Positions 1-64,000 of a stretch of 64,000 bases of DNA are shown piece by piece. This stretch comes from Perna viridis. Lineage: Eukaryota. Within the stretch, counting starts at the first letter, position 1. Every line of letters begins with the position of its first letter. The translations under genes were made by a program, and so were the position numbers. Location of the stretch: contig CM074518.1 of assembly GCA_037379345.1 (NCBI GenBank), positions 682,001-746,000 of the forward strand. Direction: 5' to 3'. The notes beneath the pieces are model-generated. The model saw only the letters and a list, made by a program, of their open reading frames with translations. It made no database searches and had not been told where the DNA came from.

Positions 1-660
1 TTTGTTCTCAGCTTGATTGATCGCTATGGAAACCTGAATATAAACATTGGAGGCAATAGCAAACATGAAGTGGCAGTTGATGGGAAAGGCTTTATAGCTG
101 CTTATTTAAGGGCTTTTTTAAGTACAATAGACTTAAACACAGACTTTAATGTCCAATTTAACCTGTCAACATGTATCCCAAAGGTAAGCAAACCTAATGA
201 GGACAACATCTACATTTTTAGTTTTCTTTACTTCTTTGGATTTATTTTTGTTGTCATGCAGGCATATGGTCTACGGTTGAGATGCAAAATTGCAACATTT
301 TTTTATCCAGAAAGAGATGAAGAGAGAAACAAGTTCCTCCAAGAAAAGATCTGTCTCAAGAGAAAATCTTATTTTAGTTGGATGAGACAACACATACTCT
401 CAAGGAATAAACAATTTCATATTGAAAATAGAATCACTATTCGTGGCTGGCTTCAATATAAATATCCTGTCTATGCCCGATTCTTCAGCTTTTGCCTTCC
501 AACAAAAAAGCAGTGCCTGAACTGTGATGTGGACTATGATGGAAAAAAAAGATTTTCAGTCTGTCCTGTCTGTAATTCAAACTACTGTGAGGAATGCTTT
601 ATTCATGAAATGAAAAATAACTGTGTTGTATGTGATACTAGGAATAAATCAAGAAAATAG
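1..660 (+). CDS. DCST-like gene A, 3' part of terminal coding exon (DC-STAMP domain protein, DCST1/2-sneaky-SPE-42 family); gene begins upstream of the window
   Basis: Open frame from base 1 to TAG at 658-660. It encodes the last TM helix (IYIFSFLYFFGFIFVVM), the family motif AYGLRLRxKIAxFFYPERxxER and a C-terminal CxxC-x12-CxxC-x4-CxxC-x9-CxxC (C4C4 RING-like) domain. About 86% aa identical (30 differences in 214 aa, hand count) to 17888-18547. Confidence 0.93.
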   Translation, partial: FVLSLIDRYGNLNINIGGNSKHEVAVDGKGFIAAYLRAFLSTIDLNTDFNVQFNLSTCIPKVSKPNEDNIYIFSFLYFFGFIFVVMQAYGLRLRCKIATFFYPERDEERNKFLQEKICLKRKSYFSWMRQHILSRNKQFHIENRITIRGWLQYKYPVYARFFSFCLPTKKQCLNCDVDYDGKKRFSVCPVCNSNYCEECFIHEMKNNCVVCDTRNKSRK

Positions 661-705
661 GACAATTGCTTAAACAAAATAGAAGGGAAACTAGTATTGG
701 TCAAA

Positions 706-813
706 AGGACCATTTCTTGTATTGTTTGTAAATAATAAAGCCATTGAATGATTATGATTTGTACCACATAGGACCATTCCTTGTATTGTCTGTAAATAAT
801 AAAGCCATTGAAT
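706..813 (+). promoter_or_regulatory. Duplicated 3'UTR segment with two AATAAA polyadenylation signals (734-739, 798-803) of gene A
   Basis: AGGACCATT..TTGTATTGT.TGTAAATAATAAAGCCATTGAAT occurs twice just after the stop codon. Confidence 0.5.
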
Positions 814-885
814 TATTTGTCTCACAATGGACCATTTTTTTCATTGCTTGTACAAGAACTAAAATTGCAACTAAGAACAGTGGAA

Positions 886-1752
886 ACTAGAAATATGGTG
901 AGCAAAGCTCAACACTGCTTCAAATGTAAAAGTTTGCATTCTGCTCACATTGAAGTAATCCTTTATACAGTACCTCGACTGATCCATGCAACAAATATTG
1001 CCATCGGTCATCGATCAGTTTCCGGTCAGTCATCGATCTGTCAAACCGATCGATTAAACCTGTGATCGCATCATGTGACCACAGAGCGATCATTGTATTT
1101 TACAGTTTTTATTGTTTTCTTTGTCAATTTTACACATATTTACATAATGTAATAGATTTAAACATTAATTTATACTTTTATTTTACATTTATTTCATTTC
1201 AAACAGATCTTACGTCGTTTTATATAACAAAACTGTGATCAGATCGGTCACCGGTCAGCGATCCATCAGTCAACGGTCATCAATCCGTCAAATTATGGCA
1301 CGGATCGGTTCAAGGACTGTATTCCTTCATGCAGATCTACATCTACTTTCCTATACAATAACATCTAACTCCTTTAAATTAAGGAGGAGTTGAGCTTACA
1401 AGGTTTGTAACATGTAAAACCCATAATTTGGATTATCTCCCTTTGGACAGTTTTTATATTCGTTCATGCACATCTACATATGATACTCAACCTTCCTATA
1501 AAATTTCATCTAAATCCCTTGAGCAATTGTGCTCACAAGGATTTAATATGTAAAACCTTGAACTAAGATGAACTCCCTATGGAGTCTGCCAACAGTATTT
1601 ATATTCTTTCATGCACATCTACATTTGATACTAAACCTTCAAAGTTTCATCAATAAAGCAGTTTAGTAGCAGTTGTGCTTACAAGGAATGTGGCCAAACG
1701 GAGGGAAAGATAGACAGACAGGGTGATTCCTATATACCCAGGGGGTATAATT
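886..1752 (+). mobile_element. Non-autonomous Helentron-type (HINE/pearl-like) element, interrupted by a MITE
   Basis: Starts AACTAGAAAT, like 15235. It has internal degenerate repeats (ATGCACATCTACAT..AAATTTCATC), a GACA microsatellite and the terminal GGTGATTCCTATATACCC..GGGGGTATAAT hairpin. Family assignment is from recalled architecture. Confidence 0.55.
968..1319. mobile_element. Tc1/mariner-type MITE
   Basis: Imperfect TIRs CAGTACCTCGACTGATCCATGC / GCACGGATCGGTTCAAGGACTG, flanked by TA on both sides (966-967, 1320-1321). Ends are CpG-rich relative to the background. Confidence 0.7.
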
Positions 1753-2021
1753 AGCCTATCATTCATAAAGTAAAATGTTCAACGATCTAATGCCTCTGTA
1801 GTTTTATTTCAACCAGGTACATGACCTTCAAAGTCATGTTTAGTGAGTAAATAAAATGCAAACAAATAAAACCCAATATTTTAAAATTAGTTTATCATCA
1901 TAATTTGACCTCACCAAGCATGAAATTGAACGTACAGTAGGATATTTAGGTAATACCAAACTAGGTACTGTGTATGTAAGCCACCATTTAGCCCCTCCAT
2001 AAAAAAAATATTTATTATTAC

Positions 2022-2169
2022 AGAGTAATCAAGGGAATCAAGGTTTTAGCGGTAATCAAAAGAATGTAATCCAGGGACAAAGACCAAACATGGAAAACAG
2101 ACATTCACAACAAAGAACATAAAGTAACTAAAATCATAATACGAAGTAACAAAAGTAAATGAGCAACTC
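2022..2169 (-). mobile_element. 3' terminal fragment of the Penelope-like retroelement family
   Basis: Near-identical to 54891-55040 and to the reverse complement of ~62250-62390. Confidence 0.75.
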
Positions 2170-2629
2170 AAAAAAAAAACTTTAATAAAGAACATTGACT
2201 TATTCACAAGTGAGAAACCAATAATAGGTTCATATTATTTTTTGTAGCAATCTGCTTTGTTCTTTATAGCAGTACATGTTTTACAATCGCTGAAACTTGC
2301 CTCCTCAACAATATGTCAGAGTAAGGAGTGAGGGTACTCCCAGAGATAATGAGACACTGTGTGTCTACTGGGAAGAGGCCTGGTCTATCGATAGCTCTGA
2401 ACAGCTTATTCTATTAGCAGGGTGACTATCACTGGCACTTAAACAAGATTTTTTTGAAAAACTGACCAAAATTTTGAAAAACTTGGCCCGAAATACTTGG
2501 AGATTAATGAAACTAGATATCATGGAGATGGCAGCCATCTCTTAGGGCCCCACTGGTTGAAAATATATTTTTAAATATCCACTGCTTAACAGGAAATATT
2601 GAGAACTTGGTAAAAAATTGGTCGATCGA

Positions 2630-3225
2630 AACGAAACGTAAACATGACTTGTAACTCATCATAATTGACACATGATTGACTTACTTACCAAATATAAGTC
2701 CAATATCTGCATGCGTATGGAAAAAAAGTGTGAAAAACTGTGATTTTATTGAAATTTTGGAATTCCAAGGGCCGTAACTTGTCAAAAATCAGTGGAACGG
2801 AACAAAACATACACTTGAGTTGTAACTAATCATACTTGACACAAATACACAACATTGGTCCATTATCTGCAAGCGTATGGAAACAATATGCGGAAAACTG
2901 CAATTTTAGTGAAATTTTGGAATACCAAGGACCGTAACTTGGTCAAAAACCGGTGGAGCGGAACAAAACTCAAACCTGATTTGTATCTATTCATAATTGA
3001 CTCGCATACAAAATATCAGCCCAATATCTGCAAGCGTATGGGAAAAAAGTGCATAAAATGGCAATTTTAGTGAAATTTCAAAGTCCAAGGGCCATTACTT
3101 GATAAAATATTGGTGGAGCGAAACGAAACTTAAACTTGATTTGTAACTATTCATACTTGACCAACATACAAAATATCAGCCCAATATCTGCAAGCATATT
3201 GAAAAAAAGTGTGGAAAACTGATTT
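2630..3225. repeat. 3-4 tandem ~160-180 bp core repeats of a Helentron-type element
   Basis: Recurring AAATATCAGCCCAATATCTGCAAGCGTATGGAAAAAAAGTG..AAGTCCAAGGGCC.TAACTT..CGGTGGAGCGGAACAAAACT blocks. Confidence 0.7.
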
Positions 3226-3751
3226 TGTCAGAATTAATGTCATACTAAAAACAAAAACTACTCAGTTTTTATGTAGGGATGAAATCAGGAATTGACAAGC
3301 ATCTCTATTAGAGAAAACAAGGTTCAATTTGAATATCGTATCCTATGGGAATAAAATCTATTCAGGGCAGTTGGTAAATCCATCAGGTTTTGCTTGAAAG
3401 AATGTGCCTTACAGACTGTATTTCTATAAACTAGAGGCTCTAAAGGGTCTGACTCGCTCACCTTGTGAATTTGAAATCATTAGAAAGAAAAAGTTTATCA
3501 ATTAAAGAGGTCCCTATACTTATATCATTCCAGCTACCTGTTGAGCCATCTAACCCACTCAAATGTTGAATCAATTAAAAACAGCATTGTGGTCAAAAAG
3601 CCTATAATGTTTCAAAACATTGGCACTTTTGGTTTTGGAGAAAACATAATCAAAGTACTGAAGTACTGACTCAATGTAGGTCTTCATAGCTTGCTGTTTA
3701 CATTTCAAATCATAAAAAATGGATTGTATAATATTTAAATAGGGAAAATAA

Positions 3752-4203
3752 TTTTAAAACCTCTGTTTTGAAGGAGATGGGTATACAGTTTTACCCTTGT
3801 CCATGTTTTCATTTTTCTGTAACACTTTTTATGTCACAGCTTTCTAAGCAACTACTTGTCAGAGCGGCTTGAAATTTTAAAACATTCTTCCCGAAGTTAT
3901 GTCATTTGATGGTATCCATTTTCAAATAAATTGACAACAACTTCCTTTTTACTGAGGACTTTGTTTATTTTTTACTTTATATTTTAAAAGTTGACAATTT
4001 TGACATGCTTTTCTCTGCAACTACTCATCTCAGTGCCTTAAAATTGTAAAACATTTTTTTCGTAGTTATGCTTTATACTGGGATCCATTTTTGGGAAAAT
4101 TCGACAACAACTTCCTGTTTACCAAGGACTTTATTTATTTTCCTTATATCATGGTTGAAAACCGGGGTATCACTAGTGAGCCATCACTCAGAGATTTATA
4201 GTT
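3752..4203 (-). mobile_element. Helentron-type (HINE-like) element with two ~180 bp core repeats
   Basis: Two copies of GCAACTAC..CTT.AAATT.TAAAACATT..AGTTATG..ATCCATTTT..GACAACAACTTCCT. The GGGGTATCACTAGTGAGC..TAGTT end resembles the reverse complement of AACTAG-type starts. Confidence 0.45.
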
Positions 4204-7200
4204 GAATTTTTACTCTGTTAGACAAAGCTTTTGACAGAAGATGGTCTATAAACTGAGCAGTCATGACACCTAAACAAAACAAAACAAATGGGAGAAAAAT
4301 TATCCACTACTTTCTAAACTTTTCAGACACATAGATTTGATGATACAAATTTCAAAATGTACATGTTAAATCAGTCTCCCATGTTTTTTGTTTTTGTTTC
4401 ACAAATTCAATACAAAGCATTTGCTTCTGCTTATCATAGGACTGAACCAAATATTTTTACATGTATGTCTAAAAGGCTATAAAATTAGGGTTTTCCCAAA
4501 GTCTTATCAGTGCACTGTACGCTTTTATAGCTAAACAACTGTTGAATCCAGTGAAAGAACGTAAATTTGCCTTTTTGCTGTCTAATTACGATCAATATGA
4601 ATCAAATGACCAAACAATCAGGCCAAAGCATCAACACAGCAGCCCAACCAGTAGTAGGACATATTCTGAGTTCTGTCTGATTACTCAAAGGCTTGATTCT
4701 TTCACCTCTACAGTGCAAAATAAGTTACTAACAGAATCCCAGGAAGGATGAGTTCTGAGAGACTCAAAAAGGTATTCAAACAACTTGTATCTTTCAGTAC
4801 TTTTGGATTCCATATCCTCGATGGCTAAACCAGTGAATAAGCAAGTCCCATTCTAATTAACTGCATTGGTGTGAAATATTCCAAATGAACATAAGCATAA
4901 GACTTTTGGTGAATAAAATCTTTACCAACTTAGACAAGAACTAATATGTTACACATTTTTTAACGGGTGTTGTTAATTGTTATGTGTTATGTGTTAAGAT
5001 AACAAATAATAATAGGAATATAATTATTGAAACTGAGCTTGTTACAATGATTATGATACTGTTTACAAGTAACAATATGTAAAATCAAAGACTGAAGTTT
5101 CCAAAGTCGCTAATCATCAAATATTCACTGTCACTGATTTTGGCATACTCTAAACATCTGAAATGGTACAAATGCGATATGCTCTAAAATCAGGGGACAT
5201 CCGCCAAAAATCTTGGTTCCCTTGATATCATTGTGTACTATTTTGTAACCATTATGATCCGAATGGCTATATATAGATATCCGTGTACTGATAATATATA
5301 TGACCTTTATATAATCAATTGTAATGAACGCCCTTGTTTGAATCAGAAACTGGGTGGTATTACGTAAATTCAATGCTAACCGATCATTATGATATTGACA
5401 GGGAACCAGTTTATGAACCAGATTAAGCAGCTGGCAATGAATACTCATAAATATTGGGGCTTGCTAATGCATATGACCTATATAGTCTTGTAACGAGTCT
5501 CAGTGCCTGAATCGGAAACAGGGTAATGTTCAAAGCTAAGTGATCATTTCATGTAAATTTTCTGTTCTCATTCAAGCAAGAAACACACGTAGATCACACC
5601 TGTATGATATTTAAGAGGTACATTTTTATCTCATATGAAGCTAGAACTATAATGCTGTGGTGGTGAACACGGCGAAGATCTGCTGGATTATGTGGCATAT
5701 AACTAAACATTAATGCAAATCATATGCGAATATCAAATACAGAAATTACGAGTGAAAGAAGTCGCTAACAGTATTAGCAACTTAAAAAGAGTTTTGTGCA
5801 GCATGTTAGTAACACAACTATAATCATGTTGTATACTGCACACAAAAAAAATTAATAAAATAAAATAAAAGAACAAAGCATCAGAAAACAGTTAGTTTAT
5901 TATTTATAAGAAGGTAACTAAGTGCAAAAGAAGACTACAATTTGAATTAATAAGTTTTCCATAATTACAATATTTTATAAGTTAAATCTGATTTAAAATA
6001 TAGAATGACTTAAATAATACATGTACTTCAAGTACTGCATGTGATTTTAAGTTGATATTCTCTGAAAAGGTATTTGAAAAAAGAAATGGCACATTTGTTC
6101 AAAAATATCAAATAACAGTACTATCTAGTGAAGTAGACAATCATATAAATGGTATATTATAAAACAAAACCTATTATCTTCATATATAATGCATCATATT
6201 TCCACAAATTTAACATTACATTTTCGAAGAAATAATGTAACGTTCTGCATAAGAACCTTTGTTTAAGGCTGTTTAACATCTTTTTAAATTAAAAAATGTA
6301 TCAAAATTTGACATGATGCTCATCTAGTGAAGAGTGATGCAAAGGTACTAATTTACGGTGGCCATATGTGTAGAAAAAACTTGAGATAATCAAAACTTTT
6401 TTCGAAACCAATACAGGACTTATGAAGAAAGACTGATGTCTACATTAGGGAATGCATTTGTGAAGTTACCCATCTATAAAAAAAATAGTAAAACTGTTCC
6501 CCAAATGGCGTCCCCTTCAGTTTCAGCAACTTTTCTCCTTTACCTTGCAGCCGAGTCATATTTTTGTCTCAAATGTATATATTTAGCAACCTAGGGTCAC
6601 TTATGATATTGACCTGCAGAGAACCAGTGATATAACTTTCTCCTAAGGTCACGTGAGAAATTAATACGCATGGGATCGACTGTCACCATGTGATCAAACG
6701 GGCTGATGAAACAAGTCGGAAAATAGTGTGAACTTATTATACAGAGTATTATGAAAGATTTGAAATTTCTCTTGTATTCTTTCCATTGACTATAGTCAGT
6801 GCCTAGAAACTAGATAGCAGATGCTTGTGAGTGCTACTGTAAAATATGATATCCGCTTAACGAGGCAAGATTTCGTTTGATACCTAGGACAATTTCAGCC
6901 ACTGCCGGGCTTCATTGACAAAAAAGGCCAAAAACTCCAACAAGGGTCAACAGATCTCTATGATTAGATTACATCATGCTGAATACTTATAGTCAAATTT
7001 TGTTTAAACCAATAATATAATTGTCCACAATACCCAAAAGGAACAATCCTAATATCAGTTCTGTCCACAATACCCAAAAGGAAACAATCCTAATATGAGT
7101 TCTGTCCACAATACCCAAAAGAATATATTTACAAAGAACATGTTTTAATGTTTTGGAAAGATTTTAATAATTACAACATGAAAATGAACACTGAAAAACT

Positions 7201-7451
7201 GACAATGAGGAAAATGGATGCCAAGTGATGACAATTTCTTACATGGCCCTTGATGCCAGGTATGCTAAAAACTGGGTAAAGCAATTACATTTTTAATCAA
7301 GAACCTGCAAGTGCTTTTATATTTTTGTATCAAAGTTTTGTTTTGGCAAAAACCAATGAGTGTGAGTGATAATGATACTCATGATGCAAAAGCTTTTCTG
7401 CAATGAATTCATTACAATCTGACACTTCATTACAAATACAAGCAAAATGGA

Positions 7452-7600
7452 TTAGTCGTCAAATGTAAGTACAATAAGAGAGTGCATATCACCATCTAAT
7501 AATAGAAAATAAGGAGAATCAAAATCATCTCTTTTGTCATAAATTTTAGTTTGATGGCTGCCATTTTCTGGTGTAATAGAACAATTGAGTGTATATATAT
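7452..7600 (-). pseudogene. Degenerate Penelope-like RT C-terminal fragment
   Basis: Translation contains TKIYDKRDDFD..F..LDGD, matching TKLYDKRDDFSF in the 61.7 kb copy. Confidence 0.55.
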
Positions 7601-8749
7601 CTAATTGAGAACTACACACTAACAATTTATGCTTCTTATCAAACAAATTTAAAGAAAATCTGCTTCACTTAATTTTTAAACAGAGATAAAAAACCAACAA
7701 AAGGATTCTTTTTTTAAGAAAATCATTTACATTATGCCAGATCATAAGTGAATCCTTTAAAACAATAAACACCATGTTTAAATTGAGTTATATCCCTTTG
7801 AACCAAAATACACAATTTTTATCATGTTTCATTAATTTGCCCTAACAGAATATTTTTCAACATTCATTGCTATTATCAAGGAACATGAAATGTTGGGGAC
7901 TTATAAGCTCTTTTTTCACGTTTTTTCTGTAGTGTATTTTTTTATTTGTGAACTCGATTGTATGTTTTTTCAAAAAGGAATGGAGGGATTAGATTGAACA
8001 AAACAAAATAAATGGAGGGGCTCTTTGGCTTAAAAGGGGGAACATTGCAATATCTCAGGAACCTAGGTGGCCATTTGTGATTTTTCACATTTTCCCCATA
8101 TACAAAGAATAAAATGCTTTGCAGGAAAAAGCATGATACAGGTGCAGAGTATGGACTGATACAGCTCTGAATTATGATTACGATTAAATATGTAACACAG
8201 GAAAAGAATTTGACCAGAATTGTAGTGGTCCCTTTTTTGATTCTTTAGTCCTCAATAAACATAACTATTAGAATGCTTGCTTCTGGTTCCTTATTGGCTT
8301 TTCATTCCTAATTGAACTGAGTTACAACCCCAAAATCAATTCTTCCTTCTTTGTGGTATGGCACCTGTGGTACAATTTCAAAGAGATCCATTCAATTGTA
8401 TTCAACATAGTAACCTTTAAGTCATGAAAATGCTTGTTTCTGGCACCTTTTTTATCCCATTTTCTAAAGTAGTATAGGTTACAAAGTGAAAAATGTATCT
8501 CAGTCCTTTTTTTCTTTGAGGTATGGCACATTGTGGTAAAATTTAAAAAAGATTCATTTATTCATGGCAATGTTATTGTCTGGACATCATGAAAAAGCTA
8601 GTTTCTGGTCCCTTTTTGATGCTTAATTCTCAGACGGTTCAAGTCATATCTGTCCTAATTAAACCAGCCTTTCATTTGTAATATGGCAACCATAGTATAA
8701 TTTTATAAAGATCCTTATGCTTATACTCAAATAAATTGTCTGAAAAGCA

Positions 8750-8955
8750 AATTGTATACTGGAGGTTAGATGATGATTGTGATTTAAACACATCATATAT
8801 TAATTGTATACTGGAGGTTAGATGATGATTGTGATTTAAACACAGCATATATTAATTATATACTGGAGGTTAGATGATGATGATGATTTAAACACAGCAT
8901 ATATTAATTGTATACTGGAGGTTAGATGATGATTTAAACACAGCATATATTAAAT
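8750..8955. repeat. ~52 bp minisatellite x4
   Basis: ATTGTATACTGGAGGTTAGATGATGATTGTGATTTAAACACAGCATATATTA repeated. Confidence 0.9.
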
Positions 8956-9494
8956 TGAGCAGAATTCAAATAATAGCATGGTCAAAGAACATTGAAATTA
9001 GTCACCTACAGTCCCTGGACCAACCTTCTCAACATTGAAATTAGTCATTTACCTACAGTCCCTTCTCAACATATACAACGGATATATAAGAATCACCCAA
9101 ATTATCCATCATAGTTCTATACAGGAATCCCCTTGTAAAATTATCCATCCCAGTTCATGTACTTTTTTTTTACTGTCAATACTTTACTTCAGAAGATCAA
9201 ATAGTAAAAGCCCATGCTAAGTAGTTTCCAAGGTCACTTAAATAAGATTGTGTTTTCTATTTGATGATATATGTGGAACACTGATAGCATCAGTGGACCA
9301 CCATTCCATATAAATTAGACAACCTTTAAACTTATAATTACTTATTTTTTAAGTATAAAACTAACCATTAAGTAAATCAAAATATTTTCAATATCTTCAG
9401 CTGCACAATGGTTAATATTTTTTTTGCATTTTTTTTTTTTTAAATATATGGGAGAAACAGGTACATAGTGCACACTTTATGAAAAAAAGCCCAT

Positions 9495-10430
9495 ATACAT
9501 AAACATACAATCATGCTGACAATCCCAGGGCTCATATGACCACCTGGGTACAGTCACATAAACATACAATCATGCTGACAATCCCAGGGCACATATGACC
9601 ACTTGGGTACGGTCACATAAACATGCAGTCATGCTGACAATCCCAGGGCTCATATGACCACTTGTGTACAGTCACAGAAACATGCAGTGATGCTGATAAT
9701 CCCAGGGCTCATATGACTACTTGTGCACAGTCACAGAAACATGCAGTCATGCTGACAATGTCAGGGCTCATATGACTACTTGTGCACAGTCACAGAAACA
9801 TGCAGTCATGCTGACAATGTCAGGGCTCTTGTGTCCACTTGTTTGTTTGTTGTTGGGGTTTAACGTCCGAGCAGCAGTATTTCAGCTATATTCAGACGAT
9901 GAACATGAAATTGATGATAAAATGAACATGAAATAATGATGAAATGAAAAAGGGATGGGACACAAGGATAATGGGGTCGACATATTTTGATTGCCACTGG
10001 AAATAGGGAGAAATGGGTAGGGTCAGGCAATTTAGCCTCCTGTGGCGAAGCCCTATGGTTCCTACTCCGGGAGAATACCACAGTAGGGTTCTTTCACGTG
10101 CGAGGAACATGGCATCTTTCCCAACACGGTGCACCACTATGGTTTGCAGTCAGGTTTTCCGTATTATAGCCTGACAACCCCAGCATGTAACACGCCAGGG
10201 GTACCCCATTCCACCACATCCCAGTTGCTCTGTGGGCAGAGCGCCCTAGCCCCTGGCTAGGGTTCTGAGCACTATTTAGTCGCCTTTTACGACAAGCTTA
10301 GCGCTGCTGCAGGCCTATTCTTTTAACACCCGGACCTGCACGGGGTGTGTCCACTTGTGCACAGTCATATAAACATGCAGTCATGCTGACAATGTCAGGG
10401 CTCCTATGTCCACTTGTGTACAGTCACAAA
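9495..10430. repeat. 59 bp minisatellite (~7 units) interrupted by a retroposon
   Basis: CATGCAGTCATGCTGACAATCCCAGGGCTCATATGACCACTTGTGTACAGTCACATAAA units at 9495-9842, resuming at 10346-10430. Confidence 0.9.
9843..10345 (-). mobile_element. Full-length SINE-like non-autonomous retroposon (~500 bp)
   Basis: 13-bp TSD TGTGTCCACTTGT (9830-9842, 10346-10358). On the minus strand it has a (CAAA)n-type tail preceded by ATATAGCTGAAATACTGCTGCTCGGACGTTAAACCCC and a central GCACGTGAAAGAACCC..GAGTAGG motif reminiscent of Meta/Nin-type SINE cores. GC and CpG content are elevated. Confidence 0.85.
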
Positions 10431-11584
10431 AATACAAAGAAAATTTTCTTTAATTTCATTGCAAAAAGTCAGATTTTATTAGACCACATATAAAAAGGAA
10501 AGCTTTAGTACCCAAAATTGGAAACATCAATTTACATTGATAATATTGTAATCTAGTGTTTTTGTTAATGCTAAAAGTGTTTTATGAATTAAGTTCAAAT
10601 CAAATTATCTGAGCCTAAAGCTCCCTTCCAAGTTCCATATTTGTAGAACTCTTACAGGACTTTACTTGGTCCATGTTCAGCTGGTAAGAATAACTGAATG
10701 ATTTCTGTTTCAAGCTTTTCAATTTATCACCATATTTTGCTCACTGGTAAATACTGGGACATTTACTAAGATGGCCAGATTAAGTGATGCTGTATTTTAG
10801 ATAAAATCTCATATCCTGACCTCTGATCTCAACATCTACTGTCAATCATACACAGGAAATTTACATAGCAATAATTGACAGAACAAAAGTTGTTATCCAA
10901 AATCTAAGTTACAACAGAGTGGATGGAGAGTTTAACACCAAAGGTAAAGTTACAAGTCAATACAATTATATAATAAATAATAATAAAAAAAATACAATTA
11001 TATTTTTGAAAAACTTATGAAGCTTAAGTATTTTCTCAAATCTTGTTAATGTACATGTAGGCTCATTCTTATTAAAACCTGGAATATTATTTAATAAAAT
11101 ATATGGCATTTAAAAAATTGTGTAAACTCTCTAGTTTCATTTTTTATTTGTTGTAAAAATAAGAGTGTAATATGAAAAATTCATTAATTTGTTCCCTTTA
11201 TGTTTTCTGGATAACTCTAAATATGCCTTTAAATCAGACAGCCCAGAGTACACAATAATTAAACACAGGTCTTCCCTGTTCCATATTGTCAATATAATGG
11301 TGTGTTTGTTAAATACTATTTTTTGTGTTGCTTTATTATTTTGTATACTAATATGAAATTATAAATTATCATTTTCATTATACCACTACAAAATGCACTA
11401 GGAGACAGATGGAAGAACAAGCTTCATAGAGATTAATTAAGTTCCCTTTGAGTTCCATCCAAACAAAAGTAAATGAAAAGAAAGAAGAACCAGAAAAAAA
11501 GAAGATTCAGTGAAAAAAATAATACAGTGGTGGTGGGGGGGGGGGGGGAGGGGGGGGTGTGGCGCCTTTAGTCCCTTAGAACTC

Positions 11585-13095
11585 ATGGACCATTAGAGAT
11601 ATCTGCAATCTGATTGAAAAATGCAGGCAGCGATTTTCACAAGGAATAAAAAAAAAAAAACATTTTGATTTCAGACAAAAAATAAATCAAAGTGCTGTTA
11701 GCACCAGAGATTTCTGATTCTTGTGAAAATAGTACTATTCACTCAAACTCAAAGATAACATGATGTAAAATAAAACTATAACCATGAATTTCCAATTCTC
11801 ATATAATTTAGAACTGTTTTTTCTTAAATGTTTAAACTGAATGTTAATCTTTGATACTGAATTAAAGAGGTAGGCAAACCTGTAAACCTTTCTCTTCTAC
11901 CGACAATGTCTAATCTGGGAGATTTAAAGAGATATGCAAACCTGTAAACCTTTCTCTCCTACAGACCCCTTATAACTCGAAAATGGTCCAAAACATTTCA
12001 AATCAGCTGACAAATTTGCTTAGCAGAATTAAAAAGGAATACAATGTAAAAAGGGTTATCAAAATCGAAAGAAAAACATTCTACATGGGTTTTAGTAAAA
12101 CACCTATTTTAACCCTTTTGGCCCCTTACTGTAAAACAGGGCCATAAAATCCAAAGTAAATAGTAACATTCCTATAGTGGTTAGTAAAGTCATATACAAA
12201 TTTCATAACAATTAGTCAACCACAACAAAATTTATTACAAAAAAAACAAGTTTCTATGGACGACGATAACCAAGAAGAGGATGACAGTGCTATACCAATA
12301 TACAACCACAATTTTGGGGTGTGTCCCCTTTGACCCCTTATAACTAAACTGTAAGAGGTATCTGAAATCTGACTGAAAAAACCCAGGCACAGATTTTCAT
12401 AAGATATTTAGTAAAAGAAATTTTTGAAGTAGGACCAAAAATAAATAATAGTCAAGTTATTGTCTGGACAATTACTTAATTAAATTCGTTTCTGAATTAA
12501 AGCCATACTATTCACAAAATGCCATAAACAATACTCTATTTATTTATTCCTAAACCTAAGACAGAACTTAGTTTACTCTGCCCCATGTCATTGGAATACC
12601 CTCTAAAATGAATAAGAAGTACAAAAGGAATAAGTGAATAAGTCTTATTAAGCAGAATTAAAAATCTTCCTAATTCAACTGTATTTACATGTACTATAAT
12701 GTTAAATGATAACTTGTGTATAATATACTAGTCCTCATTTTGTAATTTTCCTCTGTATTTTTGTTTTATTTGAGGACCTCAGGGAAGATTAGTTGTAAAC
12801 TACCTGTGTTACCCTCTTGAAATAAAGTTGTATTATAAAACAATATCACAGATATTCCTCAGCTTTTACTAGAGTAACATAGTTGAATTCTATAAAATGC
12901 TTGCTTTAGGCCCCATTTTAGCCCCTAGTTCTAAACAGTTATTATAAAATTTTATAAAGATCAACCAACTAATACTCAAGTAATCACACGAAAACCAGGT
13001 GTCTAAAAACAACAACGCCAAAGAAAATGACATGGTTGACGACAGCGCTATACCAATATACGACCGCAAATTTTTTGTGGTCATATAAAAATGTA
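11585..13095 (+). mobile_element. Cluster of degenerate Helentron-type/dispersed repeat fragments
   Basis: AGAG.TATCTG.AATCTGA.TGAAAAA..CAGGCA block at ~11596, ~12354 and ~31114. Terminal hairpin TATACCAATATACGACCGCAAATTTTTTGTGGTCATATA at ~13050, with a degenerate copy at ~12290. 11685-11825 is similar to 36270-36395. Confidence 0.5.
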
Positions 13096-13741
13096 CACTT
13101 ATATTTTTCAAGATCGGAATTGTGATTTATTCTGTATCATAATATTTTTGGTAAGAAAGTTTTTTTTTTCCAGATTCCCAATCATAAAAATTTGGATGTT
13201 TAGGAATTGCGAATAAAAGTATTAATGTGTTTAAACATTGAAAACATTTTTTTATTCTTCTTTAAATTATTAAACTTGAAAAGTGTGCACAGTTTCTTTT
13301 TTCCATCAATGTACATTTATGTATTCTATGAATCCTTGGGAGACACATTCTTTGTATGAGCCATGGCTCCAAGGGTCTCCAGGGTTAACAGGTTTCATTT
13401 TGTTGATGCTTTGATGCATGCATGCCAAATTTCACAATTTGATGTCAATAGACTATGTATTTTACTCCTTATTCCCTCCAAAAATTTGATTAAATTGTCG
13501 ACCTAATTTCAGATAAATCTACATAAGATACTTATCCTGTTTAACTATTTTTATTCATGAATATCAGTTCTTCAGAAATCAGGCCAAAAATTTGTCTAGT
13601 TTCCTGCTTTTATTTTGGTGCCTTCCCTAAGCATTTAATGGCTTTTTTGGCTCAAACATCATTAAAGTCTAGAGTCTTACCTCATTGAACATACAATGTT
13701 TTTGAAAAATAAAATCATTATATTTTTCTTGCTGGTAGCAG

Positions 13742-13901
13742 NNNNNNNNNNNNNNNNNNNNNNNNNNNNNNNNNNNNNNNNNNNNNNNNNNNNNNNNNNN
13801 NNNNNNNNNNNNNNNNNNNNNNNNNNNNNNNNNNNNNNNNNNNNNNNNNNNNNNNNNNNNNNNNNNNNNNNNNNNNNNNNNNNNNNNNNNNNNNNNNNNN
13901 N
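13742..13901. other. Assembly gap (160 N)
   Basis: Run of N. Confidence 1.
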
Positions 13902-14251
13902 TTACTTCCAAAATATGGATAGCTGAATGAATTGTCTAGCAGGAGACTAATAGATTCAGAAAGTTGAAGCCCTGTTAGGCAGAATTTTTTTTCCATTCGA
14001 CAAAGATTCAAAATGATTTTTAAAACAAGTGTTTTAGTCATGGAAAATGTGATTGAACCAGTTCTGTGAGAAATGAGGTGAAGGTCAATACTAATGAGTT
14101 ACGTCTTTCTTACAAATGAGGAGAGGAGGGTAAAGTTTGAAAAAAGGGAGAGGGTCAAATTTCACTTAGTTATTTACAAGACTAAGTTCACATGTCAACA
14201 AAATATCCATATCCATATTTAATTTGTAATATTTGTTCCAACAGAAAAGCC

Positions 14252-15202
14252 ATGTACAAGGTTTCTTTTTCCTATAATGCTGATGCAAAGACAGATATCA
14301 ATCTTAAAGTTGGAGACATAATCACACAAGTAGAAGATGTTGGAAATGGTTGGTCATTGGGGTATAATGCATCATCAGGTAAAACAGGAACCTTCCCAAC
14401 AGAATTTATTATAAAAAAGGAATCGTTCAAAAACAAAATCAAAAGACTCTCACTGGCAAAGAGATCTTCAGACAAGATTAAACAGTCTCCAGTCAAGGCC
14501 AGTGAGGGGACCTTAATCCCCAGGGAGAAGGCAAAGATACCTGACAACATTCTCCACAGAAGACTTACATATCATTCTGGCAATAAGCAGGTAATAAGTG
14601 TAAAACTTCCAAATTCTATTATAAGACCAATTAAAACAGCCCAACATACCATACTTAGAAGTAGTCTTAGGAAGAAAAAAATCCTGAATAGTTTCTTTGG
14701 TTTTGTTGGCGGATTAATTGCTAGTGGAATTCTGTATGTTCTCCTGCGATACAGTTATGACTATTCTATAGAGACATCAGGCTGGCTTACCTTAGGATTT
14801 TCTGTCCCTATTTGTGTAGGGATGACACTATCTACACATATGCGTTGCATCATACTTTTAATGGTGCCAAATTTATTTACTGGAAAAGGCAGGACTGTCC
14901 TTATGTCAATTATTTTTGCCAAACTTTTAGCTGGGCCTGTTGTCAATATTGCATATAATGCTCAACAAGCATCTGAATCTATGGCATGTGCCCAGGAGCT
15001 AATTTACAACCAAACTCATCAACTCAAAAGACAACTAGAGGGGCCAATGCGCAGAATTGAAAAAACTATATACAATGGACTTGTGAAAGTTAGGGATGTA
15101 GCTCAAGGTATCAAGGACTTTATTCAGCCAGTATTGAAGGTCATAGACAGCTTCACAAGTGGGTTGGAAAAAGCTGGAAATGCCCTTAAAACAGCAGCTG
15201 AT
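14252..15202 (+). CDS. DCST-like gene B, coding exon 1: SH3 domain, basic linker, N-terminal TM segments, start of ectodomain
   Basis: Acceptor TTCCAACAG| at 14244, then GCCATG. SH3 signature YKVSFSYNADAKTDINLKVGDII..GNGWSLG..GKTGTFPTEFI. DCST motifs RCIILLMVPNLFTGKGR and GPVVNIAYN..ESMAC. Donor GAT|GTAAGT, phase 0. Confidence 0.9.
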
Positions 15203-16258
15203 GTAAGTCATATCATGTTTGATCCATAGTATTTAACTAGAAATATTGCGAGCAAGCTCTCAAAAGAAACCACTCACTTCAAACAGAGTTATGTAAAAAT
15301 TGTAAGTTCAGGCATGATGATTTTATGGATTTTTGGCATAAATCTATCTAAGGAAACTTAGCTTTTTTCCTGTCATCTTCTCACTTCATTCAGTTTCATC
15401 CTACCTGCATTTTGCATACATTTTATTAATCTTTTTTTTTTTTTTCTTTTTTTTTTTTTTTTTGACATTTGAGTATATAAATTTCTCTTTTGATATTAAC
15501 TGACACAGTGCATGAGTACTTTGATAAGAATGTGCCTTATCACATACAGTGTCCAATCCAACTTTTTGCATCTTTAGGTAGATTTTTGCCCCATCTCATT
15601 GACCATTTATATCTATAGGTAGTTTTTTGCCCACTCCCACAAACCCTTGAAGGTAAGTTTTGTATCAGGGCAATCCCAAGGACTTCCCACATGTTTTTTT
15701 TCTTTAGAAAATTTGACTGGAGTATAACACTAGTGCTTATTAATTTTCAAATTTTTGTATGGCTATTTTTCATCCTACTGAAAGGTTCTCAGAATGAAAC
15801 CCATATTGTAAACAAGCTTAATACAACCAAGGAGGTTAAATCTGTGGGGACAGGTATGGCTACAGCATTAAAACTTGATACAACTTGGACTTTCCAAAAA
15901 TGGAAAATGATCTTGTTGTCAGGACCTTTCACTGAAAGGTGTGTTTACACTTGGTAAATACCTTTTTGTTTCTAGTGTTGTTTTGTTTTGTCTTACTTTA
16001 AACATAATTTATTTATTATTATTATTTTTTTTTTTTTGGGGGGGGGGGGGTATTTCCTTAAACATTTGGAGCCAAAACTTCCAAAATATATCCCAACTGT
16101 CCTTTTATGTGGTGGATACAATTTCATAGATATCTATTTTCTCATATTTCTCTATTTTGTACAACTGCAATTCATTTTATAAAAAGATGTTTTCAAAAGG
16201 ACTCTTTATTTTCTTATTGTTACCATTATTGTTTATAGCCCAAACTTTATCTTATCAG

Positions 16259-16875
16259 AAATGTTCAAGTGGAGTTCAGTATGCCAAATCTAAGTGTGTG
16301 GATGGTATCAATGGAGCTAAAAGTGCCTGTGAGAGAGAACTCAGAAAAATTGATCCCACTAATAAAATCATTAACTTTAGTAAAGATACCTCAAACAAGG
16401 TTGTTGGATTTGGTAAAGATGCCAAGGGTAAAATTGTTGATTTTGGTAAAAGTATTGGAGATGGCATCAAAGGATTTTTTGGAAAAAAGAGAAAAAAAAG
16501 AGGAGCCATGATTGAGCAGGAAAAGGCAGCAATTGCATCAGCAAAGCAACTTATTGGTAGGGTAGAGAGTAGAAAACAACAGAAGATTAGAATGAACCCA
16601 TCAAACCAAGAAACATTCCTTACAAAGATTTCCCTGGACAAACCATCAACTAATGGAAATAACAATCTTGTAGAAAGCACACACTTTCCAAAACTGAACT
16701 TAAAAAATATATCTCATCAAAGCTTAATCCATAAAACAAGTCTGACAAGACAACTCCAATCAACAACAAGAAATCTAAGAACACCACTCGAACCAACAAG
16801 CAGTCTTACACTATCAGTCCAATCAACAAGCAGTCTGAAAACACCACTAAAACTGGCAATACATTCAATACAAAG
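16259..16875 (+). CDS. DCST-like gene B, coding exon 2 (Cys-rich ectodomain with large insertion)
   Basis: Acceptor CTTATCAG| (phase 0). KCSSGVQYAKSKCVDGINGAKSACE aligns with gene C exon 2 ECDKVIGKVYRKCVNGINDAYTKCKE. Donor AAG|GTAAAT (phase 2) joins the next exon in frame. Confidence 0.82.
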
Positions 16876-17262
16876 GTAAATCATATTTGATGTATTCTTT
16901 TTTTTTTTTTTTTGCACAAGATCATTGTCACAATAATTTATTGGTTGAAACTTGACCAAAATTAATGTGGTAACAAAAAGTTACCTGATACTTATAGGTA
17001 TTCATGGGTATCAAATAATCAATCATATCACAAACAATAATCAATGATACCATTGATTTATTTCAATCCAAACACAATCCAATTTTCATCTCAGTTCTTC
17101 AATTTTCTCAATGTTAGCGCGAAAGTATAGTTCAACTTTAGTTTTCCAATAGTTAATTTTCCTTTTCTTAAAACTTATAGCCCTTTTCTTCCATTAATTA
17201 AAAGCTGTATCTATTTTATCAGTTAGATTTTCTATAATTATCTATACTATTTTATATTTCAG

Positions 17263-18547
17263 ATATAAGCGGTTAAGTCTGCTAGACAAAATCTGTATTG
17301 CCTTAGACATTAGTGCTATATGTCAAGTCGTACAGTTGGGAGAATATGTAGTCTGTACACCTTTAAAATTCTTCTCCGACCTGATTGGCCTGACTACCAA
17401 TGGTATAAAGAAAGCCGTCTCCTCTGTGACTAACTTTTTTTACTTTGATTTTGATGGCAATTTTGATTCAACAGGAGACATCTCCTCATCAAAAACTGCA
17501 AAACAAATAGTATCAGAGGTGAAAGCAGACATTTTGTCTAAATTGGCAAAGTTTTCTGAAGCTGCAAGTATATTTGGGTATATAATGAGTTTAGCATTGT
17601 TAATACTATTCAGTAAGTCAGCTATATACCTACGGAAATTCTTGAGCAAGGACCGTTATGACAATTTCTACATAACTACTTCATTTAAGCAATATGACCT
17701 TGAATGTAGGGTAAATGGCAACAGCTCAGTTCTGCCTCTAAAAAGAGGAGAAAGGAGCAAGTATGTAGACACAAGGTCTCTCTTTCTGGTGTCTAAAGAG
17801 ATTGCTCACTTTAAACAGGGGTTTGGGAAGGTATTAATTCATCTCCTTATTGCAGCAGTAATCATCGTCTTTGATTACACCTTGTACTTTGTTCTCAGCT
17901 TGATTGATCGCTATGGAAACCTGAATATAAACATTGGAGGCAATAGCAAACTTGATGTATCAGTTGATGGGAGTGGGTTTATAGCTGCTTTCTTGAGGGC
18001 TTTTCTAAGCACAATAGACTTAAACTCAGATTTCGGTGTTGAATTTAACCTTACAGTATGTATTCCAAAGGTAAGCAAACCTAATGAGGACAACATCTTC
18101 ATTTTTAGTTTCCTTTATTTCTTTGGATTTGTTTTTGTTGTCATGCAGGCATATGGCTTAAGATTAAGACGCAAAATTGCAACATTTTTCTTTCCAGAAA
18201 GAGATGAAGAGAGAAACAAGTTCCTCCATGACAAGATCTGTATCAAAAGAAAATCATTTTTTGGTTGGATGAGACAACATATACTCTCTCGAAACAAACA
18301 ATTTCATATTGAAAATAGAATCACTATTCGTGGCTGGCTTCAATATAAATATCCTGTCCTTGCCCAATTCTGTAGCATTTGCCTTCTGACCAAAAAACAA
18401 TGCTTGAACTGTGACATGGACTATGATAAAAAAATAAGATTCTCAGTCTGTCCTGTCTGTAATTCAAACTACTGTGAGGAATGCTTTATTCATGAAATGA
18501 AAAATAATTGTCTTGTGTGTGATACTAGGAATAAATTCCAAAAATAG
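17263..18547 (+). CDS. DCST-like gene B, terminal coding exon (DC-STAMP domain, TM helices, C4C4 RING); whole protein 950 aa
   Basis: Acceptor ATTTCAG|A, in frame with the 17336 ORF. Motifs YLRKFLSKDRYDNFYIT, VLPLKRGER, AYGLRLRRKIATFFFPERDEER and a C4C4 RING. TAG at 18545-18547. Confidence 0.95.
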
Positions 18548-18559
18548 CACTACTGCTAA

Positions 18560-18845
18560 TACCAAATATAACCATTGCATGTTCAGAGACTGACCGTTGC
18601 TTTAACCAATTATAACCACTACATGTACTGAGTCTGACTGTTGTTTTAACTTGTTATAACCAATACATGTACCAAGTCTGACTGTTGTATTAACTTATTA
18701 TAACCAATACATGTACTGAGTCTGGCTGTTGCTCTAACCAATTATAACGAATAAATGTATCAAGTCTGGCTGTTGACTTAACCAAATATAACCATTGCAT
18801 GCACCAAAAATGATTCAATACATGTACAGAGTACAACTGTTGCTT
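18560..18845. repeat. Degenerate ~45 bp tandem repeat immediately 3' of the gene B stop codon
   Basis: TATAACCAATACATGTAC..AGTCTGACTGTTG units. Confidence 0.7.
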
Positions 18846-19585
18846 TTTCAAAAGTACTGGTTTTGATTGTTGCTAGTGCTACACAGGGCCATTACTTGTA
18901 CCAAACAGTTTGTAGTTGTTATCAATATCCTTGACTGAGACAGTACTAGATCCCATTTGTTGTATTTTTGATAATTTAATAGTGGTATTTTTTGAGGGGT
19001 TTATTGTTTATTGTTATTGTTAAGCTATTCCAATTGCTACAGAATTACCAACAAAAATGAAGCAGAAATTTACAGCTTTTTGTATTTATTGTTGAATTTC
19101 AGATCATAACAAAATTGGACTACAGCTTGTACTTAAAAGGACTAGGGCCGTTGTTTTTACTGAATAGAACGGTTCTTTGTATAAAATATATATAGGATTG
19201 TTGTGTGCTGTAGTATTGAACTATTATACATTCAAATATTTCTTGAATTTAACATTAAAGCATAAATATTAGAGCTACAATATGTTTCAAGATTATCACT
19301 TAGACTACAACTGTAGGCATTGCTGGTATACTGCAGACACTCAAATTTTCAACCTCATTTTTAAGTTGAAAGTAGTTTTGGATTTTCAACTCTTTTCATT
19401 GACACTTTTAAAATTGAAAACCTCTGGTTTTCCTCCAGAAGACCACCCATTTCAAACTTGGAAATGTTCAGAACCTTGCACTGTAAAGTGTTTAAAATTT
19501 GTCTGTTTTGTTTTCCCCGATGTTAATAACCACGATGTAAGCAACATTATGATTTTTTTTTCATGTTATAAAGTGAAAGCTGCAT

Positions 19586-21600
19586 ATAACATTACTACAT
19601 TTGTACAATTAAAGGATTATAAAAAAGAACTGATCAAACCTGAAACCATTATGCCCTTTTGGTTTGATGCTACATTTGTACAGTTAAAGGATTATAAAAA
19701 AGAACTGGTCAAACCTGAAACCATAATGCCCTTTTGGTTTGATGCTACATTTGTACAATTAAAGGATTATAAAAAAAAGAACTGGTCAAACCTGAAACCA
19801 TAATGCCCTTTTGGTTTGATGGTATTTACTATAACATCACTACATTTGTACAATTAAAGGATTATAAAAAAAAGAACTGGTCAAACCTGAAACCATAAAG
19901 CCCTTGTGGTTTGATGGTATTTACTATAACATTACTACATTTGTACAATTAAAGGATTATAAAAAAGAACTTGTCAAACCTGAAACCATAATGCCCTTGT
20001 GGTTTGATGATATTTACTATAACACTACATTTGTACAATTAAAGGATTATAAAAAAGAACTGGTCAAACCTGAAACCAAAATGCCCTTTTGGTTTGATGC
20101 TACATTTGTACAATTAAAGGATTATAAAAAAGAACTGGTCAAACCTGAAACCATAATGCCCTTGTGGTTTAATGGTATTTACTATAACATTACTACATTT
20201 GTACAATTAAAGGATTATAAAAAAGAACTGGTCAAACCTGAAACCATTATGCCCTTTTGGTTTGATGCTACATTTGTACAGTTAAAGGATTATAAAAAAG
20301 AACTGGTCAAACCTGAAACCATAATGCCTTTTTGGTTTGATGCTACATTTGTACAATTAAAGGATTATAAAAAAAAGAACTGGTCAAACCTGAAACCATA
20401 ATGCCCTTTTGGTTTGATGGTATTTACTATAACATCACTACATTTGTACAATTAAAGGATTATAAAAAAGAACTGGTCAAACCTGAAACCATAAAGCCCT
20501 TGTGGTTTGATGGTATTTACTATAACATTACTACATTTGTACAATTAAAGGATTATAAAAAAGAACTGGTCAAACCTGAAACCATAATGCCCTTGTGGTT
20601 TGATGGTATTTACTATAACACTACATTTGTACAATTAAAGGATTATAAAAAAGAACTGGTCAAACCTGAAACCAAAATGCCCTTTTGGTTTGATGCTACA
20701 TTTGTACAATTAAAGGATTATAAAAAAGAACTGGTCAAACCTGAAACCATAATGCCCTTGTGGTTTGATGGTATTTACTATAACATTACTACATTTGTAC
20801 AATTAAAGGATTATAAAAAAGAACTGGTCAAACCTGAAACCATAATGCCCTTGTGGTTTGATGGTATTTACTATAACACTACATTTGTACAATTAAAGGA
20901 TTATAAAAAAGAACTGGTCAAACCTGAAACCATTATGCCCTTTTGGTTTGATGCTACATTTGTACAGTTAAAGGATTATAAAAAAGAACTGGTCAAACCT
21001 GAAACCATAATGCCCTTTTGGTTTGATGCTACATTTGTACAATTAAAGGATTATAAAAAAAAGAACTGGTCAAACCTGAAACTATAATGCCCTTTTGGTT
21101 TGATGGTATTTACTATAACACTATATTTGTACAATTAAAGGATTATAAAAAAGAACTGGTCAAACCTGAAACCATTATGCCCTTTTGGTTTGATGCTACA
21201 TTTGTACAGTTAAAGGATTATGAAAAAGAACTGGTCAAACCTGAAACCATAATGCCCTTTTGGTTTGATGCTACATTTGTACAATTAAAGGATTATAAAA
21301 AAAGAACTGGTCAAACCTGAAACCACAATGCCATTTTGGTTTGATGGTATTTACTATAACATCACTACATTTGTACAATTAAAGGATTATAAAAAAGAAC
21401 TGGTCAAACCTGAAACCATAATGCCCTTGTGGTTTGATGGTATTTACTATAACATTACTACATTTGTACAATTAAAGGATTATAAACAAGAACTGGTCAA
21501 ACCTGAAACCATAATGCCCTTTTGGTTTGATGCTACATTTGTACAATTAAAGGATTATAAACAAGAACTGGTCAAACCTGAAACCATAATGCCCTTTTGA
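19586..21600. repeat. Composite minisatellite, 24 units of 75/90/93 bp
   Basis: Core CTACATTTGTACAATTAAAGGATTATAAAAAAGAACTGGTCAAACCTGAAACCATAATGCCCTTTTGGTTTGATG, with or without GTATTTACTATAACA(TTA). Units are highly homogeneous. Confidence 0.97.
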
Positions 21601-22773
21601 TGTAATTTATTATAAGTATTATCAATGTTTCATTCAGTCTATTAGAATAATATTTCAAACATGTTTTACACATTTTTTATGATAGCATTGTAGGGGTGCT
21701 TTTGAAGATCATTTTACCATTATATTCAATACAAAACTTCCAACAATTATTTGCTGCCTACAACACACATATCCAGTTGACCAAGAATATAAGTGAACAT
21801 TGCATTAGGTTTAGAATAGTTCTAATAGCATGAAATTACACGTATCAGTGATCGAATTTATGGGGAAATACTTGCTAAATGCAAGTTGAAATTCAATTTT
21901 GCTAGTAGAAACTATTTCCACTTGCTAAAATTTGCTAGTGGAATTCTGTATGTAATATAGGTGAAGTCCAGAAATAGCCCAAAAAACTTAAATTTAGCGA
22001 GTGTAAATGTTCAGTACTTTCTAAATTTACCTAAGGGAAAAAATTCCTAAATTCAATCCCAGCGTGTTGTTGTGCTTGGAATACCCTCATTTGTACAGGA
22101 AGTTGATATCCACCAAAATAGCTTATGCCACACACCAATCCATTGGAAGCAGAGATTTTTGTGATGAAAATTTTCTCTATCATTCGATATAGAGAAAAGT
22201 GGCAAGGTTCCACAAAACAGGAAATTTAAATCTAATAGCATCCAAAATGGCTTACAAAGTATGCCACATTTACATGAAGCTACACACCAAATTTAAAATC
22301 CATTCATCATTCCATAGGGAGCAGAGATAATTACAACGAAGTTCAGACATCAGGAAAGACGGAATGACTATTAGACAAGATAATTCAAGTATAGCATCCA
22401 CTAGATGAGTGGGGGTATAACTTGTTACAGATTCTGGTTGTAAAAGAAATGAAAATTGGGTTGTTTTAGAAAAATCATTGTATATTTTCATTGATATATT
22501 TATTTCAAGTTTTTAAACAAATTCTACTGATGATTAAAATAGAATGTTTGTTGATTGAATAAAAGTAGTTGATAGAGATTAAGCTAATGATTAAACATTT
22601 TTAACGTAAACATAATTAAACGTATTTTTCATAAATCATAACATTTTTCATGCAAGTTCATTTGTATGCCAACAAAGCTGTCAAAACATGGTAGATATGT
22701 CAAATTTGGTCTAGAAAACCATGATCAGTGGATGCTGAAAAATATGTAATGGCCTTCCATACAAATAAAATGG

Positions 22774-22972
22774 TCATCAAGGGAACCAAGATTAAAAGAA
22801 TGAAATTCATGCAGGGATGATGACTAGAAAGGGAAAACAGACTCATACAACAAAGAACAAAAAAATAACATGTACTAAGTGAGTACCTAAGGCTCCATTT
22901 AAAGCATGGACAAGGTGCACCTGTAGGGTAAATATCCTCTGCTTGTCTAGAAACACATACCCGCTCATAAAA
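22774..22972 (-). mobile_element. Diverged 3' fragment of the Penelope-like family
   Basis: CAAGGGAACCAAG..AGCATGGACAAGGTGCACCTGTAGGGTAA..TCCTCTGCTTGTCTAGAAACAC matches 54.9-55.1 kb. Confidence 0.7.
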
Positions 22973-24478
22973 TGTTGATGAATTTTTCATTGGTACCATA
23001 ACTAAAACAGTACAACTCAGCACGTCTATGTATAAAAACAACACTTATTCAGTAAGACTTATAAAAATTCTTTTCTGGAATCTAAAGTACCACCATTCTT
23101 ATATCAGTATTACTCTGTTTGGGTTCAAAGCAAAACTAATTTAAACACATCATACAAATTACAATTAATTGAGGCGTTACATAGAAAAAAGAAATCACCT
23201 TTAATTTTTGTAGAAAAAATGATAAATTTCAGATTTATGAATTTATGTAAAACTACCTAAATGTAATACATTACTGAATCATAACATTTGATTCTAACAT
23301 ATAAATACAAGAATTATTTATATGGACAAATGATTTTATTTTTTGGAAATGGAGTGTAAGTAAGCACTGTAATTCTGGAGGGTATACAATTGACTTGGTA
23401 TTCTCAGGCTCTGTTTTACTAACATCCACATAATAAGGGTTTTAATAGAACAATACACAGAACAAAGAGCTGCTTTCATGAATCCAGGAAAGAAGTACTA
23501 CCACAGAAAATGATTTCCTTGGTACTTCATCCATTTCCTGTCTTTTTAACATCTGTAATGATGGAAAGAATAGCCATCACAAAGATACTGATCAGAAAAG
23601 TTTGGGCAGATTTGAATGATTTATATAAGATGGGAAGATAAAAAATGAAGGAGTGACAGAGTATACTGATCAAGTGGCTTTGAATAGAAAAGCTGTTAGT
23701 CATCAGACAGAAGAACAATGAAAATGAATCCTATATAGGTTATTACAATACATACTAGTAAATAAATTCACAAAATAAACATGTAAATAAAAATCATAAA
23801 GTAATTTTTAACATGATTTTTATCATGATTTTAGAAAACACTTATTTTATATGCACAAAAAACAAATGCTTCCACATCAGTCCTATGCATATTTTACCAC
23901 ATATTTGGAAACATGTATTTTTTACTATGTTCTTGTGTGTTTTTAGGAACATTGTATAAAATATCAATAAAATCTTCTCAAGTATTGACTTAATAATTTT
24001 GTCCATCTTATTATGGTGTAAAAATATATATATTGTTAAGGACAACATGAATTTCCTTTTTTTTTTACTTTGAATATTTAAATGCAAGAATAAAAGGGAG
24101 AATAACACAGTATAAGGAGAGAACCCCAACTATCTACACCAGAAAAAATTGACTCTATTTCATCAGCTTAATACTTTAGACTAACATTATCTGTATTAAG
24201 AACCAGACATTCCAAAGTTTCCTCTATCAACATTGACTTGTTAACTATGAAAATGAACAATAATGATTTCCAATCAAATTATACATGTATCAGTAAGTAA
24301 CACCTACAAGTATCTATCTTATCATTATATTTATCATTTTTACCATCACCCTTACTCATTATATTTATCATATTTAACATCAGAAATCCTAATCAATCCT
24401 ATAAGGAAGGACCTTGTTTAGTTGTAAGTGGCATTCTTAACATTTTTTCCTGGTATTTTATTACTTTCATTCTGATAG

Positions 24479-24595
24479 ATTCACTGAAGAATTCAGCAAG
24501 CAACCATTAACTGTTTATTCCTTGTAAGCATTACCCAGGCCATAAAACAGCTGAAAAAAAAATACCACTAGCTGAGATCTGACTATAGACCACAG
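24479..24595 (+). other. Candidate upstream (5'UTR) exon of gene C
   Basis: Pyrimidine-rich acceptor TTACTTTCATTCTGATAG| and consensus donor CAG|GTAAGA. The gene C ATG directly follows an acceptor, so some upstream exon is expected. Confidence 0.35.
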
Positions 24596-26600
24596 GTAAG
24601 ATATGAATATTTATAAATCTACCAGAGAGCAATCTTGGCTCAGACTTATATAAAAGATCACAGATAAGATATGTGCATCTTTAATGCCATTCAAGAAAAG
24701 TTCACGCTCAAATTGTACACCACAGGTAAGATATGAGTATCTTTCATGTCATTCGAGAACAGTCTTCGCTCAAATTGTAGACCACAGGTAAGATATGAAT
24801 ATCTTTCATGTCATTCGAAAACTGTCTTCACTCATATTGTAGACCACAGGTAAGATATGAGTATCTTTCATTGTCATTCGAGAACAGTCTTCGCTCATAT
24901 TGTAGACCACAGGTAAGATATGAGTATCTTTCATGTCATTCGAGAACAGTCTTCACTCGTATTGTAGACCACAGGTAAGATATGAGTATCTTTCATTGTC
25001 ATTCGAGAACAGTCTTCGCTCATATTGTAGACCACAGGTAAGATATGAGTATCTTTCATGTCATTCAAGAACAGTCTTCACTCATATTGTAGACCACAGG
25101 TAAGATATGAGTATCTTTCATGTCATTCGAGAACAGTCTTCACTCAGATTGTAGACCACAGGTAAGATATGAGTTTCTTTCATGCCATTCATCTACAGTC
25201 TTCACTCAGACTGTAGACCACAGGTAAGATATGAGTATCTTTCATGCCATTCGACCAGAGAGCAATCTTGGCGCAGACTATAGACCACAAGTTAGATATG
25301 AGTAATAATCACTCCACCAGAGAACAACCTTGGCTCAGAATAAAGACCACAGTAAGACATGAGTATCTTTCATACCATTCGACCAGAGAGCAATCTGGGC
25401 GCAGACTATAGACCACAAGTTACATATGAGTATTAATCATTCTACCAGAGAACAATCTTGGCTAAGACTATAGACCACAGTAAGATATGAGAATCTTTCA
25501 TGCCATTCAAGAACAGTCTTGGCTCAGACTGTAGACCACAGATCAGATATCAGTGTCTTTCATGCCATCTGGAACAACCTTGGTTCAGACTTTGTTTGGA
25601 AGAGAACAAATTTAGATTATAGACCAGAGGTAAGATAAAGAGTATTTATCATTCCATCTGAGAACAATCTTGGTACTGATTGGAAATTGTTGCTAAAACA
25701 TGAGACTGAGAACAATAAGGCTCAAACTATAGACCACTAATAAGATATGAGTATTTATCATTCAATCTTAGATCAACCTTTGCTCTTACTGTAAACTGTT
25801 GGTAAGATAAAAGTATTTATCATTCCATCTCAGAACAATTTGACTCAAACTGTAGACTACTGGTAAGATAAAAGTATTTATCATTCCATCTCATAACAAT
25901 TTGACTCAAACTGTAGACTACTGGTAAGATAAAAGTATTTATCATTCCATCTCAGAACAATTTGACTCAAACTGTAGACTACTGGTAAGATAAAAGTATT
26001 TATCATTCCATCTCATAACAATTTGACTCAAACTGTAGACTACTGGTAAGATATGAGTATTATCATTCCACCTGAAAATAATTATGGCTATGACTGTAAA
26101 CTGCTGGTAAGATGTGAGTATTATCATTCCATCTCAGAACAATTTGACTCAAACTGTAGACTACTGGTAAGATATGAGTATTATCATTCCACCTGAAAAT
26201 AATCATGGCTATGACTGTAAACTGCTGGTAAGATGTGAGTATTATCATTCCATCTGAGAATGATCATGGCTATGACTGTAAACTGCTGGTAAGATGTATT
26301 ATCATTCCACCTGAGAATAATCATGGCTATGACTGTAAACTGCTGGTAAGATGTGAGCATTATCATTCCATCTGAGAATAATCATAGCTTTGATTGTAAA
26401 CTGCTGGTAAGATGGGAGTATTATAATTCCACCTGAGAATAATCATGGCTATGACTGTAAACTGCTGGTAAGATGTGAGCATTATCATTCCTTCTGAGAA
26501 TAATCATAGCTTTGATTGTAAACTGCTGGTAAGATGGGAGTATTATCATTCCATCTGAGAATAATCATGGCTATGACTAAAATGCTGATAAGATGGTAAG
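24582..26600. repeat. ~60-63 bp minisatellite with gradually changing subfamilies
   Basis: TGTAGACCACAGGTAAGATATGAGTATCTTTCATGTCATTCGAGAACAGTCTTCACTCATAT units grade into CTACTGGTAAGATAAAAG and CTGCTGGTAAGATG variants. Confidence 0.95.
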
Positions 26601-27224
26601 ACTATAAACCAATGTGCAACTAAGATTACTTTTTATCAATGCTTGTTGCCATATTAGTTGCTTTTGGTTAGTACCCCTTAATGTTTAGCTTAATTGTCCA
26701 TTAAATACATCTCAGTCAATGAATCTGATTTTATCAGCTATTTCTTTGTTCTTCAATTGTTTTGTGTGATATTTATTTTGGCAGGCTACTGTTGTGATAC
26801 TAAAATTAACGGCAATATCAAATGACATCATTATGTCAAATCAATTGTGACATTACCGATATACAGATTAATGTCAGTTATGAATGTTTCAAAAGAAAAA
26901 AAACATCTCAACCTATCTGAACTCAATGTGATATTTTCTGTCTCTATTTCAAATTGCTGTTTCTCTGTATGTAAATGCATTATTCATTTGCATGAAAAAC
27001 TTCACTGAAAGCCATCAATACAAAAACAAATACTAGCCAAATCAAATCCATTAGTATGTGATAACACAACATTTGACCTAGCTCCCAAAGGTCACACTGG
27101 GTCCTTCTAGTAGAAGAGCTCTTTCAGTCTGACAAGGGTTACTCTGCTAGATTAATCCATTGATTGTTTTTCAATGCAACTTAGGTCACCACATCATGGC
27201 AAGATCATTTAATGCTATTCTAGA

Positions 27225-27790
27225 AAAGCTCTCTTAGCATAGCAAGGACATTATAAGAGGTTACTCAACTAGATGAGCTCTCTTAGCATGGCAAGGACAT
27301 TATAAGAGGTTACTCAACTAGATGAGCTCTCTTAGCATGGCAAGGACATTATAAGAGGTTACTCAACTAGATGAGCTCTCTTAGCATGGCATGGGCATTA
27401 TGAATAGATTACTCCACTAGATGAGCTCTCTTAGCATGGCAGGGCATTATGAATAGGTTACTCCACTAAATGAGCTCTCTTAGCATGGCATGGGCATTAT
27501 GAATAGGTTACTCCACTAAATGAGCTCTCTTAGCATGGCAGGGGCATTATGAATAGGTTACTCCACTAAATGAGCTCTCTTAGCATGGCAGGGCATTATG
27601 AATAGGTTACTCCACTAAATGAGCTCTCTTAGCATGGCAGGGCATTATGAATAGGTTACTCCACTAAATGAGCTCTCTTAGCATGGCATGGGCATTATGA
27701 ATAGGTTACACAACTAGATGAGCTCTGTCAACATGGCAGAGGAATTAAATAAACAAATTGGGTTACTCAACTAGAAGAGTTCTCCCAGCC
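27225..27790. repeat. 49 bp minisatellite x~11
   Basis: GAGCTCTCTTAGCATGGCAGGGCATTATGAATAGGTTACTCCACTAAAT units. Confidence 0.95.
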
Positions 27791-27836
27791 TAACAAGGGC
27801 ATTAAACACATGGTTTATAATTTTCATTATTTTCAG

Positions 27837-28544
27837 ATGTTCATTATGACTACAATGGAAGGTGAAGATGAATCTGATGTTTTTGAGCAAGTTAACAAGG
27901 TTGAAGGTGAAGGGGAACCTCATGTATTTGAGCAGAGATACAAGGGAGCAAATATTGAAAAGAAGAATCCAGGAGTTACATTTGCCAACATGTTATTTAA
28001 AAGTGATCGTCATACATTCACTTGTCTGAAAGCTGTTTTTGGGATATTTGGTGGTATTTTTGCTGGCGGTATCCTGTTTGTTATCCTTGTATACAGTTTT
28101 AACTATCCTTACAATCTTGCTGGTTATATTTGCTGTGGATTTACTTTTCTAGCTTGCCTTTTACTTGCCATTTCTGTTCATGTCAGATGTATCATGGTTC
28201 TTACTATACCAAGTTTGTTCACAAGTCGAGGAAGAGTAGCCATATTAGCCTTGATATTTGGATTACTTTTGTCAAGACCAATACGAAATATCTCCAACAA
28301 CATGTCAGAAGTTTCTCGCAGCATGGCATGTAGCACAGAGCTGTTCCATAATCAGACTTACTCCCTCCGACAACAACTGGAAATACCTATTGAAAAGATT
28401 AAGGCTGCCTTGCAAAGTCAGGGAGAGGACATCAAAAAGATAGGTGATACTATAGAAGAGGCTATTGAACCTATATACAAGGCTCTTGAGGCAGTGAAAC
28501 ACCATGTAAAAGAGGTCAGTGGAGCTCTGGACTATGCATCTAAG
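27837..28544 (+). CDS. DCST-like gene C, coding exon 1 (no SH3; short acidic N-terminus, TM segments)
   Basis: Acceptor TTTTCAG|ATG. FGIFGGIFAGGILF, RCIMVLTIPSLFTSRGR and SMACSTELFHNQT are homologous to gene B exon 1. Donor AAG|GTATCA is phase 0 at the homologous position. The exact start Met is uncertain (27837, 27846 or 27855). Confidence 0.9.
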
Positions 28545-28907
28545 GTATCATATGTTTAGTTGTAAGAGTTGGAAGACATTATTGCTTGAATGAAAGACAG
28601 CAACCATATTGATTATTTTTTAACAAAACTTTAATCACTAATTAAAGACTGGTACAAAAACTGGCATCAAACCTGTATCAAATTATTTACAATGTGTTCA
28701 CAGTAATATCCTCTGATCCTTTCATCAGTTTTGTTTAAGTCATAGCCAGTCTTCTAAAACCTCAGTTTAATTCATTGTTAAGTTTATGTAGCTTTTCATC
28801 AGTTACATATTGTTCATCATTTAGAAACAAAGTTGATTTGAGAAATATAATGGGATAATGATCTTGTTAGGTTAATATTGATAAGAATAACTTTACTTTG
28901 ACTTTAG

Positions 28908-29005
28908 GAATGTGACAAAGTAATTGGAAAAGTGTACAGAAAATGTGTTAATGGTATCAATGATGCATACACAAAATGCAAAGAAACATTAAAAAATGTA
29001 GCAAG
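28908..29005 (+). CDS. DCST-like gene C, coding exon 2 (98 nt; absent from the ORF track)
   Basis: ACTTTAG|GAA TGT..GCA AG|GTAAGT. Encodes ECDKVIGKVYRKCVNGINDAYTKCKETLKNVA(R). Phases 0/2 fit both neighbours. Confidence 0.88.
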
Positions 29006-29064
29006 GTAAGTGAGGTATTATTATAAACAGGCTAAAATGTTTTGTAATGTTGTAATAATGAAAG

Positions 29065-30200
29065 AGTTCTGTCATTTACAGTAATGGTAATTCTGTCATT
29101 TATAGTGATGTCACTTCTGTAGTTTACAATGTTGTCAGTACTGTAACTTACAGTGATGTCACTTCTGTTATTTACAGTGATGTTACTTCTGTAGTTTAAA
29201 CTGTTGTAGTACTGTAACTTACAGTGATGTCACTTCTGTTATTTACAGTGATGTCACTTCTGTCATTTACAGTGATGTCACTTCTGTAGTTTACACTGTT
29301 TTCAGTACTGTAACTTGCAGTGATGTCACTTCTGTTATTTACAGTGATGTCACTTCTGTAGTTTACACTGTTTTCAGTACTGTAACTTACAGGGATGTCA
29401 TTTCTGTTATTTACAGTGATGTCACTTCTGTAGTTTACACTGTTTCCAGTACTGTAACTTACAGTGATGTCACTTCTGTAGTTTACACTGTTGTCAGTAC
29501 TGTAACTTACAGTGATGTCAGTTATATCATTTGTAGTTTACAGTGATTTCAGTACTGTTATTTATAGTGATGTCACAGAACAGTGATGTCACTTCCATTA
29601 TTTACAGTGATGTCACTTCCGTAGTTTACACTGTTGTCAGTACTGTAACTTACAGTGATGTCAGTTATATCATTTGTAGATTACAGTGATTTCAGTACTG
29701 TAATTTATAGTGATGTCACAGAACTATCATTTACAGTGATGTCACAGAACTATCATTTACAGTGATGTTAATTCTATAATTTACAGTGTTGTAAGTTCTG
29801 TCTTAAGAGTGATGTCAGTTGTTCCATTTGCTATTATGTCAGTTCTTTCATTAACAGTGATGTCAGTTCTGATATTTTCTGTGATGATAGTTCTGCCATT
29901 TACAGTGATATTACTTCTGCTTTTTACAATGACTCATAGTTCTGTCATACACAGAGATAACACACAACTACCATTTACACAGATGTCAGTTCTGTCATTG
30001 ACAGTTGTGTCAATTCTGTCATTTACATTAATGGCAATTCTGTCATTTACAGTGATGTCAGTTTTGTCATTCACACTGATATCTGTTCTGTCATTCACAC
30101 CAATATCAGTTCTGTCATTCACACTGATATCAGTTCTGTTGTTTTCAATGACTCGCAGTTCTTTCATAATAGTGATGTCACAAACTTTCATTTACAGTGA
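29065..30200. repeat. 24 bp minisatellite (intronic)
   Basis: TTTACAGTGATGTCACTTCTGTCA-like units with higher-order variants. Confidence 0.92.
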
Positions 30201-31522
30201 CATTATAGTCTTTATACTTACATCACTGTTTTAGGACAGCACTTATCAGTATGCATACTATCAAAAGTTAACAGAAGACATGAGCTTCACAATTAATTGT
30301 AACTAAGGATACATAGCAAAATCATTTAGTATAAAACCTAGGTTTAGTGTATATATCATTAATTTGTCCATTGCCATAAAGTGAAAGAAGGATGTGGTAA
30401 TGGTGGGTATCTCACTGTTTGTCGCTAAAATAAAGTTTTGTGGATGCAACTCTTCTGAAACTACTTCATGAATTCTTTTGATATACTGTGTGGTGTACTG
30501 TTGTAAAATGTAGATGTATACTACACCACCATCTTGATTTAGTGAGTTTTGTTGGAGTTTATGGAAACCTCTCCTCTGAAACTGTTCTATGAATTATTTG
30601 ATATTTTGTATGATGTCCTTGCTTCATTGCCTTTCTGTTTAGGCAAATTCCATTGAAGTTTTTGGGCAAAAGATGCTTCACAGAGCACAGCAAGATATAC
30701 CTGCTATGGGCACAAAATTAAAGCTTGATACAGATCTCAATTTTTACTGTGATTAAATGTAAAATACAGAATAATATTTTGACCAGAACAGAAGTTGTCA
30801 ATTCCTTTAACATTTGCAATAAGAATTTCAAAAAATAACAACAAAAGTGCTTTCTTATAAATGCCAGAATTTGTTTCTGGAAAATAAATAAATATCAAAA
30901 GCCTAGATGAAAAGAAATAAACAATTCACTATGTCATGGCACTTGGTCGAGATTTAAAGTCAAATAAAGAGCTTCACAGAGTGCAGTGGTGTAACTCAAA
31001 TATATACCACAAAATACAAAACTTTATAAACATTTTCAAAATCTGACCAAAAATGTAAAAAGTTGTTGTTTTTTTGGTGTGGCCCCTTCAACCCTTTACA
31101 TACTAAAAACTGTAAGAGATATCTGAAATCTGATTGAAAATGCAGGCAAGGATTTCCATAAGAAATCAAATAAATTATTTTGATATTGGACCAAAAATAA
31201 AAAAGTTTATGTTTTTGGGCATGGCCCAAAATGTGTGACCCTTTTAGTCGTAAAAAAGGTAAAGATAAGAATACCCTGTAACAATTTTTAAAACAACATT
31301 TCATAGGGAACAGGTTTACATCAGAATCATAAAAAATGGATTATTAATAAACTTTTTCTATCAATTCAATGATCCTTTTAAGCCTCTTCTTTCAAAAAAG
31401 GGGTGGGGCAAAACCTTAAAAAAAAAAAAAAGCAACAACAGAGCTTTCTGCCATGTCATTAGGAACAATGTGTTTATAGCTTTCAAAAATTAATTTCAAA
31501 ACTCAAAAATCATAAATAATTA

Positions 31523-32597
31523 CAGAGAAACCTGTCTAAATAGAACCCTGAATCATCCAACAACCTGTCTAAACAGAACCCTGAATCATCCAATGACCTG
31601 TCTAAATAGAACCATGAATCATCCAATAACCTGTCCAAACAGAATCATGAATCATCCAATAACCTGTCTAAATAGAAACATGAATCATCCAATGACCTGT
31701 CTAAAGAGAACCATGAATCGTCCAATGACCTGTCTAAACAGAACCATGAATCATCCAATGACCTGTCTAAACATAACCCTGAATTGCCCAATAACCTGTC
31801 TAAACAGAATCATGAACCATCCAATAACATGTCTAAATAGAACCCTGAATCATCCAATGACCTGTCTAAACAGAACCATGAATCATCCAATGACCTGTCT
31901 AAACAAAATTATGAATCATCCAATAACCAGTCTAAACAGAACCATGAATCATCTAATAACATGTCTAAACAGAGCCCTGAATCATCCAATAACCTGTCTA
32001 AACTGAACCCTGAATCATCCAATAACCTGTCTAAACAAGACTATTGAGAGTCCCTTTATATCAGTTTATTAATTAATTAATTAATTTGTTAATTAATTTT
32101 GACCCTGGATAAACCAAAACCATTTGAAGATCCAAAAGGTCTTCAGTTTAGGAACATGTTTCACTGCAAAGGTCCAAAAGGGGTTCAGTTTACATATGTT
32201 TCACTGTAAAGGTCCAAAAAGGGATTCTGTTTAGAAATGTTTTACTGTAAAGGGCCAAAAGGGGTTCAATTTAAACATGTTGAACTTCGGAGGTCAAAAA
32301 GGGGTTCTGTTTAGAAATGTTTTACAGTAAAGGACCAAAAGGGGTTCAGTTTAAACATGTTTTACTGTAAAGGACCAAAAGGGGTTCAGTTTAAACATGT
32401 TTTACTGTAAAGGATCAAAAGGGGTTCAGTTTAGACATGTTAAATTTCAGAGGTCCAAAAGGGGTTCTGTTTAGAAATGTTTTACTGTAAAGGGTCAAAA
32501 GGGGTTCAGTTTAAACATGTTTTACTGTTAAGGTCCAAAAGAGTTCAGTTTAGACATGTTTTATTGTAAAGGTCCAAAAGGGGTTCAGTTTAGACAG
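31523..32597. mobile_element. Tc1/pogo-type MITE remnant whose ends are amplified into 33 bp (~15x) and 40 bp (~11x) tandem arrays
   Basis: The left end TA|CAGAGAAACCTGTCTAAATAGAACCC is the near reverse complement of GGGTTCAGTTTAGACATGTTTTACTG|TA in the right array. Confidence 0.65.
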
Positions 32598-32707
32598 GCA
32601 CACTTATTTCTATGGTCAATTAAATCTTTGGTTTGATGAAAAATATAAAACTGATCATTGACTATCCTTATTCAAAGAGGTCCTGATATTATTTGATCTG
32701 ATTTCAG

Positions 32708-33944
32708 ATATGTTCCAAATTTTGATGATGTACTTTGCCAAACACTTACCATTGATGAAGTCTGTAGAGTGGTCAGCACAAATATCCTGTGTTCTCCAGT
32801 CAAGGTATTGGATCAAGCTGCTGAAAACATTGCTCAACACTTGATTAACCTTGTCAATCAAATCAAAAAATGGTTTAAGTTTGAGATCACTAATAAATCT
32901 ACAGCTGACAAAGTTTACAATGCATCTAAAACAGCCAAGGAACTTATACAAGAAGTAGGCACAGCACTGACCGAAAGGAAGGGCACCTTCACAATAGCAG
33001 TTGATATTTTCAACAAATGTTTGGCACTTTCTCTCATTCTACTTCTCATCCAGGCAGTATTTTACTTAAAGAACTACTTAGCAAAAAATGAATACGACAA
33101 CATCTATATTACCTCCAAGTTTAAAGAGTATGATTCAGCATGTAAAGAGAGAAACGAGCAAACCGTTCTTCCTCTCCGTAAAAAGGAACGAAGGACATAC
33201 ATCAATACCATACTACCAAGAATGTCATCACGTGAGCTCAGAGAAATGGAGATGGGTACTGTCCTGCTCCTACTGCACATGCTTCTAGCTGCACTGATCA
33301 TATTTATTAACTATGTGTTTTACTATATCTTGTACCTTGTTAATAGATATGGTAAGGTCAACGTAGAGGTCACTGGAGAAAGTAAAATCAACCTCAGAGT
33401 CAAAGGTGGTACTATGGCAGATTTCATAAACCTGTTCATTAAAAACATAAATATTGAAAATACATATGAAGCTAGCTACAACACAACACTCTGTCTTCCA
33501 GATCCGACAGCACCTGGCATTGATGATATCCCTGTCCTCTGTGGGGCTTATTTCACTGCGTTTATGTTTGTCATAATGCAAGCTTATGGGAAAAGACTGA
33601 ATAGAAAGATATGTGCTTTTTACTATCCAGAACAAGAGCAAGATCGCATAACTTTCTTGCATAAAAAAATGCTCTATAACAGAAAGCAAGAACACATGTT
33701 CATAAAGCAACATGTAAAGTCTCTACAATTTCAAAAGCAGGCAGAAAAAAGAATGTCGCTTAAAAACATTATACGTCCATGGTCCAAAGGTGTGGTAAAT
33801 GATAATTTCTGTATGAAATGTGGGGAAGATCAAAACTCAACTAATTCAATGAATGCATGTAAGCACCAAACATGTAAAGCAACATATTGCAAAGACTGTT
33901 ATACTGATTTTGGACAGACATGTCCTATTTGCAGAAAATATTAG
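32708..33944 (+). CDS. DCST-like gene C, terminal coding exon (DC-STAMP domain, C4C4 RING); whole protein ~680 aa
   Basis: Acceptor ATTTCAG|A (phase 2). Motifs YLKNYLAKNEYDNIYIT, VLPLRKKER, AYGKRLNRKICAFYYPEQEQDRI and CMKC..CKHQTC..YCKDC..CPIC. TAG at 33942-33944; AATAAA at 33955-33960. Confidence 0.95.
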
Positions 33945-34084
33945 AAAACTAAGCAATAAAATGTCATATGTAAGGAGAACACTTATCTGTACTAAACTAC
34001 TGGCTTTTGTTTTTGTTGAATAGCAAAATTCATGGCAACCAATTACTCAAAGCATGAATGCACCTTTTATCATAACAAAAAAAG

Positions 34085-34995
34085 TTTCAACCATAACCCC
34101 CTTTACCATTGCAATGAAAAGCTTCAACCATAACCCCTTTTATCATGAAAATGAAAAGCTTCAACCATAACCCCCTTTATCATTGCAATGAAAAGCTTCA
34201 ACCAACACCCCTTTTACCATGGCAATGAAAAGCTTCAACCAATACCCCCTTTCCCATTGCAATGAAAAGCTTCAACCAATACCCCCTTTACCATGGCAAT
34301 GGAAAGCTTCAACCATTACCCCCTTTACCATGGCAATGAAAAGCTTCAACCATTACCCCCTTTACCATTGCAATGAAAAGCTTTAACCAACACCTCCTTT
34401 ATCATGAAAATGAAAAGCTTCAACCAATACCCCCTTTATCATGGCAATGAAAAGCTTGAACCATTACCCCCTTTACCATGGCAATGGAAAGCTTCAACCA
34501 ACATCCATTGCAATGAGAAGCTTCAACCAATACCCCCTTTACCATTGCAATGAAAAGCTTCAACCATTACCCCCTTTACCATGGCAATGGAAAGCTTCAA
34601 TCATTACCCCCTTTACCATTGCAATGAAAAGCTTCAACCAATACCCCCTTTACCATGGCAATGAATAGCTTCAACCAACACCCCCTTTACCATTGCAATG
34701 AAAAGCTTCAACCAACACCCCCTTTATCATGAAAATGAAAGCTTCAACCAATACCCCCTTTATCATGGCAATGAAAAGCTTGAACCATTACCCCCTTTAC
34801 CATGGCAATGGAAAGCTTCAACCAACATCCATTGCAATGAGAAGCTTCAACCAATACCCCCTTTACCATTGCAATGAAAAGCTTCAACCAATACCCCCTT
34901 TACCATTGCAATGAAAAGCTTCAACCATTACCCCCTTTACCAAGGCAATGAATAGCTTCAACCAATACTCCTTTACCATGGCAATGAAAAACTTT
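34085..34995. repeat. 37 bp minisatellite (~24 units) downstream of gene C
   Basis: GCAATGAAAAGCTTCAACCAATACCCCCTTTACCATG units, with an internal higher-order duplication. Confidence 0.95.
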
Positions 34996-36546
34996 TTTCC
35001 TGTAATACTCATACTTTTAATAATTTCAGAAATGTGCAATAAAGATTAACGTTTTTACTAGACTTGTATCCATCGAAGAAATTGAAATTAAGACAAATTG
35101 GTCAACCACCATTTCACGTTAAAAAAATGCAGTTGGACAAGTACTTGTCTTGTCATTCACTGATTGTTTTACACTGAAACAATGGCAACATATGTTTTAA
35201 AAAATATGGAACATATATTTAGGACCAATATAGAAAATGTTTTCCAAAATTATACGAAAACCTATATATAAATTACCATATAAATAACACATGAATTTTT
35301 TTTATTTGTTTTTCATTCATTCATCCTAAACATGTTTAAAATGTCTTTCATGCAGTCCTAAAAGAAACATGAAGAAAAATTACCAAAGGTATGAAGGAAT
35401 TTAAACAAATCTAGAAAATGGAATACAAAATCAGTAATACTGCTTATTGCTTTATAACAAACTTTGATAAATCATTTACTTTCTTGCCTCTGCTAGGAAC
35501 AACAAACCCCTTTAGTTCACTCATTTTATATACTTCCTGGTTTTTTTTTTGTTTCCCTCATTCTCTGCTGTTTGAAACATTTTAGCATACTTATTGATAC
35601 TGATTTGTATGCCAGGGAATATCACTACATGGCAATTTCTTAAATTCTACAATTTTATTATATTTACCGAATTCCCTGTCAAACATTTTTCAATAATTCA
35701 CACTGTGAAATAAATTCAGAAATTTCACTCTTGGACTTTTTCCCACCAAAACATCACAACATGAATATCATTCCACCGTTCACAAAATAAATAATTAATA
35801 GCAACAAAAAATTGTAGAAGGAAATCTATATAATAAATACAATTGATTATCATGATTAATCAAAATATGATCACTCATGAAAAGCAGACATTCAGATTTA
35901 ACTTGTACACAGAATAAGTCCGGTATATTCGTTACATCTAGGTGATCATATTTTGGTTATTCAATCTTTCTATCCTATCATTATATACCTGGTTAAAGCT
36001 GTCATTTATAGAGAGGGTCAAAATTATGGACTTTTGGTGATGTTCACTTATCCCTGGATTTTAAAACTAAATTCTGAAAAGGGTAAAGTTTTCAGAAACT
36101 CTTATTTAAGTATGGAATAAAAGTAATCTTATAGCCTGAAAAAATGATTGAGTTTTTTTTTGGAATCAGTCTCAGTAATATTTATATGTTTTATTATCTC
36201 TGTATGGAGAGTATACAAATTTCATGTGCATTTTCAAGCAAATGAATATGATAAAGCATTTTGAAAAAAAAATCAAAGTACTGTTAGCACTGGAGGTTTT
36301 TATTCTAGTGAAAATTGAAGCATGAACAAACTTTCATAGATTACATGATGTAAAATAAAACTGCAATCATCCCACATTATTTAGAACTGTTTTTTCCCCT
36401 CCAAAATATAGAAACAGAATGCCCACCTTTACTACCTATTTCTGAAGTATGAACTGTAATCAATAGTTAAAAAGTATCCAACTTCACTCACATTTACAAA
36501 TTTTGTTCTCTTCAACTATTCCTAAAATTATTAAACCTGTGCAAAG

Positions 36547-36692
36547 CAGAGTTAGAAATAGTAGCCTACCTGCCAGCCCAAGACTGGCTATTTTTTGGCA
36601 GGGCTGGCTAATTTTAGCAAAAAAATATATAGCCATATAGTAAATATATTGTATTCAGGACTGGCTAGAATTTGAGTGAGTTTCCTACCCTG
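36547..36692. mobile_element. Small hAT-type MITE
   Basis: TIRs CAGAGTTAGAAA / TTTCCTACCCTG. 8-bp TSD GTGCAAAG / GTGCAAAT (7/8 match). Confidence 0.65.
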
Positions 36693-38193
36693 GTGCAAAT
36701 TTGCATTTACCTTCAAAAACTATTTTAACTGAGCATTTATCCCACACTGTAATTATACTCAAATAAAACCAACTTCAGCTTATGAACATGAGATTTTGCA
36801 AATACTTAATATCAATTTGAATTTACCCGTCAATTTTACTTGGTTAAAATCACTTCTCTATACTTCCTGTTTGTTAAACATGAAATATTAATGATAGGAT
36901 GAAGAGTTTGACTGATGGAACATGGAACAAGAACTCAATTCCTTAAATACTACTTTATTACTAGACCAAAAAGTAGTCCCTCAAATCTTCAGTTGATTTG
37001 AAGACTAGAATTTTAATTTCATTTTGCAGAAATAATAAAGTGTTATTGAGCTGAACCATTGTCAGAAATATATTTACTAGTTTTGAAAAAGATCCTGAAT
37101 GATATAAAAGGAATTACACTTGGACTATATTTTTGTATAGAGTTCAGAAATAGTAGGGCAGTTCCCAGCATAAACCGGTGACATAAGGTATTTTGATCCT
37201 AAAAGGTAAAAAAAACCAAAATGCCACTAAGTTACATGTATCAGAATAAAAAAATATTATGGGAGTATCAACAAGAATTAAAGAGACTAATAAGAAATTT
37301 ACCAGAGGAAATAGCCACCACTGATCTAATGAAATATCTGAATAAAGTAGTGTGAATAATATTAAAACAAAGCAAAAAAAATAAAAGTTTAACAAAACTG
37401 TGGGTTTATCAGATATTATCAAAAGTTGGGGGGAAGCAAAACAAAAACAAAAACAAAAACAAAAAACAGTAAGTTCCAAATAACAAAACTAAAAAAAAAC
37501 CTTTATGATATACTTATTTTATATACATTAGGTAATGTAACAAATTAGATGTTCACAGAAGAAAGTTTATGTTCATCTGTTCCTTTTTTAGTATATAAAT
37601 AGAATGTAGTTCCTAGTGACCTGATTGTAAAACTGAGTTATATATCTTTAAACAACTAGAGTAGTTTTATCACTATTAAAGTGTCTAGATTTAAAATGAC
37701 ATGTAACACTTACTGCAGTTTCTAAAGATAGATTTAAAATGACACTGGGCATGTAACACTTACTGCAGTTTCTAAAGATAGATTTAAATCAGGGATTCTA
37801 ATTTGGCAACAAGAACAATTACTGCTATTTAATGGATAAACTTTCTTTTTTTAATTTTTCCCTCCTAAATCATCATATATACCAATTTCAAATTGATTAA
37901 AGGTAACCAATATTCCTTATAACTAACCTCATTATCTTACATTTCATCTATTCAATCTCAAAAATGAGTGGTCATTTTTTCTGTAATTTGTTAATTTAAA
38001 GATATAGCCTATAGCAAGTTAAAGGGGGAGAACTCCGTCAGACTTATTAGCTTGCCATTGTCTGTAGAGGTGTCAACAATACCAAGGATTCTGATTGGCT
38101 GGTGTTGTTTGCATGTATAAGTCTGTCCTATAATTATCTTTGAAGCACATGCTATAATGTCAGACTAGTACACACATGGAAGATCTAATATAA

Positions 38194-38287
38194 ATGGATT
38201 TATATACATTATTTTTTGTGTTTATTCTATATTTTGTGGACTTTATATCACCCAATCGCCATGATGATCTGTGGGAAGCATTGTCCT
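38194..38287 (+). CDS. Candidate first coding exon (signal peptide) of an unidentified secreted/membrane protein
   Basis: AAAATGG-like start context. Encodes MDLYTLFFVFILYFVDFISPNRHDDLWEALS, then a phase-1 donor T|GTAAGT. An inverted CCAAT box (CTGATTGGCT) lies ~100 bp upstream. Confidence 0.4.
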
Positions 38288-41200
38288 GTAAGTATAATGG
38301 GGATGTATTACATTTTAATTGAATCAATTTGATCTCTTAAAGTGAGGATGTCTAGTGTTTAAGTTTTGTTTACATAGGACCATGTTAGTTACTTTTTTTG
38401 CAGTCTTCATCCCAATAAATTAAGTTAAACAATTTGGGTTAAGGTGTAGAAGTATTTAATGGTCTCATTATTTAAACACCTTAAAATCAAACAGGAAAAC
38501 ATATTCTTTCAATGCATACAAATACTGAATAATTATTGTATTGATGATTTTTTATTTAGTATCAGTTAAAGATAAAGCATGATAATTCTATTTAAACTAT
38601 CAATACAAATTTAATAGAAACAGATCCTATAAAAGAGGGTTTTTACTTTTTTATACATTTTAACCTCAATAAAAACTTTTATTAAACAAATGCAAAAAAA
38701 GATCAGATCATAAAAACTATCCAGATTGAACACTGCTTCAGGAAGTAAATATAAAAATAACAAGTCCATTTATAGAATTGATTACCATGGAAACAATAAA
38801 GATGATATTACACCTGCTATAATTGATAATGTATTGATATATTTGACAGTAATTCTCTGTTACATAAAGATTCACAGAGAACATGTATAGATATAAGACA
38901 AAGTTAGTCTGGATGTCAGTGTTTATGGTACAATATTACTTCCATAGTTGTCACTGGCCAAAATTATAATGTAACATAAAAAGAAGTATATTTTTTTTTT
39001 ATAATTTTAAAATAAGGTAAGAAACAGACCCAAGAATGTAAGGGAATAGAGCAATTAAATATAATAATTTATACCTAAAGAGCCTACAATTCTTACAGTT
39101 AAAGAATTATGGTAATAGGAGTCAAGCTAGAAACACAGTTTTCATGAAATTAGTATGTTCTACGCATATTTCAAGTACACAAACAAGTATTACAATAAAT
39201 TTAGTTTTACCTAGTCCAAATCTTCCAAACACTTAATGTCATGCTATTTTCATTTTTATAATTCCTCAAGTGAAATCCTGACCAAACTTCTTCCAGTAGT
39301 CCAAAAAAAAATAATCTAGTAACCAACAAGCTTACTTCCTTCACATAACATTCTCTTGTTGCTGAATTAGAGGATATACCAAGATATGCTTTTTTCTAAA
39401 TTCAGCAAGCAATACCATAGTAGTAGTAGTCTTAACATATTGATACAAGTTTCTAAGTTATTTGGCTAACTAAGGACCAGTATTAATTTGTACTAAAATG
39501 TTGCAGAGCATACACAGTCAGTTTAAATAATTAAGAAGGAAAAAAAAGTAGTCAACAGAAAAATAGTGCACCTATATTGAAATTTGTTGTATATGTACAA
39601 TAAAATCTTAGTGTTACCTCAGCACTAAAACTGTTCTTCTACCACCAAATGTTTCTTACCTAAAATATAAAAATACAATATAAACTTATATCATGATAAA
39701 TATAGTGAGTAATAGCAATCAAATGTTTAAATTCTGGAATGAACCTGTCAAACACATGTACAATATACTTCCTAGAGATTTAATATATATTGGATAAAAA
39801 TCTGGGAATCTGTAGTGGGGGTAGGGGGTTTTTCATCCTTATAATTTGAGAAGAACCCCTTAATTATTGAATATTCTAAACAGAATCATGGTACCAGTAA
39901 AGTGTCTCTGATTTTTACCACCATTATTTTGAAGCACTGTTTCTGTAAACACAAATTTATCATAAAAAATAAGAATAGAATAATCAATTAAATGCTAAAT
40001 TCTTCAATTTATCAAATTTTTTAACAGGGCAAAAAAAGTATACAAAAAAAAAACACTAGTCAATTTCCGTCCCACTTCAGAGGTGAGGATTTTCTACTGA
40101 AATTAACATGATTTTCAGAAATGGCAAATTTTATAAGTAGCTGAGGTAAATTAATGTACATCCCTCATCCATCATAACACAAAAACAGGATGTCAGGATT
40201 TTATTTGTTTTCTCTCCAAATGGAATGAAAAATCAATGCTTAAAATAAACCTAATTATAGTCCTGCAGAAAAACCAACAACCACCTGGTTGACAAAAAAA
40301 TTAGCTTCCTGTAGATTCTAAATGTATGAATTTATATGGTAAAAACTTGTATATTAGCATCCGGCCATAGAGCTGGAGAGCAACCACAGGACATTTAAGC
40401 ACCACTATAGCATCCCATATGGTTTAGGGATGATAGATTAAATTCCCAATCGATAAATAAATAGGAAAATACTCAAGGATTGTGGATCAATTTCCCGTTA
40501 AGTTTTATGTTGAACATGATTAAAGGTAACAGTATTAGGACTTTCTTATTTCCGTTCTACACACAGCTTTGGCGGACTTTAATTGGAAGCCGAGACTTGT
40601 CTCTAACGCTCTAATCTTAATTTCTATTGTAAGGATGTCTTACTCTCCCCTGCATTTGAATTGTAAAGAGACAGCCAATCTCTAGTGCTCAGATTTTCAA
40701 TACAATTCTGTCAAATCAATGCAGTCATTGCCATTGAATTTTTTATTCGATTCTCCTAATGCATGGTAAACTTGTATGTAGACCTTAAAGATACAAGCTA
40801 AATTATTTTAACAACTAATGGAATACTGGGAAGAAACTATCACAGCTTCTCTTGGAGTTAGTTGAAATACATGTTATTTTTACTTCAAAACAACTAGTGT
40901 TAGTTCACTATTAAAGACATAAAATATTGGATTAAAACATGGACAATCCTAAAATTCTGACAAAAAAAAACTTTTTTTTTTTTTTTTTGTATTGTCATCC
41001 ACCTAATCTACAGTGTTATAAGACATTACCAACTTAAAGTGACACAATTCTTCGGCTGCAGAATTTCAAACTGTTATCATAACATCCAGACATAACTACA
41101 ACCAATTCACAAATTAACTTCATTTGAACCAAAATCTAAAAATCCATGTTAAAAAATTAGAAGAGAAAGTATGAGAATTTTTCAATTAGTTGAGAGAATT

Positions 41201-44200
41201 AACTTGATTAAGCTGTGAGCCACACAGCCTGATGAAAAGATGCTTTATTTTATAGTTGAGTATTATCATTTTGACAAATTCTCAGGTTTATTGTGTGATA
41301 AATACAGGGAGAAATTTGACCACACATAATGATTGGTGGTGATGTTTTATGTATGAGAGTATCATTCTAGGTAACTTCTTAAAAAAATTGTGTGAAAAAT
41401 GCTAGCCATTCTTTCCTATCTAAAACATGTTAACATATGGTATCCTACTAAAATACTTTTAACCACTGACATCAATTGTTGACATCCAAAAGTCAAGAAA
41501 TGACTGCATGATCAGTGATCTTCTTAAAGTATACTATTACTAATTTAATGTCAGCCAGTAAAGGTCCAAGGTCAAGGTCAAAGAAAGGGAGAAGGTTGTG
41601 AGTAAGAGTGAAGAAGGTGTTTATGTCTGTGAAGTTTACTGTTTCCAAAGTCCCATTTATCATGAGAGCATTTCATAAATTGTAAGGGTGTGTAAATATT
41701 TATAGAAGTGATCCTAGAGGCTATAAAGTTGGTCCATTATTTATCCCCATCATCAGGTGACCACCATGATTTATTGGAGAAACAATGATTGATTTACTTA
41801 TGTTATAAAACCCATAGATTGTGGCCACACTCTTCCATTAAAGACAGTTAGCGGCATTTCACCTTCTTTTTCTCGTCTCTGTCTAAGATTCTGTTTTAAA
41901 ATCAGAATTTACTTGTTTACAGAACAAGCAGCCATCAAGCACCAGTGTATTTTACAATCCGTCATGAAGAATGATCATCTGAATTTTCAAGAAAGCCAAT
42001 ATTTTGTCCTCAGATTACCTCATATCTACCATAAGTCTACTGGGACCAAACAGGTGTCCAGTTATAACCCCCTGTTCTCTAGCAGGTGCCCTGTTATAAA
42101 ATAACAGCTTTGAGTAACAAAACTGCTTTAATTACAGATCAAGTTATTTAATTATTCTTCTTTTATTGTTTCATGGTAGACTGGATTAGGTAAACAAAAT
42201 CTTCAATAGATATCCATAACAAAGGAAACAAAATTAGTTATATATTTTCACGTAATTTACCAAGGTTTTCAATGGTATCTCCTCTCTAGCTATCTCTTAA
42301 AATTGGCTCACAATATGTTACTGAAGATTTCATAAAAGCAACCATATTTTCTAATGTAGAGTTTAAGGATGCCCCGTCCCTTCATTGTTCAAATAACAAA
42401 TTGTAAATAAATAGTGTTTTTATATAATTCTATCATGTTCATTTATAAGGACAACTCGTAACAACTCATTTACTCATCCAATCAAATGTTTCTTATTAGC
42501 AATAAAAATCTTTTTTTTCTTTATAAACTAAATTTCCTTCAAAGGACATACCTATAGTTATAATCATCAATCAGAAAACAAATGCACCAGAAAAACATGT
42601 TTTTTATCAGAGAATTAATTACTGGGAATGTCTTATCTTAATTGCCAATTACTGATAATCAAATTCCATCAACTATGATATAACCCTTAAATCAGATAAA
42701 TAATATCAATGTCATGGTAACAAAGGTGTTATCTCCAATTGTCCACTTATCCAATGGGAGACAACTCTTATAAATAAATTCTCATGTAATATTATCAGGT
42801 AGAAATAATTAAAATGAGCCACTATAAAGGATAAAGTTCTTCAGATAATCATTTATCTAACTCAGTTCTAAGTGATTCAAGAGCTCTTCAATGGATAATG
42901 AATGTAGGTTTGATATTTCAGTTCTATAATTGTATAGAATTGCACAGTAAGAAGAAACAGTATTCTGCATAAATTTAATTTCAACAAATTTTTAAGCAAA
43001 AAAATATCATTCTAAATTTTAAAACCTTCAAAACTGTAAATAGATATAAAGTACATGTATGAAAGCAACAAGAAGCTCAAATCAAAAAATTACAAAATCC
43101 TATCATCATTACTAAAATATTTATTTTGGAATTCACTTTAGTTTATACTAGCCAGGGAAAAAAGAAATCAATTAACAAATATTGAAACAAGAAAATTTCT
43201 GGTGTAACTATTTGTATTAAACTTAATTTGTGATCATTTTATTGTCACAATGTCTTAATGAACACCTGTCTATTGACTTACTCTGAGAGGTCATTTGTAA
43301 AGTTTAAAAAATGCCACAGTCTAACACTGGTAAAACATCTTATCACTTCCTGTTTTACCTAGTGCCAGTTAATACCATATAAAGGACAAAAAGAGTTTGC
43401 TAATTTCACATATTTTTACAGTATTAAAGTTAAAAGTAAAGTAGAACTATCCTGAGTTCTGTCTATAAGTTTAACATAGTAGTCTTGAACAAGTCATCAC
43501 AAATATAAGAAAATTATGGATTGAGTAATAGAGCAGACCCTAAATTATGTAAGGTAAACACAGATGGTGCACTCTAATGGTACATTAATCACTGTCTGTG
43601 AAATTATATTGAAGTTGCAGCAGTGTGAACCTTGTTATTTTGTGATTAATTTATTTTTACAAGGAATCTACAGATGTTAAAGATGATGAGTTTGACATTC
43701 ACATTAAAATCTGTAAAAGACTAAATCCAACATGTAGAAAGTATAATATACATTTAGATTATTCTAGTTTGGTGTAGGTGGTAGTTAAAACAGGATGCTT
43801 GGATATTAAAGGACTTATGTCGGGTTTAGACAAGTTTTCTTTATATTCAGGATACAGTTAACACATAGCTAAATGGCAAAAATCTCAAGAACATGTATCT
43901 ATAAAATTTCATGAAGTTCATACATAGCAGTTCTGAAACACAAACTAATGTACCCCACCTTATTAGGATTAATTGAATCATATTATACATAAATGTTATC
44001 TATAAACAATGGTTCCTACCTTAAATTTCTGGCAATATTTAATTTTAAAATCATAAATCAAATATGTTTTATCAGGAATAGGGGGTATTACATTTGGGTG
44101 ATTACCAGTGCAGTCGCCTAGCTTACAAAAGAATTGTCAATGATTTAATTCACCATGGTATAGCAGACTGAGTATGGATTGTTCTGTAGAAGTTTATCAA

Positions 44201-47200
44201 AATGAAGATACAAAGACTGTCATATTACACATTGTTTATTTTTGACCTTTTGACCCTGTACTTATCATATTACATGCCAGCAGACTAGCTGAAAGACCAC
44301 ACAAAGAATCTCTTTGACAAAATACAAAGTGAAGAGGAATTGTCTCAGGGTATTTCTCCTTCTGGTAATAAACAAGTTAGTTTAACCTAAAAACAGAAAA
44401 TATACTTTCTTCTTTCATACTTTTTTCTTATTTTAAACAAATCTAAATCTAGATAAAGCTTGTGAAACTTGACAATATTACTGGTGTCTGACTTGCCAGA
44501 CAAACATACAACAGATTCAATGTTCAGAAATTCACAATTATTCCATTGTCATGTGTAAATTGAGAAGAATAGAATCCCTAGATAATTAGTATCAGTCTAG
44601 ATCAGAAAGAGGCTGCCCTTGTCCCGAGGTGTCCAAATAAATGGATTAGAGATTCATTTGTGATGGAATGACACAACCAAAAAAAAAGAATTCTTCAGAA
44701 AAATTGTGTTCACACATCCTGACAATTGTATAAAATTTTGTAGGATCCCCTTGGTAATTGACACTTGTACAAATATTGAAAATTACTAATACTGATGGTT
44801 TTATGATATGCTGTTAATGGCGAAATAGGAAACATTCTGTATAAACCCCCTAATGGACTGAAAACACCAGAATAAAAATGTCAGCACTAGCTGTGATACA
44901 ATATTTTGACCCTTACATTGTACAAACCCCAAGTAACATAAAATACCTGCAATTGTTGGTTTTTACACATTCTAAAAGCAATGAATTGGTTCTCACCAAA
45001 TGAGTTGAATTGATTTTGAGCAGGTCCCTACTATATTGTATCAAGGTTCACTCCTATAGAAAGGATTGATTATACCCAGGGCTATATGATACCTACTTTA
45101 AAACAATGATCTATACATAGTAACGATGTATACTCGTGGGTACACTTCTAAAAGGAAGGGTGGGTTAAATTTACATTGGTAAATGAGCTGCATTGATTCA
45201 ATTTAGAATATAATATCATAGATGTGGGTGCACCAGAGATAACCCTGACCATGCTTTGTGATGTAATGGAAGTATTATTTTACAAAAACTTCAAACTAAC
45301 ATTCTTTTTTGGTGAAACTAAAATCTAAGAATAAAAAGATACATAAATTATTTTTCATAGTACTGGTATTTATTTTTTTTAATAATATTTTTAACTCCAA
45401 CAAGGTATTGAGCATCATAGACATTAGTACAAGTCAGAGTGTCTCACCTACATGATTTTTTTGGTGTTGTACAATGGCAGTATAATTCTAGCCACAAATC
45501 AGAGGAGTTCTAGGACATTCAATTGTCTAGGCTCGTCTGAGCAATCAACATCAGTTTCACAGGCCATCGACAATTAAAGGCAATCCCTATCACTCCAACT
45601 CTTGACTTTCCTTGATAAAAATTTGATCAATCAAATAGACTAGTGATTGATTGTGTATGTAAGTTCCGTTATACAAATCAAACAATGAGACGCAGTGATA
45701 CTACTGCTATACGTCCAAGGAGTTATATATTGGATTATTGACCATCTATTATCGGGATGAATAGGGACACTATGTCATTGTTGGGATGCTAATGTCATTC
45801 TAAACCAAACTCACTGTAAACCATCCTTTTTAGAGATGAGCAATATAGGCAACAGTTTACCTGATTAAAACCTGTGTATCTCACTGTCAATTCTAAAGAT
45901 TTCAACTGTCCCCACATAGACAATATTTGGAGCAAAATGCCCCACTTCAAGATCATCTTAACAAAGTGAATCTTTCAAGACCATTCATCTTCTGATTGTA
46001 AAGAACATATCTTATAATAATATAACCAGACTGTATCACTATATCAACAAATTGTTCCCTCTTCTGCCATTATTAGTCAGCATTTTAACTTGATGGACCA
46101 TCATTTGTCCAAATAATACAACCAAACCATATCCTGGCTAGTGTTTCATTTTTAGTGCTTGTAACAATGGCTAGATTTTGCCTATCCTCATGCAAACAAT
46201 GTAGACCCAGGTGATGGGGAACTCCATCTAATCACCACAAAAATAATTACTTTCCGTCTTTCCGTTTCTAGTCAATTTATAGATTAACAGTGTGAAAGAA
46301 ATAAGTTCTAATTAAAGAAAAACCATCATGGCAATGATGATTCCACCTCCCAGCCACAGGAATAAGATTCCGTCAGCAGAACTTGCTTCCATTGTGATTT
46401 CTGATATGTTGATGTAGGCTATTGTTCTAGGAAGTTTAAGCAATAACAAGCTATTTTAGAAAACAACACTCAATTCTTCACTACTATTCTTGGTTAATAA
46501 GGACTACAGAACATGTGAAATTAATTAGCAGTAAAGCTGTTAAATGTTCACAGAAAAGAAAAATTTTTTGTTGCATATACATTGTAATACAAATAGGTGA
46601 ACATTTGTAAGAAATAATAAATTTTATAAGTTTTCAATTTGATAAATGACATTTTATTCAAGTTCGTGGAGGCAAAATTTTGTTAGTTTTTACAGTTATA
46701 TATTTAACAAATAAAATAGTCTGAAAATACTGTATACAATGGATTGTATTTACCTATTTGAAAACATTTCTTTACAACTTTCCATTGGAAAACTTCACAC
46801 AAACCCAGAGAGAACAGTAATGACTTGTTATCATGCTCATAGGCTGTCAAAACTACATTGTATACAAATGTTCCTTCTACTTTGGACAAAAGCATGTAAT
46901 CTATTTTCTGTAGACCTACTAGTGGTAATTAAGCATATAGGGCTATACAATGGATGAAAAACTGCTATTTTCCCAGACACTATTCTAAATCAATTTGACC
47001 AAATCTACATAAGACAAGGGAATTGTTTGATCCTGTCTTAATGTCATTTTGATGACAAAAAATGGACATTTAAACACCAACTATTAATCAGTGTTATTTC
47101 TTCAAGACCATTCTATGAATTTATGAATTCAAAAGCAGTTTCCCACTCTTTGGAAATACAAATTAAGGGGAACTTTCCAGACACAAATTTTTGACTAATA

Positions 47201-49574
47201 AAATTGGAACTAACTATTCATCATGAGAATGGATTCACTATTCAGCAACAAGGAACTTCTACACCCTTTACCACAGACAGACAGACAGACAGACAAGAAA
47301 CCTCTCACTGATTGAAGTCAATAAGGCTCAGAATGATAAAATTGATTATTGTTTCCACTTTCTACATTACTGTTTCATACAATTAATGCAGGACTACATC
47401 ATGTAGCTACGTTTCCTCAATCAACTCAGATAAAAAGACAACTTTTCAATATTTGTGATTGTGCATGAAGCATCCATCATTTCTTTGTATATAACAGTCA
47501 ATTTTCTGCTATTGTAAATGATCCATTATATAAATGTTACTGCTAGCGTAGCAAACTATTGCCAGAAAATCTGAATGTGTTATATACAACATGAGAACTC
47601 CAATGAAGGCTTATCAATATCTTGAATCACTTGAATGCCTACATTCCAATTCATTCAATTAATTCTTTTACTTAACTGCACTGCATAAAATTTCACCAGA
47701 AACTACCATCTATCACACAGGCTCCAACGTATTAAAGTTAACACCATGTACAAAGATTCATGACAATAAGTCACATCCTTTACAGTCTGAGTGTAAACCT
47801 TCATTCTACAGACAGACAGACTTAAGATATTAGGTGTTAGTGAGCATTACAGGTTATTGTATTCTCTCAATGTACTTCCATCAATTAACTTCATGCTTTC
47901 CTTTTCTGAAAGAGGTTAATTGCTCTAGACAAAAAATATACCAAAATACATGTCTGCAGCATAAAATGCATTTGTGGCAACACTTTTTGACATAAAACAA
48001 GTGACTAATGTATCAAGATGTCATTATATCATCCAATCAAATTGATATAAATAACATTCCTCCCCCATTCTGACAAAATCTTATCTTATTTTGGAAAATA
48101 TAAAACCTTTATCTAAATATACAGTAATCAAGAATAGCCTATGAAACTATGTAGACAAAGTTGTCTGGTGGAGCCAAAAGTTAAATCAGATAATTAATGA
48201 ATAAGTTTTGTCTTCAGCAATAGACTGAGTTGTCAATAGTGAGGGTGATGCATATGTCTGAGGGGTCAGTTATTCATCACTGTTTGGTCAAATGTCTGTA
48301 TATAGCTAGGACTTCCTAGTGATAATGTGAAAAAAAGTTATGTATGTTTTTTACTGATTGAGAAGAAAACATTGACCATTTAAGGACAAGAATCAACATA
48401 TCATTTTGTACTTGATTGATAAGTAGTTGTATTTATAACGTTGTGTATAACAGTGATACTGTCCATTACTTTACTAATGATTGTTTTCAGGGAGCTTCTT
48501 GACAGGTTGGTTGGGCTATAATAAACAAACAAATTTTTATTTTTGTCTTAGATGAAGCATAAAATTCAAGTAAAGTGAGAAATATTAAAATAATATTTTT
48601 CACATAACAATCATCTGATTCCCACACATTAAAATTCTTTGTCAATCTGTAATGGCAGAATACAGATAGAACAAAATTTACCAACTTTAAATCTAAGACA
48701 AAAATAGTGCCGCCCTTTCTCTGATAAATGATTTTGATGTAAAAGTTACAACCAGTGCTACAAACAGGAGCAGTATACTTCTATATTATATAACCCCTCT
48801 GACATAATGCCTCTATTTATACTGACAGTTTACATTAAGAAAACACCAGTTAACATTTGAATGATAGGGAATCTAAGTGAAAGAATTTGATGTAGAGTTA
48901 CTGTAATATAACAGTTAACTATTCACCTTAATTATAGTGTTTTAAAATTCTTTGAAAAAAAACCATTAAAACTGCCATTAGCATTGTATACTGTTACTAC
49001 ATGGCTATTGTTCCAATCTCTATTACTACATGTATGATTATCATGCTGTTGGTAGCCAGGAATGCTACATGTACTACTCTGACAGAAGGAAAAACAATCT
49101 CATTGGATAAAATTGTTTCCATCCTAAAACTAGTCTCATAAATAAAGATTAAATTCCATGATAAGTTTTCAGGCAAACAAAAGATAAAGTCACATCTTCA
49201 GAATTATGTAATTTCAAATATTTTATTACTAAGATTATGAAACATCAATAAACAAAACTAATAAAATTTTCTAAGTTCTGATAATGGCTGAAAAAATACC
49301 ATTCTCAGAGAAAGACCATTAATTTCAATTTAACAAGAATCACCTGTAGTGATGATTGATGGAAGGTAACTCTTTATAAAGTCAGATCATGTGATATGAT
49401 TATAGATAGACATAGAGATATTCCTTTGTGGTGTTTATCTGTTTGTCAATCTGTCTATCAGGGTTGTTATTTATGTAGAAAGGGTCATGATAAACGGTTT
49501 CTTCCACACTTCACTGAACATAAACAAAGAAGGATGATCTTCCTGATATCTATCAACATTAATCTAAAGAAGAT

Positions 49575-50205
49575 CTACTGAAATATGACAGACTGAAATC
49601 TGCCCTACTGAAATATGACAGACTCAATCTGCTCCATTGAATAAAACCAGTCTTAGTCTGCCCAACAGAAATATGAGAGACTAAAATCAGGTCCACTGAA
49701 TAATGCCAGTCTTAATCTGCCCTTCTGAAATATGCCAGACTAAATCTGCCCTACTGAAATATGCCAGAAAAAATCTGCTCCATTGAAATATGCCAGAATG
49801 AATCTGCTCCACTGAATGATGCCAGTCTAAATCTGCCCTACTGAAATAGGCCAGATTAAATCTGCTCAATTGAAATATGCCTGAATGAATCTGCTCTACT
49901 GCAATATGCCAGTCTGAATCTACCTTACTGAAATATGTCAGTCTGAATCTGCTCTACTGAAATATGCCAGACTGAACCTGCTCCACTGAAATATGCCAGT
50001 CTGAATTTGCTCTAATGAAATATGCCAGTCTGAATCTACCTTACTGAAATATGTCAGTCTGAATCTGCTCTACTGAAATATGCCAGACTGAACCTGCTCC
50101 ACTGAAATATGCCAGTCTGAATTTGCTCTAATGAAATATGCCAGTCTGAATCTGCCCTACTGAAATATGACAGACCAAATCTGCTCAACTGAAATATGCC
50201 AGTCC
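49575..50205. repeat. 29-30 bp minisatellite (~21 units)
   Basis: CTACTGAAATATGCCAGTCTGAATCTGCT units. Confidence 0.93.
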
Positions 50206-50379
50206 TTCATGAGTTTAAGCTTTCCATCATATTTAGAGTACAAGGTCGTGTTATAAAATGACTAATTAACTGGTGGATACCCTTCTAAAGTGAAGGCAAG
50301 AGGAAGTTCTAATAGAGTTCAGTAAACTGTGGAGAAAAACATGGTTTGAGCAAAATGCTGTTGATAATTATCATGGCTG

Positions 50380-50720
50380 TTTATTTTGAGCCAGATATTG
50401 TTTAGATTGTCCTATTTGTTGATTTAAGCCAAATGCTGTTTAGAATGTCATAGTTGATTTGAGCCCAAAGCTGCTGAGAATGTCATAGTTGTTGATTTGA
50501 GGCCAGACATTGCTGGGAATGTCATAGTTGTTGATTTGAGACCAGACATTGCTGGGAATGTCATAGTTGTTGATTTGAGACAGACATTGTTGGGAATGTC
50601 ATAGTTGTTGATTTGAGACCAGACATTGTTGGGAATGTCATAGTTGTTGATCTGAGACAGACATTGTTGGGAATGTCACAGACATTGATCTCAGCCAGAT
50701 ATTATTGTTGACCAGAGCAA
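50380..50720. repeat. ~39 bp minisatellite
   Basis: TCATAGTTGTTGATTTGAGACCAGACATTGCTGGGAATG units. Confidence 0.88.
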
Positions 50721-53700
50721 GATAAAGTCAAACAGAGACTGTGATTATGGATCAGTGTCTATTTTAATACTTTTGTCATGAATTCTGTAAATGTTTATTT
50801 GCATTTTACAGTGATATTAAGCTTGTATAACACAAGTTAGGAGAAACAACATTAAAATATTTAATTGGTCCAATGAGATGTACAAATTACATTGTTATCA
50901 TGTATAACAACTGTTCAAGCTTAAACAAATTCTGTAATATTGTTTTTGGCTTTGATGTGTATTCAGGGATGATACACCATAATAACAGGATCAATATATA
51001 CCTTCAACTATAACAATTTCATGGTGTCTTACAGAGAATAATAGGATTTAAGGGAAAAAAAACAAGGAAAATATTGCTTCATTATCCAAATATTTTATTA
51101 ATCAAAGGACTTTTATTCTGTTTTCAACCTAATTTAGATGTTTTGATAGTGGAAATCAATTTTGGAGTTTTGCAATGATGATACCAAACTAATGACTGCC
51201 ATCAAACTTTAAAACTTGTCTTGGGCTCAAATAAATATTAACAGCAAAGAACTCAAGTTTACTTGGTGAACATTAAAATGAGTCAAAGATGCCGTAGCAA
51301 ATCAAATTAGCTGATGGTATATATCAAAATTATTCTGATGATGAGGATCAGAGTTTTCTTGTCATTAAAACCCAGGAAAAGTCCTTGAAAATTGATTTAT
51401 TTACATGTGATTGAGAATTATGTAATATAATGTCATCCTCCACTCTATCAGAATCTACTGAGGCAATCTAATTGCTGCAGGCTCAGCAAGTTTAATCACT
51501 CTTCTTTGAATCAGACTTGAGCTTAATTTTTTCAGGTACTGAGAAATATAATGTATTAGCATCGTAATTTTTATGTGACGTTTTCTAGTGCTGTTTCAGT
51601 TGTGTCTCCTTGCAGTCCTGTTGGTTGTCATAATTACCATAGAGATGGACCTATATTGGATTAGCACATTCATGAAAATCACAAGTTTATCATACTCTAA
51701 AAAGTTGATTAATTTTGACATAATTTTTGCTTTCTGCCAACTTTTGGCTTGATTAAGGTCTGTTTTCACTGTACTTAAGTTCTTACATAAAGATTAATGC
51801 TAAAGACAATGTCTGTCCGTAAGGTTGGCACAAAGGTTAGAGGTCAATTGTGATCTTATTACTACAAGTCTGAGTCCCTGTGATTCCACTTAAGTACAGT
51901 CCATCTTTACAGCTCTTACAAGCATCACTTCTATTCAACTTTGTTTCCTTAGAATAGGCCTGACATACAATCATGTTGGACAAGAATTCTACTTTGATCA
52001 GTGACCAAGATCAATTCAGCAATACCGTCACATGAACATCGATTGTAGAGATACGAGGTATTCCGTCAGGGAGATTACAAGTTTAATACCAAGCAAATCA
52101 ACTGTATCAATTTTCTTTCTACAGTAAATTGGTGTAATTTGAGGAAAATGTTATTTTCTTTATTTAATTATGTGTAGCATCAGAGTCTTATGAAAGGGGC
52201 GAGATATCAACTAAGACCGATTTGAGGTATAATTGTTTTTTCAAAGTTACTGAACTACTCAAATAATATTTATTTAAATTACATCTGAAGAATACACATT
52301 CACATAGCATCAAAGCATTTAACCAATTCTAAATAATATAATGCTGAAATATAGAAGAAAAAAATTAATTTGCAAGTTTTTGCTAGCAATTACATGTATA
52401 TACTAAACAACATTTACTCTTTCATTTGAACTTTGAGTTCAAATTTCTGGTTAAGTTAAGATATTTGACCTAACAGCATCAGAACAATTTGAAACTTTTT
52501 ACTATATATTTCACAGCACAATTACTGCTTAGTATTTCAAGATAATTCAAAAACAAGAAAGCAAGTAATTGCTAAAGTTACTAATGTTAAGTCAGAAAAT
52601 TGTCATAATTATCAACCTGAGAATGGAATCATGTTCAGAATCTGATTCCGGAGAGGAAACTATTAACAATGAATAAGAACCATATCTCCAATATATTTTT
52701 CTACAATAATTGACACAAAATTTGTCATAAAAAGGAAAACTTCCTGCAATTTCGAGGAAAAAAGGAGTTAATTTCTTTTCATTTTCCTGTTTCAAGAGAT
52801 CCAATGTTAGAAAAAATTTCATTAAATTACATTCCAACAGATAAGCTCAGACATGTTGCTCCCTTTTTTTTTCAATGTGACCTGAGACTATTGTAATTCG
52901 ACTCATATTTTCTAATTGCCCAGAAATGTACACCCTAAGAAATTAATTTTCTTATGCAAAAAAAACGACTGATAAAACAAAATGTTCTTTTGATCATTTT
53001 GTTCTTGCACTTTTATAAGGATACAAATGAGTTTATAATAAGACTGGGTAACAATTATTTTATCTACTAAAATGGTCAGTTACTGCTATTACTCTTGATA
53101 TAGAATGACCTTTCAACAAAAAGAGGACAACTTACCATTGTTGTGATACTTATATAGTTAAATGTACCACAACAAATCAAAGGTTTTTATGGACTTTCTG
53201 ATACAATAAAATGAATTTTATTTAGATTCATACGTAACTTAGGTTAAAACCAAGTTTTCTGACAAACTACTTTAAAATTTTCCAAAATGGTTTTTAATAG
53301 TTTTATCAAGAATATTTAATGGCTAATTCTTTAGACCACCAGTTTCTTTTTCTTGTTAGTTTAAGCATTAAAAGATCAAACAAGTCTTAATATGAAGGTT
53401 TAACATTAATCTGTACAAATATTCCAACAACATTTTCTCCTGTTTTTTACACTTTCTTTACAATTTTTGTGTTTCTATTAAGTTCAATTTTACAAAAAAA
53501 AACTTCTTGTTTACAGCAAAACAACAAAACTTCTTGTTTACTAACAGCAAAACAACAAAACTGTCATTTTTTTCTCTTCACATCAAAACTATTATAAAAA
53601 TAAATGTTGTTATTATTTATGATTCCAACCTGTCATTCTAACCTGGTGCTCACCTTACAAACCACCTATGTAGTTAAGGTCATGGCTGGACAGTAAAGGC

Positions 53701-54890
53701 CAAAATGAAATAATTGTTTGTTTCTGTTTTCCAGACCATACCTACTAACCTTAGTTATTGCTGCACACATTTTATCAAAACCCTATTACCATAAACTATA
53801 ACATTAGTCCAATGCAATTATCATTTATCACAAATGCTTACAAAAAATGCTTGATATAAATCAGAGTTGTAATAAGTAGAAAACACACATATACTTTATT
53901 TTGGCCTGATAGTGTTACATGAGACAGATGATCAACACTGGTTGACCAGTCTCTGACCACCATCTTATATTAAAAATTGGGGTCATGAAATGCAGTACAT
54001 GACCTTTACACTCTATTGTAGACCTGCAAGGTGACATCATAACTTCCAAAATAACTGCTCCCAATTTCACCATGTAGTTCAGTTTGGTGAAGAACATAGT
54101 TTTTAATTAGTGTAATATAGAAAACAAATGCATCATATACTTTTAAAAAGTAGGTATTGTTGTGTGTAGTTTTTGGATTTTGAGAGTTTTCTTAAAATAC
54201 AGAAGAAAATCTGCATATTTTTCAAATGCAACGTTTAAGAAGTATACCAATGAGATGACATTGGAGTGATTATAGTATTAGTAAAGTTGTACTATATAAA
54301 TTGTTGCTTTGTTATGGTAAGGTATGTCACTGTACAATGTGTACCATATAATTTCATGGAAATTGTAAATATTTATAGGTAAACCTTCTAGTTAAATTTT
54401 TATCCTTTTCTAAAGAGAAATAAATCAACATAGGACAGAAGTCCTGAGCATTGTTTGTATGTCTACCATATAATTACAACTCAATTCTATACATACTGAA
54501 AATTAAATAAGAAGAAAATTCCATCTATTTCTAACAAAGCTGATGTTTGTACGTGTATATGAAATGATAAAGGGTGTTCATCAACAGTCAAATTTTTAGA
54601 AAAGAGCACGTATATTTTTCGAATAGCTACCAAAACATCTATTCAAATCTCAAATTATAGGGTATTTTCTTGGTCTAATGCCTCTGAACAATCTTGTCAT
54701 CTCTCCCATGTTATTATAAATTAGAAAGTGATAATAACTTTTATTTATAGAAGTGACCAAGGAACAAAGTAAGATGGTAGCTTCGGGGTTAACTTTGGCT
54801 CCACCCATTCTCCATAAAGAGAAATCCAATAAGAACCAGCCTATGGCCATTTGTCCCTTATTTCATAATGTTTACCCTTAAGGGTATTAA

Positions 54891-55119
54891 AGAGTAATCA
54901 AGGGAACCAAGGTTATAGCGGTAATCAAAAGAATGTAATCCAGGGACAAAGACCAAACATGGAAAACAGACATACACAACAAAGAACATAAAGTAACTAA
55001 ATTCATACATACAAAGTAACAAAAGAAAATGAGCAACTCGGACTCCACTAAAAACTGGGAGCATGGACCAGGTGCACCAGTAGGGTAAGTGTCCTCTGCT
55101 TTTCTAGAAACACCCACCG
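54891..55119 (-). mobile_element. 3' terminal fragment of the Penelope-like family
   Basis: Reverse complement of ~62170-62390, with the same 3' terminus (..TTGATTACTCT). Confidence 0.8.
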
Positions 55120-58100
55120 TTCATTAAAGTTCACATTTATTTTTTTATCATTGGATTAATTGGTGAAATCAATGACAGTGTATTGAATTATTTCCCAATA
55201 CATCTTTAAAATAGTAGTCTCAACATTAGGCATAAATTGTTATCAAAGAAAAAATCCATATAAAACAATAAATTCTATATTTCCTTCCTGTACCAAGAAT
55301 TTCCCTTTTTTTGGAAATGTTTGATATCTATCATCAAATCATATATCAGTGCAAAACAGAAGACAGATATCATAATGCCTTATTAGCTGTTTCTTTTTTA
55401 GGTAGAAACTCAGAGATTTTAAATATTACATTTCAAAGGAAATAGCTTGTGTCTTGCGGATCTGATCTTATTACAAACATTTCTCTGTGATCACAGGAAA
55501 AACATTATAATAGCATAACGAAATAATTTGAACTCCATAACCATAAAACACATTATCTGATTGGCTTAGAGCTATAGGGACAGAATAGTATGTGTCATAT
55601 GCCCTGACCATATGGAAAACTGCTGAAGCCTAACTAGATATGGATCAATTTCCATCTTTATATGTTTTAAAGTCAAGTACTAATTTCAACTTGGATTTAT
55701 TTCATGTTCATGACAGAACACTTAGAAGATTATTCATCTACAGATACAAAATTATTTTAATCGGTTATGTTATAAACAACAACAAAATTGCTTGAAGCAT
55801 TATATTTAAAATTGTAGCATTTATTTCCATGGACTTCAATTTTATAGCATGAAATTTTATATGTTCTATAAAGTTATATCAGTAATTGTTGTGCATGCAG
55901 TTGTTGGGAGTTCAGTTTATGGCTTTATATTGTGTTTACCATAGCAGTAAGGACATTTACTATGATTTATGTGGGAAAATCATTCATGATTCATTTGTGG
56001 CATGAAAATTAAGAATTCATCTGTAACAGAATATAATGTTTCTGTGCAGCCTTGCATATTTCTTCTCAATTTTTTTAATACTTTTCATCCTCAACAAATT
56101 TTACTGATAAAGATCCAACATCTTGATGGAATGACAGTCAAAATTGATCATATGACCAAAACTGATAATTCATGTGTTGGACATCAAAAGAAAAAAAAAT
56201 CATTTTGTGGCTATATTACTTCAGAACTGTAATCATTGCTAGACATCACTGCTTATCACTTATAACAGTCCTACAAATGGCTTGTTTATACATGCATCTA
56301 ACTGTTTATTGCCACAGGAACTAATCACTGTCCAACCATTGTCTACCAGCTGTCCTAACTAAGACTATTGTCAGAACATCAACAAAGCATGGATGTCTGT
56401 CAAACCCATGGACCAAATGACAATGTGTTGGAGATGTTTACTTATGCTATTTAAAGCTCTGCTTGATTAAACATAGTGGTCACTCAGATAGCTATCAGAG
56501 TCATTTGGTCAGCTGCTAATTTTTTAGGTCCCTATTTGAAATGTATTTGTCAATACTGGCTTGATTCTGATGGATATCAAACATGTGCCATTGGATTTGT
56601 AATTAATGACAAATGCCAATGAAGAATTATTGCCTATTTCAGAGCTCTCCAGTAAATTCAATTAAAATTTGTGTTCTTTATTTTTAAAAGAAAAATGATG
56701 AGATCGTCAGTTCAAATTTATCATTCCTTCCAGACAAAGAGGTCCAATAAACACAAAGTTTTCCAGTTATAATAGTGAAGGAAAACAATGATTTATAGAA
56801 CGCTCCATTGATACTAGGAAAAGCACTATATATATTGTATGAAGTTTTAAAAGAACAAATTATTATCTGAAAGGCATGCAGAGGAATAATAAGAAACTTG
56901 TTTAAAGTTTACTTTGTCTTACAGAAATACCAGAATTAAAACACCATATTATAGTAGTAATGACCCTTATAAATGTGTACACTGACATTTAAACTATCTG
57001 ACATATATGAAAATTCTTGCTCCAAAGATTGTCATTTAGAAGTGATGGATACAGAAAGTCATCGGTTTCCACTTATAATCTTGGAATGACTTAGATATTA
57101 TCGATCTTTTCTAACTTTACATATTGTAAATATTTCTTTCTCAACTTGGAACACAAAACATAATGCATATTTGAAAATATTTTTCGCTATTTGCTTGGAA
57201 CAGAACATATCAATATATTCTCAAATGGGTGATAAAAATCAACAAAGAGCAAATGGGATGCAATTTAGCTTCAAAAACCTATTCATCTAAACTACATTGA
57301 AAATATGTAAACGTCAAATTCCTTAATGGGTTTTCCGATGGAGATTTCTACCTAACATGGTAGTTATAAATCATACAGTCTACTGCTATCTAATGATAAT
57401 TTTTTTTTAAATTTGTTTTCACTTAAGAAATAGCAATGAAAATTTCCAAACAAGATGCTGACTATGACAACAGAAATGCCTTTTAGTTACATAATACAAA
57501 TAGCTCAGTCCTCAGTACCCCTAAGATTACTATCTGATACCATGTAGCCAGAAATCTCCCTGAACAGTTGTCATTCCTTTATTTTATCATTAACTATCAC
57601 CATAGAATCAGTTTGACTGTACAGAACATGATAGAATAAACCACATCTAAAAGGAATGTACCATACTGACATGTAGAAACATGTACCAAGATAGACAACA
57701 GACAGACAGACCTACTTTGCTATAGGGATAGATGTTAGGCTTCCTACTAAAGTTAATTAAGTTTTCTATCAAAAACCATAGACCTCATTATTCTTTGTAC
57801 TGGGCCAGATTTGTCTATTTCATATTTTAAGCTAGGTCATCCTAAATGTGGAAAAAAAGGAAATGTGAATATAATTGGTCATAAATGATTTTATAGAAAG
57901 CGAATTAGTGACATCAATCAACAGAATTCTATATACTCCATTCCCTGTCCAGAAATAATTGCCTTTAATTCCTCTATTCTTCTCCCCTGCGCATTGTTAA
58001 TTCAACTACCAATACTCCATTTAAAGCCTCCTATTTCTGATCAGCATCAAAAACATACCCTATGGTTTCTGTATTTATCTGAGATGATTAAATCCTTTGG

Positions 58101-59226
58101 TAGCTACAGAGAAAATCTATGGACAGAGGAAGAAATCTTTGTGTTGTTATAAATGGTAAATAAGTTATGTTGACATATCTTACAGAATGTCTTAAGTTTA
58201 ATATGAATCAGCCAATTTATCCAATACATATAAGTCATTACATTTCTTACATTCAATCCTCTCCTACAAGACAATAGTTAATTGGCCCATGATTTTAGAC
58301 TTTTTTCTTTTGAGTCACTTTACATCCATAAAAAGGATCAGCTCTTTAACTTTTGATTTACTCAGTCTGACAAATTCCTTTTATCAAATATTTACTTTGC
58401 TTGTCTCCTGTCTATGAAGCTGTGTACTTTTCTAATTTCTGTTGCACAATCCAATAAATATTCTGTTTGGAATTCAACAATGGATTTCTAAGTTTCCTAA
58501 ATTAGACCGTAGAGTCCTTACTATTCAATGTTGTTTATTGATTCAACATGATCGTCCAATTAGGTTTAATTAATTCAATTTATGCAAATTACAGTTTCAC
58601 AAATGCCCTGTTATAAACTGCGATAGTTTAAACAAAGTTTCTGTAATTTTAGAAGCAGCTGATTGACTGGGGGCAAACAAAAGTTATCAATTTCCCAATT
58701 GTGTAAATTAGATCCATTTTAATCAAACTATTCCTTGACCATGGGTGTAAATTTGTACGGATATATTTAAACTCATTCCTGATAATTGCAGTGTTTATCA
58801 AATCCCTAAATAAACACTGATCATCATATCCAAAATTTCATTAAAAATAGAATATTAATAAATTTGATCTTCAACTGTTAAAGTCAGAGCAACAAAGGAG
58901 CACATGCTTTGGAGACATTGTTTTAATCATCATAAAAAAAATCATTCACTGACTTGAGATGGAAATACCATAACTTACTAATCACTGTTGGAATAAAACT
59001 TCAATGGTAATTAACTGATGACCCATCATTAAACTCTAAGGCCGGACATCAAATGACAATAGTAGCTTCCTAGGAAATCATTGGGTCTTTCTTATAATCA
59101 CAGCTCAGCATCAAGTTCTAAATAATCAGACAAACAGTAGGTACACAACCAAAGCCTATTATTTGGTCCTGTCTGTAGGCAACAATCAGATCTGCTCCAC
59201 AGATGACGCATAAATATTATTTCTCA

Positions 59227-59365
59227 AAGACTCATGAAAGGACATGTTTGGTTGTAAAACCAAAACTCATGAAAGACATGTTTGTTTGTAAAACCAAGAC
59301 TTGTGAAAGGACATGTTTGGTTGTAAAACCAAGACTCATTAAAGAACATGTTTGGTTGTAAAACA
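59227..59365. repeat. ~35 bp tandem repeat x4
   Basis: AAGACTCATGAAAGGACATGTTTGGTTGTAAAACC units. Confidence 0.85.
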
Positions 59366-61665
59366 AATTAGTTCTTTAAGCTCAAACAGAGATTCAGAGA
59401 TAGAAGCATTAAATGGGTCCTAATTTTAATTCATTTTATAACAACAAAATACTATTGTGATTTTCTTTTTAGTCTTCATTTGTCTCAGTCTGGTTATCAT
59501 TTAACTGCAGACCATTCAAAAGCATTAATAATTTCATACAATATGGATATACATATGCATTTTAACCCTTTGACCTTGGGAAGGACAAATGTATCCATTG
59601 TTAGTAGGCCATGGGAAGGACACATGTGTCCAATGTTGGTAGGCTGTGGGAAGGCACATATGTCCAAATTATTCGAATTTAAAATGTTTAAGTCAAAACT
59701 GTTTTTTTCTTGAATAAGCTGTTTTATATTTAAGTCCTTGTTTTTGTTTCTCTATGGTAAACCCATCCCTCTAGTCATTGATTGTTAAATCCACAGCCTA
59801 GAGCTACATAAATATATTAATACAGTCAAACTAAGTTTACAAAAGAGAATAAAATCTATTAATCAACACAAGATAAGATCTATTCCAGGGATTAACAAAA
59901 ACACAAACAATTCTCTTCATAAGGACATAAGAAAACTAATATCAAACTATTCCATAGTAAACTGTGATTAAATGTAACTATATCCAGGATGAAAGTGACT
60001 TTATCAGACTTAGGATGAAAATCTCTTCTAGATGATTCAGTTAAATCTATCTATACAGAAGTTGTCAATTCTTAGAAATATCTACCAGGGCTAGAAAGGT
60101 CAGAAAATACAGGAAAAATTGTCAACAAGTTTCCTGCCAATATTGATTTGCCTAACAATGACATGCAAAAATAAAGCAATAAATAAGTTTATTCAGATCT
60201 GACCTACACCATGTCTTAGTAGAGAATACATACAGACCAAACCAGAAAGATGAATGCTGGTTTTTAAACTGATGGTACCTAAGGTTAAATATTATAAAAC
60301 CGCAAAATAGAACATGTGTTACCATGAAATCCGATTAAATAAAATTTTGATAATCTTTTACACAACAGGACAGCTGACTCTGGTTAGAGTTCAGACCAAA
60401 TAGAACATTGTCTCGCCTCTACAGGCAACAGCAGGAAACTAACTACTCACCTATTATCAAATTTTAAACACATTCAAGGCAGAATAGCTTTTAACAATAG
60501 CAATGCAAACTAAAGATGGTAATGCACTCTCTCACAAAAGAAGTACATGTTATGGTACAAATTACATAATTATATTCCAATTTGTTGAGAAAACATGGTG
60601 CACTTAACACAACAGATTGTACAGATCTGTTGCTTTTGAAATTTTTACTACCTCTTAGTTCAAAAAGCTTAACACATAGTCTAAGGACTAAGGAGAACGT
60701 GGAGGGAGGGTCAACAGAAAGATGTGGGGGAAAAGGGAGGCAACTGAGGAGGCAATATTTATCAGCAATACCTCTGATATAGGTGCAAATAGAAACATGT
60801 ATATAAGGACACAGATATAAAATAGGATCCCAATTTTTTGATAATTCATTGATTACATAAAAAATGATTGACTCAACTGACTTCTTGTACTCATTTATTA
60901 AAATAAAACATTATTTAATGTGTCATTGCAGAGGAGATCTAACATGCTCTTACAAAGGAAAGCCCAAGAGGAATAGCCATTGCATTCTCTCTAACCATAG
61001 ATTACAATGATTTGTTTTATCAAGGAAATTGTTTCCAACCAGTAACTCCCAAAATGGGATAATCTTCAACTCTGGCATGTGAAAATTTCTGATAAAATAA
61101 AATTCCTGGACATTCCAGAACACAATATTGTCCAAATTCAATAATATATGCTCTAATCTGATGTTCTGCCAAGATTGTTGTCCCATGAGGTCTTCCCCTA
61201 GGTCCCTAATACCCCTATCATGGCAGTTAATATATCAGTCATACAACATCAATTAAAAGTGACTCATTTAATATAAAAAAGTTTGGAATTCTGTTCTTGG
61301 TCAAAACCATAAATAAAATTCCATAAATAAATAAAAGGAGAACAATAATTAGTACTTAAAGCCAGTAATTTGCCTGGGTTTAAGACAATCTCTTGGTATA
61401 AACATCAAGGTAGCAGTAATAGAATTTGACAGTAATAGAATTATGTTGCGAAGTTTTGACGATCTTTATTGTATTACTACAACAAAAGACTAGCCGGTCT
61501 GTCTTATGGCTGAGTTACAATAATCGCTAGATTGGTTGGATGTTCTGCTTACTTTCCATTACATAACATTAAAAAGTCTTTTATTTTCTGCCTGAGGTGT
61601 TTATATGTAACAATAGATAATACTAAGGTCAAGGTTAAATTATACACTAAAAGTGTTGTATGGTA

Positions 61666-62390
61666 AATAACTTTTCTTCTAATTTTGAGGACTTGATACA
61701 TCGCATCTACCCCAAAGAACTTGAAAGTTTTGAACTTTAAAGGATACTACATTGTGAGGTCAGCCTCATATCTTGACCTTCACTTAGAAATCGATGGTAA
61801 AGGAAAACTATTGACCAAACTTTACGACAAACGTGATGACTTTTCATTCAAAATTGACAACTTTCCTTTCATCTGTGGCAACATCCCTTCAGCACCTGCT
61901 TATGGAGTATTCATATCACAACTCATACGTTATGCTAGAGCTTGCTGAGACTATGCAGACTTATCGTATCACGCTAGAATTCTAACAAATAGGATTCTGG
62001 AACAGGGTTATGTTGCTACAAGATTGAAGTCATCACTACAAAAGTTTTATGGTCACCAACATGAAATCGTGGATCATTACGGTGTATCCATCTGTGCCAT
62101 GAAAACTGATTGGTTCAATGTGTCATACCTCTTTCGTCTACCCAGGACTTGACTTTTTATGAGCAACTCAGCAGGTGTTTCTAGAAAAGCAGAGGACACT
62201 TACCCTACCGGTGCACTTGGTCCATGCTCCCAGTTTTTAGTGGAGTCCGAATTGCTCATTGCTGTTGTTACTTTGTATGTATGATTTTAGTTACTTTATG
62301 TTCTTTGTTTTGTATGTCGGTTTTCCATGTCCGGTCTTTGTACCTGGATTACATTCTTTTCGCTATAACCTTTGTTCCCTTGATTACTCT
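61666..62390 (+). mobile_element. 5'-truncated, decayed Penelope-like retroelement (RT thumb/C-terminal region plus 3'UTR)
   Basis: HRIYPKELE..SASYLDLHLEIDGKGKLLTKLYDKRDDFSFKIDNFPFICGNIPSAPAYGVFISQLIRYARAC*DYADLSYHARILTNRILEQGYVATRLKSSLQKFYG. Has a frameshift and an internal stop. Three other copies of its 3' end are in the window. Clade assignment is from recalled motifs. Confidence 0.8.
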
Positions 62391-63734
62391 TTCTATCTAG
62401 GGTTCTTTGACAAGTACCTGTCATTCCTTCAGTATGGACTACTTCAGGACCATAACTTGACAAACTGACAGAAAACAAATCCTGTGTATGGTAAGCCTGT
62501 TGATAAGTACAGGTAGATACAGGTGCGTTTGAATGATCATCAATCTATATTTAAAACACTGATACAGTAGGCAGATCAAAGCGCAAATAAATCCAGGAAT
62601 TATGCATGCTTCCAAATATTTCATTCTAAGTCTCCATCAACCATTAGTAAATAAAAACATTTAGTTTACTTATTACAAGACATTCTTAGCAGATTGATCA
62701 AAATAAGTAATCCTTATGTATATTGAGAAATCATTGCTGCAATTGGAATGGAGCAATCTTTGATCTGTTTATAAACATTAAAGAAGTAAAGATCTAAATA
62801 GGTTAGTGACACATTACTTGCCTGACTAAAAACAGGTTTATAGCATAGTAACATGTATGTACCAGATAAACTCAAGAACATAAAAATCATTTAAATGTGA
62901 CTTTGAATGATAAGCAGTAAGTGGAATATCCTAATCTACTCTCTAATGAAACCAATCATAAATCAATGATTCATTTTTCAAAATTGCATGACATATTTTA
63001 GCATCAGCTGTTGATAAGAAAATGAACAATTTTTAATCACCATTACACATGCTAAAACTGGTTCCCAGAATCAAACATTGCCAGCCAAAGATGATTTTTA
63101 GTCTAGACTGTTTTAAGAACCTTAATAGGGGACAGAGAAATATATATGTACAGAAATCAGAAGAAAAAACCTTGAATGCCTAATAGCAAGAAGTCAAGGC
63201 ATAAAATACTGTAAATGTACTTAATTGACAGGTATTCGAACATTTCCCAAGAATTTGAGTTTGTGTTATGTTGAAAGTTACCATATGCCTAATTAATGTA
63301 CATATTTTTGAATAATAACTGATCACTGGATTCATGAAAATAAGTGTGATAACAGTATGTTGTAATATAAATATTCATGAATATTCAAAGATATAAAGCC
63401 TTAATCACCTTAAGGGAAGTGAATTTAATTAAACAAAACAATAATATATACACCCAAGCTATTCTTATACTCATCAAAATTTAATTTGAAATTCCATTAG
63501 CAAAATTAAAATATCATTTCCCTGATGCCGATGACAGAGATCACAATTAGTTATCTTGTAATAGAAATGGTCAATACGTAACAACTTTAATCATAAGAAA
63601 ATTAATTACTTAAAGAAGTTTTACAAAAGTAAATAGTATGAAATAGCATTAAATAATGTATAATAATTGCAGAAAATTACCACTTATTTTGACTGTTCTT
63701 ACCATTATACATTAACATTATAACTCCAGTATAA

Positions 63735-64000
63735 ATTAGGGGAGCACTTGACCCTAAAAATAAGTCTCTGTACTTTACAAATCAAGGGAGCACTTGATTC
63801 TTCAGAGTCAGGGAGCAATCATCCCTTGTACTTCTTAAATCCAGGGAGTGCTTGACTCTATTACAAAACCAAAGGAGGGCTTGACTCTACTATCACAAAT
63901 TCAGGTAGGGCTTGACTCTTAGCCCGTGACTCTACTATCACAAATTCAGGTAAGTCTTGACTCTGAGCATATGACTCTACTATCACAAATTCAGGAAAGG
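63735..64000. repeat. Degenerate tandem repeat running off the window end
   Basis: GGGAGCACTTGA.. and TGACTCTACTATCACAAATTCAGG units. Confidence 0.75.

What the first reader, a model, noticed from the sequence alone, without database searches (positions are those of the whole stretch)
1..33944. Tandem expansion of at least three intron-poor DCST/sneaky/SPE-42-like fusion-factor genes with divergent architectures
Seen: three same-strand paralogs. B and C share 3 coding exons with identical intron positions and phases (0, 2). A and B are close (~86% aa over the visible part); C is distant. Known: the family (mouse DCST1/2, fly Sneaky, worm SPE-42/SPE-49) is needed for sperm-egg fusion and usually occurs as one pair of genes, many-exon in vertebrates. 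Inference: this is a lineage-specific, intron-poor subfamily diversifying modularly (with or without SH3, with or without a cleavable ectodomain insert). It could be a gamete-recognition or somatic cell-fusion system in an invertebrate.
Basis: partly seen in the sequence, partly recalled or inferred. Interest (0 to 1): 0.75.

Follow-up and report, generated by a model that had tools for sequence, protein, structure and literature searches.

The report
Extra DCST-like gene cluster in bivalve
A bivalve chromosome carries a cluster of intact genes related to the sperm-egg fusion factors DCST1/DCST2 but belonging to a separate, little-noticed third branch of that family, so invertebrates may have more of this cell-fusion machinery than the literature assumes.

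Summary
The window contains the 3' end of gene A and complete genes B and C, all on the + strand and all with a DC-STAMP domain and a C-terminal 8-Cys RING. B and C each have 3 coding exons with introns at the same positions and phases (0, 2). A and B are 86% identical; B and C about 31-34%. The N gap lies about 290 nt upstream of B's ATG, outside every modelled exon.

A is a true paralog, not a haplotype copy (dS 0.2-0.4). B and C are not DCST1/DCST2 orthologs: multi-exon orthologs of those lie on two other chromosomes, and six AU tests reject every such grouping. But the subfamily is not lineage-specific. It is a third clade whose members with a known organism are molluscs, brachiopods and echinoderms. 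This genome has five intact copies, in two clusters that each place a B-type gene before a C-type gene.

The SH3 domain and the ectodomain insert flanked by polybasic sites are ancestral in molluscs. The C-type lost both. All copies are under purifying selection, and only the insert evolves fast.

No RNA evidence was obtained, so function (gamete versus somatic fusion) is inferred. The relation to vertebrate DC-STAMP/OC-STAMP could not be tested.

The parts
1..660 (+). Gene A (B-type), visible 3' part of exon 3 including the stop. The rest of A lies upstream of the window: exon 1 at L017 1795-2799, exon 2 at 5643-6904, exon 3 from 7376.
   Evidence: Pfam DC_STAMP E 3.5e-20. 86% aa identity to B. 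Upstream exons found.
514..633 (+). A: C-terminal 8-Cys RING-like zinc finger
   Evidence: Cys pattern located
13142..13741 (+). Upstream region of B shared with the upstream region of A (93% identity). Part of a 5' tract more similar than the rest of the genes.
   Evidence: dS is 0.07 over the first 146 codons, against 0.3-0.6 elsewhere.
13742..13901 (.). Assembly gap (N), in the A-B intergenic/promoter region. Not in any modelled exon.
14192..15202 (+). B exon 1: optional 20-aa leader, SH3, disordered linker, TM1-3, start of the ectodomain helix. Phase-0 donor GTAAGT at 15203.
14255..14410 (+). B: N-terminal SH3 domain
   Evidence: Pfam SH3_1/SH3_2/SH3_9. In the model of the Mytilus ortholog this part has pLDDT about 90 and matches solved SH3 domains.
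16259..16875 (+). B exon 2 (617 nt): a conserved 3-Cys head followed by a 170-aa variable insert. Phase-2 donor GTAAAT.
16484..16501 (+). B: first polybasic (furin-type) motif, KKRKKR
17263..18547 (+). B exon 3: completes the second polybasic motif R-Y-K-R across the exon 2/3 junction, then Cys-rich ectodomain, TM4-6, DC_STAMP domain (17657-18229), RING (18401-18520) and stop.
27810..28544 (+). C exon 1: no SH3; TM1-3 and start of the ectodomain. Phase-0 donor.
28908..29005 (+). C exon 2 (98 nt): the 3-Cys head only, no insert. Phase-2 donor GTAAGT.
32708..33944 (+). C exon 3: ectodomain, TM4-6, DC_STAMP domain (33093-33662), RING (33810-33932) and stop.

Best explanation
The window holds three intact members of a third clade of DC-STAMP/RING six-pass membrane proteins. 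The clade is separate from both DCST1/Sneaky and DCST2. Its members of known organism come from molluscs, brachiopods and echinoderms, and databases label them 'DCST2-like'.

Genome layout. There are five intact copies on one chromosome, in two clusters that each place a B-type gene upstream of a C-type gene on the same strand: A-B-C in and just before the window, and E-D 1.3 Mb away. Broken exon-1 relics lie beside each cluster. Canonical multi-exon DCST1 and DCST2 orthologs sit on two other chromosomes.

The two types. B-type keeps the ancestral molluscan architecture: cytoplasmic SH3, three TM helices, a long helical ectodomain hairpin, three more TM helices and a cytoplasmic RING. In the AlphaFold2 model of the Mytilus ortholog, the distal end of that hairpin carries a variable, disordered spacer. 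In A the spacer is mucin-like. In nine molluscan proteins and in A, B and E it is bounded by polybasic R-x-K/R-R motifs. C-type has lost both the SH3 and the spacer.

Inferred mechanism (not shown).
- B-type and C-type form a heteromeric complex, as DCST1/DCST2 and DC-STAMP/OC-STAMP are reported to do.
- The complex acts in cell-cell recognition or fusion, most likely between gametes of this broadcast spawner.
- B-type is matured in the secretory pathway by furin-type excision of the spacer, which leaves a two-chain protein.
- SH3 and RING couple the complex to cytoplasmic partners.

Shown here: gene models, copy number, clade placement, domain content, motif conservation and purifying selection. 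Inferred: heteromer formation, cleavage, cell type and role in fusion.
For: Domains.

Gene models.

Copy number: one search gives five single-ORF full-length DC_STAMP matches on C8 plus exon-sized matches on C3 and C7. One search finds exon 1 of A, B, E, C and D plus a relic with stop codons. One search finds five exon-3 copies. One search shows that the second cluster is a B-like gene followed by a C-like gene.

Canonical orthologs. Oyster DCST1 (P0069) residues 284-721 map as 10 separate pieces on C7. A Saccostrea DCST2-like protein (P0168) residues 337-732 map as 7 pieces on C3.

Trees.
- 152 rows.
- 61 rows, careful search (bootstrap/SH-aLRT): DCST1 clade 100/100, DCST2 100/99, third clade 96/95, B-type 99/98, C-type 98/97.
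- AU tests on 34 rows reject B+DCST1 (p 8e-6), C+DCST2 (3e-4), B+C+DCST2 (3e-4), B+DCST2 (1.5e-5), C+DCST1 (1.6e-6) and B+C+DCST1 (1e-4).

Taxa. All 15 third-clade rows for which a source named an organism are molluscs (10), a brachiopod (2) or echinoderms (3).

SH3. Pfam scores above cut-off in Mytilus, Pinctada, scallop, Haliotis and Lingula members.

Insert. 9 of 26 aligned full-length rows have an insert of 51 aa or more with polybasic motifs. Of these, six are named molluscan proteins or cluster tightly with Pinctada proteins, one sits in the bivalve B-type clade, and two are unnamed sisters of the Haliotis protein. 16 of 26 have 20 aa or fewer and no motif. A, B and E each have both sites.

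Structure. AlphaFold2 of the Mytilus ortholog: SH3 pLDDT about 90, one long helix 213-348, insert 351-442 below 50. Hydropathy gives 3+3 TM segments and none in exon 2.

Selection. dN/dS is 0.16-0.36 in exons 1 and 3 for A-B, B-E, A-E and C-D.

B in other individuals. 27 of 29 contigs laid from 4 runs of 4 studies match B at 99% or more.

Linkage in Mytilus. B-type and C-type orthologs sit on records of identical length in M. edulis and M. trossulus.

Precedent. Passages of PMC8989947 report the DCST1/DCST2 complex and their mutual stabilisation.
Against: No transcript evidence for A, B or C. The 'RNA?' runs cover introns as evenly as exons and show no joints, so they behave like DNA.

Nothing here shows testis or sperm expression, cleavage or heteromer formation.

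The one somatic hint: a table in PMC7023338 lists a contig annotated 'DCST2' as up 3.2-fold in Mytilus hemocytes. Which paralog it is cannot be told.

A's exon 2 donor is weak (CAG|GTTTTT), so A may be spliced poorly or differently.

The ectodomain outside the insert shows no excess of amino-acid change (omega 0.17-0.27). That does not fit a fast-evolving gamete-recognition surface.

The tree has no outgroup and no vertebrate DC-STAMP/OC-STAMP, so 'third clade' means only 'outside the DCST1 and DCST2 clades'.

My reading of shared record lengths as linkage is an inference.
Confidence: 0.6

Rival explanations
1. The third clade is the invertebrate counterpart of vertebrate DC-STAMP/OC-STAMP. 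The B-type/C-type pair would then work in somatic cell-cell fusion or aggregation (for example of hemocytes), not in gametes.
For: The clade lies outside both DCST1 and DCST2, and this genome has canonical DCST1/2 as well. A 'DCST2'-annotated contig is listed as up-regulated in Mytilus hemocytes (PMC7023338). DC-STAMP and OC-STAMP are also described as a pair with a non-canonical RING (PMC8989947 passages).
Against: PMC8989947 states that invertebrates have solely DCST1/2. Its tree is in a supplement that I could not see. In the Atlas search the chordate 'dendritic cell-specific transmembrane protein' cluster scored only 0.78, against 0.95-0.96 for DCST-type clusters that carry the RING family PF26037. 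No DC-STAMP/OC-STAMP sequence could be obtained for a test. The paralog behind the hemocyte contig is unknown.
Confidence: 0.2
2. One reading: a lineage-specific, newly arisen intron-poor subfamily that is gaining and shuffling modules (SH3, cleavable insert).
For: The copies do differ in SH3 and insert. The duplications A/B, B/E and C/D are specific to this lineage or its close relatives. In the same genome, the region that is one exon in B and C is split into 7-10 pieces in the canonical genes.
Against: The clade includes brachiopod, chiton, gastropod, heteroconch and pteriomorph bivalve and echinoderm members. SH3 is present in Lingula, Haliotis and scallop members, and the insert with polybasic sites in Haliotis-group and scallop members. 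The variation therefore reflects loss in the C-type. dN/dS is 0.16-0.36.
Confidence: 0.1
3. B and C are plain orthologs of DCST1 and DCST2, and A is a haplotype or assembly duplicate of B.
For: Sources name the relatives 'DCST2-like', 'DCST1-like' or 'sneaky-like'.
Against: All six AU tests reject the groupings. Separate DCST1- and DCST2-like multi-exon loci exist on C7 and C3. A-B dS is 0.21-0.40, the exon 2 lengths are 1262 and 617 nt, and intron 1 is 2.8 kb in A and 1.0 kb in B.
Confidence: 0.02
4. Some or all copies are decaying pseudogenes of no function.
For: Broken exon-1 relics lie next to both clusters. A has a weak exon 2 donor. There is no RNA evidence.
Against: All 15 exons of the five genes are open. 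Branch estimates that I derived by hand from the pairwise values give omega about 0.24 for A and 0.19 for B. The 1262-nt repetitive exon 2 of A has no stop.
Confidence: 0.05

Closest known systems
DCST1 / DCST2 (mouse, zebrafish, rat); Drosophila Sneaky; C. elegans SPE-49 / SPE-42
   Same: Pfam DC_STAMP domain, about six TM helices, a large helical and Cys-rich ectodomain, and a cytoplasmic C-terminal non-canonical RING. The genes occur as a linked pair of distant paralogs, and DCST1/2 are reported to form a complex and stabilise each other (PMC8989947 and PMC8055269, passages read).
   Different: The window's genes form a separate clade, and all groupings with DCST1 or DCST2 are rejected. They have 3 coding exons, whereas this genome's own DCST1/2 genes split the equivalent of exon 3 into at least 7-10 pieces. 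B-type has an N-terminal SH3 and an ectodomain spacer bounded by polybasic motifs. The genes lie in tandem on one strand; mouse Dcst1/2 are transcribed in opposite directions (PMC8055269). Five copies instead of two. A role in fertilisation is not shown.
DC-STAMP / OC-STAMP (vertebrate osteoclast and giant-cell fusion)
   Same: The same Pfam domain, multi-pass topology, a cytoplasmic RING-like tail, and a paired action proposed in the literature (PMC8989947 passages).
   Different: The relationship could not be tested because no sequence was obtainable. The Atlas feature score was lower (0.78) than for DCST-type clusters. The literature says invertebrates lack them.
[quoted passage not shown]
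   Same: Direct orthologs or close paralogs. Mytilus P0014 is 58-62% identical to B, with the same exon-wise collinearity, SH3, insert and both polybasic sites. An Atlas cluster of 80 mostly molluscan members has SH3 in 69% of them.
   Different: These are database predictions only. My searches found no paper that describes them as a distinct clade or notes the SH3 or the insert. This genome has extra copies: three B-type and two C-type.
Proprotein-convertase-processed membrane and secreted proteins that lose an internal spacer at two dibasic sites (recalled, not from a call)
   Same: A variable, disordered spacer bounded by two conserved R-x-K/R-R motifs in a lumenal/extracellular loop, with conserved cysteines on both sides.
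   Different: This is an analogy only. Cleavage is not shown here.

Membership tests
DC-STAMP-like domain proteins (Pfam PF07782) | Match to the DC_STAMP profile above the curated cut-off (25 bits) | tested here: met
   A 73.1 bits (truncated by the window edge), B 167.9, C 169.8
DC-STAMP-like domain proteins (Pfam PF07782) | Multi-pass topology of about six TM helices with a large loop between TM3 and TM4 | tested here: met
   Hydropathy gives 3 segments in exon 1 and 3 in exon 3 for both B and C, and none in exon 2. The AlphaFold2 helices of Mytilus ortholog P0014 agree.
DCST-type (RING-bearing) members | Cytoplasmic C-terminal non-canonical RING with conserved cysteines | tested here: met
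   An 8-Cys pattern with paired C-x2-C (C-x4-C at one pair in C) in A, B and C. These Cys columns are invariant or nearly invariant in 26 relatives. PF26037 zf-RING_DCST1_C is precomputed for 9 of the 13 listed relatives and for all 7. The local Pfam copy gave no PF26037 hit.
DCST1 / Sneaky orthogroup | Falls inside the clade that holds named DCST1/Sneaky proteins of vertebrates, insects and molluscs | tested here: not met
   The clade has 100/100 support without the window's genes. AU p is 8e-6 (B-type), 1.6e-6 (C-type) and 1e-4 (both). A separate DCST1-like locus lies on C7.
DCST2 orthogroup | Falls inside the clade that holds named DCST2 proteins of fish, insects and oysters | tested here: not met
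   The clade has 100/99 support without the window's genes. AU p is 1.5e-5 (B-type), 3e-4 (C-type) and 3e-4 (both). A separate DCST2-like locus lies on C3.
DC-STAMP / OC-STAMP orthogroup | Groups with vertebrate DC-STAMP or OC-STAMP in a tree | not testable with these tools
   No such sequence was among the 150 listed representatives or in the word-based searches. The Atlas returns no sequences.
Sperm fertilisation factors (functional class of DCST1/2, Sneaky, SPE-42/49) | Testis/sperm expression and a requirement for fertilisation | not testable with these tools
   The run search found no holder on record as RNA. The four runs laid behave like DNA: introns are covered and there are no joints.
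Furin/proprotein-convertase substrates | Conserved R-x-K/R-R motifs in a lumenal/extracellular segment, and actual cleavage | tested here: inconclusive
   The motifs are conserved in A, B and E and in 9 of 26 aligned relatives, at both ends of a low-pLDDT loop. Cleavage itself cannot be tested here.

The most novel reading that the evidence does not exclude
Bilaterians ancestrally had a third DCST-type gene line besides DCST1 and DCST2. It is intron-poor and, at least in brachiopods and molluscs, carries an SH3 domain. It survives in lophotrochozoans and echinoderms, repeatedly duplicates into linked pairs, and is either the long-missing invertebrate counterpart of DC-STAMP/OC-STAMP or a second fusion/recognition machine that works independently of the first. 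In molluscs its B-type subunit would be activated by furin-type excision of a variable mucin-like spacer at the membrane-distal end of the ectodomain, a priming step not described for any DC-STAMP family protein.
Probability: 0.25. Interest if true: 0.75.

Novelty: new variant of a known kind. Interest (0 to 1): 0.55.

Why it matters
DCST1/2 are among the very few fertilisation factors conserved from worms and flies to mammals. The field currently treats invertebrates as having only those two (PMC8989947).

A well-supported third clade, with its own architecture (SH3, 3 exons, an ectodomain spacer bounded by polybasic motifs) and with recurrent linked duplications in broadcast-spawning molluscs and echinoderms, has three consequences.
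- It changes the family's history.
- It shows that database labels such as 'DCST2-like' mislead.
- It offers testable candidates for gamete or hemocyte fusion in animals where the fusion machinery is unknown.

The proposed excision of a spacer at the end of the ectodomain would be a new regulatory idea for this family.

Tried and rejected
Haplotype or assembly duplicate (A = B): rejected by dS, exon 2 length and intron length.

1:1 orthology with DCST1/2: rejected.

Positive selection on the ectodomain: pairwise omega is 0.17-0.27, no higher than in the TM and cytoplasmic parts. With so few sequences this is a weak test.

RNA support. The run search listed no holder on record as RNA. The four runs laid cover introns like exons and show no joints. 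They therefore only show that B exists as DNA in other individuals.

Solved structures. A sequence search found none. A fold search with the model of the Mytilus ortholog found only SH3 domains.

Vertebrate DC-STAMP/OC-STAMP for the tree. They were not in the 150 listed representatives. A profile search brought only echinoderm proteins and two fish DCST2. The Atlas gives names only.

AU test under the mixture model on 61 rows did not finish in two calls. I replaced it with 34 rows under LG+G4.

Whether the 3-exon plan and the B-then-C adjacency hold outside this genome stayed unchecked.

Literature. Searches found no paper on a third DCST clade, on SH3-DCST fusions or on bivalve DCST function.

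Spliced models were never joined. All searches, alignments, trees and dN/dS were done exon by exon, and the full-length fold used a natural Mytilus protein instead.

Full report
WHAT IS THERE

The window is G000:C8:682001-746000 of a 723-Mb, 46-contig genome. Its closest named relatives are bivalves. Mytilus proteins are 58-62% identical to B, and scallop and pearl-oyster proteins 35-40%.

Pfam finds the DC_STAMP domain in three + strand ORFs: 13-657 (gene A, cut by the window edge), 17336-18544 (B) and 32769-33941 (C). It finds an SH3 domain in the ORF 14192-15226. A is 86.0% identical to B over 215 aa. B and C share 31% in exon 3 and about 34% in exon 1.

GENE MODELS

Read from the sequence:
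- B has exon 1 at 14192-15202 (donor GTAAGT, phase 0), exon 2 at 16259-16875 (acceptor tatcag, donor AAG|GTAAAT, phase 2) and exon 3 at 17263-18547.
- C has exon 1 at 27810-28544 (phase 0), exon 2 at 28908-29005 (donor AAG|GTAAGT, phase 2) and exon 3 at 32708-33944.
- Both exon 3 acceptors read TTTCAG|A TAT.
- The exon sums, 2913 and 2070 nt, are in frame.

Independent support for C comes from P0023. This 664-aa protein sits on a 2082-nt contig from a related organism, too short to hold introns. Its residues 16-216, 217-249 and 249-662 map in order onto the three exons of C. The Mytilus protein P0014 (864 aa) maps in the same way onto B: residues 1-318, 319-432 and 435-863.

B may start at 14192 or at the ATG at 14252, where the Mytilus and Pinctada orthologs begin. 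Every search, alignment, tree and rate estimate was made exon by exon.

THE GAP

The only N run is 13742-13901. It lies 290 nt upstream of B's first ATG and touches no modelled exon. Its flanks are collinear with the upstream region of paralog A, at 93% identity on the left and 91.6% on the right. The gap therefore sits in B's promoter region inside the duplicated unit. I did not read, print or fill in its letters, and I did not test continuity with reads.

GENE A

The rest of A lies upstream of the window, in L017 (C8:674001-683000). Exon 1 is at 1795-2799, exon 2 at 5643-6904 and exon 3 from 7376. All are open.

A is not a haplotype copy of B:
- dS is 0.215 in exon 1 and 0.40 in exon 3.
- Exon 2 is 1262 nt in A and 617 nt in B. 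A's exon 2 carries about 27 copies of an 11-aa Thr/Ser/Pro-rich unit.
- Intron 1 is 2.8 kb in A and 1.0 kb in B, and the introns do not align.
- A's exon 2 donor is weak (CAG|GTTTTT).

The first 146 codons and the upstream 600 nt are much more alike than the rest: dS is 0.07 there against 0.3-0.6 elsewhere. This looks like a 5' gene-conversion tract.

COPY NUMBER

A whole-genome scan with PF07782 gives five matches that cover the whole domain in one open frame, all on C8. They are A, B and C, plus two on the minus strand at 2.03-2.04 Mb. It also gives exon-sized pieces on C3 and C7.

The second cluster is a B-like gene (E; 78-86% aa identity to B) followed, 3 kb on, by a C-like gene (D; 84-87% to C). 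Searches with B exon 1 and C exon 3 find the same five genes. They also find a relic of exon 1 with stop codons at C8:2059152-2059573. Another short SH3-exon fragment lies at C8:671164-671276, upstream of A.

Between the two clusters only exons align.

WHICH FAMILY BRANCH

An exhaustive HMMER search with B exon 3 found 749 representatives at E up to 0.001, of which the best 150 were listed. Of the 165 sequences then held, 13 covered fewer than 300 residues of the query and were dropped.

The 152-row tree shows three groups. A careful 61-row tree (LG+C20+F+G4) gives these supports (bootstrap/SH-aLRT):
- The clade with oyster DCST1, wasp Sneaky and an axolotl DCST1-like protein: 100/100.
- The clade with fish DCST2, beetle and oyster DCST2-like proteins: 100/99.
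- The third clade that holds all five genes of this genome: 96/95.

All 15 third-clade rows with a named organism are molluscs (10), Lingula (2) or echinoderms (3). The other rows carry no name.

AU tests on 34 rows under LG+G4 reject every union of B-type and/or C-type with DCST1 or with DCST2 (p from 1.6e-6 to 3e-4).

This genome's C7 locus matches oyster DCST1 best, in 10 separate pieces for residues 284-721. The C3 locus matches oyster DCST2-like proteins best, in 7 pieces for residues 337-732. Canonical, multi-exon DCST1 and DCST2 therefore exist elsewhere, and 'intron-poor' is a real contrast within one genome.

Within the third clade:
- B-type has 99/98 support and C-type 98/97. Each contains a scallop protein and mytilid proteins, so the B/C split predates the divergence of these pteriomorph bivalves.
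- A and B are sisters (100/97).
- C and D are sisters (98/76).
- E groups weakly with a protein of another organism (91/54).

MODULES

SH3 scores above the Pfam cut-off in Mytilus and Pinctada B-type proteins, in the scallop member of the C-type clade, in Haliotis and in one Lingula protein. A search with B's own SH3 finds 19 of 234 held proteins. The mytilid C-type proteins (C, D, P0023 and five Mytilus orthologs of 667-681 aa) have none.

I examined the loop between the conserved Cys groups in an alignment of 26 full-length third-clade proteins.
- 9 rows have an insert of 51-105 aa with R/K-x-K/R-R motifs. They are five B-type bivalve proteins, scallop P0019, Haliotis P0033, and P0036 and P0043, which group with Haliotis. 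Six of the nine have two such motifs. The other three have one plus a second dibasic site.
- 16 rows have 20 aa or fewer and no motif.
- One echinoderm row has a Pro-rich insert with no motif.

A, B and E have GKKRKRR, GKKRKKR and GKKRRRR at the first site. At the second site they have R-H-K-R, R-Y-K-R and R-I-K-R, which is split by intron 2.

SH3 and the insert are therefore old, and the mytilid C-type lost both. The variable part of the insert is the only fast-evolving region: 44-55% aa identity, omega 0.36-0.60, and length 205 versus 420 aa.

STRUCTURE AND TOPOLOGY

Hydropathy gives three TM segments in exon 1 and three in exon 3 for both B and C, and none in exon 2.

An AlphaFold2 model of the Mytilus ortholog (mean pLDDT 68) shows a confident SH3 (about 90), a disordered linker and one very long helix (213-348). 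The insert (351-442) is below pLDDT 50 and is followed by returning helices. The insert thus sits at the far end of a helical hairpin in the TM3-TM4 loop.

With a cytoplasmic SH3 at the N-terminus and a RING at the C-terminus, that loop should be extracellular or lumenal. That is where proprotein convertases act. This last point is my inference.

Fold search against the PDB finds only SH3 domains. No DCST-type structure is solved.

SELECTION

Pairwise dN/dS in exons 1 and 3 is 0.16-0.36 for A-B, A-E, B-E and C-D. Branch estimates that I derived by hand from those values give about 0.24 for A and 0.19 for B. Ectodomain parts outside the insert have omega 0.17-0.27, no higher than the rest. All five copies look functional, and there is no sign of diversifying selection outside the insert.

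READS

The run search listed no holder on record as RNA. I laid four runs from four studies on 14000-18560. Their contigs cover introns as evenly as exons, and there are no joints. They behave like DNA.

They show that B exists in other individuals: 27 of 29 laid contigs match at 99% or more, whereas A and E are only 83-93% identical to B at the DNA level. They say nothing on expression or splicing.

MECHANISM

By analogy with the reported DCST1/DCST2 complex and its mutual stabilisation, and with DC-STAMP/OC-STAMP (passages of PMC8989947), I propose that B-type and C-type subunits form a heteromer. The basis:
- Both clusters keep the order B-type then C-type.
- B-type and C-type orthologs of Mytilus edulis and M. 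trossulus lie on records of identical length.

I further propose that the B-type precursor loses its spacer at the two basic sites.

A gamete role is the most likely reading, because DCST1, DCST2, Sneaky and SPE-42/49 all act in sperm. A hemocyte role cannot be excluded: a 'DCST2' contig is listed as up 3.2-fold in Mytilus hemocytes (table of PMC7023338), and which paralog it is cannot be told.

WHAT IS KNOWN

PMC8989947 states that invertebrates have solely DCST1/2. A 2026 preprint says that DCST1 and DCST2 cannot be told apart in all lineages. My searches found no paper on a third clade, on the SH3 fusion or on the insert.

The proteins themselves are in public databases as predictions. An Atlas cluster of 80 mostly molluscan members has SH3 in 69%.

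I read passages of PMC8989947, PMC8055269, PMC8830517, PMC7023338, PMC5620054, PMC10491289 and the 2026 preprint. I read no supplement. Fig. S1A of PMC8989947 may bear on the claim of novelty.

UNCHECKED

- Relation to DC-STAMP/OC-STAMP (no sequences could be obtained).
- Expression.
- Cleavage.
- Heteromer formation.
- Continuity across the gap.

Noticed in passing
window 13142-14690, and L017 774-2300: The upstream 600 nt and the first 146 codons of A and B are far more alike than the rest of the genes: 93% DNA identity and dS 0.07, against dS 0.3-0.6 elsewhere. This looks like a recent 5' gene-conversion tract between the tandem paralogs.
   Followed up: partly
L017 5950-6900 (C8:679950-680900), exon 2 of gene A: About 27 tandem copies of an 11-aa Thr/Ser/Pro-rich unit (of the TTPIQQTTSSL type), in frame and without a stop. 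It is a mucin-like expansion of the ectodomain insert, absent from B and E.
   Followed up: partly
L012 7164-7276 (C8:671164-671276) and C8:2059152-2059573 (-): Relics of B-type exon 1 beside both clusters. The first is a short SH3-exon fragment upstream of A. The second is an exon-1 copy with TAA and TAG stops upstream of E.
   Followed up: partly
window 19595-21599, 24655-26594, 27220-27747, 29067-30139, 31529-32596, 34080-34994: Dense satellite-like tandem arrays (units of 24-95 nt) fill the B-C spacer, reach to within 65 nt of C's ATG, occupy much of C's 3.7-kb intron 2 and follow C's stop. Several give long spurious ORFs.
   Followed up: no
window 17411-17581 (run X2, record 19): One 2.1-kb contig of run X2 differs from B at 67 places between 16063 and 18098. 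Of the 40 differences printed, 30 lie at 17411-17581. It may be a divergent allele, a conversion tract or a contig that mixes paralogs.
   Followed up: no
window 9839-10345: A 500-nt element with 93% copies at C8:656345-656857 and C8:2053437-2053957. It is a dispersed repeat, and it overlaps the retroposon head noted in earlier finding s1-781962.
   Followed up: no
P0027 and P0047 (Lingula); Antedon P0044, P0205, P0207: Third-clade paralogs of other phyla also sit on records of identical length: 230,234 nt in Lingula and 38,962,182 nt in Antedon. The two Lingula proteins are sisters in the tree. Linked duplication of this clade may therefore be recurrent.
   Followed up: no

What the first reader, a model, noticed from the sequence alone, without database searches (positions are those of the whole stretch)
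14252..14420. SH3 domain fused to the N-terminus of a DC-STAMP/RING membrane protein
Seen: a clear SH3 signature (Y.V.F.Y.A....D.NLKVGDII, GW..G, G..G.FP..FI) lies in the same uninterrupted exon as the DCST TM segments, so it cannot be a mis-join of two genes. Paralog C lacks it. Known: characterised DCST1/2, Sneaky and SPE-42/49 have no SH3, while SH3 adaptors (Dock/Nck, Tks5) link fusion receptors to WASP/actin. Inference: a fusion-associated membrane protein with a built-in cytoplasmic adaptor at one end and a RING at the other.
Basis: partly seen in the sequence, partly recalled or inferred. Interest (0 to 1): 0.8.

Follow-up and report, generated by a model that had tools for sequence, protein, structure and literature searches.

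The report
SH3 domain on a DCST membrane protein
A mussel-type gene of the DC-STAMP/DCST family, whose known members act in sperm-egg fusion, really does start with an SH3 docking domain; related molluscs and a brachiopod have the same layout in public protein sets, but I found no paper that mentions it.

Summary
Window 14252-14419 encodes residues 1-56 of a true SH3 domain. It scores above Pfam's cut-off, the AlphaFold2 model is confident (pLDDT about 90), and the model superposes on solved SH3 domains at about 1 A.

The SH3 lies in one open exon with the first transmembrane helices of a three-exon, 950-codon gene (14252-15202, 16259-16875, 17263-18547). The gene ends in a DC_STAMP domain and a cysteine-rich RING-like tail. 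All three exons map in order onto a RefSeq Mytilus edulis protein of 864 aa.

Three of the five tandem paralogs in this genome carry the SH3. Paralogs C and E do not.

The layout is not unique to this genome:
- Full-length SH3 + DCST proteins exist in Mytilus, Mizuhopecten, Pinctada, Mya, Haliotis, Patella and Lingula.
- A further clade of unnamed contigs from an unknown taxon has it too.
- The insect, amphioxus, acorn-worm and sea-urchin relatives that I could name lack it.

It is therefore an old, conserved DCST subfamily. It is present in databases under automatic names and absent from the papers I could search.

Function is inferred only: a cytoplasmic docking module tethered to the membrane protein. 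The single RNA run that could be laid gave too few reads to test splicing or expression.

The parts
14245..14251 (+). Seven bases between a candidate splice acceptor (ccaacag|) and the start codon; probably 5' UTR
   Evidence: Sequence. Paralog D also has an acceptor-like site 10 nt before its ATG. No spliced read was seen, so the acceptor is unconfirmed.
14252..14419 (+). SH3 domain, residues 1-56, starting at the initiator Met
   Evidence: Pfam SH3_1, SH3_2 and SH3_9. AlphaFold2 pLDDT about 90 with five strands. Foldseek matches to solved SH3 domains, TM-score 0.86-0.90, rmsd about 1 A. PDB sequence hits led by CIN85/SH3KBP1 and CD2AP. Identity between B and D falls from 86-92% to 55-65% just upstream of the ATG.
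14420..14665 (+). Basic linker predicted to be disordered, residues 57-138, ending in RSSLRKKK before the first membrane helix
   Evidence: pLDDT 28-42. dN/dS 0.4-0.8, weaker constraint than the flanking parts. No PxxP motif.
14666..15202 (+). N-terminal membrane part of the DCST protein (Pfam 'Dcst2', PF26039, on orthologs) and the start of a long helix; the exon ends at a GT donor in phase 0
   Evidence: Helices 139-168, 173-193, 195-208 and 211-316. Hydrophobic segments. Alignment with paralogs. PF26039 on orthologs. Phase-0 donors in all five paralogs.
16259..16875 (+). Exon 2: Cys-containing, Lys-rich, poorly conserved middle region
   Evidence: Frame-consistent AG/GT sites. 45% identical to residues 320-432 of Mytilus edulis XP_071181938.1. 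42-55% identical between paralogs.
17263..18547 (+). Exon 3 with stop codon: three hydrophobic segments, DC_STAMP domain (17657-18229) and a Cys-rich RING-like tail (about 18371-18520)
   Evidence: Pfam DC_STAMP E 3.5e-49. Genome search places it at 17657-18229. 58% identical to residues 440-863 of the Mytilus protein, with the five CxxC pairs aligned; one Cys is replaced in the Mytilus sequence. PF26037 zf-RING_DCST1_C on orthologs.
27810..28544 (+). First coding exon of paralog C: acidic N-terminus in place of the SH3, then the same membrane part
   Evidence: No SH3 profile hit anywhere else in the window.
32769..33944 (+). Last exon of paralog C (DC_STAMP and RING-like tail)
   Evidence: Pfam DC_STAMP E 7.8e-50 and a weak zf-C3HC4_3 match.
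1..660 (+). 3' part of the last exon of paralog A. Its SH3 exon lies 5.2-6.1 kb upstream of the window.

Best explanation
Gene B (window 14252-18547, + strand, three coding exons, 950 codons) encodes a member of a conserved DCST subfamily found in molluscs and a brachiopod. Its polypeptide starts with an SH3 domain. An 80-residue disordered basic linker joins the SH3 to a multi-pass membrane core (Dcst2-type N-terminal helices, a variable middle region, the DC_STAMP domain). The protein ends in a cysteine-rich RING-like finger.

Shown here: the domain order, the continuity of the reading frame, the SH3 fold, selection against amino-acid change, and conservation of the layout across phyla.

Inferred: the SH3 faces the cytoplasm and works as a docking site that brings a proline-motif partner to the membrane protein. 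The partner could be a regulator of actin or endocytosis, or a substrate or cofactor of the RING-like end. My odds: the SH3 is translated as part of this protein, 0.9; it is a working peptide-binding module, about 0.75; the partner is an actin/WASP-type regulator, about 0.25; the protein acts in gametes like other DCST proteins, about 0.5.
For: - SH3 profile hits above Pfam's cut-offs.
- AlphaFold2 model: residues 1-55 at pLDDT about 90, five strands.
- Foldseek hits to nebulette, Src, Abp1, CD2AP and CIN85 SH3 domains, TM-score 0.86-0.90.
- Across 52 family members the SH3 core is kept: W34 in 96%, P49 in 98%, G46 in 100%, G21-D22 in over 92%, an acidic residue at 15 in 90%, Y/F/H at 8 in 98%.
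- dN/dS of the SH3 is 0.34-0.39 between paralogs B/D and A/D.
- SH3 and membrane helices share one open frame in paralogs A, B and D.
- They also share one open frame in about 25 unnamed clusters from other organisms. In L021 one such exon is followed by a DC_STAMP/RING exon 4 kb downstream.
- Full-length SH3 + DC_STAMP proteins occur in Mytilus, Mizuhopecten, Pinctada, Mya, Haliotis, Patella and Lingula.
- The exons of B map in order on Mytilus edulis XP_071181938.1: 1-319, 320-432, 440-863.
- Conservation between B and D stops at the ATG.
- RSSLRKKK before the first membrane helix fits a cytoplasmic N-terminus under the positive-inside rule.
- The C-terminal RING of DCST proteins is described as intracellular (PMC8989947).
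Against: - No transcript evidence from this species. The one true RNA run gave 15 reads, no splice joints, and some reads in introns.
- The three runs guessed to be RNA look like low-coverage DNA, because their contigs run through the introns.
- The number of membrane spans before exon 2 is ambiguous, three or four helices, so the side on which the N-terminus lies is not proven.
- The first Tyr of the ALYDY motif and the last Tyr of the binding face vary in the family (positions 6 and 52), so the ligand class may be atypical.
- No ligand motif was found in the protein itself or in paralog C.
- The local Pfam RING models do not score on B's tail.
Confidence: 0.8

Rival explanations
1. The SH3 is encoded in frame but is not part of the working protein: transcription or translation normally starts downstream, for example at a later Met, and the SH3 is a leftover.
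For: No RNA joints or 5' ends could be seen. SH3-less paralogs C and E show that the membrane protein can exist without it.
Against: The SH3 is kept intact with its core residues across bivalves, gastropods and Lingula. dN/dS is about 0.35-0.4. RefSeq models in Mytilus, Haliotis, Patella and Mya start at the SH3. The first 317 codons contain no stop.
Confidence: 0.05
2. Gene B is a young, redundant tandem copy that is silent or decaying. The architecture is real for the family, but this copy does nothing.
For: Very few RNA reads. A and B are almost identical over the promoter, SH3 and linker (dS 0.03-0.05, against 0.35 in the membrane part), which points to recent gene conversion. A broken copy with stop codons lies at C8:2059152-2059573.
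Against: All three exons are open, with canonical splice sites. dN/dS is 0.2-0.4 in the SH3 and membrane part. A 98%-identical exon-1 ORF (P0001) on an independent ENA contig is intact too. DCST genes are testis-specific in other animals (PMC8055269), so low reads in an unknown tissue mean little.
Confidence: 0.1
3. The SH3 is not an adaptor to outside partners. It acts within the complex: it binds another part of the same protein or of a partner paralog (autoinhibition or pairing), or binds ubiquitin as some CIN85-type SH3 domains do.
For: The closest solved SH3 sequences are CIN85/SH3KBP1 and CD2AP (E 2e-7), a group with atypical ligands. SH3-bearing and SH3-less paralogs sit side by side (A, B next to C; D next to E). 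Vertebrate DCST1 and DCST2 are both required for fertilization (PMC8989947).
Against: No PxxP or PxxxPR motif in the parts of B or C predicted to be cytoplasmic, except one PTAP in C's last exon and one PLEP in B's exon 2. No binding test was run.
Confidence: 0.2

Closest known systems
DCST1/DCST2 (vertebrates), Sneaky (Drosophila), SPE-42/SPE-49 (C. elegans)
   Same: DC_STAMP domain (E 3e-49), multi-pass membrane core with a Dcst2-type N-terminal part, and a C-terminal cysteine-rich non-canonical RING. RefSeq names the orthologs 'DCST2-like', 'sneaky-like' or 'DCST1'.
   Different: An N-terminal SH3 plus a disordered linker, not mentioned in the DCST papers read and absent from the named insect, amphioxus, Saccoglossus and Lytechinus relatives. 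Only three coding exons. It lies in a tree half separate from the insect/deuterostome DCST2-like clade. The genome also has two multi-exon DC_STAMP loci elsewhere, on C3 and C7.
Database entries with the same architecture (e.g. Mytilus edulis XP_071181938.1, Mizuhopecten XP_021361157.1, Patella XP_050397779.1, Lingula XP_013397132.1)
   Same: Same order of SH3, linker, Dcst2 part, DC_STAMP and RING. The Mytilus protein is 58% identical to exon 3 and about 58% to exon 1.
   Different: These are automatic predictions without any study. Some Mytilus paralogs carry two SH3 domains in tandem (P0002, P0176). The window's gene has a longer exon 2.
CIN85/SH3KBP1 and CD2AP SH3 domains
   Same: Best sequence matches among solved structures (E 2e-7 to 2e-5, about 40% identity). 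Same fold.
   Different: Those are soluble multi-SH3 adaptors. Here a single SH3 is tethered to a membrane protein. Ligand preference is untested.
SH3RF1/POSH-type E3 ligases (RING plus SH3)
   Same: One polypeptide combines a RING-type finger with SH3 docking. The fourth SH3 of POSH is among the hits.
   Different: POSH is soluble, has the RING at the N-terminus and four SH3 domains. There is no homology outside the SH3. E3 activity of this protein is untested.

Membership tests
SH3 domain (Pfam PF00018 / PF07653) | Profile score above the curated cut-off | tested here: met
   SH3_1 29.3 bits against 22.9; SH3_2 28.7 against 21.8; SH3_9 28.4 against 30, just under.
SH3 domain (Pfam PF00018 / PF07653) | Small five-stranded beta-barrel fold | tested here: met
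   AlphaFold2 strands at 2-4, 23-31, 34-39, 44-49 and 53-55 with pLDDT about 90. Foldseek TM-score 0.86-0.90 and rmsd 0.8-1.4 A to solved SH3 domains.
SH3 domain (Pfam PF00018 / PF07653) | Residues of the proline-peptide binding face (ALYDY tyrosines, acidic RT loop, Trp, Pro, final Tyr) | tested here: inconclusive
   B has F6, Y8, D15, W34, P49 and F52. In the family W34, P49, Y8 and the acidic residue at 15 are kept, while positions 6 and 52 vary.
SH3 domain (Pfam PF00018 / PF07653) | Binds a proline-rich or related peptide | not testable with these tools
   Needs a pull-down or a peptide array.
DCST / DC-STAMP family | DC_STAMP domain (PF07782) | tested here: met
   E 3.1e-49, 167.9 bits, full profile 1-191.
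DCST / DC-STAMP family | Multi-pass membrane protein | tested here: met
   Three hydrophobic segments in exon 1 and three in exon 3. Confident helices at 139-235. The exact number of spans is not settled.
DCST / DC-STAMP family | C-terminal cysteine-rich non-canonical RING | tested here: met
   Five CxxC pairs in the last 55 residues, aligned with the Mytilus ortholog, where one Cys is replaced. The ortholog carries PF26037 zf-RING_DCST1_C. That model is not in the local library, and the generic RING models there gave no hit on B.
DCST / DC-STAMP family | Expressed in sperm and needed for fertilization | not testable with these tools
   The only RNA run gave 15 reads, and its tissue is unknown.
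Orthology to DCST1 or to DCST2 specifically | Falls inside that clade in a tree with named references | tested here: inconclusive
   It sits in a half of the tree separate from the insect/amphioxus/Saccoglossus 'DCST2-like' clade. No curated vertebrate DCST1, DCST2, DC-STAMP or OC-STAMP sequences were in the tree, and the root is unknown.

The most novel reading that the evidence does not exclude
The SH3-bearing proteins form an old third branch of the DCST family in molluscs, brachiopods and at least one unidentified animal group. In it the membrane protein is wired directly to cytoplasmic machinery (actin or endocytic regulators, or substrates of its own RING). SH3-bearing and SH3-less copies encoded side by side would work as pairs, as DCST1 and DCST2 do. 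If so, the SH3 gives the first direct handle on what DCST proteins do inside the cell.
Probability: 0.2. Interest if true: 0.65.

Novelty: new variant of a known kind. Interest (0 to 1): 0.42.

Why it matters
DCST proteins are needed for sperm-egg interaction from worms to mammals, and their relative DC-STAMP for osteoclast fusion. What they do at the molecular level is still unknown. A conserved subfamily that carries a standard docking domain on its probably cytoplasmic end offers a simple experiment: find what binds the SH3. That could show which cellular machinery a DCST protein talks to. The layout can already be seen in public protein sets, so the value lies in pointing it out and testing it, not in a new kind of protein.

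Tried and rejected
- RNA support. One search for runs and one laying of reads. The runs guessed to be RNA (X1, X3, X6) have contigs that run straight through the introns, so they look like DNA. The true RNA run X21 gave 15 reads and no joints. Neither the 14245 acceptor nor expression could be tested.
- First guess at the start of exon 2 (16239, after 'tag'). Rejected: all five paralogs have phase-0 donors, and only the acceptor at 16258|16259 keeps the frame. The Mytilus protein agrees.
- First guess at the start of exon 3 (17336). Rejected: it gives a stop. 17263 works.
- An SH3 exon upstream of paralog C or E. None found with a family-specific profile on six frames.
- ESM Atlas look-alikes. 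No usable hit.
- Solved structure of a DC_STAMP protein. None found by sequence.
- The word search with full-length Mytilus and unknown-clade queries returned few hits and no names. The taxon of the long-linker clade stays unknown; one member comes from assembly GCA_013332715.1.
- Ligand motifs for the SH3 within B or C. None convincing.
- The joined spliced protein was not sent to any search or fold. Exons were searched one by one. The join was made only inside a script to check the frame.
- Complex prediction was not used, because no specific partner is claimed.

Full report
**What is in the sequence.** The window is part of contig C8 of a 723-Mb animal genome. Protein matches place it among mytilid-type bivalves. 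The best named relatives are Mytilus proteins at about 58% identity, and a 98%-identical ORF sits on an ENA contig.

The open frame 14192-15229 on the + strand contains an ATG at 14252. From that ATG, 317 codons run without a stop to a GT donor at 15203. Pfam places an SH3 domain at residues 5-50:
- SH3_1: E 6.6e-7, 29.3 bits, cut-off 22.9.
- SH3_2: 28.7 bits, cut-off 21.8.
- SH3_9: just under its cut-off.

**The fold.** I ran AlphaFold2 on exon 1 with an alignment of 33 relatives.
- Residues 1-55 have pLDDT about 90 and five strands.
- Residues 58-120 are disordered (pLDDT 28-42).
- Confident helices run from 139 onward.

Foldseek against the PDB returns only SH3 domains at the top: nebulette, c-Src, Abp1, LASP1, CD2AP and CIN85. 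Target-normalised TM-scores are 0.86-0.90 and rmsd is about 1 A. By sequence, the nearest solved domains are those of CIN85/SH3KBP1 and CD2AP (E 2e-7 to 2e-5).

**The gene.** All five paralogs end their first coding exon with a phase-0 GT donor. With that constraint only one set of canonical sites keeps the frame open:
- exon 1: 14252-15202
- exon 2: 16259-16875
- exon 3: 17263-18547

This gives 2853 bases, 950 codons plus the stop. I made the join only inside a script, to check the frame.

The three exons map in order onto RefSeq Mytilus edulis XP_071181938.1 (864 aa):
- exon 1 on residues 1-319 (through its cluster representative);
- exon 2 on 320-432, 45% identity;
- exon 3 on 440-863, 58% identity.

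Exon 3 carries a full DC_STAMP domain (E 3e-49) and ends in five CxxC pairs that align with the Mytilus sequence, where one Cys is replaced. The orthologs carry the newer Pfam families PF26039 (Dcst2, the N-terminal membrane part) and PF26037 (zf-RING_DCST1_C) in precomputed annotations. Those two models are not in the local library, and the generic RING models there do not score on B.

**Start of the protein.** Paralogs B and D are 86-92% identical at the DNA level in the first 180 coding bases. That falls to 55-65% immediately upstream of the ATG. RefSeq or GenBank models in Mytilus, Haliotis, Patella, Pinctada and Mya begin with the SH3 at residue 1 or 2. The SH3 is therefore the true N-terminus.

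An acceptor-like site lies 7 nt (B) or 10 nt (D) before the ATG. I could not confirm that it is used. A 160-base N run at 13742-13901 lies 350 nt upstream; I left it alone.

**Paralogs.** The genome has five intact copies in two clusters on C8, plus one broken copy.

| Copy | Strand | First exon | SH3 | Identity to B, exon 1 |
|---|---|---|---|---|
| A | + | C8:675855 | yes | 86% |
| B | + | this gene | yes | - |
| C | + | window 27810-33944 | no | 33% |
| D | - | C8:2047478 | yes | 78% |
| E | - | C8:2035647 | no | 34% |

- The broken copy, at C8:2059152-2059573, keeps an SH3 fragment interrupted by stop codons.
- A family-specific SH3 profile run over six frames finds no SH3 near C or E.
- Two multi-exon DC_STAMP loci lie on C3 and C7. 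They are probably the ordinary DCST genes.
- dN/dS is 0.34-0.39 for the SH3 (comparisons with D), 0.4-0.8 for the linker and 0.2-0.3 for the membrane part.
- A and B are nearly identical from 300 nt upstream through the linker (dS 0.03-0.05), but have dS 0.35 in the membrane part. This looks like a gene-conversion tract.

**How widespread.** The claim of novelty rests on an absence of relatives, so I ran a profile of exon 1 against 1.84 billion representative proteins. I then mapped SH3, membrane part and DC_STAMP exon on each of the 150 best hits.

Full-length proteins with SH3, membrane part and DC_STAMP in that order occur in:
- Mytilus galloprovincialis, M. edulis, M. trossulus and M. californianus
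- Mizuhopecten yessoensis
- Pinctada imbricata (two)
- Mya arenaria (two)
- Haliotis (three)
- Patella vulgata
- the brachiopod Lingula anatina (two neighbouring genes)

Some Mytilus paralogs have two SH3 domains in tandem.

A separate, well-supported clade of 28 clusters from unnamed metagenome, Logan and assembly contigs holds about 25 clusters with an SH3, a linker of 300-750 residues and the membrane part in one uninterrupted ORF. In one such contig a DC_STAMP/RING exon follows 4 kb downstream. Its taxon could not be named.

The named relatives from beetles, a stick insect, amphioxus, Saccoglossus and Lytechinus have no SH3. In trees of the DC_STAMP exon and of the membrane part, all SH3 bearers fall in one half of the tree. 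Paralogs C and E sit next to an SH3-bearing scallop protein, which suggests that they lost the domain. The root is unknown and several SH3-less tips may be truncated models.

Across 52 family members the SH3 core is kept:
- W34 in 96%, P49 in 98%, G46 in 100%;
- an acidic residue at position 15 in 90%;
- an aromatic residue or His at position 8 in 98%;
- positions 6 and 52, two of the usual binding tyrosines, vary.

**What it most likely does.** Shown: the domain order, the fold and the conservation.

Inferred: the SH3 is cytoplasmic. Three things point that way. SH3 domains are intracellular modules (established knowledge). A cluster of Lys and Arg precedes the first membrane helix. The RING end of DCST proteins is described as intracellular (PMC8989947). 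The number of spans before exon 2 is ambiguous, so the topology remains open.

The most economical mechanism is a docking site on a flexible tether that recruits a partner to the membrane protein. The partner's identity is unknown. The likeness to CIN85/CD2AP domains hints at endocytic, actin or ubiquitin-ligase partners, but that is a lead, not a test. No ligand motif is present in B or in paralog C.

A role in gametes is expected from the family (PMC8055269, PMC8989947). It is untested here. One mussel study lists a DCST2 contig among genes raised in hemocytes (PMC7023338); which paralog that is, is unknown.

**Novelty.** Full-text searches found no paper that links an SH3 domain to DCST proteins. 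The DCST papers and a review of DCST evolution do not mention one. The architecture is, however, already visible in RefSeq and UniProt entries with automatic names such as 'DCST2-like', 'sneaky-like' or 'SH3 domain-containing protein'.

I therefore rate it as an undescribed variant of a known family, conserved and real, of moderate interest. This scan's index held only first-reader notes on this window and no earlier follow-up.

Noticed in passing
G000:C8:675555-676230 (L017) against window 13952-14650: Paralogs A and B are 95-100% identical from 300 nt upstream of the ATG through the SH3 and linker (dS 0.03-0.05), but diverge in the membrane part (dS 0.35). This looks like a recent gene-conversion tract covering promoter, SH3 and linker.
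   Followed up: partly
G000:C8:2059152-2059573 (L014, L020): A broken sixth copy: an SH3 fragment (72% identical) and a fragment of the first membrane helix, each interrupted by a stop codon, beyond paralog D.
   Followed up: partly
P0002 and P0176 (Mytilus californianus, M. galloprovincialis): Some Mytilus paralogs carry two SH3 domains in tandem before the DCST core, so the SH3 module has itself been duplicated.
   Followed up: partly
L021:10001-17247 and proteins P0054, P0058, P0064 and others: A clade of 28 clusters, about 25 of them with an SH3, a 300-750-residue linker and the Dcst2 part in one ORF, from metagenome, Logan and assembly contigs of an unidentified animal group. One member lies in assembly GCA_013332715.1.
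   Followed up: partly
window 19282-21087: Long open frames made of a tandem repeat of about 25 residues (…TFVQLKDYKKELVKPETIMPFWFDA…), just downstream of gene B. Probably a minisatellite rather than a gene.
   Followed up: no
window 29809-30234 and 31593-32006: Two more repeat-built open frames (…SVLSFT… and …MNHPITCLNRT… units) inside the long intron of paralog C.
   Followed up: no
window 16490-16501 (exon 2): One RKKR site follows a run of Gly/Lys-rich short repeats in exon 2. The segment is 45% identical to the Mytilus ortholog, which has KKRKRRR at the same place. This bears on the separate first-reader notes about exon 2.
   Followed up: partly
runs X1, X3 and X6 laid on window 13903-18700: Runs listed as 'RNA? 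(a guess)' gave contigs that run straight through the introns (for example 13903-15419), so they behave like low-coverage DNA and cannot serve as evidence of expression.
   Followed up: yes
L023 (Lingula anatina LFEI02000594.1): Two DCST genes of this type lie next to each other in Lingula (P0040 and P0076). This echoes the side-by-side arrangement in the window's genome.
   Followed up: no
G000:C10:9712969-9713136 (L016): The nearest other SH3 in this genome (41% identical, strong Pfam SH3 hit) lies on another contig. Its gene was not examined.
   Followed up: no

Follow-up and report, generated by a model that had tools for sequence, protein, structure and literature searches.

In this study, we analysed a 64,000-nucleotide stretch of the Perna viridis genome (the window, to which positions refer unless another locus is named) and found that a short amphipathic segment on its + strand belongs to a 950-aa membrane protein of the DC-STAMP/DCST family, in which it opens a 192-residue loop between ectodomain Cys3 and Cys4. 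Along this loop follow the helix, a Gly, the polybasic sequence KKRKKR, a 124-aa spacer and RYKR across the exon 2/3 junction, an insert that we refer to as the cassette. We consider the protein to be a DC-STAMP-family member whose amphipathic tip is likely covered by a furin-removable cap. An earlier note on this DNA had described 11-mer repeats ending in FFG and a basic cluster and had suggested a tethered, possibly amidated membrane-inserting helix after cleavage; it named neither the DC-STAMP/DCST host nor the second furin-type site, nor did it place the segment at the predicted tip of the stalk. We found the feature to be real and conserved and the repeat to be incidental, and the helix is no free peptide.

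It has long been asked whether DC-STAMP/DCST proteins themselves fuse membranes, and the present SPARK model (2026 preprint) relies on a predicted hydrophobic stalk tip that partner proteins have to free of its shield. In the protein described here, the position of the SPARK tip is apparently taken by an amphipathic helix with two furin-type sites as its gate, and a cassette-less paralogue next door provides a natural control for engagement of the tip with membranes.

Gene structure, protein plan and family position

The 950-aa open reading frame is intact and results from three + strand ORFs joined at 15202/16259 and 16875/17263 across GT..AG introns; unjoined, these ORFs carry an SH3 domain, no known domain and the full DC_STAMP domain, respectively. 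Contigs of run X1 span both introns (with the exon 1 donor given by the joint 15202>16259), and run X18, from another study, has the same spliced letters at the joint ends. The splicing evidence consists of such contig joints, with no sequencing run recorded as RNA. The features of the gene are as follows.

14252..15202, + strand: exon 1, with the N-terminal SH3 domain, three predicted TM helices and the start of the ectodomain stalk (start codon placed by comparison with the Mytilus relative)
14264..14401, + strand: SH3 domain PF00018, predicted cytosolic (E 7.5e-07, over the curated cut-off)
14690..14953, + strand: predicted TM segments 1-3 (aa 147-165, 187-205, 216-234), from hydropathy peaks
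15203..16258, + strand: intron 1, GT..AG, phase 0, from contig joints
16259..16875, + strand: exon 2, with the distal stalk, Cys319/330/341 (11-residue spacing) and the entire insert
16364..16483, + strand: amphipathic Gly/Lys-rich helix (aa 353-392) ending in FFG; three decayed 33-bp units and a terminal stretch
16484..16501, + strand: polybasic site 1 of furin type, KKRKKR (aa 393-398), with a Gly before it; canonical R-X-K-R
16502..16873, + strand: spacer of 124 aa between sites 1 and 2, predicted to be excised
16874..17272, + strand: site 2 of furin type, RYKR (aa 523-526), with intron 2 interrupting the first codon
16876-17262, + strand: intron 2, splitting the first codon of furin-type site 2
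17263..18547, + strand: exon 3, with Cys534/543/554, the stalk return helices, TM segments 4-6 and the C-terminal Cys-rich domain
17657..18229, + strand: DC_STAMP domain PF07782 (E 4e-49, profile positions 1-191 of 191)
18371..18520, + strand: eight-Cys RING-like C-terminal region (aa 893-942), from its Cys pattern

Six hydropathy peaks, six ectodomain cysteines (319, 330, 341; 534, 543, 554) and eight C-terminal cysteines together follow the DC-STAMP/DCST plan, and six helices are predicted to span the membrane, a large ectodomain following the N-terminal ones; the region of TM segments 1-3 is helical in an AlphaFold2 model of a Mytilus relative. Close relatives carry PF26037 (zf-RING_DCST1_C) at the C-terminus, and a local copy of Pfam gave no match for the RING-like region of the 950-aa protein itself. 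Among relatives with a name, those from Mytilus come closest (59% over exon 3), followed by those of scallop and pearl oyster. The letters of the segment at 16364-16501, which are coding and lie in exon 2, are identical in the covering contigs of X2, X5, X10, X12, X15 and X18 (the covering contig of X3 being left out), and this identity across several studies rules out an assembly artefact. In exon 3, at window positions 17485-18009, contigs of X2, X3 and X12 differ from the window at dozens of positions, a single contig of 2 kb having up to 67 differences; allelic divergence, gene conversion or the mis-joining of a paralogue could each account for this.

For OC-STAMP, both termini are described as lying inside and an N-glycan as being used in the loop after the N-terminal membrane helices (PMC4456411). 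By analogy, the loop of the 950-aa protein is predicted to be luminal; a sequon at a seemingly matching place is retained in 55 of 81 aligned relatives. For the Mytilus relative P0002, AlphaFold2 (mean pLDDT 76.6, alignment of 91 rows) gives one unbroken helix over residues 213-348, a low-confidence insert and return helices from 443. The insert has a pLDDT <50 for most of its length, and the cassette helix, which few rows of this alignment cover, is itself below 50 and almost non-helical in the model. In the cassette-less paralogue P0166, the corresponding helix ends at 253 and turns at the hydrophobic VPFLDL. From this secondary-structure output, rather than from coordinates, the Cys3-Cys4 loop is predicted to be the membrane-distal tip of the stalk. 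A complex prediction of the cassette-bearing P0162 (205-750) with the cassette-less P0166 (102-553), both from Mytilus californianus, was run without alignments and scored 0.01, a value that speaks neither for nor against pairing.

We placed the protein by FastTree (151 rows, 8 short matches dropped) and by IQ-TREE in quick mode (LG+G4, 49 chosen rows, midpoint root only). Both trees resolve three groups, namely DCST1 (IQ-TREE SH-aLRT support 100), which holds the axolotl and Lingula proteins so named, DCST2 (96), with fish, locust and acorn-worm proteins, and a third clade (95) of molluscs, a brachiopod, an annelid and echinoderms, into which the 950-aa protein falls. Orthology to DCST1/2 is ruled out by this placement. 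The genome has five intron-poor genes of the third clade and separate intron-rich loci whose best matches lie in the DCST1 and DCST2 clades (G000:C7:37.55 Mb with L006 and L011, and C3:22.77 Mb with L007-L010, respectively); these two lie on different contigs, in contrast to the adjacent pair in mouse. Noda et al. state that invertebrates have solely DCST1/2 (PMC8989947). The third invertebrate clade, as reconstructed here from protein sequences, contradicts this statement. No vertebrate DC-STAMP/OC-STAMP was identified among the best 150 of 748 relatives, 30 of which were looked up by name, and the third clade may be the missing counterpart of DC-STAMP/OC-STAMP. The combination of SH3 and DC_STAMP domains is already visible in automatic annotation, since the ESM Atlas holds a mostly molluscan cluster of this architecture with 80 members. 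In the PDB, the search by sequence returned matches to SH3 domains only, and the search by fold returned none at E<=0.001 for the family.

The segment and the cassette among relatives

We could confirm that 16364-16501 encodes exactly the peptide read by the earlier note, ending in FFG-KKRKKR, and that its predicted helix is amphipathic. Scanned over angles, the hydrophobic moment of the 40 aa is highest at 100 degrees, with 0.48 (0.46 at 98 degrees), a value reached by 0.015% of 20,000 shuffles (p 1.5e-4), so that the amphipathicity of the segment exceeds chance; over the last 18 aa the moment rises to 0.62. Windows of the stalk at residues 280-307 are more amphipathic still, with a moment of up to 0.65. 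Hydrophobicity is moderate, at 0.41 for the last 18 aa and -0.13 to 0.26 for earlier windows. The 33-bp repeat is real but decayed, and weaker than the word repeat implies: among units 1-3, 18-20 of 33 bases and 4-5 of 11 residues agree, and lag-33 identity is 0.53 (p 0.006 allowing any lag from 9 to 60), but the fourth unit proposed by the earlier note shares just 11-14 of 33 bases, and Tandem Repeats Finder did not report the 33-bp repeat at score 30. The first unit carries an N-F-S sequon and could be glycosylated. As the stalk cysteines are also 11 residues apart, the period of the segment may merely continue the coiled-coil register. Taken alone, the segment gave no meaningful match in the PDB (best E 0.84), Pfam or the ESM Atlas (0.76 or less), and a search of the genome for a donor gene of the cassette matched only three paralogues (3 candidates scored).

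In the ectodomain of the 950-aa protein, R-X-K/R-R motifs occur at sites 1 and 2 only. No such motif lies upstream of the helix, which bears out the expectation that the helix would stay tethered after cleavage. The spacer begins with a short helix that is kept in mytilids and continues as a fast-evolving, Ser/Thr-rich (24%) stretch with one sequon.

We surveyed the tip loop in the best 150 of 748 relatives at E<=0.001, 65 of which have no usable Cys triple, being fragments or having shortened stalks. A Cys3-Cys4 loop of <=20 residues is found in 73, DCST1/2 included; these loops comprise 9-19 aa, have a mean hydrophobicity of 0.88 over their last eight residues and contain R-X-K/R-R in none of the 73 cases. 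The remaining 12 loops are longer and divide into 8 molluscan cassettes, in named proteins with loops of 50-104 aa holding R-X-K/R-R-type sites, 2 loops mis-called because Cys4 was missed and 2 that are long but carry no site. The background frequency of R-X-K/R-R is 4 matches in 7,252 stalk residues.

Nineteen cassette proteins were scored, from Mytilus, three scallops, Pinctada, Haliotis, Lottia, Patella and the Perna viridis genome including two paralogues; a furin-type site after the helix was their defining criterion, they are interrelated so that counts are not independent, and oysters, cephalopods and other phyla are thinly sampled, as word-based protein searches gave no more than 7, 7 and 3 close relatives. 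Within this set, the helix followed by a polybasic site, mostly with Gly between them, is conserved. The helix is significantly amphipathic (shuffle p<0.01) in 15 and not in the other 4, and F or W stands among its last five residues in 17. The Gly before the basic run, which the earlier note had read as an amidation signal, is present in 13 and absent in 6, and amidation consequently cannot be required family-wide. Helix length ranges from 10 to 48 aa and net charge from -12 to +4, with 6 of the 19 at +2 or more and strongly acidic helices in scallops and pearl oyster, so that the Lys-rich, cationic character of the segment does not extend to the family. A Pro lies between helix and stalk in most cassette proteins. 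Seventeen of the proteins could be scored for a second site, which is canonical in 13 and a weaker basic one in 4; L012, on account of its exon 2 donor, and the truncated P0164 were left out of this scoring.

The 11-mer periodicity, too, is not shared by relatives. In the two closest paralogues the helix is exactly 18 residues (five turns) shorter and has no repeat, and the 33-bp repeat is private to the gene of the 950-aa protein. Helical phase is kept within 60 degrees in five of six length changes among mytilids and scallops (18, 3, 7, 11 and 3 residues; not 16), with 35% expected (p 0.02). Since indels keep the phase and the repeat is private, it is the hydrophobic face rather than the repeat that appears to be selected. 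Mytilid helices share only 10-14 of 22-34 aligned positions. Spacers vary in length between ~12 and at least 367 aa; mytilids have kept 11-18 of the 22 or so residues with which the spacer opens, and spacers have no evident common sequence between mollusc orders.

The cassette is missing from many members of the third clade, including the neighbouring paralogue and heterodont clams, and is therefore dispensable for the clade. Its distribution requires 3 changes on the tree, a count that fits gain and loss equally; since non-molluscan members have no cassette, the simplest reading is one gain before the gastropod/bivalve split, followed by two losses. Several relatives deviate in their architecture. 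The Mytilus proteins P0163 and P0164 have two tandem N-terminal SH3 domains. A set of clam and freshwater-mussel proteins (P0011, P0012, P0015, P0016, P0019, P0020 and P0035; three are named, from Potamilus, Dreissena and Mercenaria) has a shortened stalk end, a different Cys spacing and no cassette, and the Owenia member and its kin apparently are without the Cys region. P0053 (Haliotis) and P0025 (Pinctada) have odd tip loops with Gly and just two basic residues, which may reflect decay of a cassette or errors in the gene models.

A proposed protease-primed tip and its alternatives

We propose that the two-site insert is a protease-primed switch, in which furin would excise the spacer and thereby expose a tethered, membrane-binding amphipathic helix. 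Reading this from sequence, we regard the proposal as evenly poised between right and wrong. Furin-type convertases would very probably cut at site 1 in the secretory path and less probably at site 2, which has Leu at P1' in the 950-aa protein; furin disfavours Leu at this position, and cleavage of site 2 would be weakened by it. Both halves would remain anchored with three membrane helices each and would probably be linked by the six ectodomain cysteines. Trimming by a carboxypeptidase, together with PAM where Gly is present, could then yield an aromatic, possibly amidated C-terminus, a step that we hold to be rather doubtful. In the last step, to which we assign somewhat less than an even chance, the helix may lie on or insert into the apposed or its own membrane and aid cell-cell fusion, replacing the short hydrophobic tip of ordinary DCST1/2; the fusing cells would probably be somatic, such as haemocytes. 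The genome encodes proprotein-convertase P domains and copper monooxygenase domains, both families being broader than furin and PAM. The hydrophobicity of the helix, which is below that of canonical tip loops, fits binding to the membrane surface better than insertion, and the unconserved charge and the four helices that are not significantly amphipathic speak against the proposal, as do the almost non-helical model of the cassette helix, the N-F-S sequon in the first unit and the absence of the cassette from many members of the clade.

Among the closest known systems by descent are DCST1/DCST2 (Sneaky, together with SPE-42 and SPE-49; SPARK sperm fusion factors), which share with the 950-aa protein the DC_STAMP domain, six predicted membrane helices, the long helical six-Cys stalk and the C-terminal RING-like region. 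Unlike them, the 950-aa protein adds the N-terminal SH3 domain and sits in a separate clade (SH-aLRT 95), and the short hydrophobic tip loop of DCST1/2 is replaced in cassette proteins by an insert of 50-190+ aa with two furin-type sites. A DCST1/2 dimer of 260 angstrom is described as a prediction in PMC11052572. In the SPARK preprint of 2026, the DCST1/2 stalk is proposed to expose a hydrophobic tip that inserts into the egg membrane and is shielded by TMEM81 until activation (PMC13192892). In contrast to this partner-based shield, that of the cassette proteins would be a removable part of the same chain, so that the cassette would provide the tip together with its shield. That DCST proteins are fusogens is not proven: when DCST1/2 and IZUMO1 are expressed in HEK293T cells, these are reported to bind eggs with no fusion (PMC8989947). 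A contig named 'DCST2', its paralogue unspecified, is reported as raised 3.2-fold in myticin-treated mussel haemocytes (PMC7023338), which weakly suggests a somatic role. That the molluscan proteins of the third clade are true protease-primed fusogens, with a mucin-like cap excised, a tethered amidated helix and a function in haemocyte or gamete fusion, goes further than the switch itself, and we consider it unlikely. If it held true, no DC-STAMP-family protein before it would have had an on-switch of its own, and the switch would be convergent with the priming of viral class I proteins. No report of convertase processing in the DC-STAMP/DCST family was found in the literature searched, with subscription papers mostly outside it; the words 'furin' and 'amphipathic' are absent from the main text of the SPARK preprint (PMC13192892), as is 'cleav' from the text of PMC8989947 and PMC8055269 and the main text of PMC4456411.

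DC-STAMP and OC-STAMP, which act in osteoclast and giant-cell fusion and are likewise close by descent, belong to the same domain family and are likewise described with six helices, inside termini and a glycosylated loop after the N-terminal helices (PMC4456411). To class I viral fusion proteins, above all RSV F, the likeness is one of priming logic only: a spacer is cut out at two furin sites, disulfides presumably keep the halves together and a membrane-active element is exposed at the tip of a stalk. However, a viral fusion peptide is a new N-terminus, whereas the candidate helix would be a new C-terminus, and the 950-aa protein, unlike viral class I proteins, is polytopic. No match pointing to viral homology or a viral fold was found in the PDB at E<=0.001 or, with a cassette-less model, in BFVD. 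Myticalins A/B, the precursors of amidated linear antimicrobial peptides of mussels, share Gly and a basic convertase site followed by a C-terminal extension, but the cassette helix has no signal peptide, is unreleased and inconsistently cationic and lies within a 950-aa membrane protein. With the 11-mer lipid-binding repeats of synucleins, perilipins, apolipoproteins and LEA group 3 proteins, the segment shares the 11-residue period, a Lys/Gly-rich composition and a high helical moment; it differs in having only about 3.6 units, which are unconserved in paralogues, and in being extracellular. Homology to synuclein or perilipin is ruled out, with no match in Pfam, the PDB or the ESM Atlas.

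The main rival to a lipid-binding tip retains the proposed cleavage and lets the exposed helix bind protein, either by prolonging the stalk's 11-residue coiled coil along a partner subunit or by serving as a ligand, tethered and perhaps amidated, for a receptor on another cell. We rate it as unlikely in itself, yet as the alternative to be taken most seriously, given the unconserved charge, the moderate hydrophobicity and the 11-residue register of the stalk. DCST1/2 are reported to form complexes (PMC8989947), the amphipathicity of stalk windows equals or exceeds that of the segment, phase-preserving indels would suit a protein-facing helix equally well, and the range of charges, with acidic helices among them, is ill suited to anionic lipid. 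Helix length and sequence are, on the other hand, rather loose for a specific interface, and the Pro parts the helix from the stalk in most members. The high Gly content, moreover, disfavours a stable coiled coil. Clearly less probable is that what acts is the cut as such or the spacer that it sets free, with the helix a passive part of a pro-region, so that the stalk would be loosened or matured, a mucin-like cap shed or a bioactive peptide freed. Virokinin is an amidated peptide that offers a comparison for the last of these forms. It is the released spacer of bovine RSV F, freed from between two furin sites (PMC7552771). The two sites of one paralogue flank a spacer of at least 367 aa with 42% Ser/Thr, the first 22 spacer residues are kept in mytilids as described above, and the scallop paralogue P0009 retains both sites with its helix reduced to a 10-residue non-amphipathic stub; against this stands that spacers are unlike between mollusc orders and that an amphipathic helix with an aromatic end is kept in most cassette proteins.

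A free antimicrobial peptide is ruled out, since the protein starts with an SH3 domain, lacks a signal peptide and has no R-X-K/R-R upstream of the helix. A cryptic antimicrobial or lytic peptide with myticalin-like processing by convertase, carboxypeptidase and PAM, displayed on the cell or freed by a further cut, would agree with a cationic (+4), amphipathic segment with a Gly-basic end, with the convertase route predicted, not validated, for Mytilus myticalins (PMC12294457) and with the 'DCST2' contig raised in myticin-treated haemocytes (PMC7023338). We nevertheless hold it to be very improbable, as few of the helices reach a net charge of +2, no canonical upstream site or signal peptide would free the helix and the motif is confined to three paralogues genome-wide. 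Marginally less credible still is that the insert goes uncleaved and is tolerated as a lengthening of exon 2 in an exposed loop, with the repeat a product of neutral slippage. Loss of the insert in at least two lineages (within the 3 tree changes) and the privacy of the repeat to one paralogue would agree with this, but polybasic sites stand at both ends of the insert from gastropods to bivalves, as opposed to none of the 73 short loops, such sites are rare in the stalk background, and indels preserve helical phase.

Neighbouring loci

The gene lies among tandem relatives. A neighbouring DC-STAMP paralogue of the third clade at ~27840-28545, 28908-29006 and ~32706-33944 (+ strand) has the same intron positions, no cassette and a short hydrophobic tip loop, and a second pair of a cassette-bearing and a cassette-less gene is found at about 2.03-2.05 Mb of G000:C8. 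Upstream, a further tandem paralogue (L012:3290-9999 and window 1-660, + strand) carries the mucin-like spacer array mentioned above.

Satellite arrays occupy 19595-21599, 24655-26594, 27220-27747, 29065-30139, 31529-32037, 32127-32596 and 34080-34994, with periods of 75/90, 62, 61, 49, 24, 33, 40 and 37 bp. Several of them give long open frames, including a 33-bp array in intron 2 of the neighbouring gene, and these frames are probably non-coding. Broken pieces of reverse-transcriptase-like retroelements, judged by eye from their translations, lie between and inside the paralogues (L012:3-2316, L014:2590-5277, L015:5104-6398 and L016:8184-8729).

What the first reader, a model, noticed from the sequence alone, without database searches (positions are those of the whole stretch)
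16364..17300. 173-aa ectodomain expansion with two furin-type sites: possible proteolytically primed fusion factor
Seen: exon 2 is 617 nt in gene B versus 98 nt in gene C, with the same flanking phases. The extra sequence sits between two conserved Cys clusters. It contains KKRKKR (ends at 16501), and splicing to exon 3 creates RYKR (16874-16875 + 17263-17272). Both match R-X-K/R-R. Cleavage at both would release ~128 aa and expose a moderately hydrophobic new N-terminus, LSLLDKICIALDISAIC, with the flanks possibly held by disulfides. Known: dual furin excision primes RSV F; it is not, to my knowledge, described for DCST proteins. The priming role and the extracellular topology are inference.
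Basis: partly seen in the sequence, partly recalled or inferred. Interest (0 to 1): 0.8.

Follow-up and report, generated by a model that had tools for sequence, protein, structure and literature searches.

The report
Cleavage-site-flanked tip insert in mussel DCST
A mussel-type sperm-fusion-family membrane protein (DCST2/Sneaky-like) carries a real, spliced-in, fast-evolving 173-residue insert at the outer tip of its extracellular stalk, bracketed by two conserved furin-type motifs, so it is probably cut by a convertase there, but cleavage and any role in membrane fusion are still untested.

Summary
Gene B is a three-exon DC-STAMP/DCST2-like gene. Exon 2 is 617 nt (16259-16875) against 98 nt in gene C (28908-29005), with the same phases. 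KKRKKR ends at 16501, and RYKR is made across the exon 2/3 junction.

- **Splicing:** an RNA-like contig shows exactly that GT..AG joint. No in-frame internal donor could skip the insert.
- **Conservation:** the insert recurs in paralogs A and D, in Mytilus orthologs and, in the same exon and phase, in Pinctada. All mytilid copies keep site 1 (FGKKR[KR][KR]R before A/G/Q) and site 2 (R-x-K-R, with P3 free: Y/H/I/S). Pinctada keeps only site 2. The insert-less C-type paralogs read R-Y-V-P there.
- **Spacer:** between the sites the sequence is hypervariable, about 55 to 370 aa. Gene A carries a 25-copy, 11-aa Ser/Thr/Pro-rich repeat.
- **Location:** hydropathy, an N-terminal SH3 domain, a C-terminal Cys-rich tail, published OC-STAMP topology and AlphaFold2 models place the insert as a disordered loop at the distal tip of the extracellular stalk.

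I favour convertase processing of this loop (about 0.5). A class-I-type "fusion peptide priming" reading is weakly supported. This is a new variant of a known family, with no wet evidence.

The parts
14192..15202 (+). Gene B exon 1. The start is the ATG at 14192 or, matching the Mytilus N-terminus, at 14252. It holds an N-terminal SH3 domain (about 14255-14410), three hydrophobic helices TM1-3, and the first long stalk helix with the family-conserved C-x-x-E-L-x-x-N-Q-T sequon. The donor is gat|gtaagt.
   Evidence: Pfam SH3_1 at E 7.4e-07. Sequence of the donor. Three TM segments by hydropathy and the NQT sequon. 100% self-match, with 86% and 78% identical copies in A and D.
16259..16354 (+). 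Ancestral part of exon 2: 32 codons forming Cys cluster 1 (KCSSGVQYAKSKCVDGINGAKSACERELRKID). It is homologous to the whole of gene C exon 2.
   Evidence: The cysteines are nearly invariant in alignment A1. Predicted helix over residues 3-31, pLDDT 68-78.
16355..16873 (+). The 519-nt (173-codon) insert. It is specific to the B-type (A, B, D, Mytilus, Pinctada) and absent from the C-type and from brachiopod, arthropod and vertebrate DCST proteins in the alignment.
   Evidence: No Pfam family. Only 8 proteins at E<=0.001 among 1.84 billion representatives.
16484..16501 (+). Site 1, K-K-R-K-K-R followed by G. This is a furin-type R-x-K/R-R motif with basic P5 and P6. It is preceded by a conserved I-G-x-G-F/I-x-x-x-F-G.
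   Evidence: Gene A has KKRKRR|Q, D has KKRRRR|A, Mytilus has KKRKRRR|A. Pinctada lacks it. pLDDT is 43-51, unstructured.
16502..16588 (+). Conserved helical module just after site 1 (GAMIEQEKAAIASAKQLIGRVESRKQQK). It would belong to the excised piece if both sites are cut.
   Evidence: Invariant columns A83 M84 E88 A91 I92 A95 Q97 L98 in A3. Predicted helix 86-110, pLDDT 63-66. dN/dS is 0.21-0.51 here.
16589..16873 (+). Hypervariable Ser/Thr-rich tail of the insert (36% S+T+P in B). It corresponds to the 25 x 11-aa mucin-like repeat of gene A (62% S+T+P) and to about 30 aa in Mytilus.
   Evidence: 30-41% aa identity between paralogs, against 72-86% in the flanks. Tandem repeat in A. Composition. 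No predicted structure, pLDDT 40-48.
16874..16875 (+). The last two bases of exon 2 (AG). With A at 17263 they form the Arg at P4 of site 2. The same split Arg codon is present in gene C and in Pinctada.
16876..17262 (.). Intron 2 (387 nt, GT..AG, phase 2). Reading through the donor gives an immediate stop (AG|G TAA).
   Evidence: Joint in run X12 skipping 387 nt. Sequence.
17263..17272 (+). The rest of site 2. Together with 16874-75 it reads R-Y-K-R, and cleavage would fall before L at 17273.
   Evidence: A has RHKR|F, D has RIKR|L, Mytilus has RSKR|G, Pinctada has RSKR|S across the same junction. The C-type has R-Y-V-P.
17273..17356 (+). Cys cluster 2, the hydrophobic tip segment (LSLLDKICIALDISAICQVVQLGEYVVC). 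It begins the return helix of the stalk.
   Evidence: Mean KD 1.44. The equivalent Mytilus segment scores 1.78 over 19 aa. C448 and C457 are nearly invariant.
17357..18547 (+). The rest of exon 3: return stalk helix, TM4-6 with the DC_STAMP domain, a cytoplasmic Cys-rich (RING-like) tail, and the stop codon.
   Evidence: PF07782 at E 3.5e-49. Three TM segments.
28908..29005 (+). Gene C exon 2 (98 nt), the insert-less comparator. Gene C exon 1 is about 27810-28544 and exon 3 starts at 32708.
   Evidence: Gene C is only 31-34% identical to B.
1..660 (+). The 3' end of gene A, a tandem B-type copy. Its exons 1 and 2 lie upstream of the window at G000:C8:675855-680904.
   Evidence: PF07782 at E 3.5e-20..

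Best explanation
**Shown**
- Gene B encodes a DCST2/Sneaky/SPE-42-type six-pass membrane protein of a mytilid-like bivalve, with a cytosolic N-terminal SH3 domain and a cytosolic Cys-rich C-terminus.
- Its long exon 2 is genuinely coding. It adds a 173-residue loop at the distal tip of the extracellular helical stalk, between the two Cys clusters that all DCST proteins share.
- The loop is modular: a conserved head with a polybasic furin-type motif; a conserved short helix; a hypervariable, repeat-prone Ser/Thr/Pro-rich (mucin-like, probably O-glycosylated) spacer; and a second R-x-K-R motif that straddles the exon 2/3 junction, 5-6 residues before Cys cluster 2.

**Inferred**
- In the secretory pathway of the male germ cell, a proprotein convertase cuts at site 2, the older site shared with Pinctada.
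- In mytilids it also cuts at site 1.
- This converts the single chain into an N-terminal half (SH3, TM1-3, stalk helix 1) and a C-terminal half (tip segment, stalk helix 2, TM4-6, RING-like tail).
- The halves stay together through the helical hairpin and probably through disulfides between the Cys clusters.
- The glycosylated spacer is released or left dangling. The net effect is maturation, or uncapping, of the stalk tip.

Whether this is needed for gamete binding or fusion is not addressed by any data here.
For: **Family**
- PF07782 at E 3.5e-49 and SH3 hits.
- Mytilus orthologs are named DCST2-like or sneaky-like.

**Reality of the exon**
- Spliced joint at 16875|17263.
- No in-phase internal donor beyond the first 35 nt.
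- Open frame kept in A (1262 nt), D (617 nt) and Pinctada (323 nt) with the same phases.
- RefSeq Mytilus models include the insert.

**Extracellular location**
- Three TM segments lie before the loop and three after it.
- SH3 fold at the N-terminus: rmsd about 1.0-1.3 A to solved SH3 domains.
- The C-terminus is reported as intracellular with a non-canonical RING finger (PMC8989947).
- In OC-STAMP both termini were shown to be intracellular, and the Asn of the homologous C-x-x-E-x-x-L-x-x-L-L-N-T-T motif after TM3 was shown to be glycosylated (PMC4456411). Gene B keeps C-x-x-E-L-x-x-N-Q-T in the same loop.
- The DCST1/2 ectodomain is described as a stalk with a tip (preprint 10.64898/2026.05.13.724128).

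**Tip position and accessibility**
- In the AlphaFold2 model of ortholog P0005, a long helix 213-347 runs out from TM3. Residues 343-454 are at pLDDT below 50 and contain both motifs (382-388, 438-442). The return helix spans 454-496.
- The exon 2 product of B on its own gives the same picture.

**Conservation pattern typical of a convertase site**
- P4, P2 and P1 are invariant. P3 is free (Y/H/I/S) and P1'-P4' vary, across A, B, D, three or more Mytilus species, two Mytilus paralog groups and Pinctada.
- The spacer between the sites runs at 30-41% identity and varies from about 55 to 370 aa.
- Insert-less C-type paralogs have R-Y-V-P at the same junction, so the K-R pair came with the insert.

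**Enzymes present**
- 23 genomic matches to the convertase P domain, all over Pfam's cut-off.
Against: - There is no protein-level evidence at all.
- P1' is Leu in B and D, which is unfavourable for furin by published rules (my knowledge).
- Site 1 lies inside a roughly 45-aa conserved block, so its conservation may reflect another function of that block.
- The helix after site 1 is conserved although it would be discarded.
- Site 1 DNA is a purine run (GAAAAAAAA x 2.2). Such runs arise easily and could act as a splicing enhancer for an unusually long exon.
- The K-R of site 2 sits at the edge of the strongly conserved exon 3, so within this genome its retention could be hitch-hiking.
- Independent lineages are few: this genus, Mytilus, two unidentified Logan samples and Pinctada.
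- RNA support rests on one low-depth contig (depth 3.4, 30 letters on the short side). The tissue of expression is unknown.
- The structure models are of low confidence (pLDDT 65 and 52).
Confidence: 0.5

Rival explanations
1. Uncleaved, fast-evolving tip decoration. The insert is a disordered, glycosylated, repeat-prone appendage on the egg-facing tip of a sperm DCST protein. It is shaped by sexual selection or relaxed constraint. The polybasic motifs act as charge patches, for example binding sulfated egg-coat glycans or anionic lipids, or they are structural. They are not cleavage sites.
For: - The spacer is hypervariable in length and sequence, with dN/dS 0.6-0.7.
- Gene A holds a 25-copy S/T/P-rich repeat.
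- Minisatellites abound in this region.
- The DCST1/2 tip is reported to be under diversifying selection in Murinae.
- Site 1 is embedded in a conserved block with a conserved helix.
- P1' is Leu at site 2 of B and D.
Against: - A mere charge patch does not predict invariant P4/P2/P1 with a free P3 at site 2 across genera.
- It also does not predict that the two motifs bracket exactly the variable part, or that the K-R pair is absent from insert-less paralogs.
- Exposed R-x-K-R motifs in secretory-pathway loops are usually cut (established knowledge of furin-like convertases).
Confidence: 0.3
2. Dual furin excision of a 128-aa peptide primes a fusogen in the manner of RSV F. It frees LSLLDKICIALDISAIC as a new N-terminal fusion peptide that inserts into the egg membrane.
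For: - Both motifs are conserved in mytilids. KKRKRR in gene A is, by my recollection, the same letters as the second RSV F site.
- The segment after site 2 is the most hydrophobic non-TM stretch: KD 1.78 over 19 aa in P0005.
- An independent preprint proposes the hydrophobic DCST1/2 tip as the membrane-inserting element, shielded in vertebrates by TMEM81.
Against: - The post-cleavage segment has four charged residues and three family-wide cysteines. It is the start of a structural helix that is also present in uncleavable relatives.
- No trimeric class-I architecture is evident, and no solved fold matches the core.
- Pinctada has one site only.
- It is not established in any organism that a DCST protein is itself a fusogen.
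Confidence: 0.12
3. Annotation or assembly artefact. The extra 519 nt are intronic, or an exonised minisatellite that is not translated, and the real mRNA resembles gene C.
For: - Runs X1, X2 and X9 cover introns as well as exons, so they do not prove transcription.
- The region is rich in open minisatellite 'ORFs'.
Against: - The frame is open through 617, 617, 1262 and 323 nt in four genes with conserved phases.
- A conserved protein module is subject to purifying selection, dN/dS 0.2-0.5.
- The spliced joint is at the predicted donor.
- No in-phase alternative donor exists.
- The insert is present in RefSeq models of four Mytilus species.
Confidence: 0.03
4. Cytoplasmic loop. KKRKKR is a nuclear-localisation-type or phosphoinositide-binding patch on the cytosolic face.
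For: KKRKKR fits a classical monopartite NLS pattern (my knowledge).
Against: - The topology has three TM segments on each side, with cytosolic SH3 and RING-like ends.
- The homologous loop of OC-STAMP was shown to be glycosylated.
- The flanking cysteines are conserved and the repeats are mucin-like.
Confidence: 0.03

Closest known systems
DCST2 / DCST1 / Sneaky / SPE-42 / SPE-49 (DC-STAMP domain family, PF07782)
   Same: It shares the DC_STAMP domain, the six hydrophobic helices, a long helical extracellular stalk between TM3 and TM4 with 3+3 conserved cysteines at its far end, the conserved N-Q-T sequon, and a Cys-rich cytoplasmic tail. Paired paralogs also lie next to each other in the genome (B-type beside C-type, twice).
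   Different: It has a 75-420-aa insert at the stalk tip flanked by R-x-K/R-R motifs, seen so far only in pteriomorph bivalves. It also has an N-terminal SH3 domain, which is likewise present in Lingula DCST2 (P0022). Vertebrate, arthropod and brachiopod members in alignment A1 have no insert there.
RSV fusion protein F0: two furin sites release pep27 (my knowledge)
   Same: Two polybasic motifs bracket a dispensable, glycosylated, poorly conserved peptide. A hydrophobic segment follows the second site, and the halves remain linked.
   Different: RSV F is a single-pass trimeric class I fusogen with a canonical uncharged fusion peptide. Here the protein is a six-pass protein, the downstream segment is charged and Cys-bonded, part of the would-be excised piece is conserved, and cleavage has not been shown.
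Epithelial sodium channel alpha subunit: double furin cleavage in the extracellular loop releases an inhibitory tract (my knowledge)
   Same: It is a multi-pass membrane protein. Two furin motifs within one extracellular loop excise an internal peptide, and the remaining fragments stay assembled. The excision acts as an activation step.
   Different: The fold and function are unrelated. The ENaC tract is 26 aa and not mucin-like.
Proinsulin C-peptide and furin-cut two-chain receptors (insulin receptor, integrin alpha chains, Notch S1) (my knowledge)
   Same: Basic sites flank or sit in a loop between Cys-bearing segments, so the products stay joined as a two-chain protein.
   Different: These are soluble or single-pass proteins. 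In none of them does a hypervariable repeat spacer take the place of the excised piece.
Mucin-like domains that cap functional surfaces of viral glycoproteins, for example Ebola GP (my knowledge)
   Same: A Ser/Thr/Pro-rich, variable, disordered domain sits on the distal functional tip and can be removed by host proteases.
   Different: Removal of the Ebola domain is by endosomal cathepsins, not at paired furin motifs. The proteins are not homologous.

Membership tests
DC-STAMP domain family (DCST1/2, Sneaky, SPE-42/49) | DC_STAMP domain (PF07782) over Pfam's gathering score | tested here: met
   Gene B exon 3 scores 167.7 bits, E 3.5e-49, covering 1-191 of 191 profile positions. Genes A and C also match.
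DC-STAMP domain family (DCST1/2, Sneaky, SPE-42/49) | Five to six transmembrane helices with both termini intracellular | tested here: met
   There are three hydrophobic segments in exon 1, none in exon 2 and three in exon 3. Ortholog P0005 has six. The SH3 domain at the N-terminus implies a cytosolic location. The orientation itself is inferred from PMC4456411 and PMC8989947 and was not measured.
DC-STAMP domain family (DCST1/2, Sneaky, SPE-42/49) | C-terminal non-canonical RING finger with invariant cysteines | tested here: inconclusive
   A Cys-rich tail with the pattern C-x2-C ... C-x2-C-x4-C-x2-C ... C-x2-C is visible in B and aligns with the tails of other members. Pfam RING models gave only a weak hit, in gene C (E 0.0055).
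DC-STAMP domain family (DCST1/2, Sneaky, SPE-42/49) | Sperm or testis expression and a requirement for fertilisation | not testable with these tools
   The runs are coded and of unknown tissue.
Furin / proprotein-convertase substrates | R-x-K/R-R motif | tested here: met
   Site 1 is R-K-K-R (16490-16501, within KKRKKR). Site 2 is R-Y-K-R across the junction.
Furin / proprotein-convertase substrates | The motif is exposed to the secretory-pathway lumen or the cell exterior | tested here: met
   By hydropathy topology and by homology to the glycosylated OC-STAMP loop. This is inferred, not measured.
Furin / proprotein-convertase substrates | The motif lies in an accessible, flexible segment | tested here: met
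   pLDDT is below 50 around both motifs in P0005 (343-389 and 402-454), and 43-51 around site 1 in B. The models are of low confidence.
Furin / proprotein-convertase substrates | Favourable P1' (not an aliphatic hydrophobic residue) | tested here: inconclusive
   At site 1, P1' is G, Q or A, which is favourable. At site 2, P1' is L in B and D, which is unfavourable by Nakayama's published rule for furin (my knowledge). It is F in A, G in Mytilus and S in Pinctada.
Furin / proprotein-convertase substrates | Convertase genes are present in the genome | tested here: met
   23 matches to PF01483, all over its cut-off.
Furin / proprotein-convertase substrates | Demonstrated cleavage | not testable with these tools
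   No proteomic data were reachable. Three paper searches on DC-STAMP/DCST with furin, Mytilus or bivalves found no report of DCST processing.
Class I viral-type fusion proteins primed by cleavage | Cleavage directly upstream of an uncharged, Gly/Ala-rich hydrophobic fusion peptide | tested here: not met
   The 28 residues after site 2 hold D, K, D, E and three cysteines, with mean KD 1.44.
Class I viral-type fusion proteins primed by cleavage | Single-pass trimeric ectodomain with heptad repeats | tested here: not met
   This is a six-pass protein. The stalk is a helical hairpin, with only weak profile matches to antiparallel coiled coils. The oligomeric state was not tested.
Mucin-like (PTS) domains | Ser/Thr/Pro-rich tandem repeats in an extracellular segment | tested here: met
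   Gene A has 25 copies of a 33-nt unit with 62% S+T+P. In gene B itself only a degenerate remnant is present (36% S+T+P, and no array found by TRF). Glycosylation was not tested.

The most novel reading that the evidence does not exclude
The insert is a built-in, convertase-removable cap on the hydrophobic tip of a DCST protein. In vertebrates that tip is proposed to be shielded by TMEM81, which is restricted to vertebrates. In pteriomorph bivalves a glycosylated, rapidly evolving pro-segment would shield the tip within the same chain. The segment would be cut out at the conserved R-x-K-R sites during sperm maturation or the acrosome reaction, turning DCST into a two-chain, disulfide-held, fusion- or binding-competent form. 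This would be the first proteolytic activation switch described for the DCST fertilisation machinery.
Probability: 0.15. Interest if true: 0.85.

Novelty: new variant of a known kind. Interest (0 to 1): 0.55.

Why it matters
DCST1/2 are the most widely conserved animal sperm proteins required for gamete binding and fusion. How they act is still unknown. A 2026 preprint proposes that the hydrophobic tip of their stalk is the membrane-active element and must be unshielded.

The bivalve genes described here place a disposable, hypervariable, probably glycosylated loop exactly on that tip, and they bracket it with conserved convertase motifs. If the loop is cut, it gives a simple handle on tip function. 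Cleavage-site mutants or convertase inhibitors could be tried in broadcast spawners, where in-vitro fertilisation is easy. It would also offer a candidate for species-specific gamete recognition in mussels. If the loop is not cut, it is still a clear case of rapid repeat-driven evolution at a gamete-interaction surface.

Tried and rejected
Every search used single exons by reference.
- Whole-protein topology and structure were read from the natural full-length Mytilus ortholog P0005 as a proxy.

**Searches that gave little**
- The word-index searches did little. P0005 whole gave 4 hits. P0005 residues 440-830 gave 10 hits. The A1 profile gave only exon-1 fragments. I therefore could not survey oysters, scallops, clams or gastropods, and the age of the insert is bounded only by Mytilidae plus Pinctada.
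- No solved structure is related by sequence or by Foldseek; only the SH3 domain matched.
- The search of earlier findings by place returned nothing.

**RNA evidence**
- All listed runs are contigs of guessed kind. X1, X2 and X9 cover introns too and prove nothing about splicing. Only X12 gave the joint.

**Ideas rejected**
- An alternative start with a signal peptide. The ORF MFSKGLFIFLLLPLLFIAQTLSYQ upstream of exon 2 (16188-16258, also in Logan protein P0001) is the translated polypyrimidine tract of intron 1. P0002 shows the same kind of artefact with a different sequence.
- An internal in-frame donor that skips the insert. None exists.
- A third R-x-R-R motif (RLRR after TM6 in P0005). 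It is cytoplasmic and juxtamembrane, so out of reach of convertases.
- Homology between the 33-nt minisatellite in gene C intron 2 and gene A's 33-nt coding repeat. The two units are not visibly similar. This was judged by eye only.

**Other**
- The masked run 13742-13901 was left alone.
Full report
**1. What is in the window**

The sequence is AT-rich (about 32% GC) eukaryotic DNA. It comes from a 723-Mb assembly; the window is G000:C8:682001-746000. Three plus-strand genes carry the DC_STAMP domain (PF07782):
- the 3' end of gene A (1-660);
- gene B (exon 3, E 3.5e-49);
- gene C (E 7.8e-50).

Gene B has three coding exons:
- **Exon 1, 14192-15202.** The start is the ATG at 14192, or at 14252 to match Mytilus. 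The donor is gat|gtaagt.
- **Exon 2, 16259-16875.**
- **Exon 3, 17263-18547**.

Exon 1 opens with an SH3 domain (Pfam E 7.4e-07) and holds three hydrophobic helices. Exon 2 holds none. Exon 3 holds three more, followed by a Cys-rich tail.

**2. The observation**

Every number in the finding is right.
- Exon 2 is 617 nt in B and 98 nt in C (28908-29005).
- Both begin in phase 0 and end two bases into an Arg codon. That codon is completed by the first base of exon 3: AG|A in both genes.
- The first 32 codons of B exon 2 (C-x10-C-x10-C) align with the whole of C exon 2.
- The following 519 nt (16355-16873, 173 codons) are extra.
- KKRKKR occupies 16484-16501.
- R-Y-K-R is formed by 16874-75 plus 17263-17272. 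It is followed by LSLLDKICIALDISAIC....
- The piece between the sites is 128 aa.

**3. Is the long exon real?**

- The donor AAG|GTAAAT matches 8 of 9 consensus positions. Beyond the first 35 nt there is no other GT in the right phase, so no frame-preserving isoform can skip the insert.
- I laid four public runs on 14100-18700. Run X12, labelled as a second organism but at least 99% identical, has a contig with a GT..AG joint that skips 387 nt at exactly 16875|17263. The same run has contigs inside exon 2 and almost no depth in intron 2.
- The other three runs cover introns as well and are uninformative.
- The evidence is thin: one contig, at depth 3.4. It is backed by the comparative data below.

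**4. Relatives**

*Within the genome*
- The insert recurs in gene A, just upstream of the window. Its exon 2 is 1262 nt (L002:1501-2762).
- It also recurs in a third copy, gene D, at C8:2.045 Mb on the minus strand. Its exon 2 is again 617 nt (L003:1175-1791).
- Both are open throughout.
- D sits beside a second C-type gene, E. The B-type/C-type pair is therefore duplicated.
- The genome has two further, more divergent DC_STAMP loci.

*In other species*
- A full HMMER scan of 1.84 billion representative proteins with the exon 2 product found only eight proteins at E<=0.001.
- The informative ones are Mytilus proteins named 'DC-STAMP domain-containing protein 2-like' or 'protein sneaky-like', plus exon-sized fragments from Logan assemblies.
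- A domain-restricted word search added several sequences:
  - a Mytilus C-type protein;
  - Lingula DCST2, which also has an SH3 domain;
  - arthropod DCST1-like proteins;
  - vertebrate DCST2;
  - a Pinctada imbricata protein.
- In the alignment only the mytilid B-type proteins and the Pinctada protein have extra residues between the two Cys clusters.
- I checked the Pinctada gene itself. Its equivalent exon is 323 nt, in the same phases, and ends in the same split Arg codon (AG|G). The protein reads H-D-H-R-S-K-R|S-L-S-D-L-C.

**5. Anatomy of the insert**

The alignments show four modules.

*(i) A conserved head.* It reads DPTxxIINFGKD, then a spacer of variable length, then IGxGF..FG.

*(ii) Site 1.*

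| Copy | Motif and P1' |
|---|---|
| B | KKRKKR\|G |
| A | KKRKRR\|Q |
| D | KKRRRR\|A |
| Mytilus | KKRKRRR\|A |
| P0002 | KKRKRR\|A |
| P0006 | KKRRKR\|A |

Pinctada has no site 1.

*(iii) A conserved helix, AMTEQEKxAIxLAKQL.* It is predicted as helix 86-110 in B, at pLDDT about 65.

*(iv) A hypervariable tail.*
- It is about 30 aa in Mytilus and 95 aa in B and D.
- It is about 310 aa in A, where a 33-nt unit is repeated 25 times (87% matches). That unit encodes an 11-aa unit resembling TTSSLTTPIQQ, with 62% Ser+Thr+Pro.
- Tail identity between paralogs is 30-41%, with dN/dS 0.6-0.7. Exons 1 and 3 are 78-86% identical, with dN/dS 0.16-0.36.

*Site 2.* The tail ends in a conserved His followed by three variable residues. 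Site 2 comes next.

| Copy | Motif and P1' |
|---|---|
| B | RYKR\|L |
| A | RHKR\|F |
| D | RIKR\|L |
| Mytilus (both paralog groups, four species) | RSKR\|G |
| Pinctada | RSKR\|S |

P4, P2 and P1 never change. P3 and P1'-P4' do change. The insert-less C-type genes read R-Y-V-P at the same junction. The P4 Arg is therefore ancestral, and the K-R pair came with the insert.

**6. Where the loop sits**

- Hydropathy gives three TM helices before the loop and three after it, in B and in the full-length Mytilus ortholog P0005.
- The N-terminal SH3 domain is a cytosolic module. Its fold superposes on solved SH3 domains at about 1.0-1.3 A.
- The C-terminal tail corresponds to the intracellular non-canonical RING finger of DCST1/2 (PMC8989947).
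- In OC-STAMP both termini were shown experimentally to be intracellular. The Asn of ...C-V-T-E-G-S-L-E-S-L-L-N-T-T..., just after TM3, was shown to be glycosylated (PMC4456411).
- Gene B keeps the homologous ...C-A-Q-E-L-I-Y-N-Q-T... in the same loop. The TM3-TM4 loop is therefore luminal or extracellular.

An AlphaFold2 model of P0005 was built from 25 rows (mean pLDDT 65, pTM 0.48). It shows:
- one very long helix (213-347) running from TM3;
- a low-confidence region (343-454, pLDDT below 50) that contains both motifs;
- a return helix (454-496) leading back towards TM4.

The insert is thus at the far end of a helical hairpin stalk. This agrees with weak profile matches of this region to antiparallel coiled coils. 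It also agrees with the published description of a 'stalk-like DCST1/2 ectodomain' with a hydrophobic, positively selected tip (preprint 10.64898/2026.05.13.724128). The segment right after site 2 is the most hydrophobic non-TM stretch of the protein: KD 1.78 over 19 aa in P0005 and 1.44 over 28 aa in B.

**7. Mechanism**

What is shown:
- The loop is real, extracellular and disordered at the stalk tip.
- Two conserved furin-type motifs bracket its variable, mucin-like part.
- The genome carries many convertase P-domain loci.

What is inferred is cleavage by a convertase. I think cleavage at site 2 at least is more likely than not, for three reasons:
- the motif shows the textbook constraint pattern;
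- it is exposed;
- it arose together with the insert.

Cutting would leave two halves. They would be held together by the hairpin and probably by disulfides between the 3+3 cysteines. In mytilids it would also release a spacer of about 55-370 aa.

The closest working analogies, all from my knowledge, are:
- the double furin excision of an inhibitory tract from the extracellular loop of ENaC alpha;
- pep27 of RSV F;
- the proinsulin C-peptide.

Points against cleavage:
- P1' is Leu in B and D.
- The helix just after site 1 is conserved although it would be discarded.
- Site 1 DNA is a purine run that could have other causes.
- Independent lineages are few.
- No protein data exist.

**8.

- Membership of class I fusion proteins fails on the features I could test. 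The post-cleavage segment is charged and Cys-bonded, and the protein is six-pass.
- 'Works like' remains open. The insert caps exactly the element that the 2026 preprint proposes to be unshielded before fusion. The vertebrate shield, TMEM81, is stated there to be restricted to vertebrates. I give this 'removable cap' reading about 0.15.
- Searches on DC-STAMP/DCST with furin, Mytilus or bivalves returned no title on DCST processing. Term searches in the two DCST1/2 papers I checked for it found no mention either.

**9. Novelty and verdict**

The genes are already annotated in Mytilus as DCST2-like or sneaky-like, so the family assignment is not new. Three things appear to be undescribed:
- the tip insert;
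- its modular build;
- the conserved paired convertase motifs.

This is a new variant of a known kind. Interest is moderate to high for fertilisation biology, but the case is wholly computational.

**10. Limits**

- The joined protein of gene B was never assembled or searched.
- The tissue of expression is unknown.
- The structure models are of low confidence.
It is 56-61% identical to Mytilus in exons 1 and 3.

Noticed in passing
window 14255-14410 (gene B exon 1); also P0019, P0022: The DCST protein starts with an SH3 domain. One Mytilus paralog group has two SH3 copies, and Lingula DCST2 also carries one. A cytosolic SH3 on a DCST protein therefore seems to be a lophotrochozoan feature, absent from the vertebrate and arthropod sequences aligned here.
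   Followed up: partly
L002:1922-2743 (G000:C8:680064-680885, about 1.1-1.9 kb upstream of the window): Exon 2 of gene A contains a 33-nt unit repeated 25 times (87% matches). The array is open in frame and encodes an 11-aa repeat with 62% S+T+P. This is a coding minisatellite that makes the gene A insert about 2.4 times longer than that of B.
   Followed up: yes
G000:C8:2027501-2048978 (L003, L007, L010, L013, L014) and C8:2059152-2059573 (L016, L017): A second B-type/C-type gene pair (D and E) lies 1.3 Mb away on the minus strand. Nearby are exon-1-like fragments with in-frame stops, probably a pseudogene. Two more divergent DC_STAMP loci lie at C3:22.77 Mb and C7:37.55 Mb.
   Followed up: partly
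window 16874-16881; Mytilus proteins P0034, P0020, P0040: Reading through the exon 2 donor gives Arg and then a stop (AG|G TAA). RefSeq models in M. californianus include products that end exactly there (P0034, isoform X2, 442 aa; P0020, 520 aa). One product (P0040) starts just upstream of site 2. The two halves of the protein are thus also annotated as separate products. This may reflect intron retention or split models.
   Followed up: partly
window 16188-16258: An ATG-led ORF (MFSKGLFIFLLLPLLFIAQTLSYQ) runs in frame into exon 2 and looks like a signal peptide. It is the translated polypyrimidine tract of intron 1. It appears in a Logan ORF call (P0001). Contigs of X12 and X9 also cross the acceptor unspliced.
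   Followed up: partly
window 19595-21599: A large tandem array lies downstream of gene B, with units of 75/95 nt and higher-order periods of about 242-258 nt. Long open frames repeat ...FVQLKDYKKELVKPETIMPFWFD..., and Pfam gives only sub-threshold DUF6566 hits.
   Followed up: no
window 29065-30139, 31529-32037, 32127-32596 (gene C intron 2); 24655-26594; 27220-27747; 34080-34994: There are many minisatellites, several of them open in one frame. One in gene C intron 2 has a 33-nt period, between the exons that flank the insert position in B-type genes. This hints that the variable tail could have arisen from exonised repeat DNA. No sequence similarity to the gene A repeat was seen by eye.
   Followed up: no
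window 15472-16003 (gene B intron 1): All four runs laid have contigs here. X12 covers 15472-15831 at depth 10.9, higher than over the exons it covers. This may be a repeat or a separate transcript inside intron 1.
   Followed up: no
G000, 23 places (for example C4:40.72-40.89 Mb x3 and C13:0.53-0.59 Mb x3): The convertase P domain (PF01483) matches 23 places over its cut-off, some of them in tandem clusters. Some matches may be several exons of one gene or non-convertase proteins.
   Followed up: no
It may hide part of the promoter or 5' UTR.
   Followed up: no
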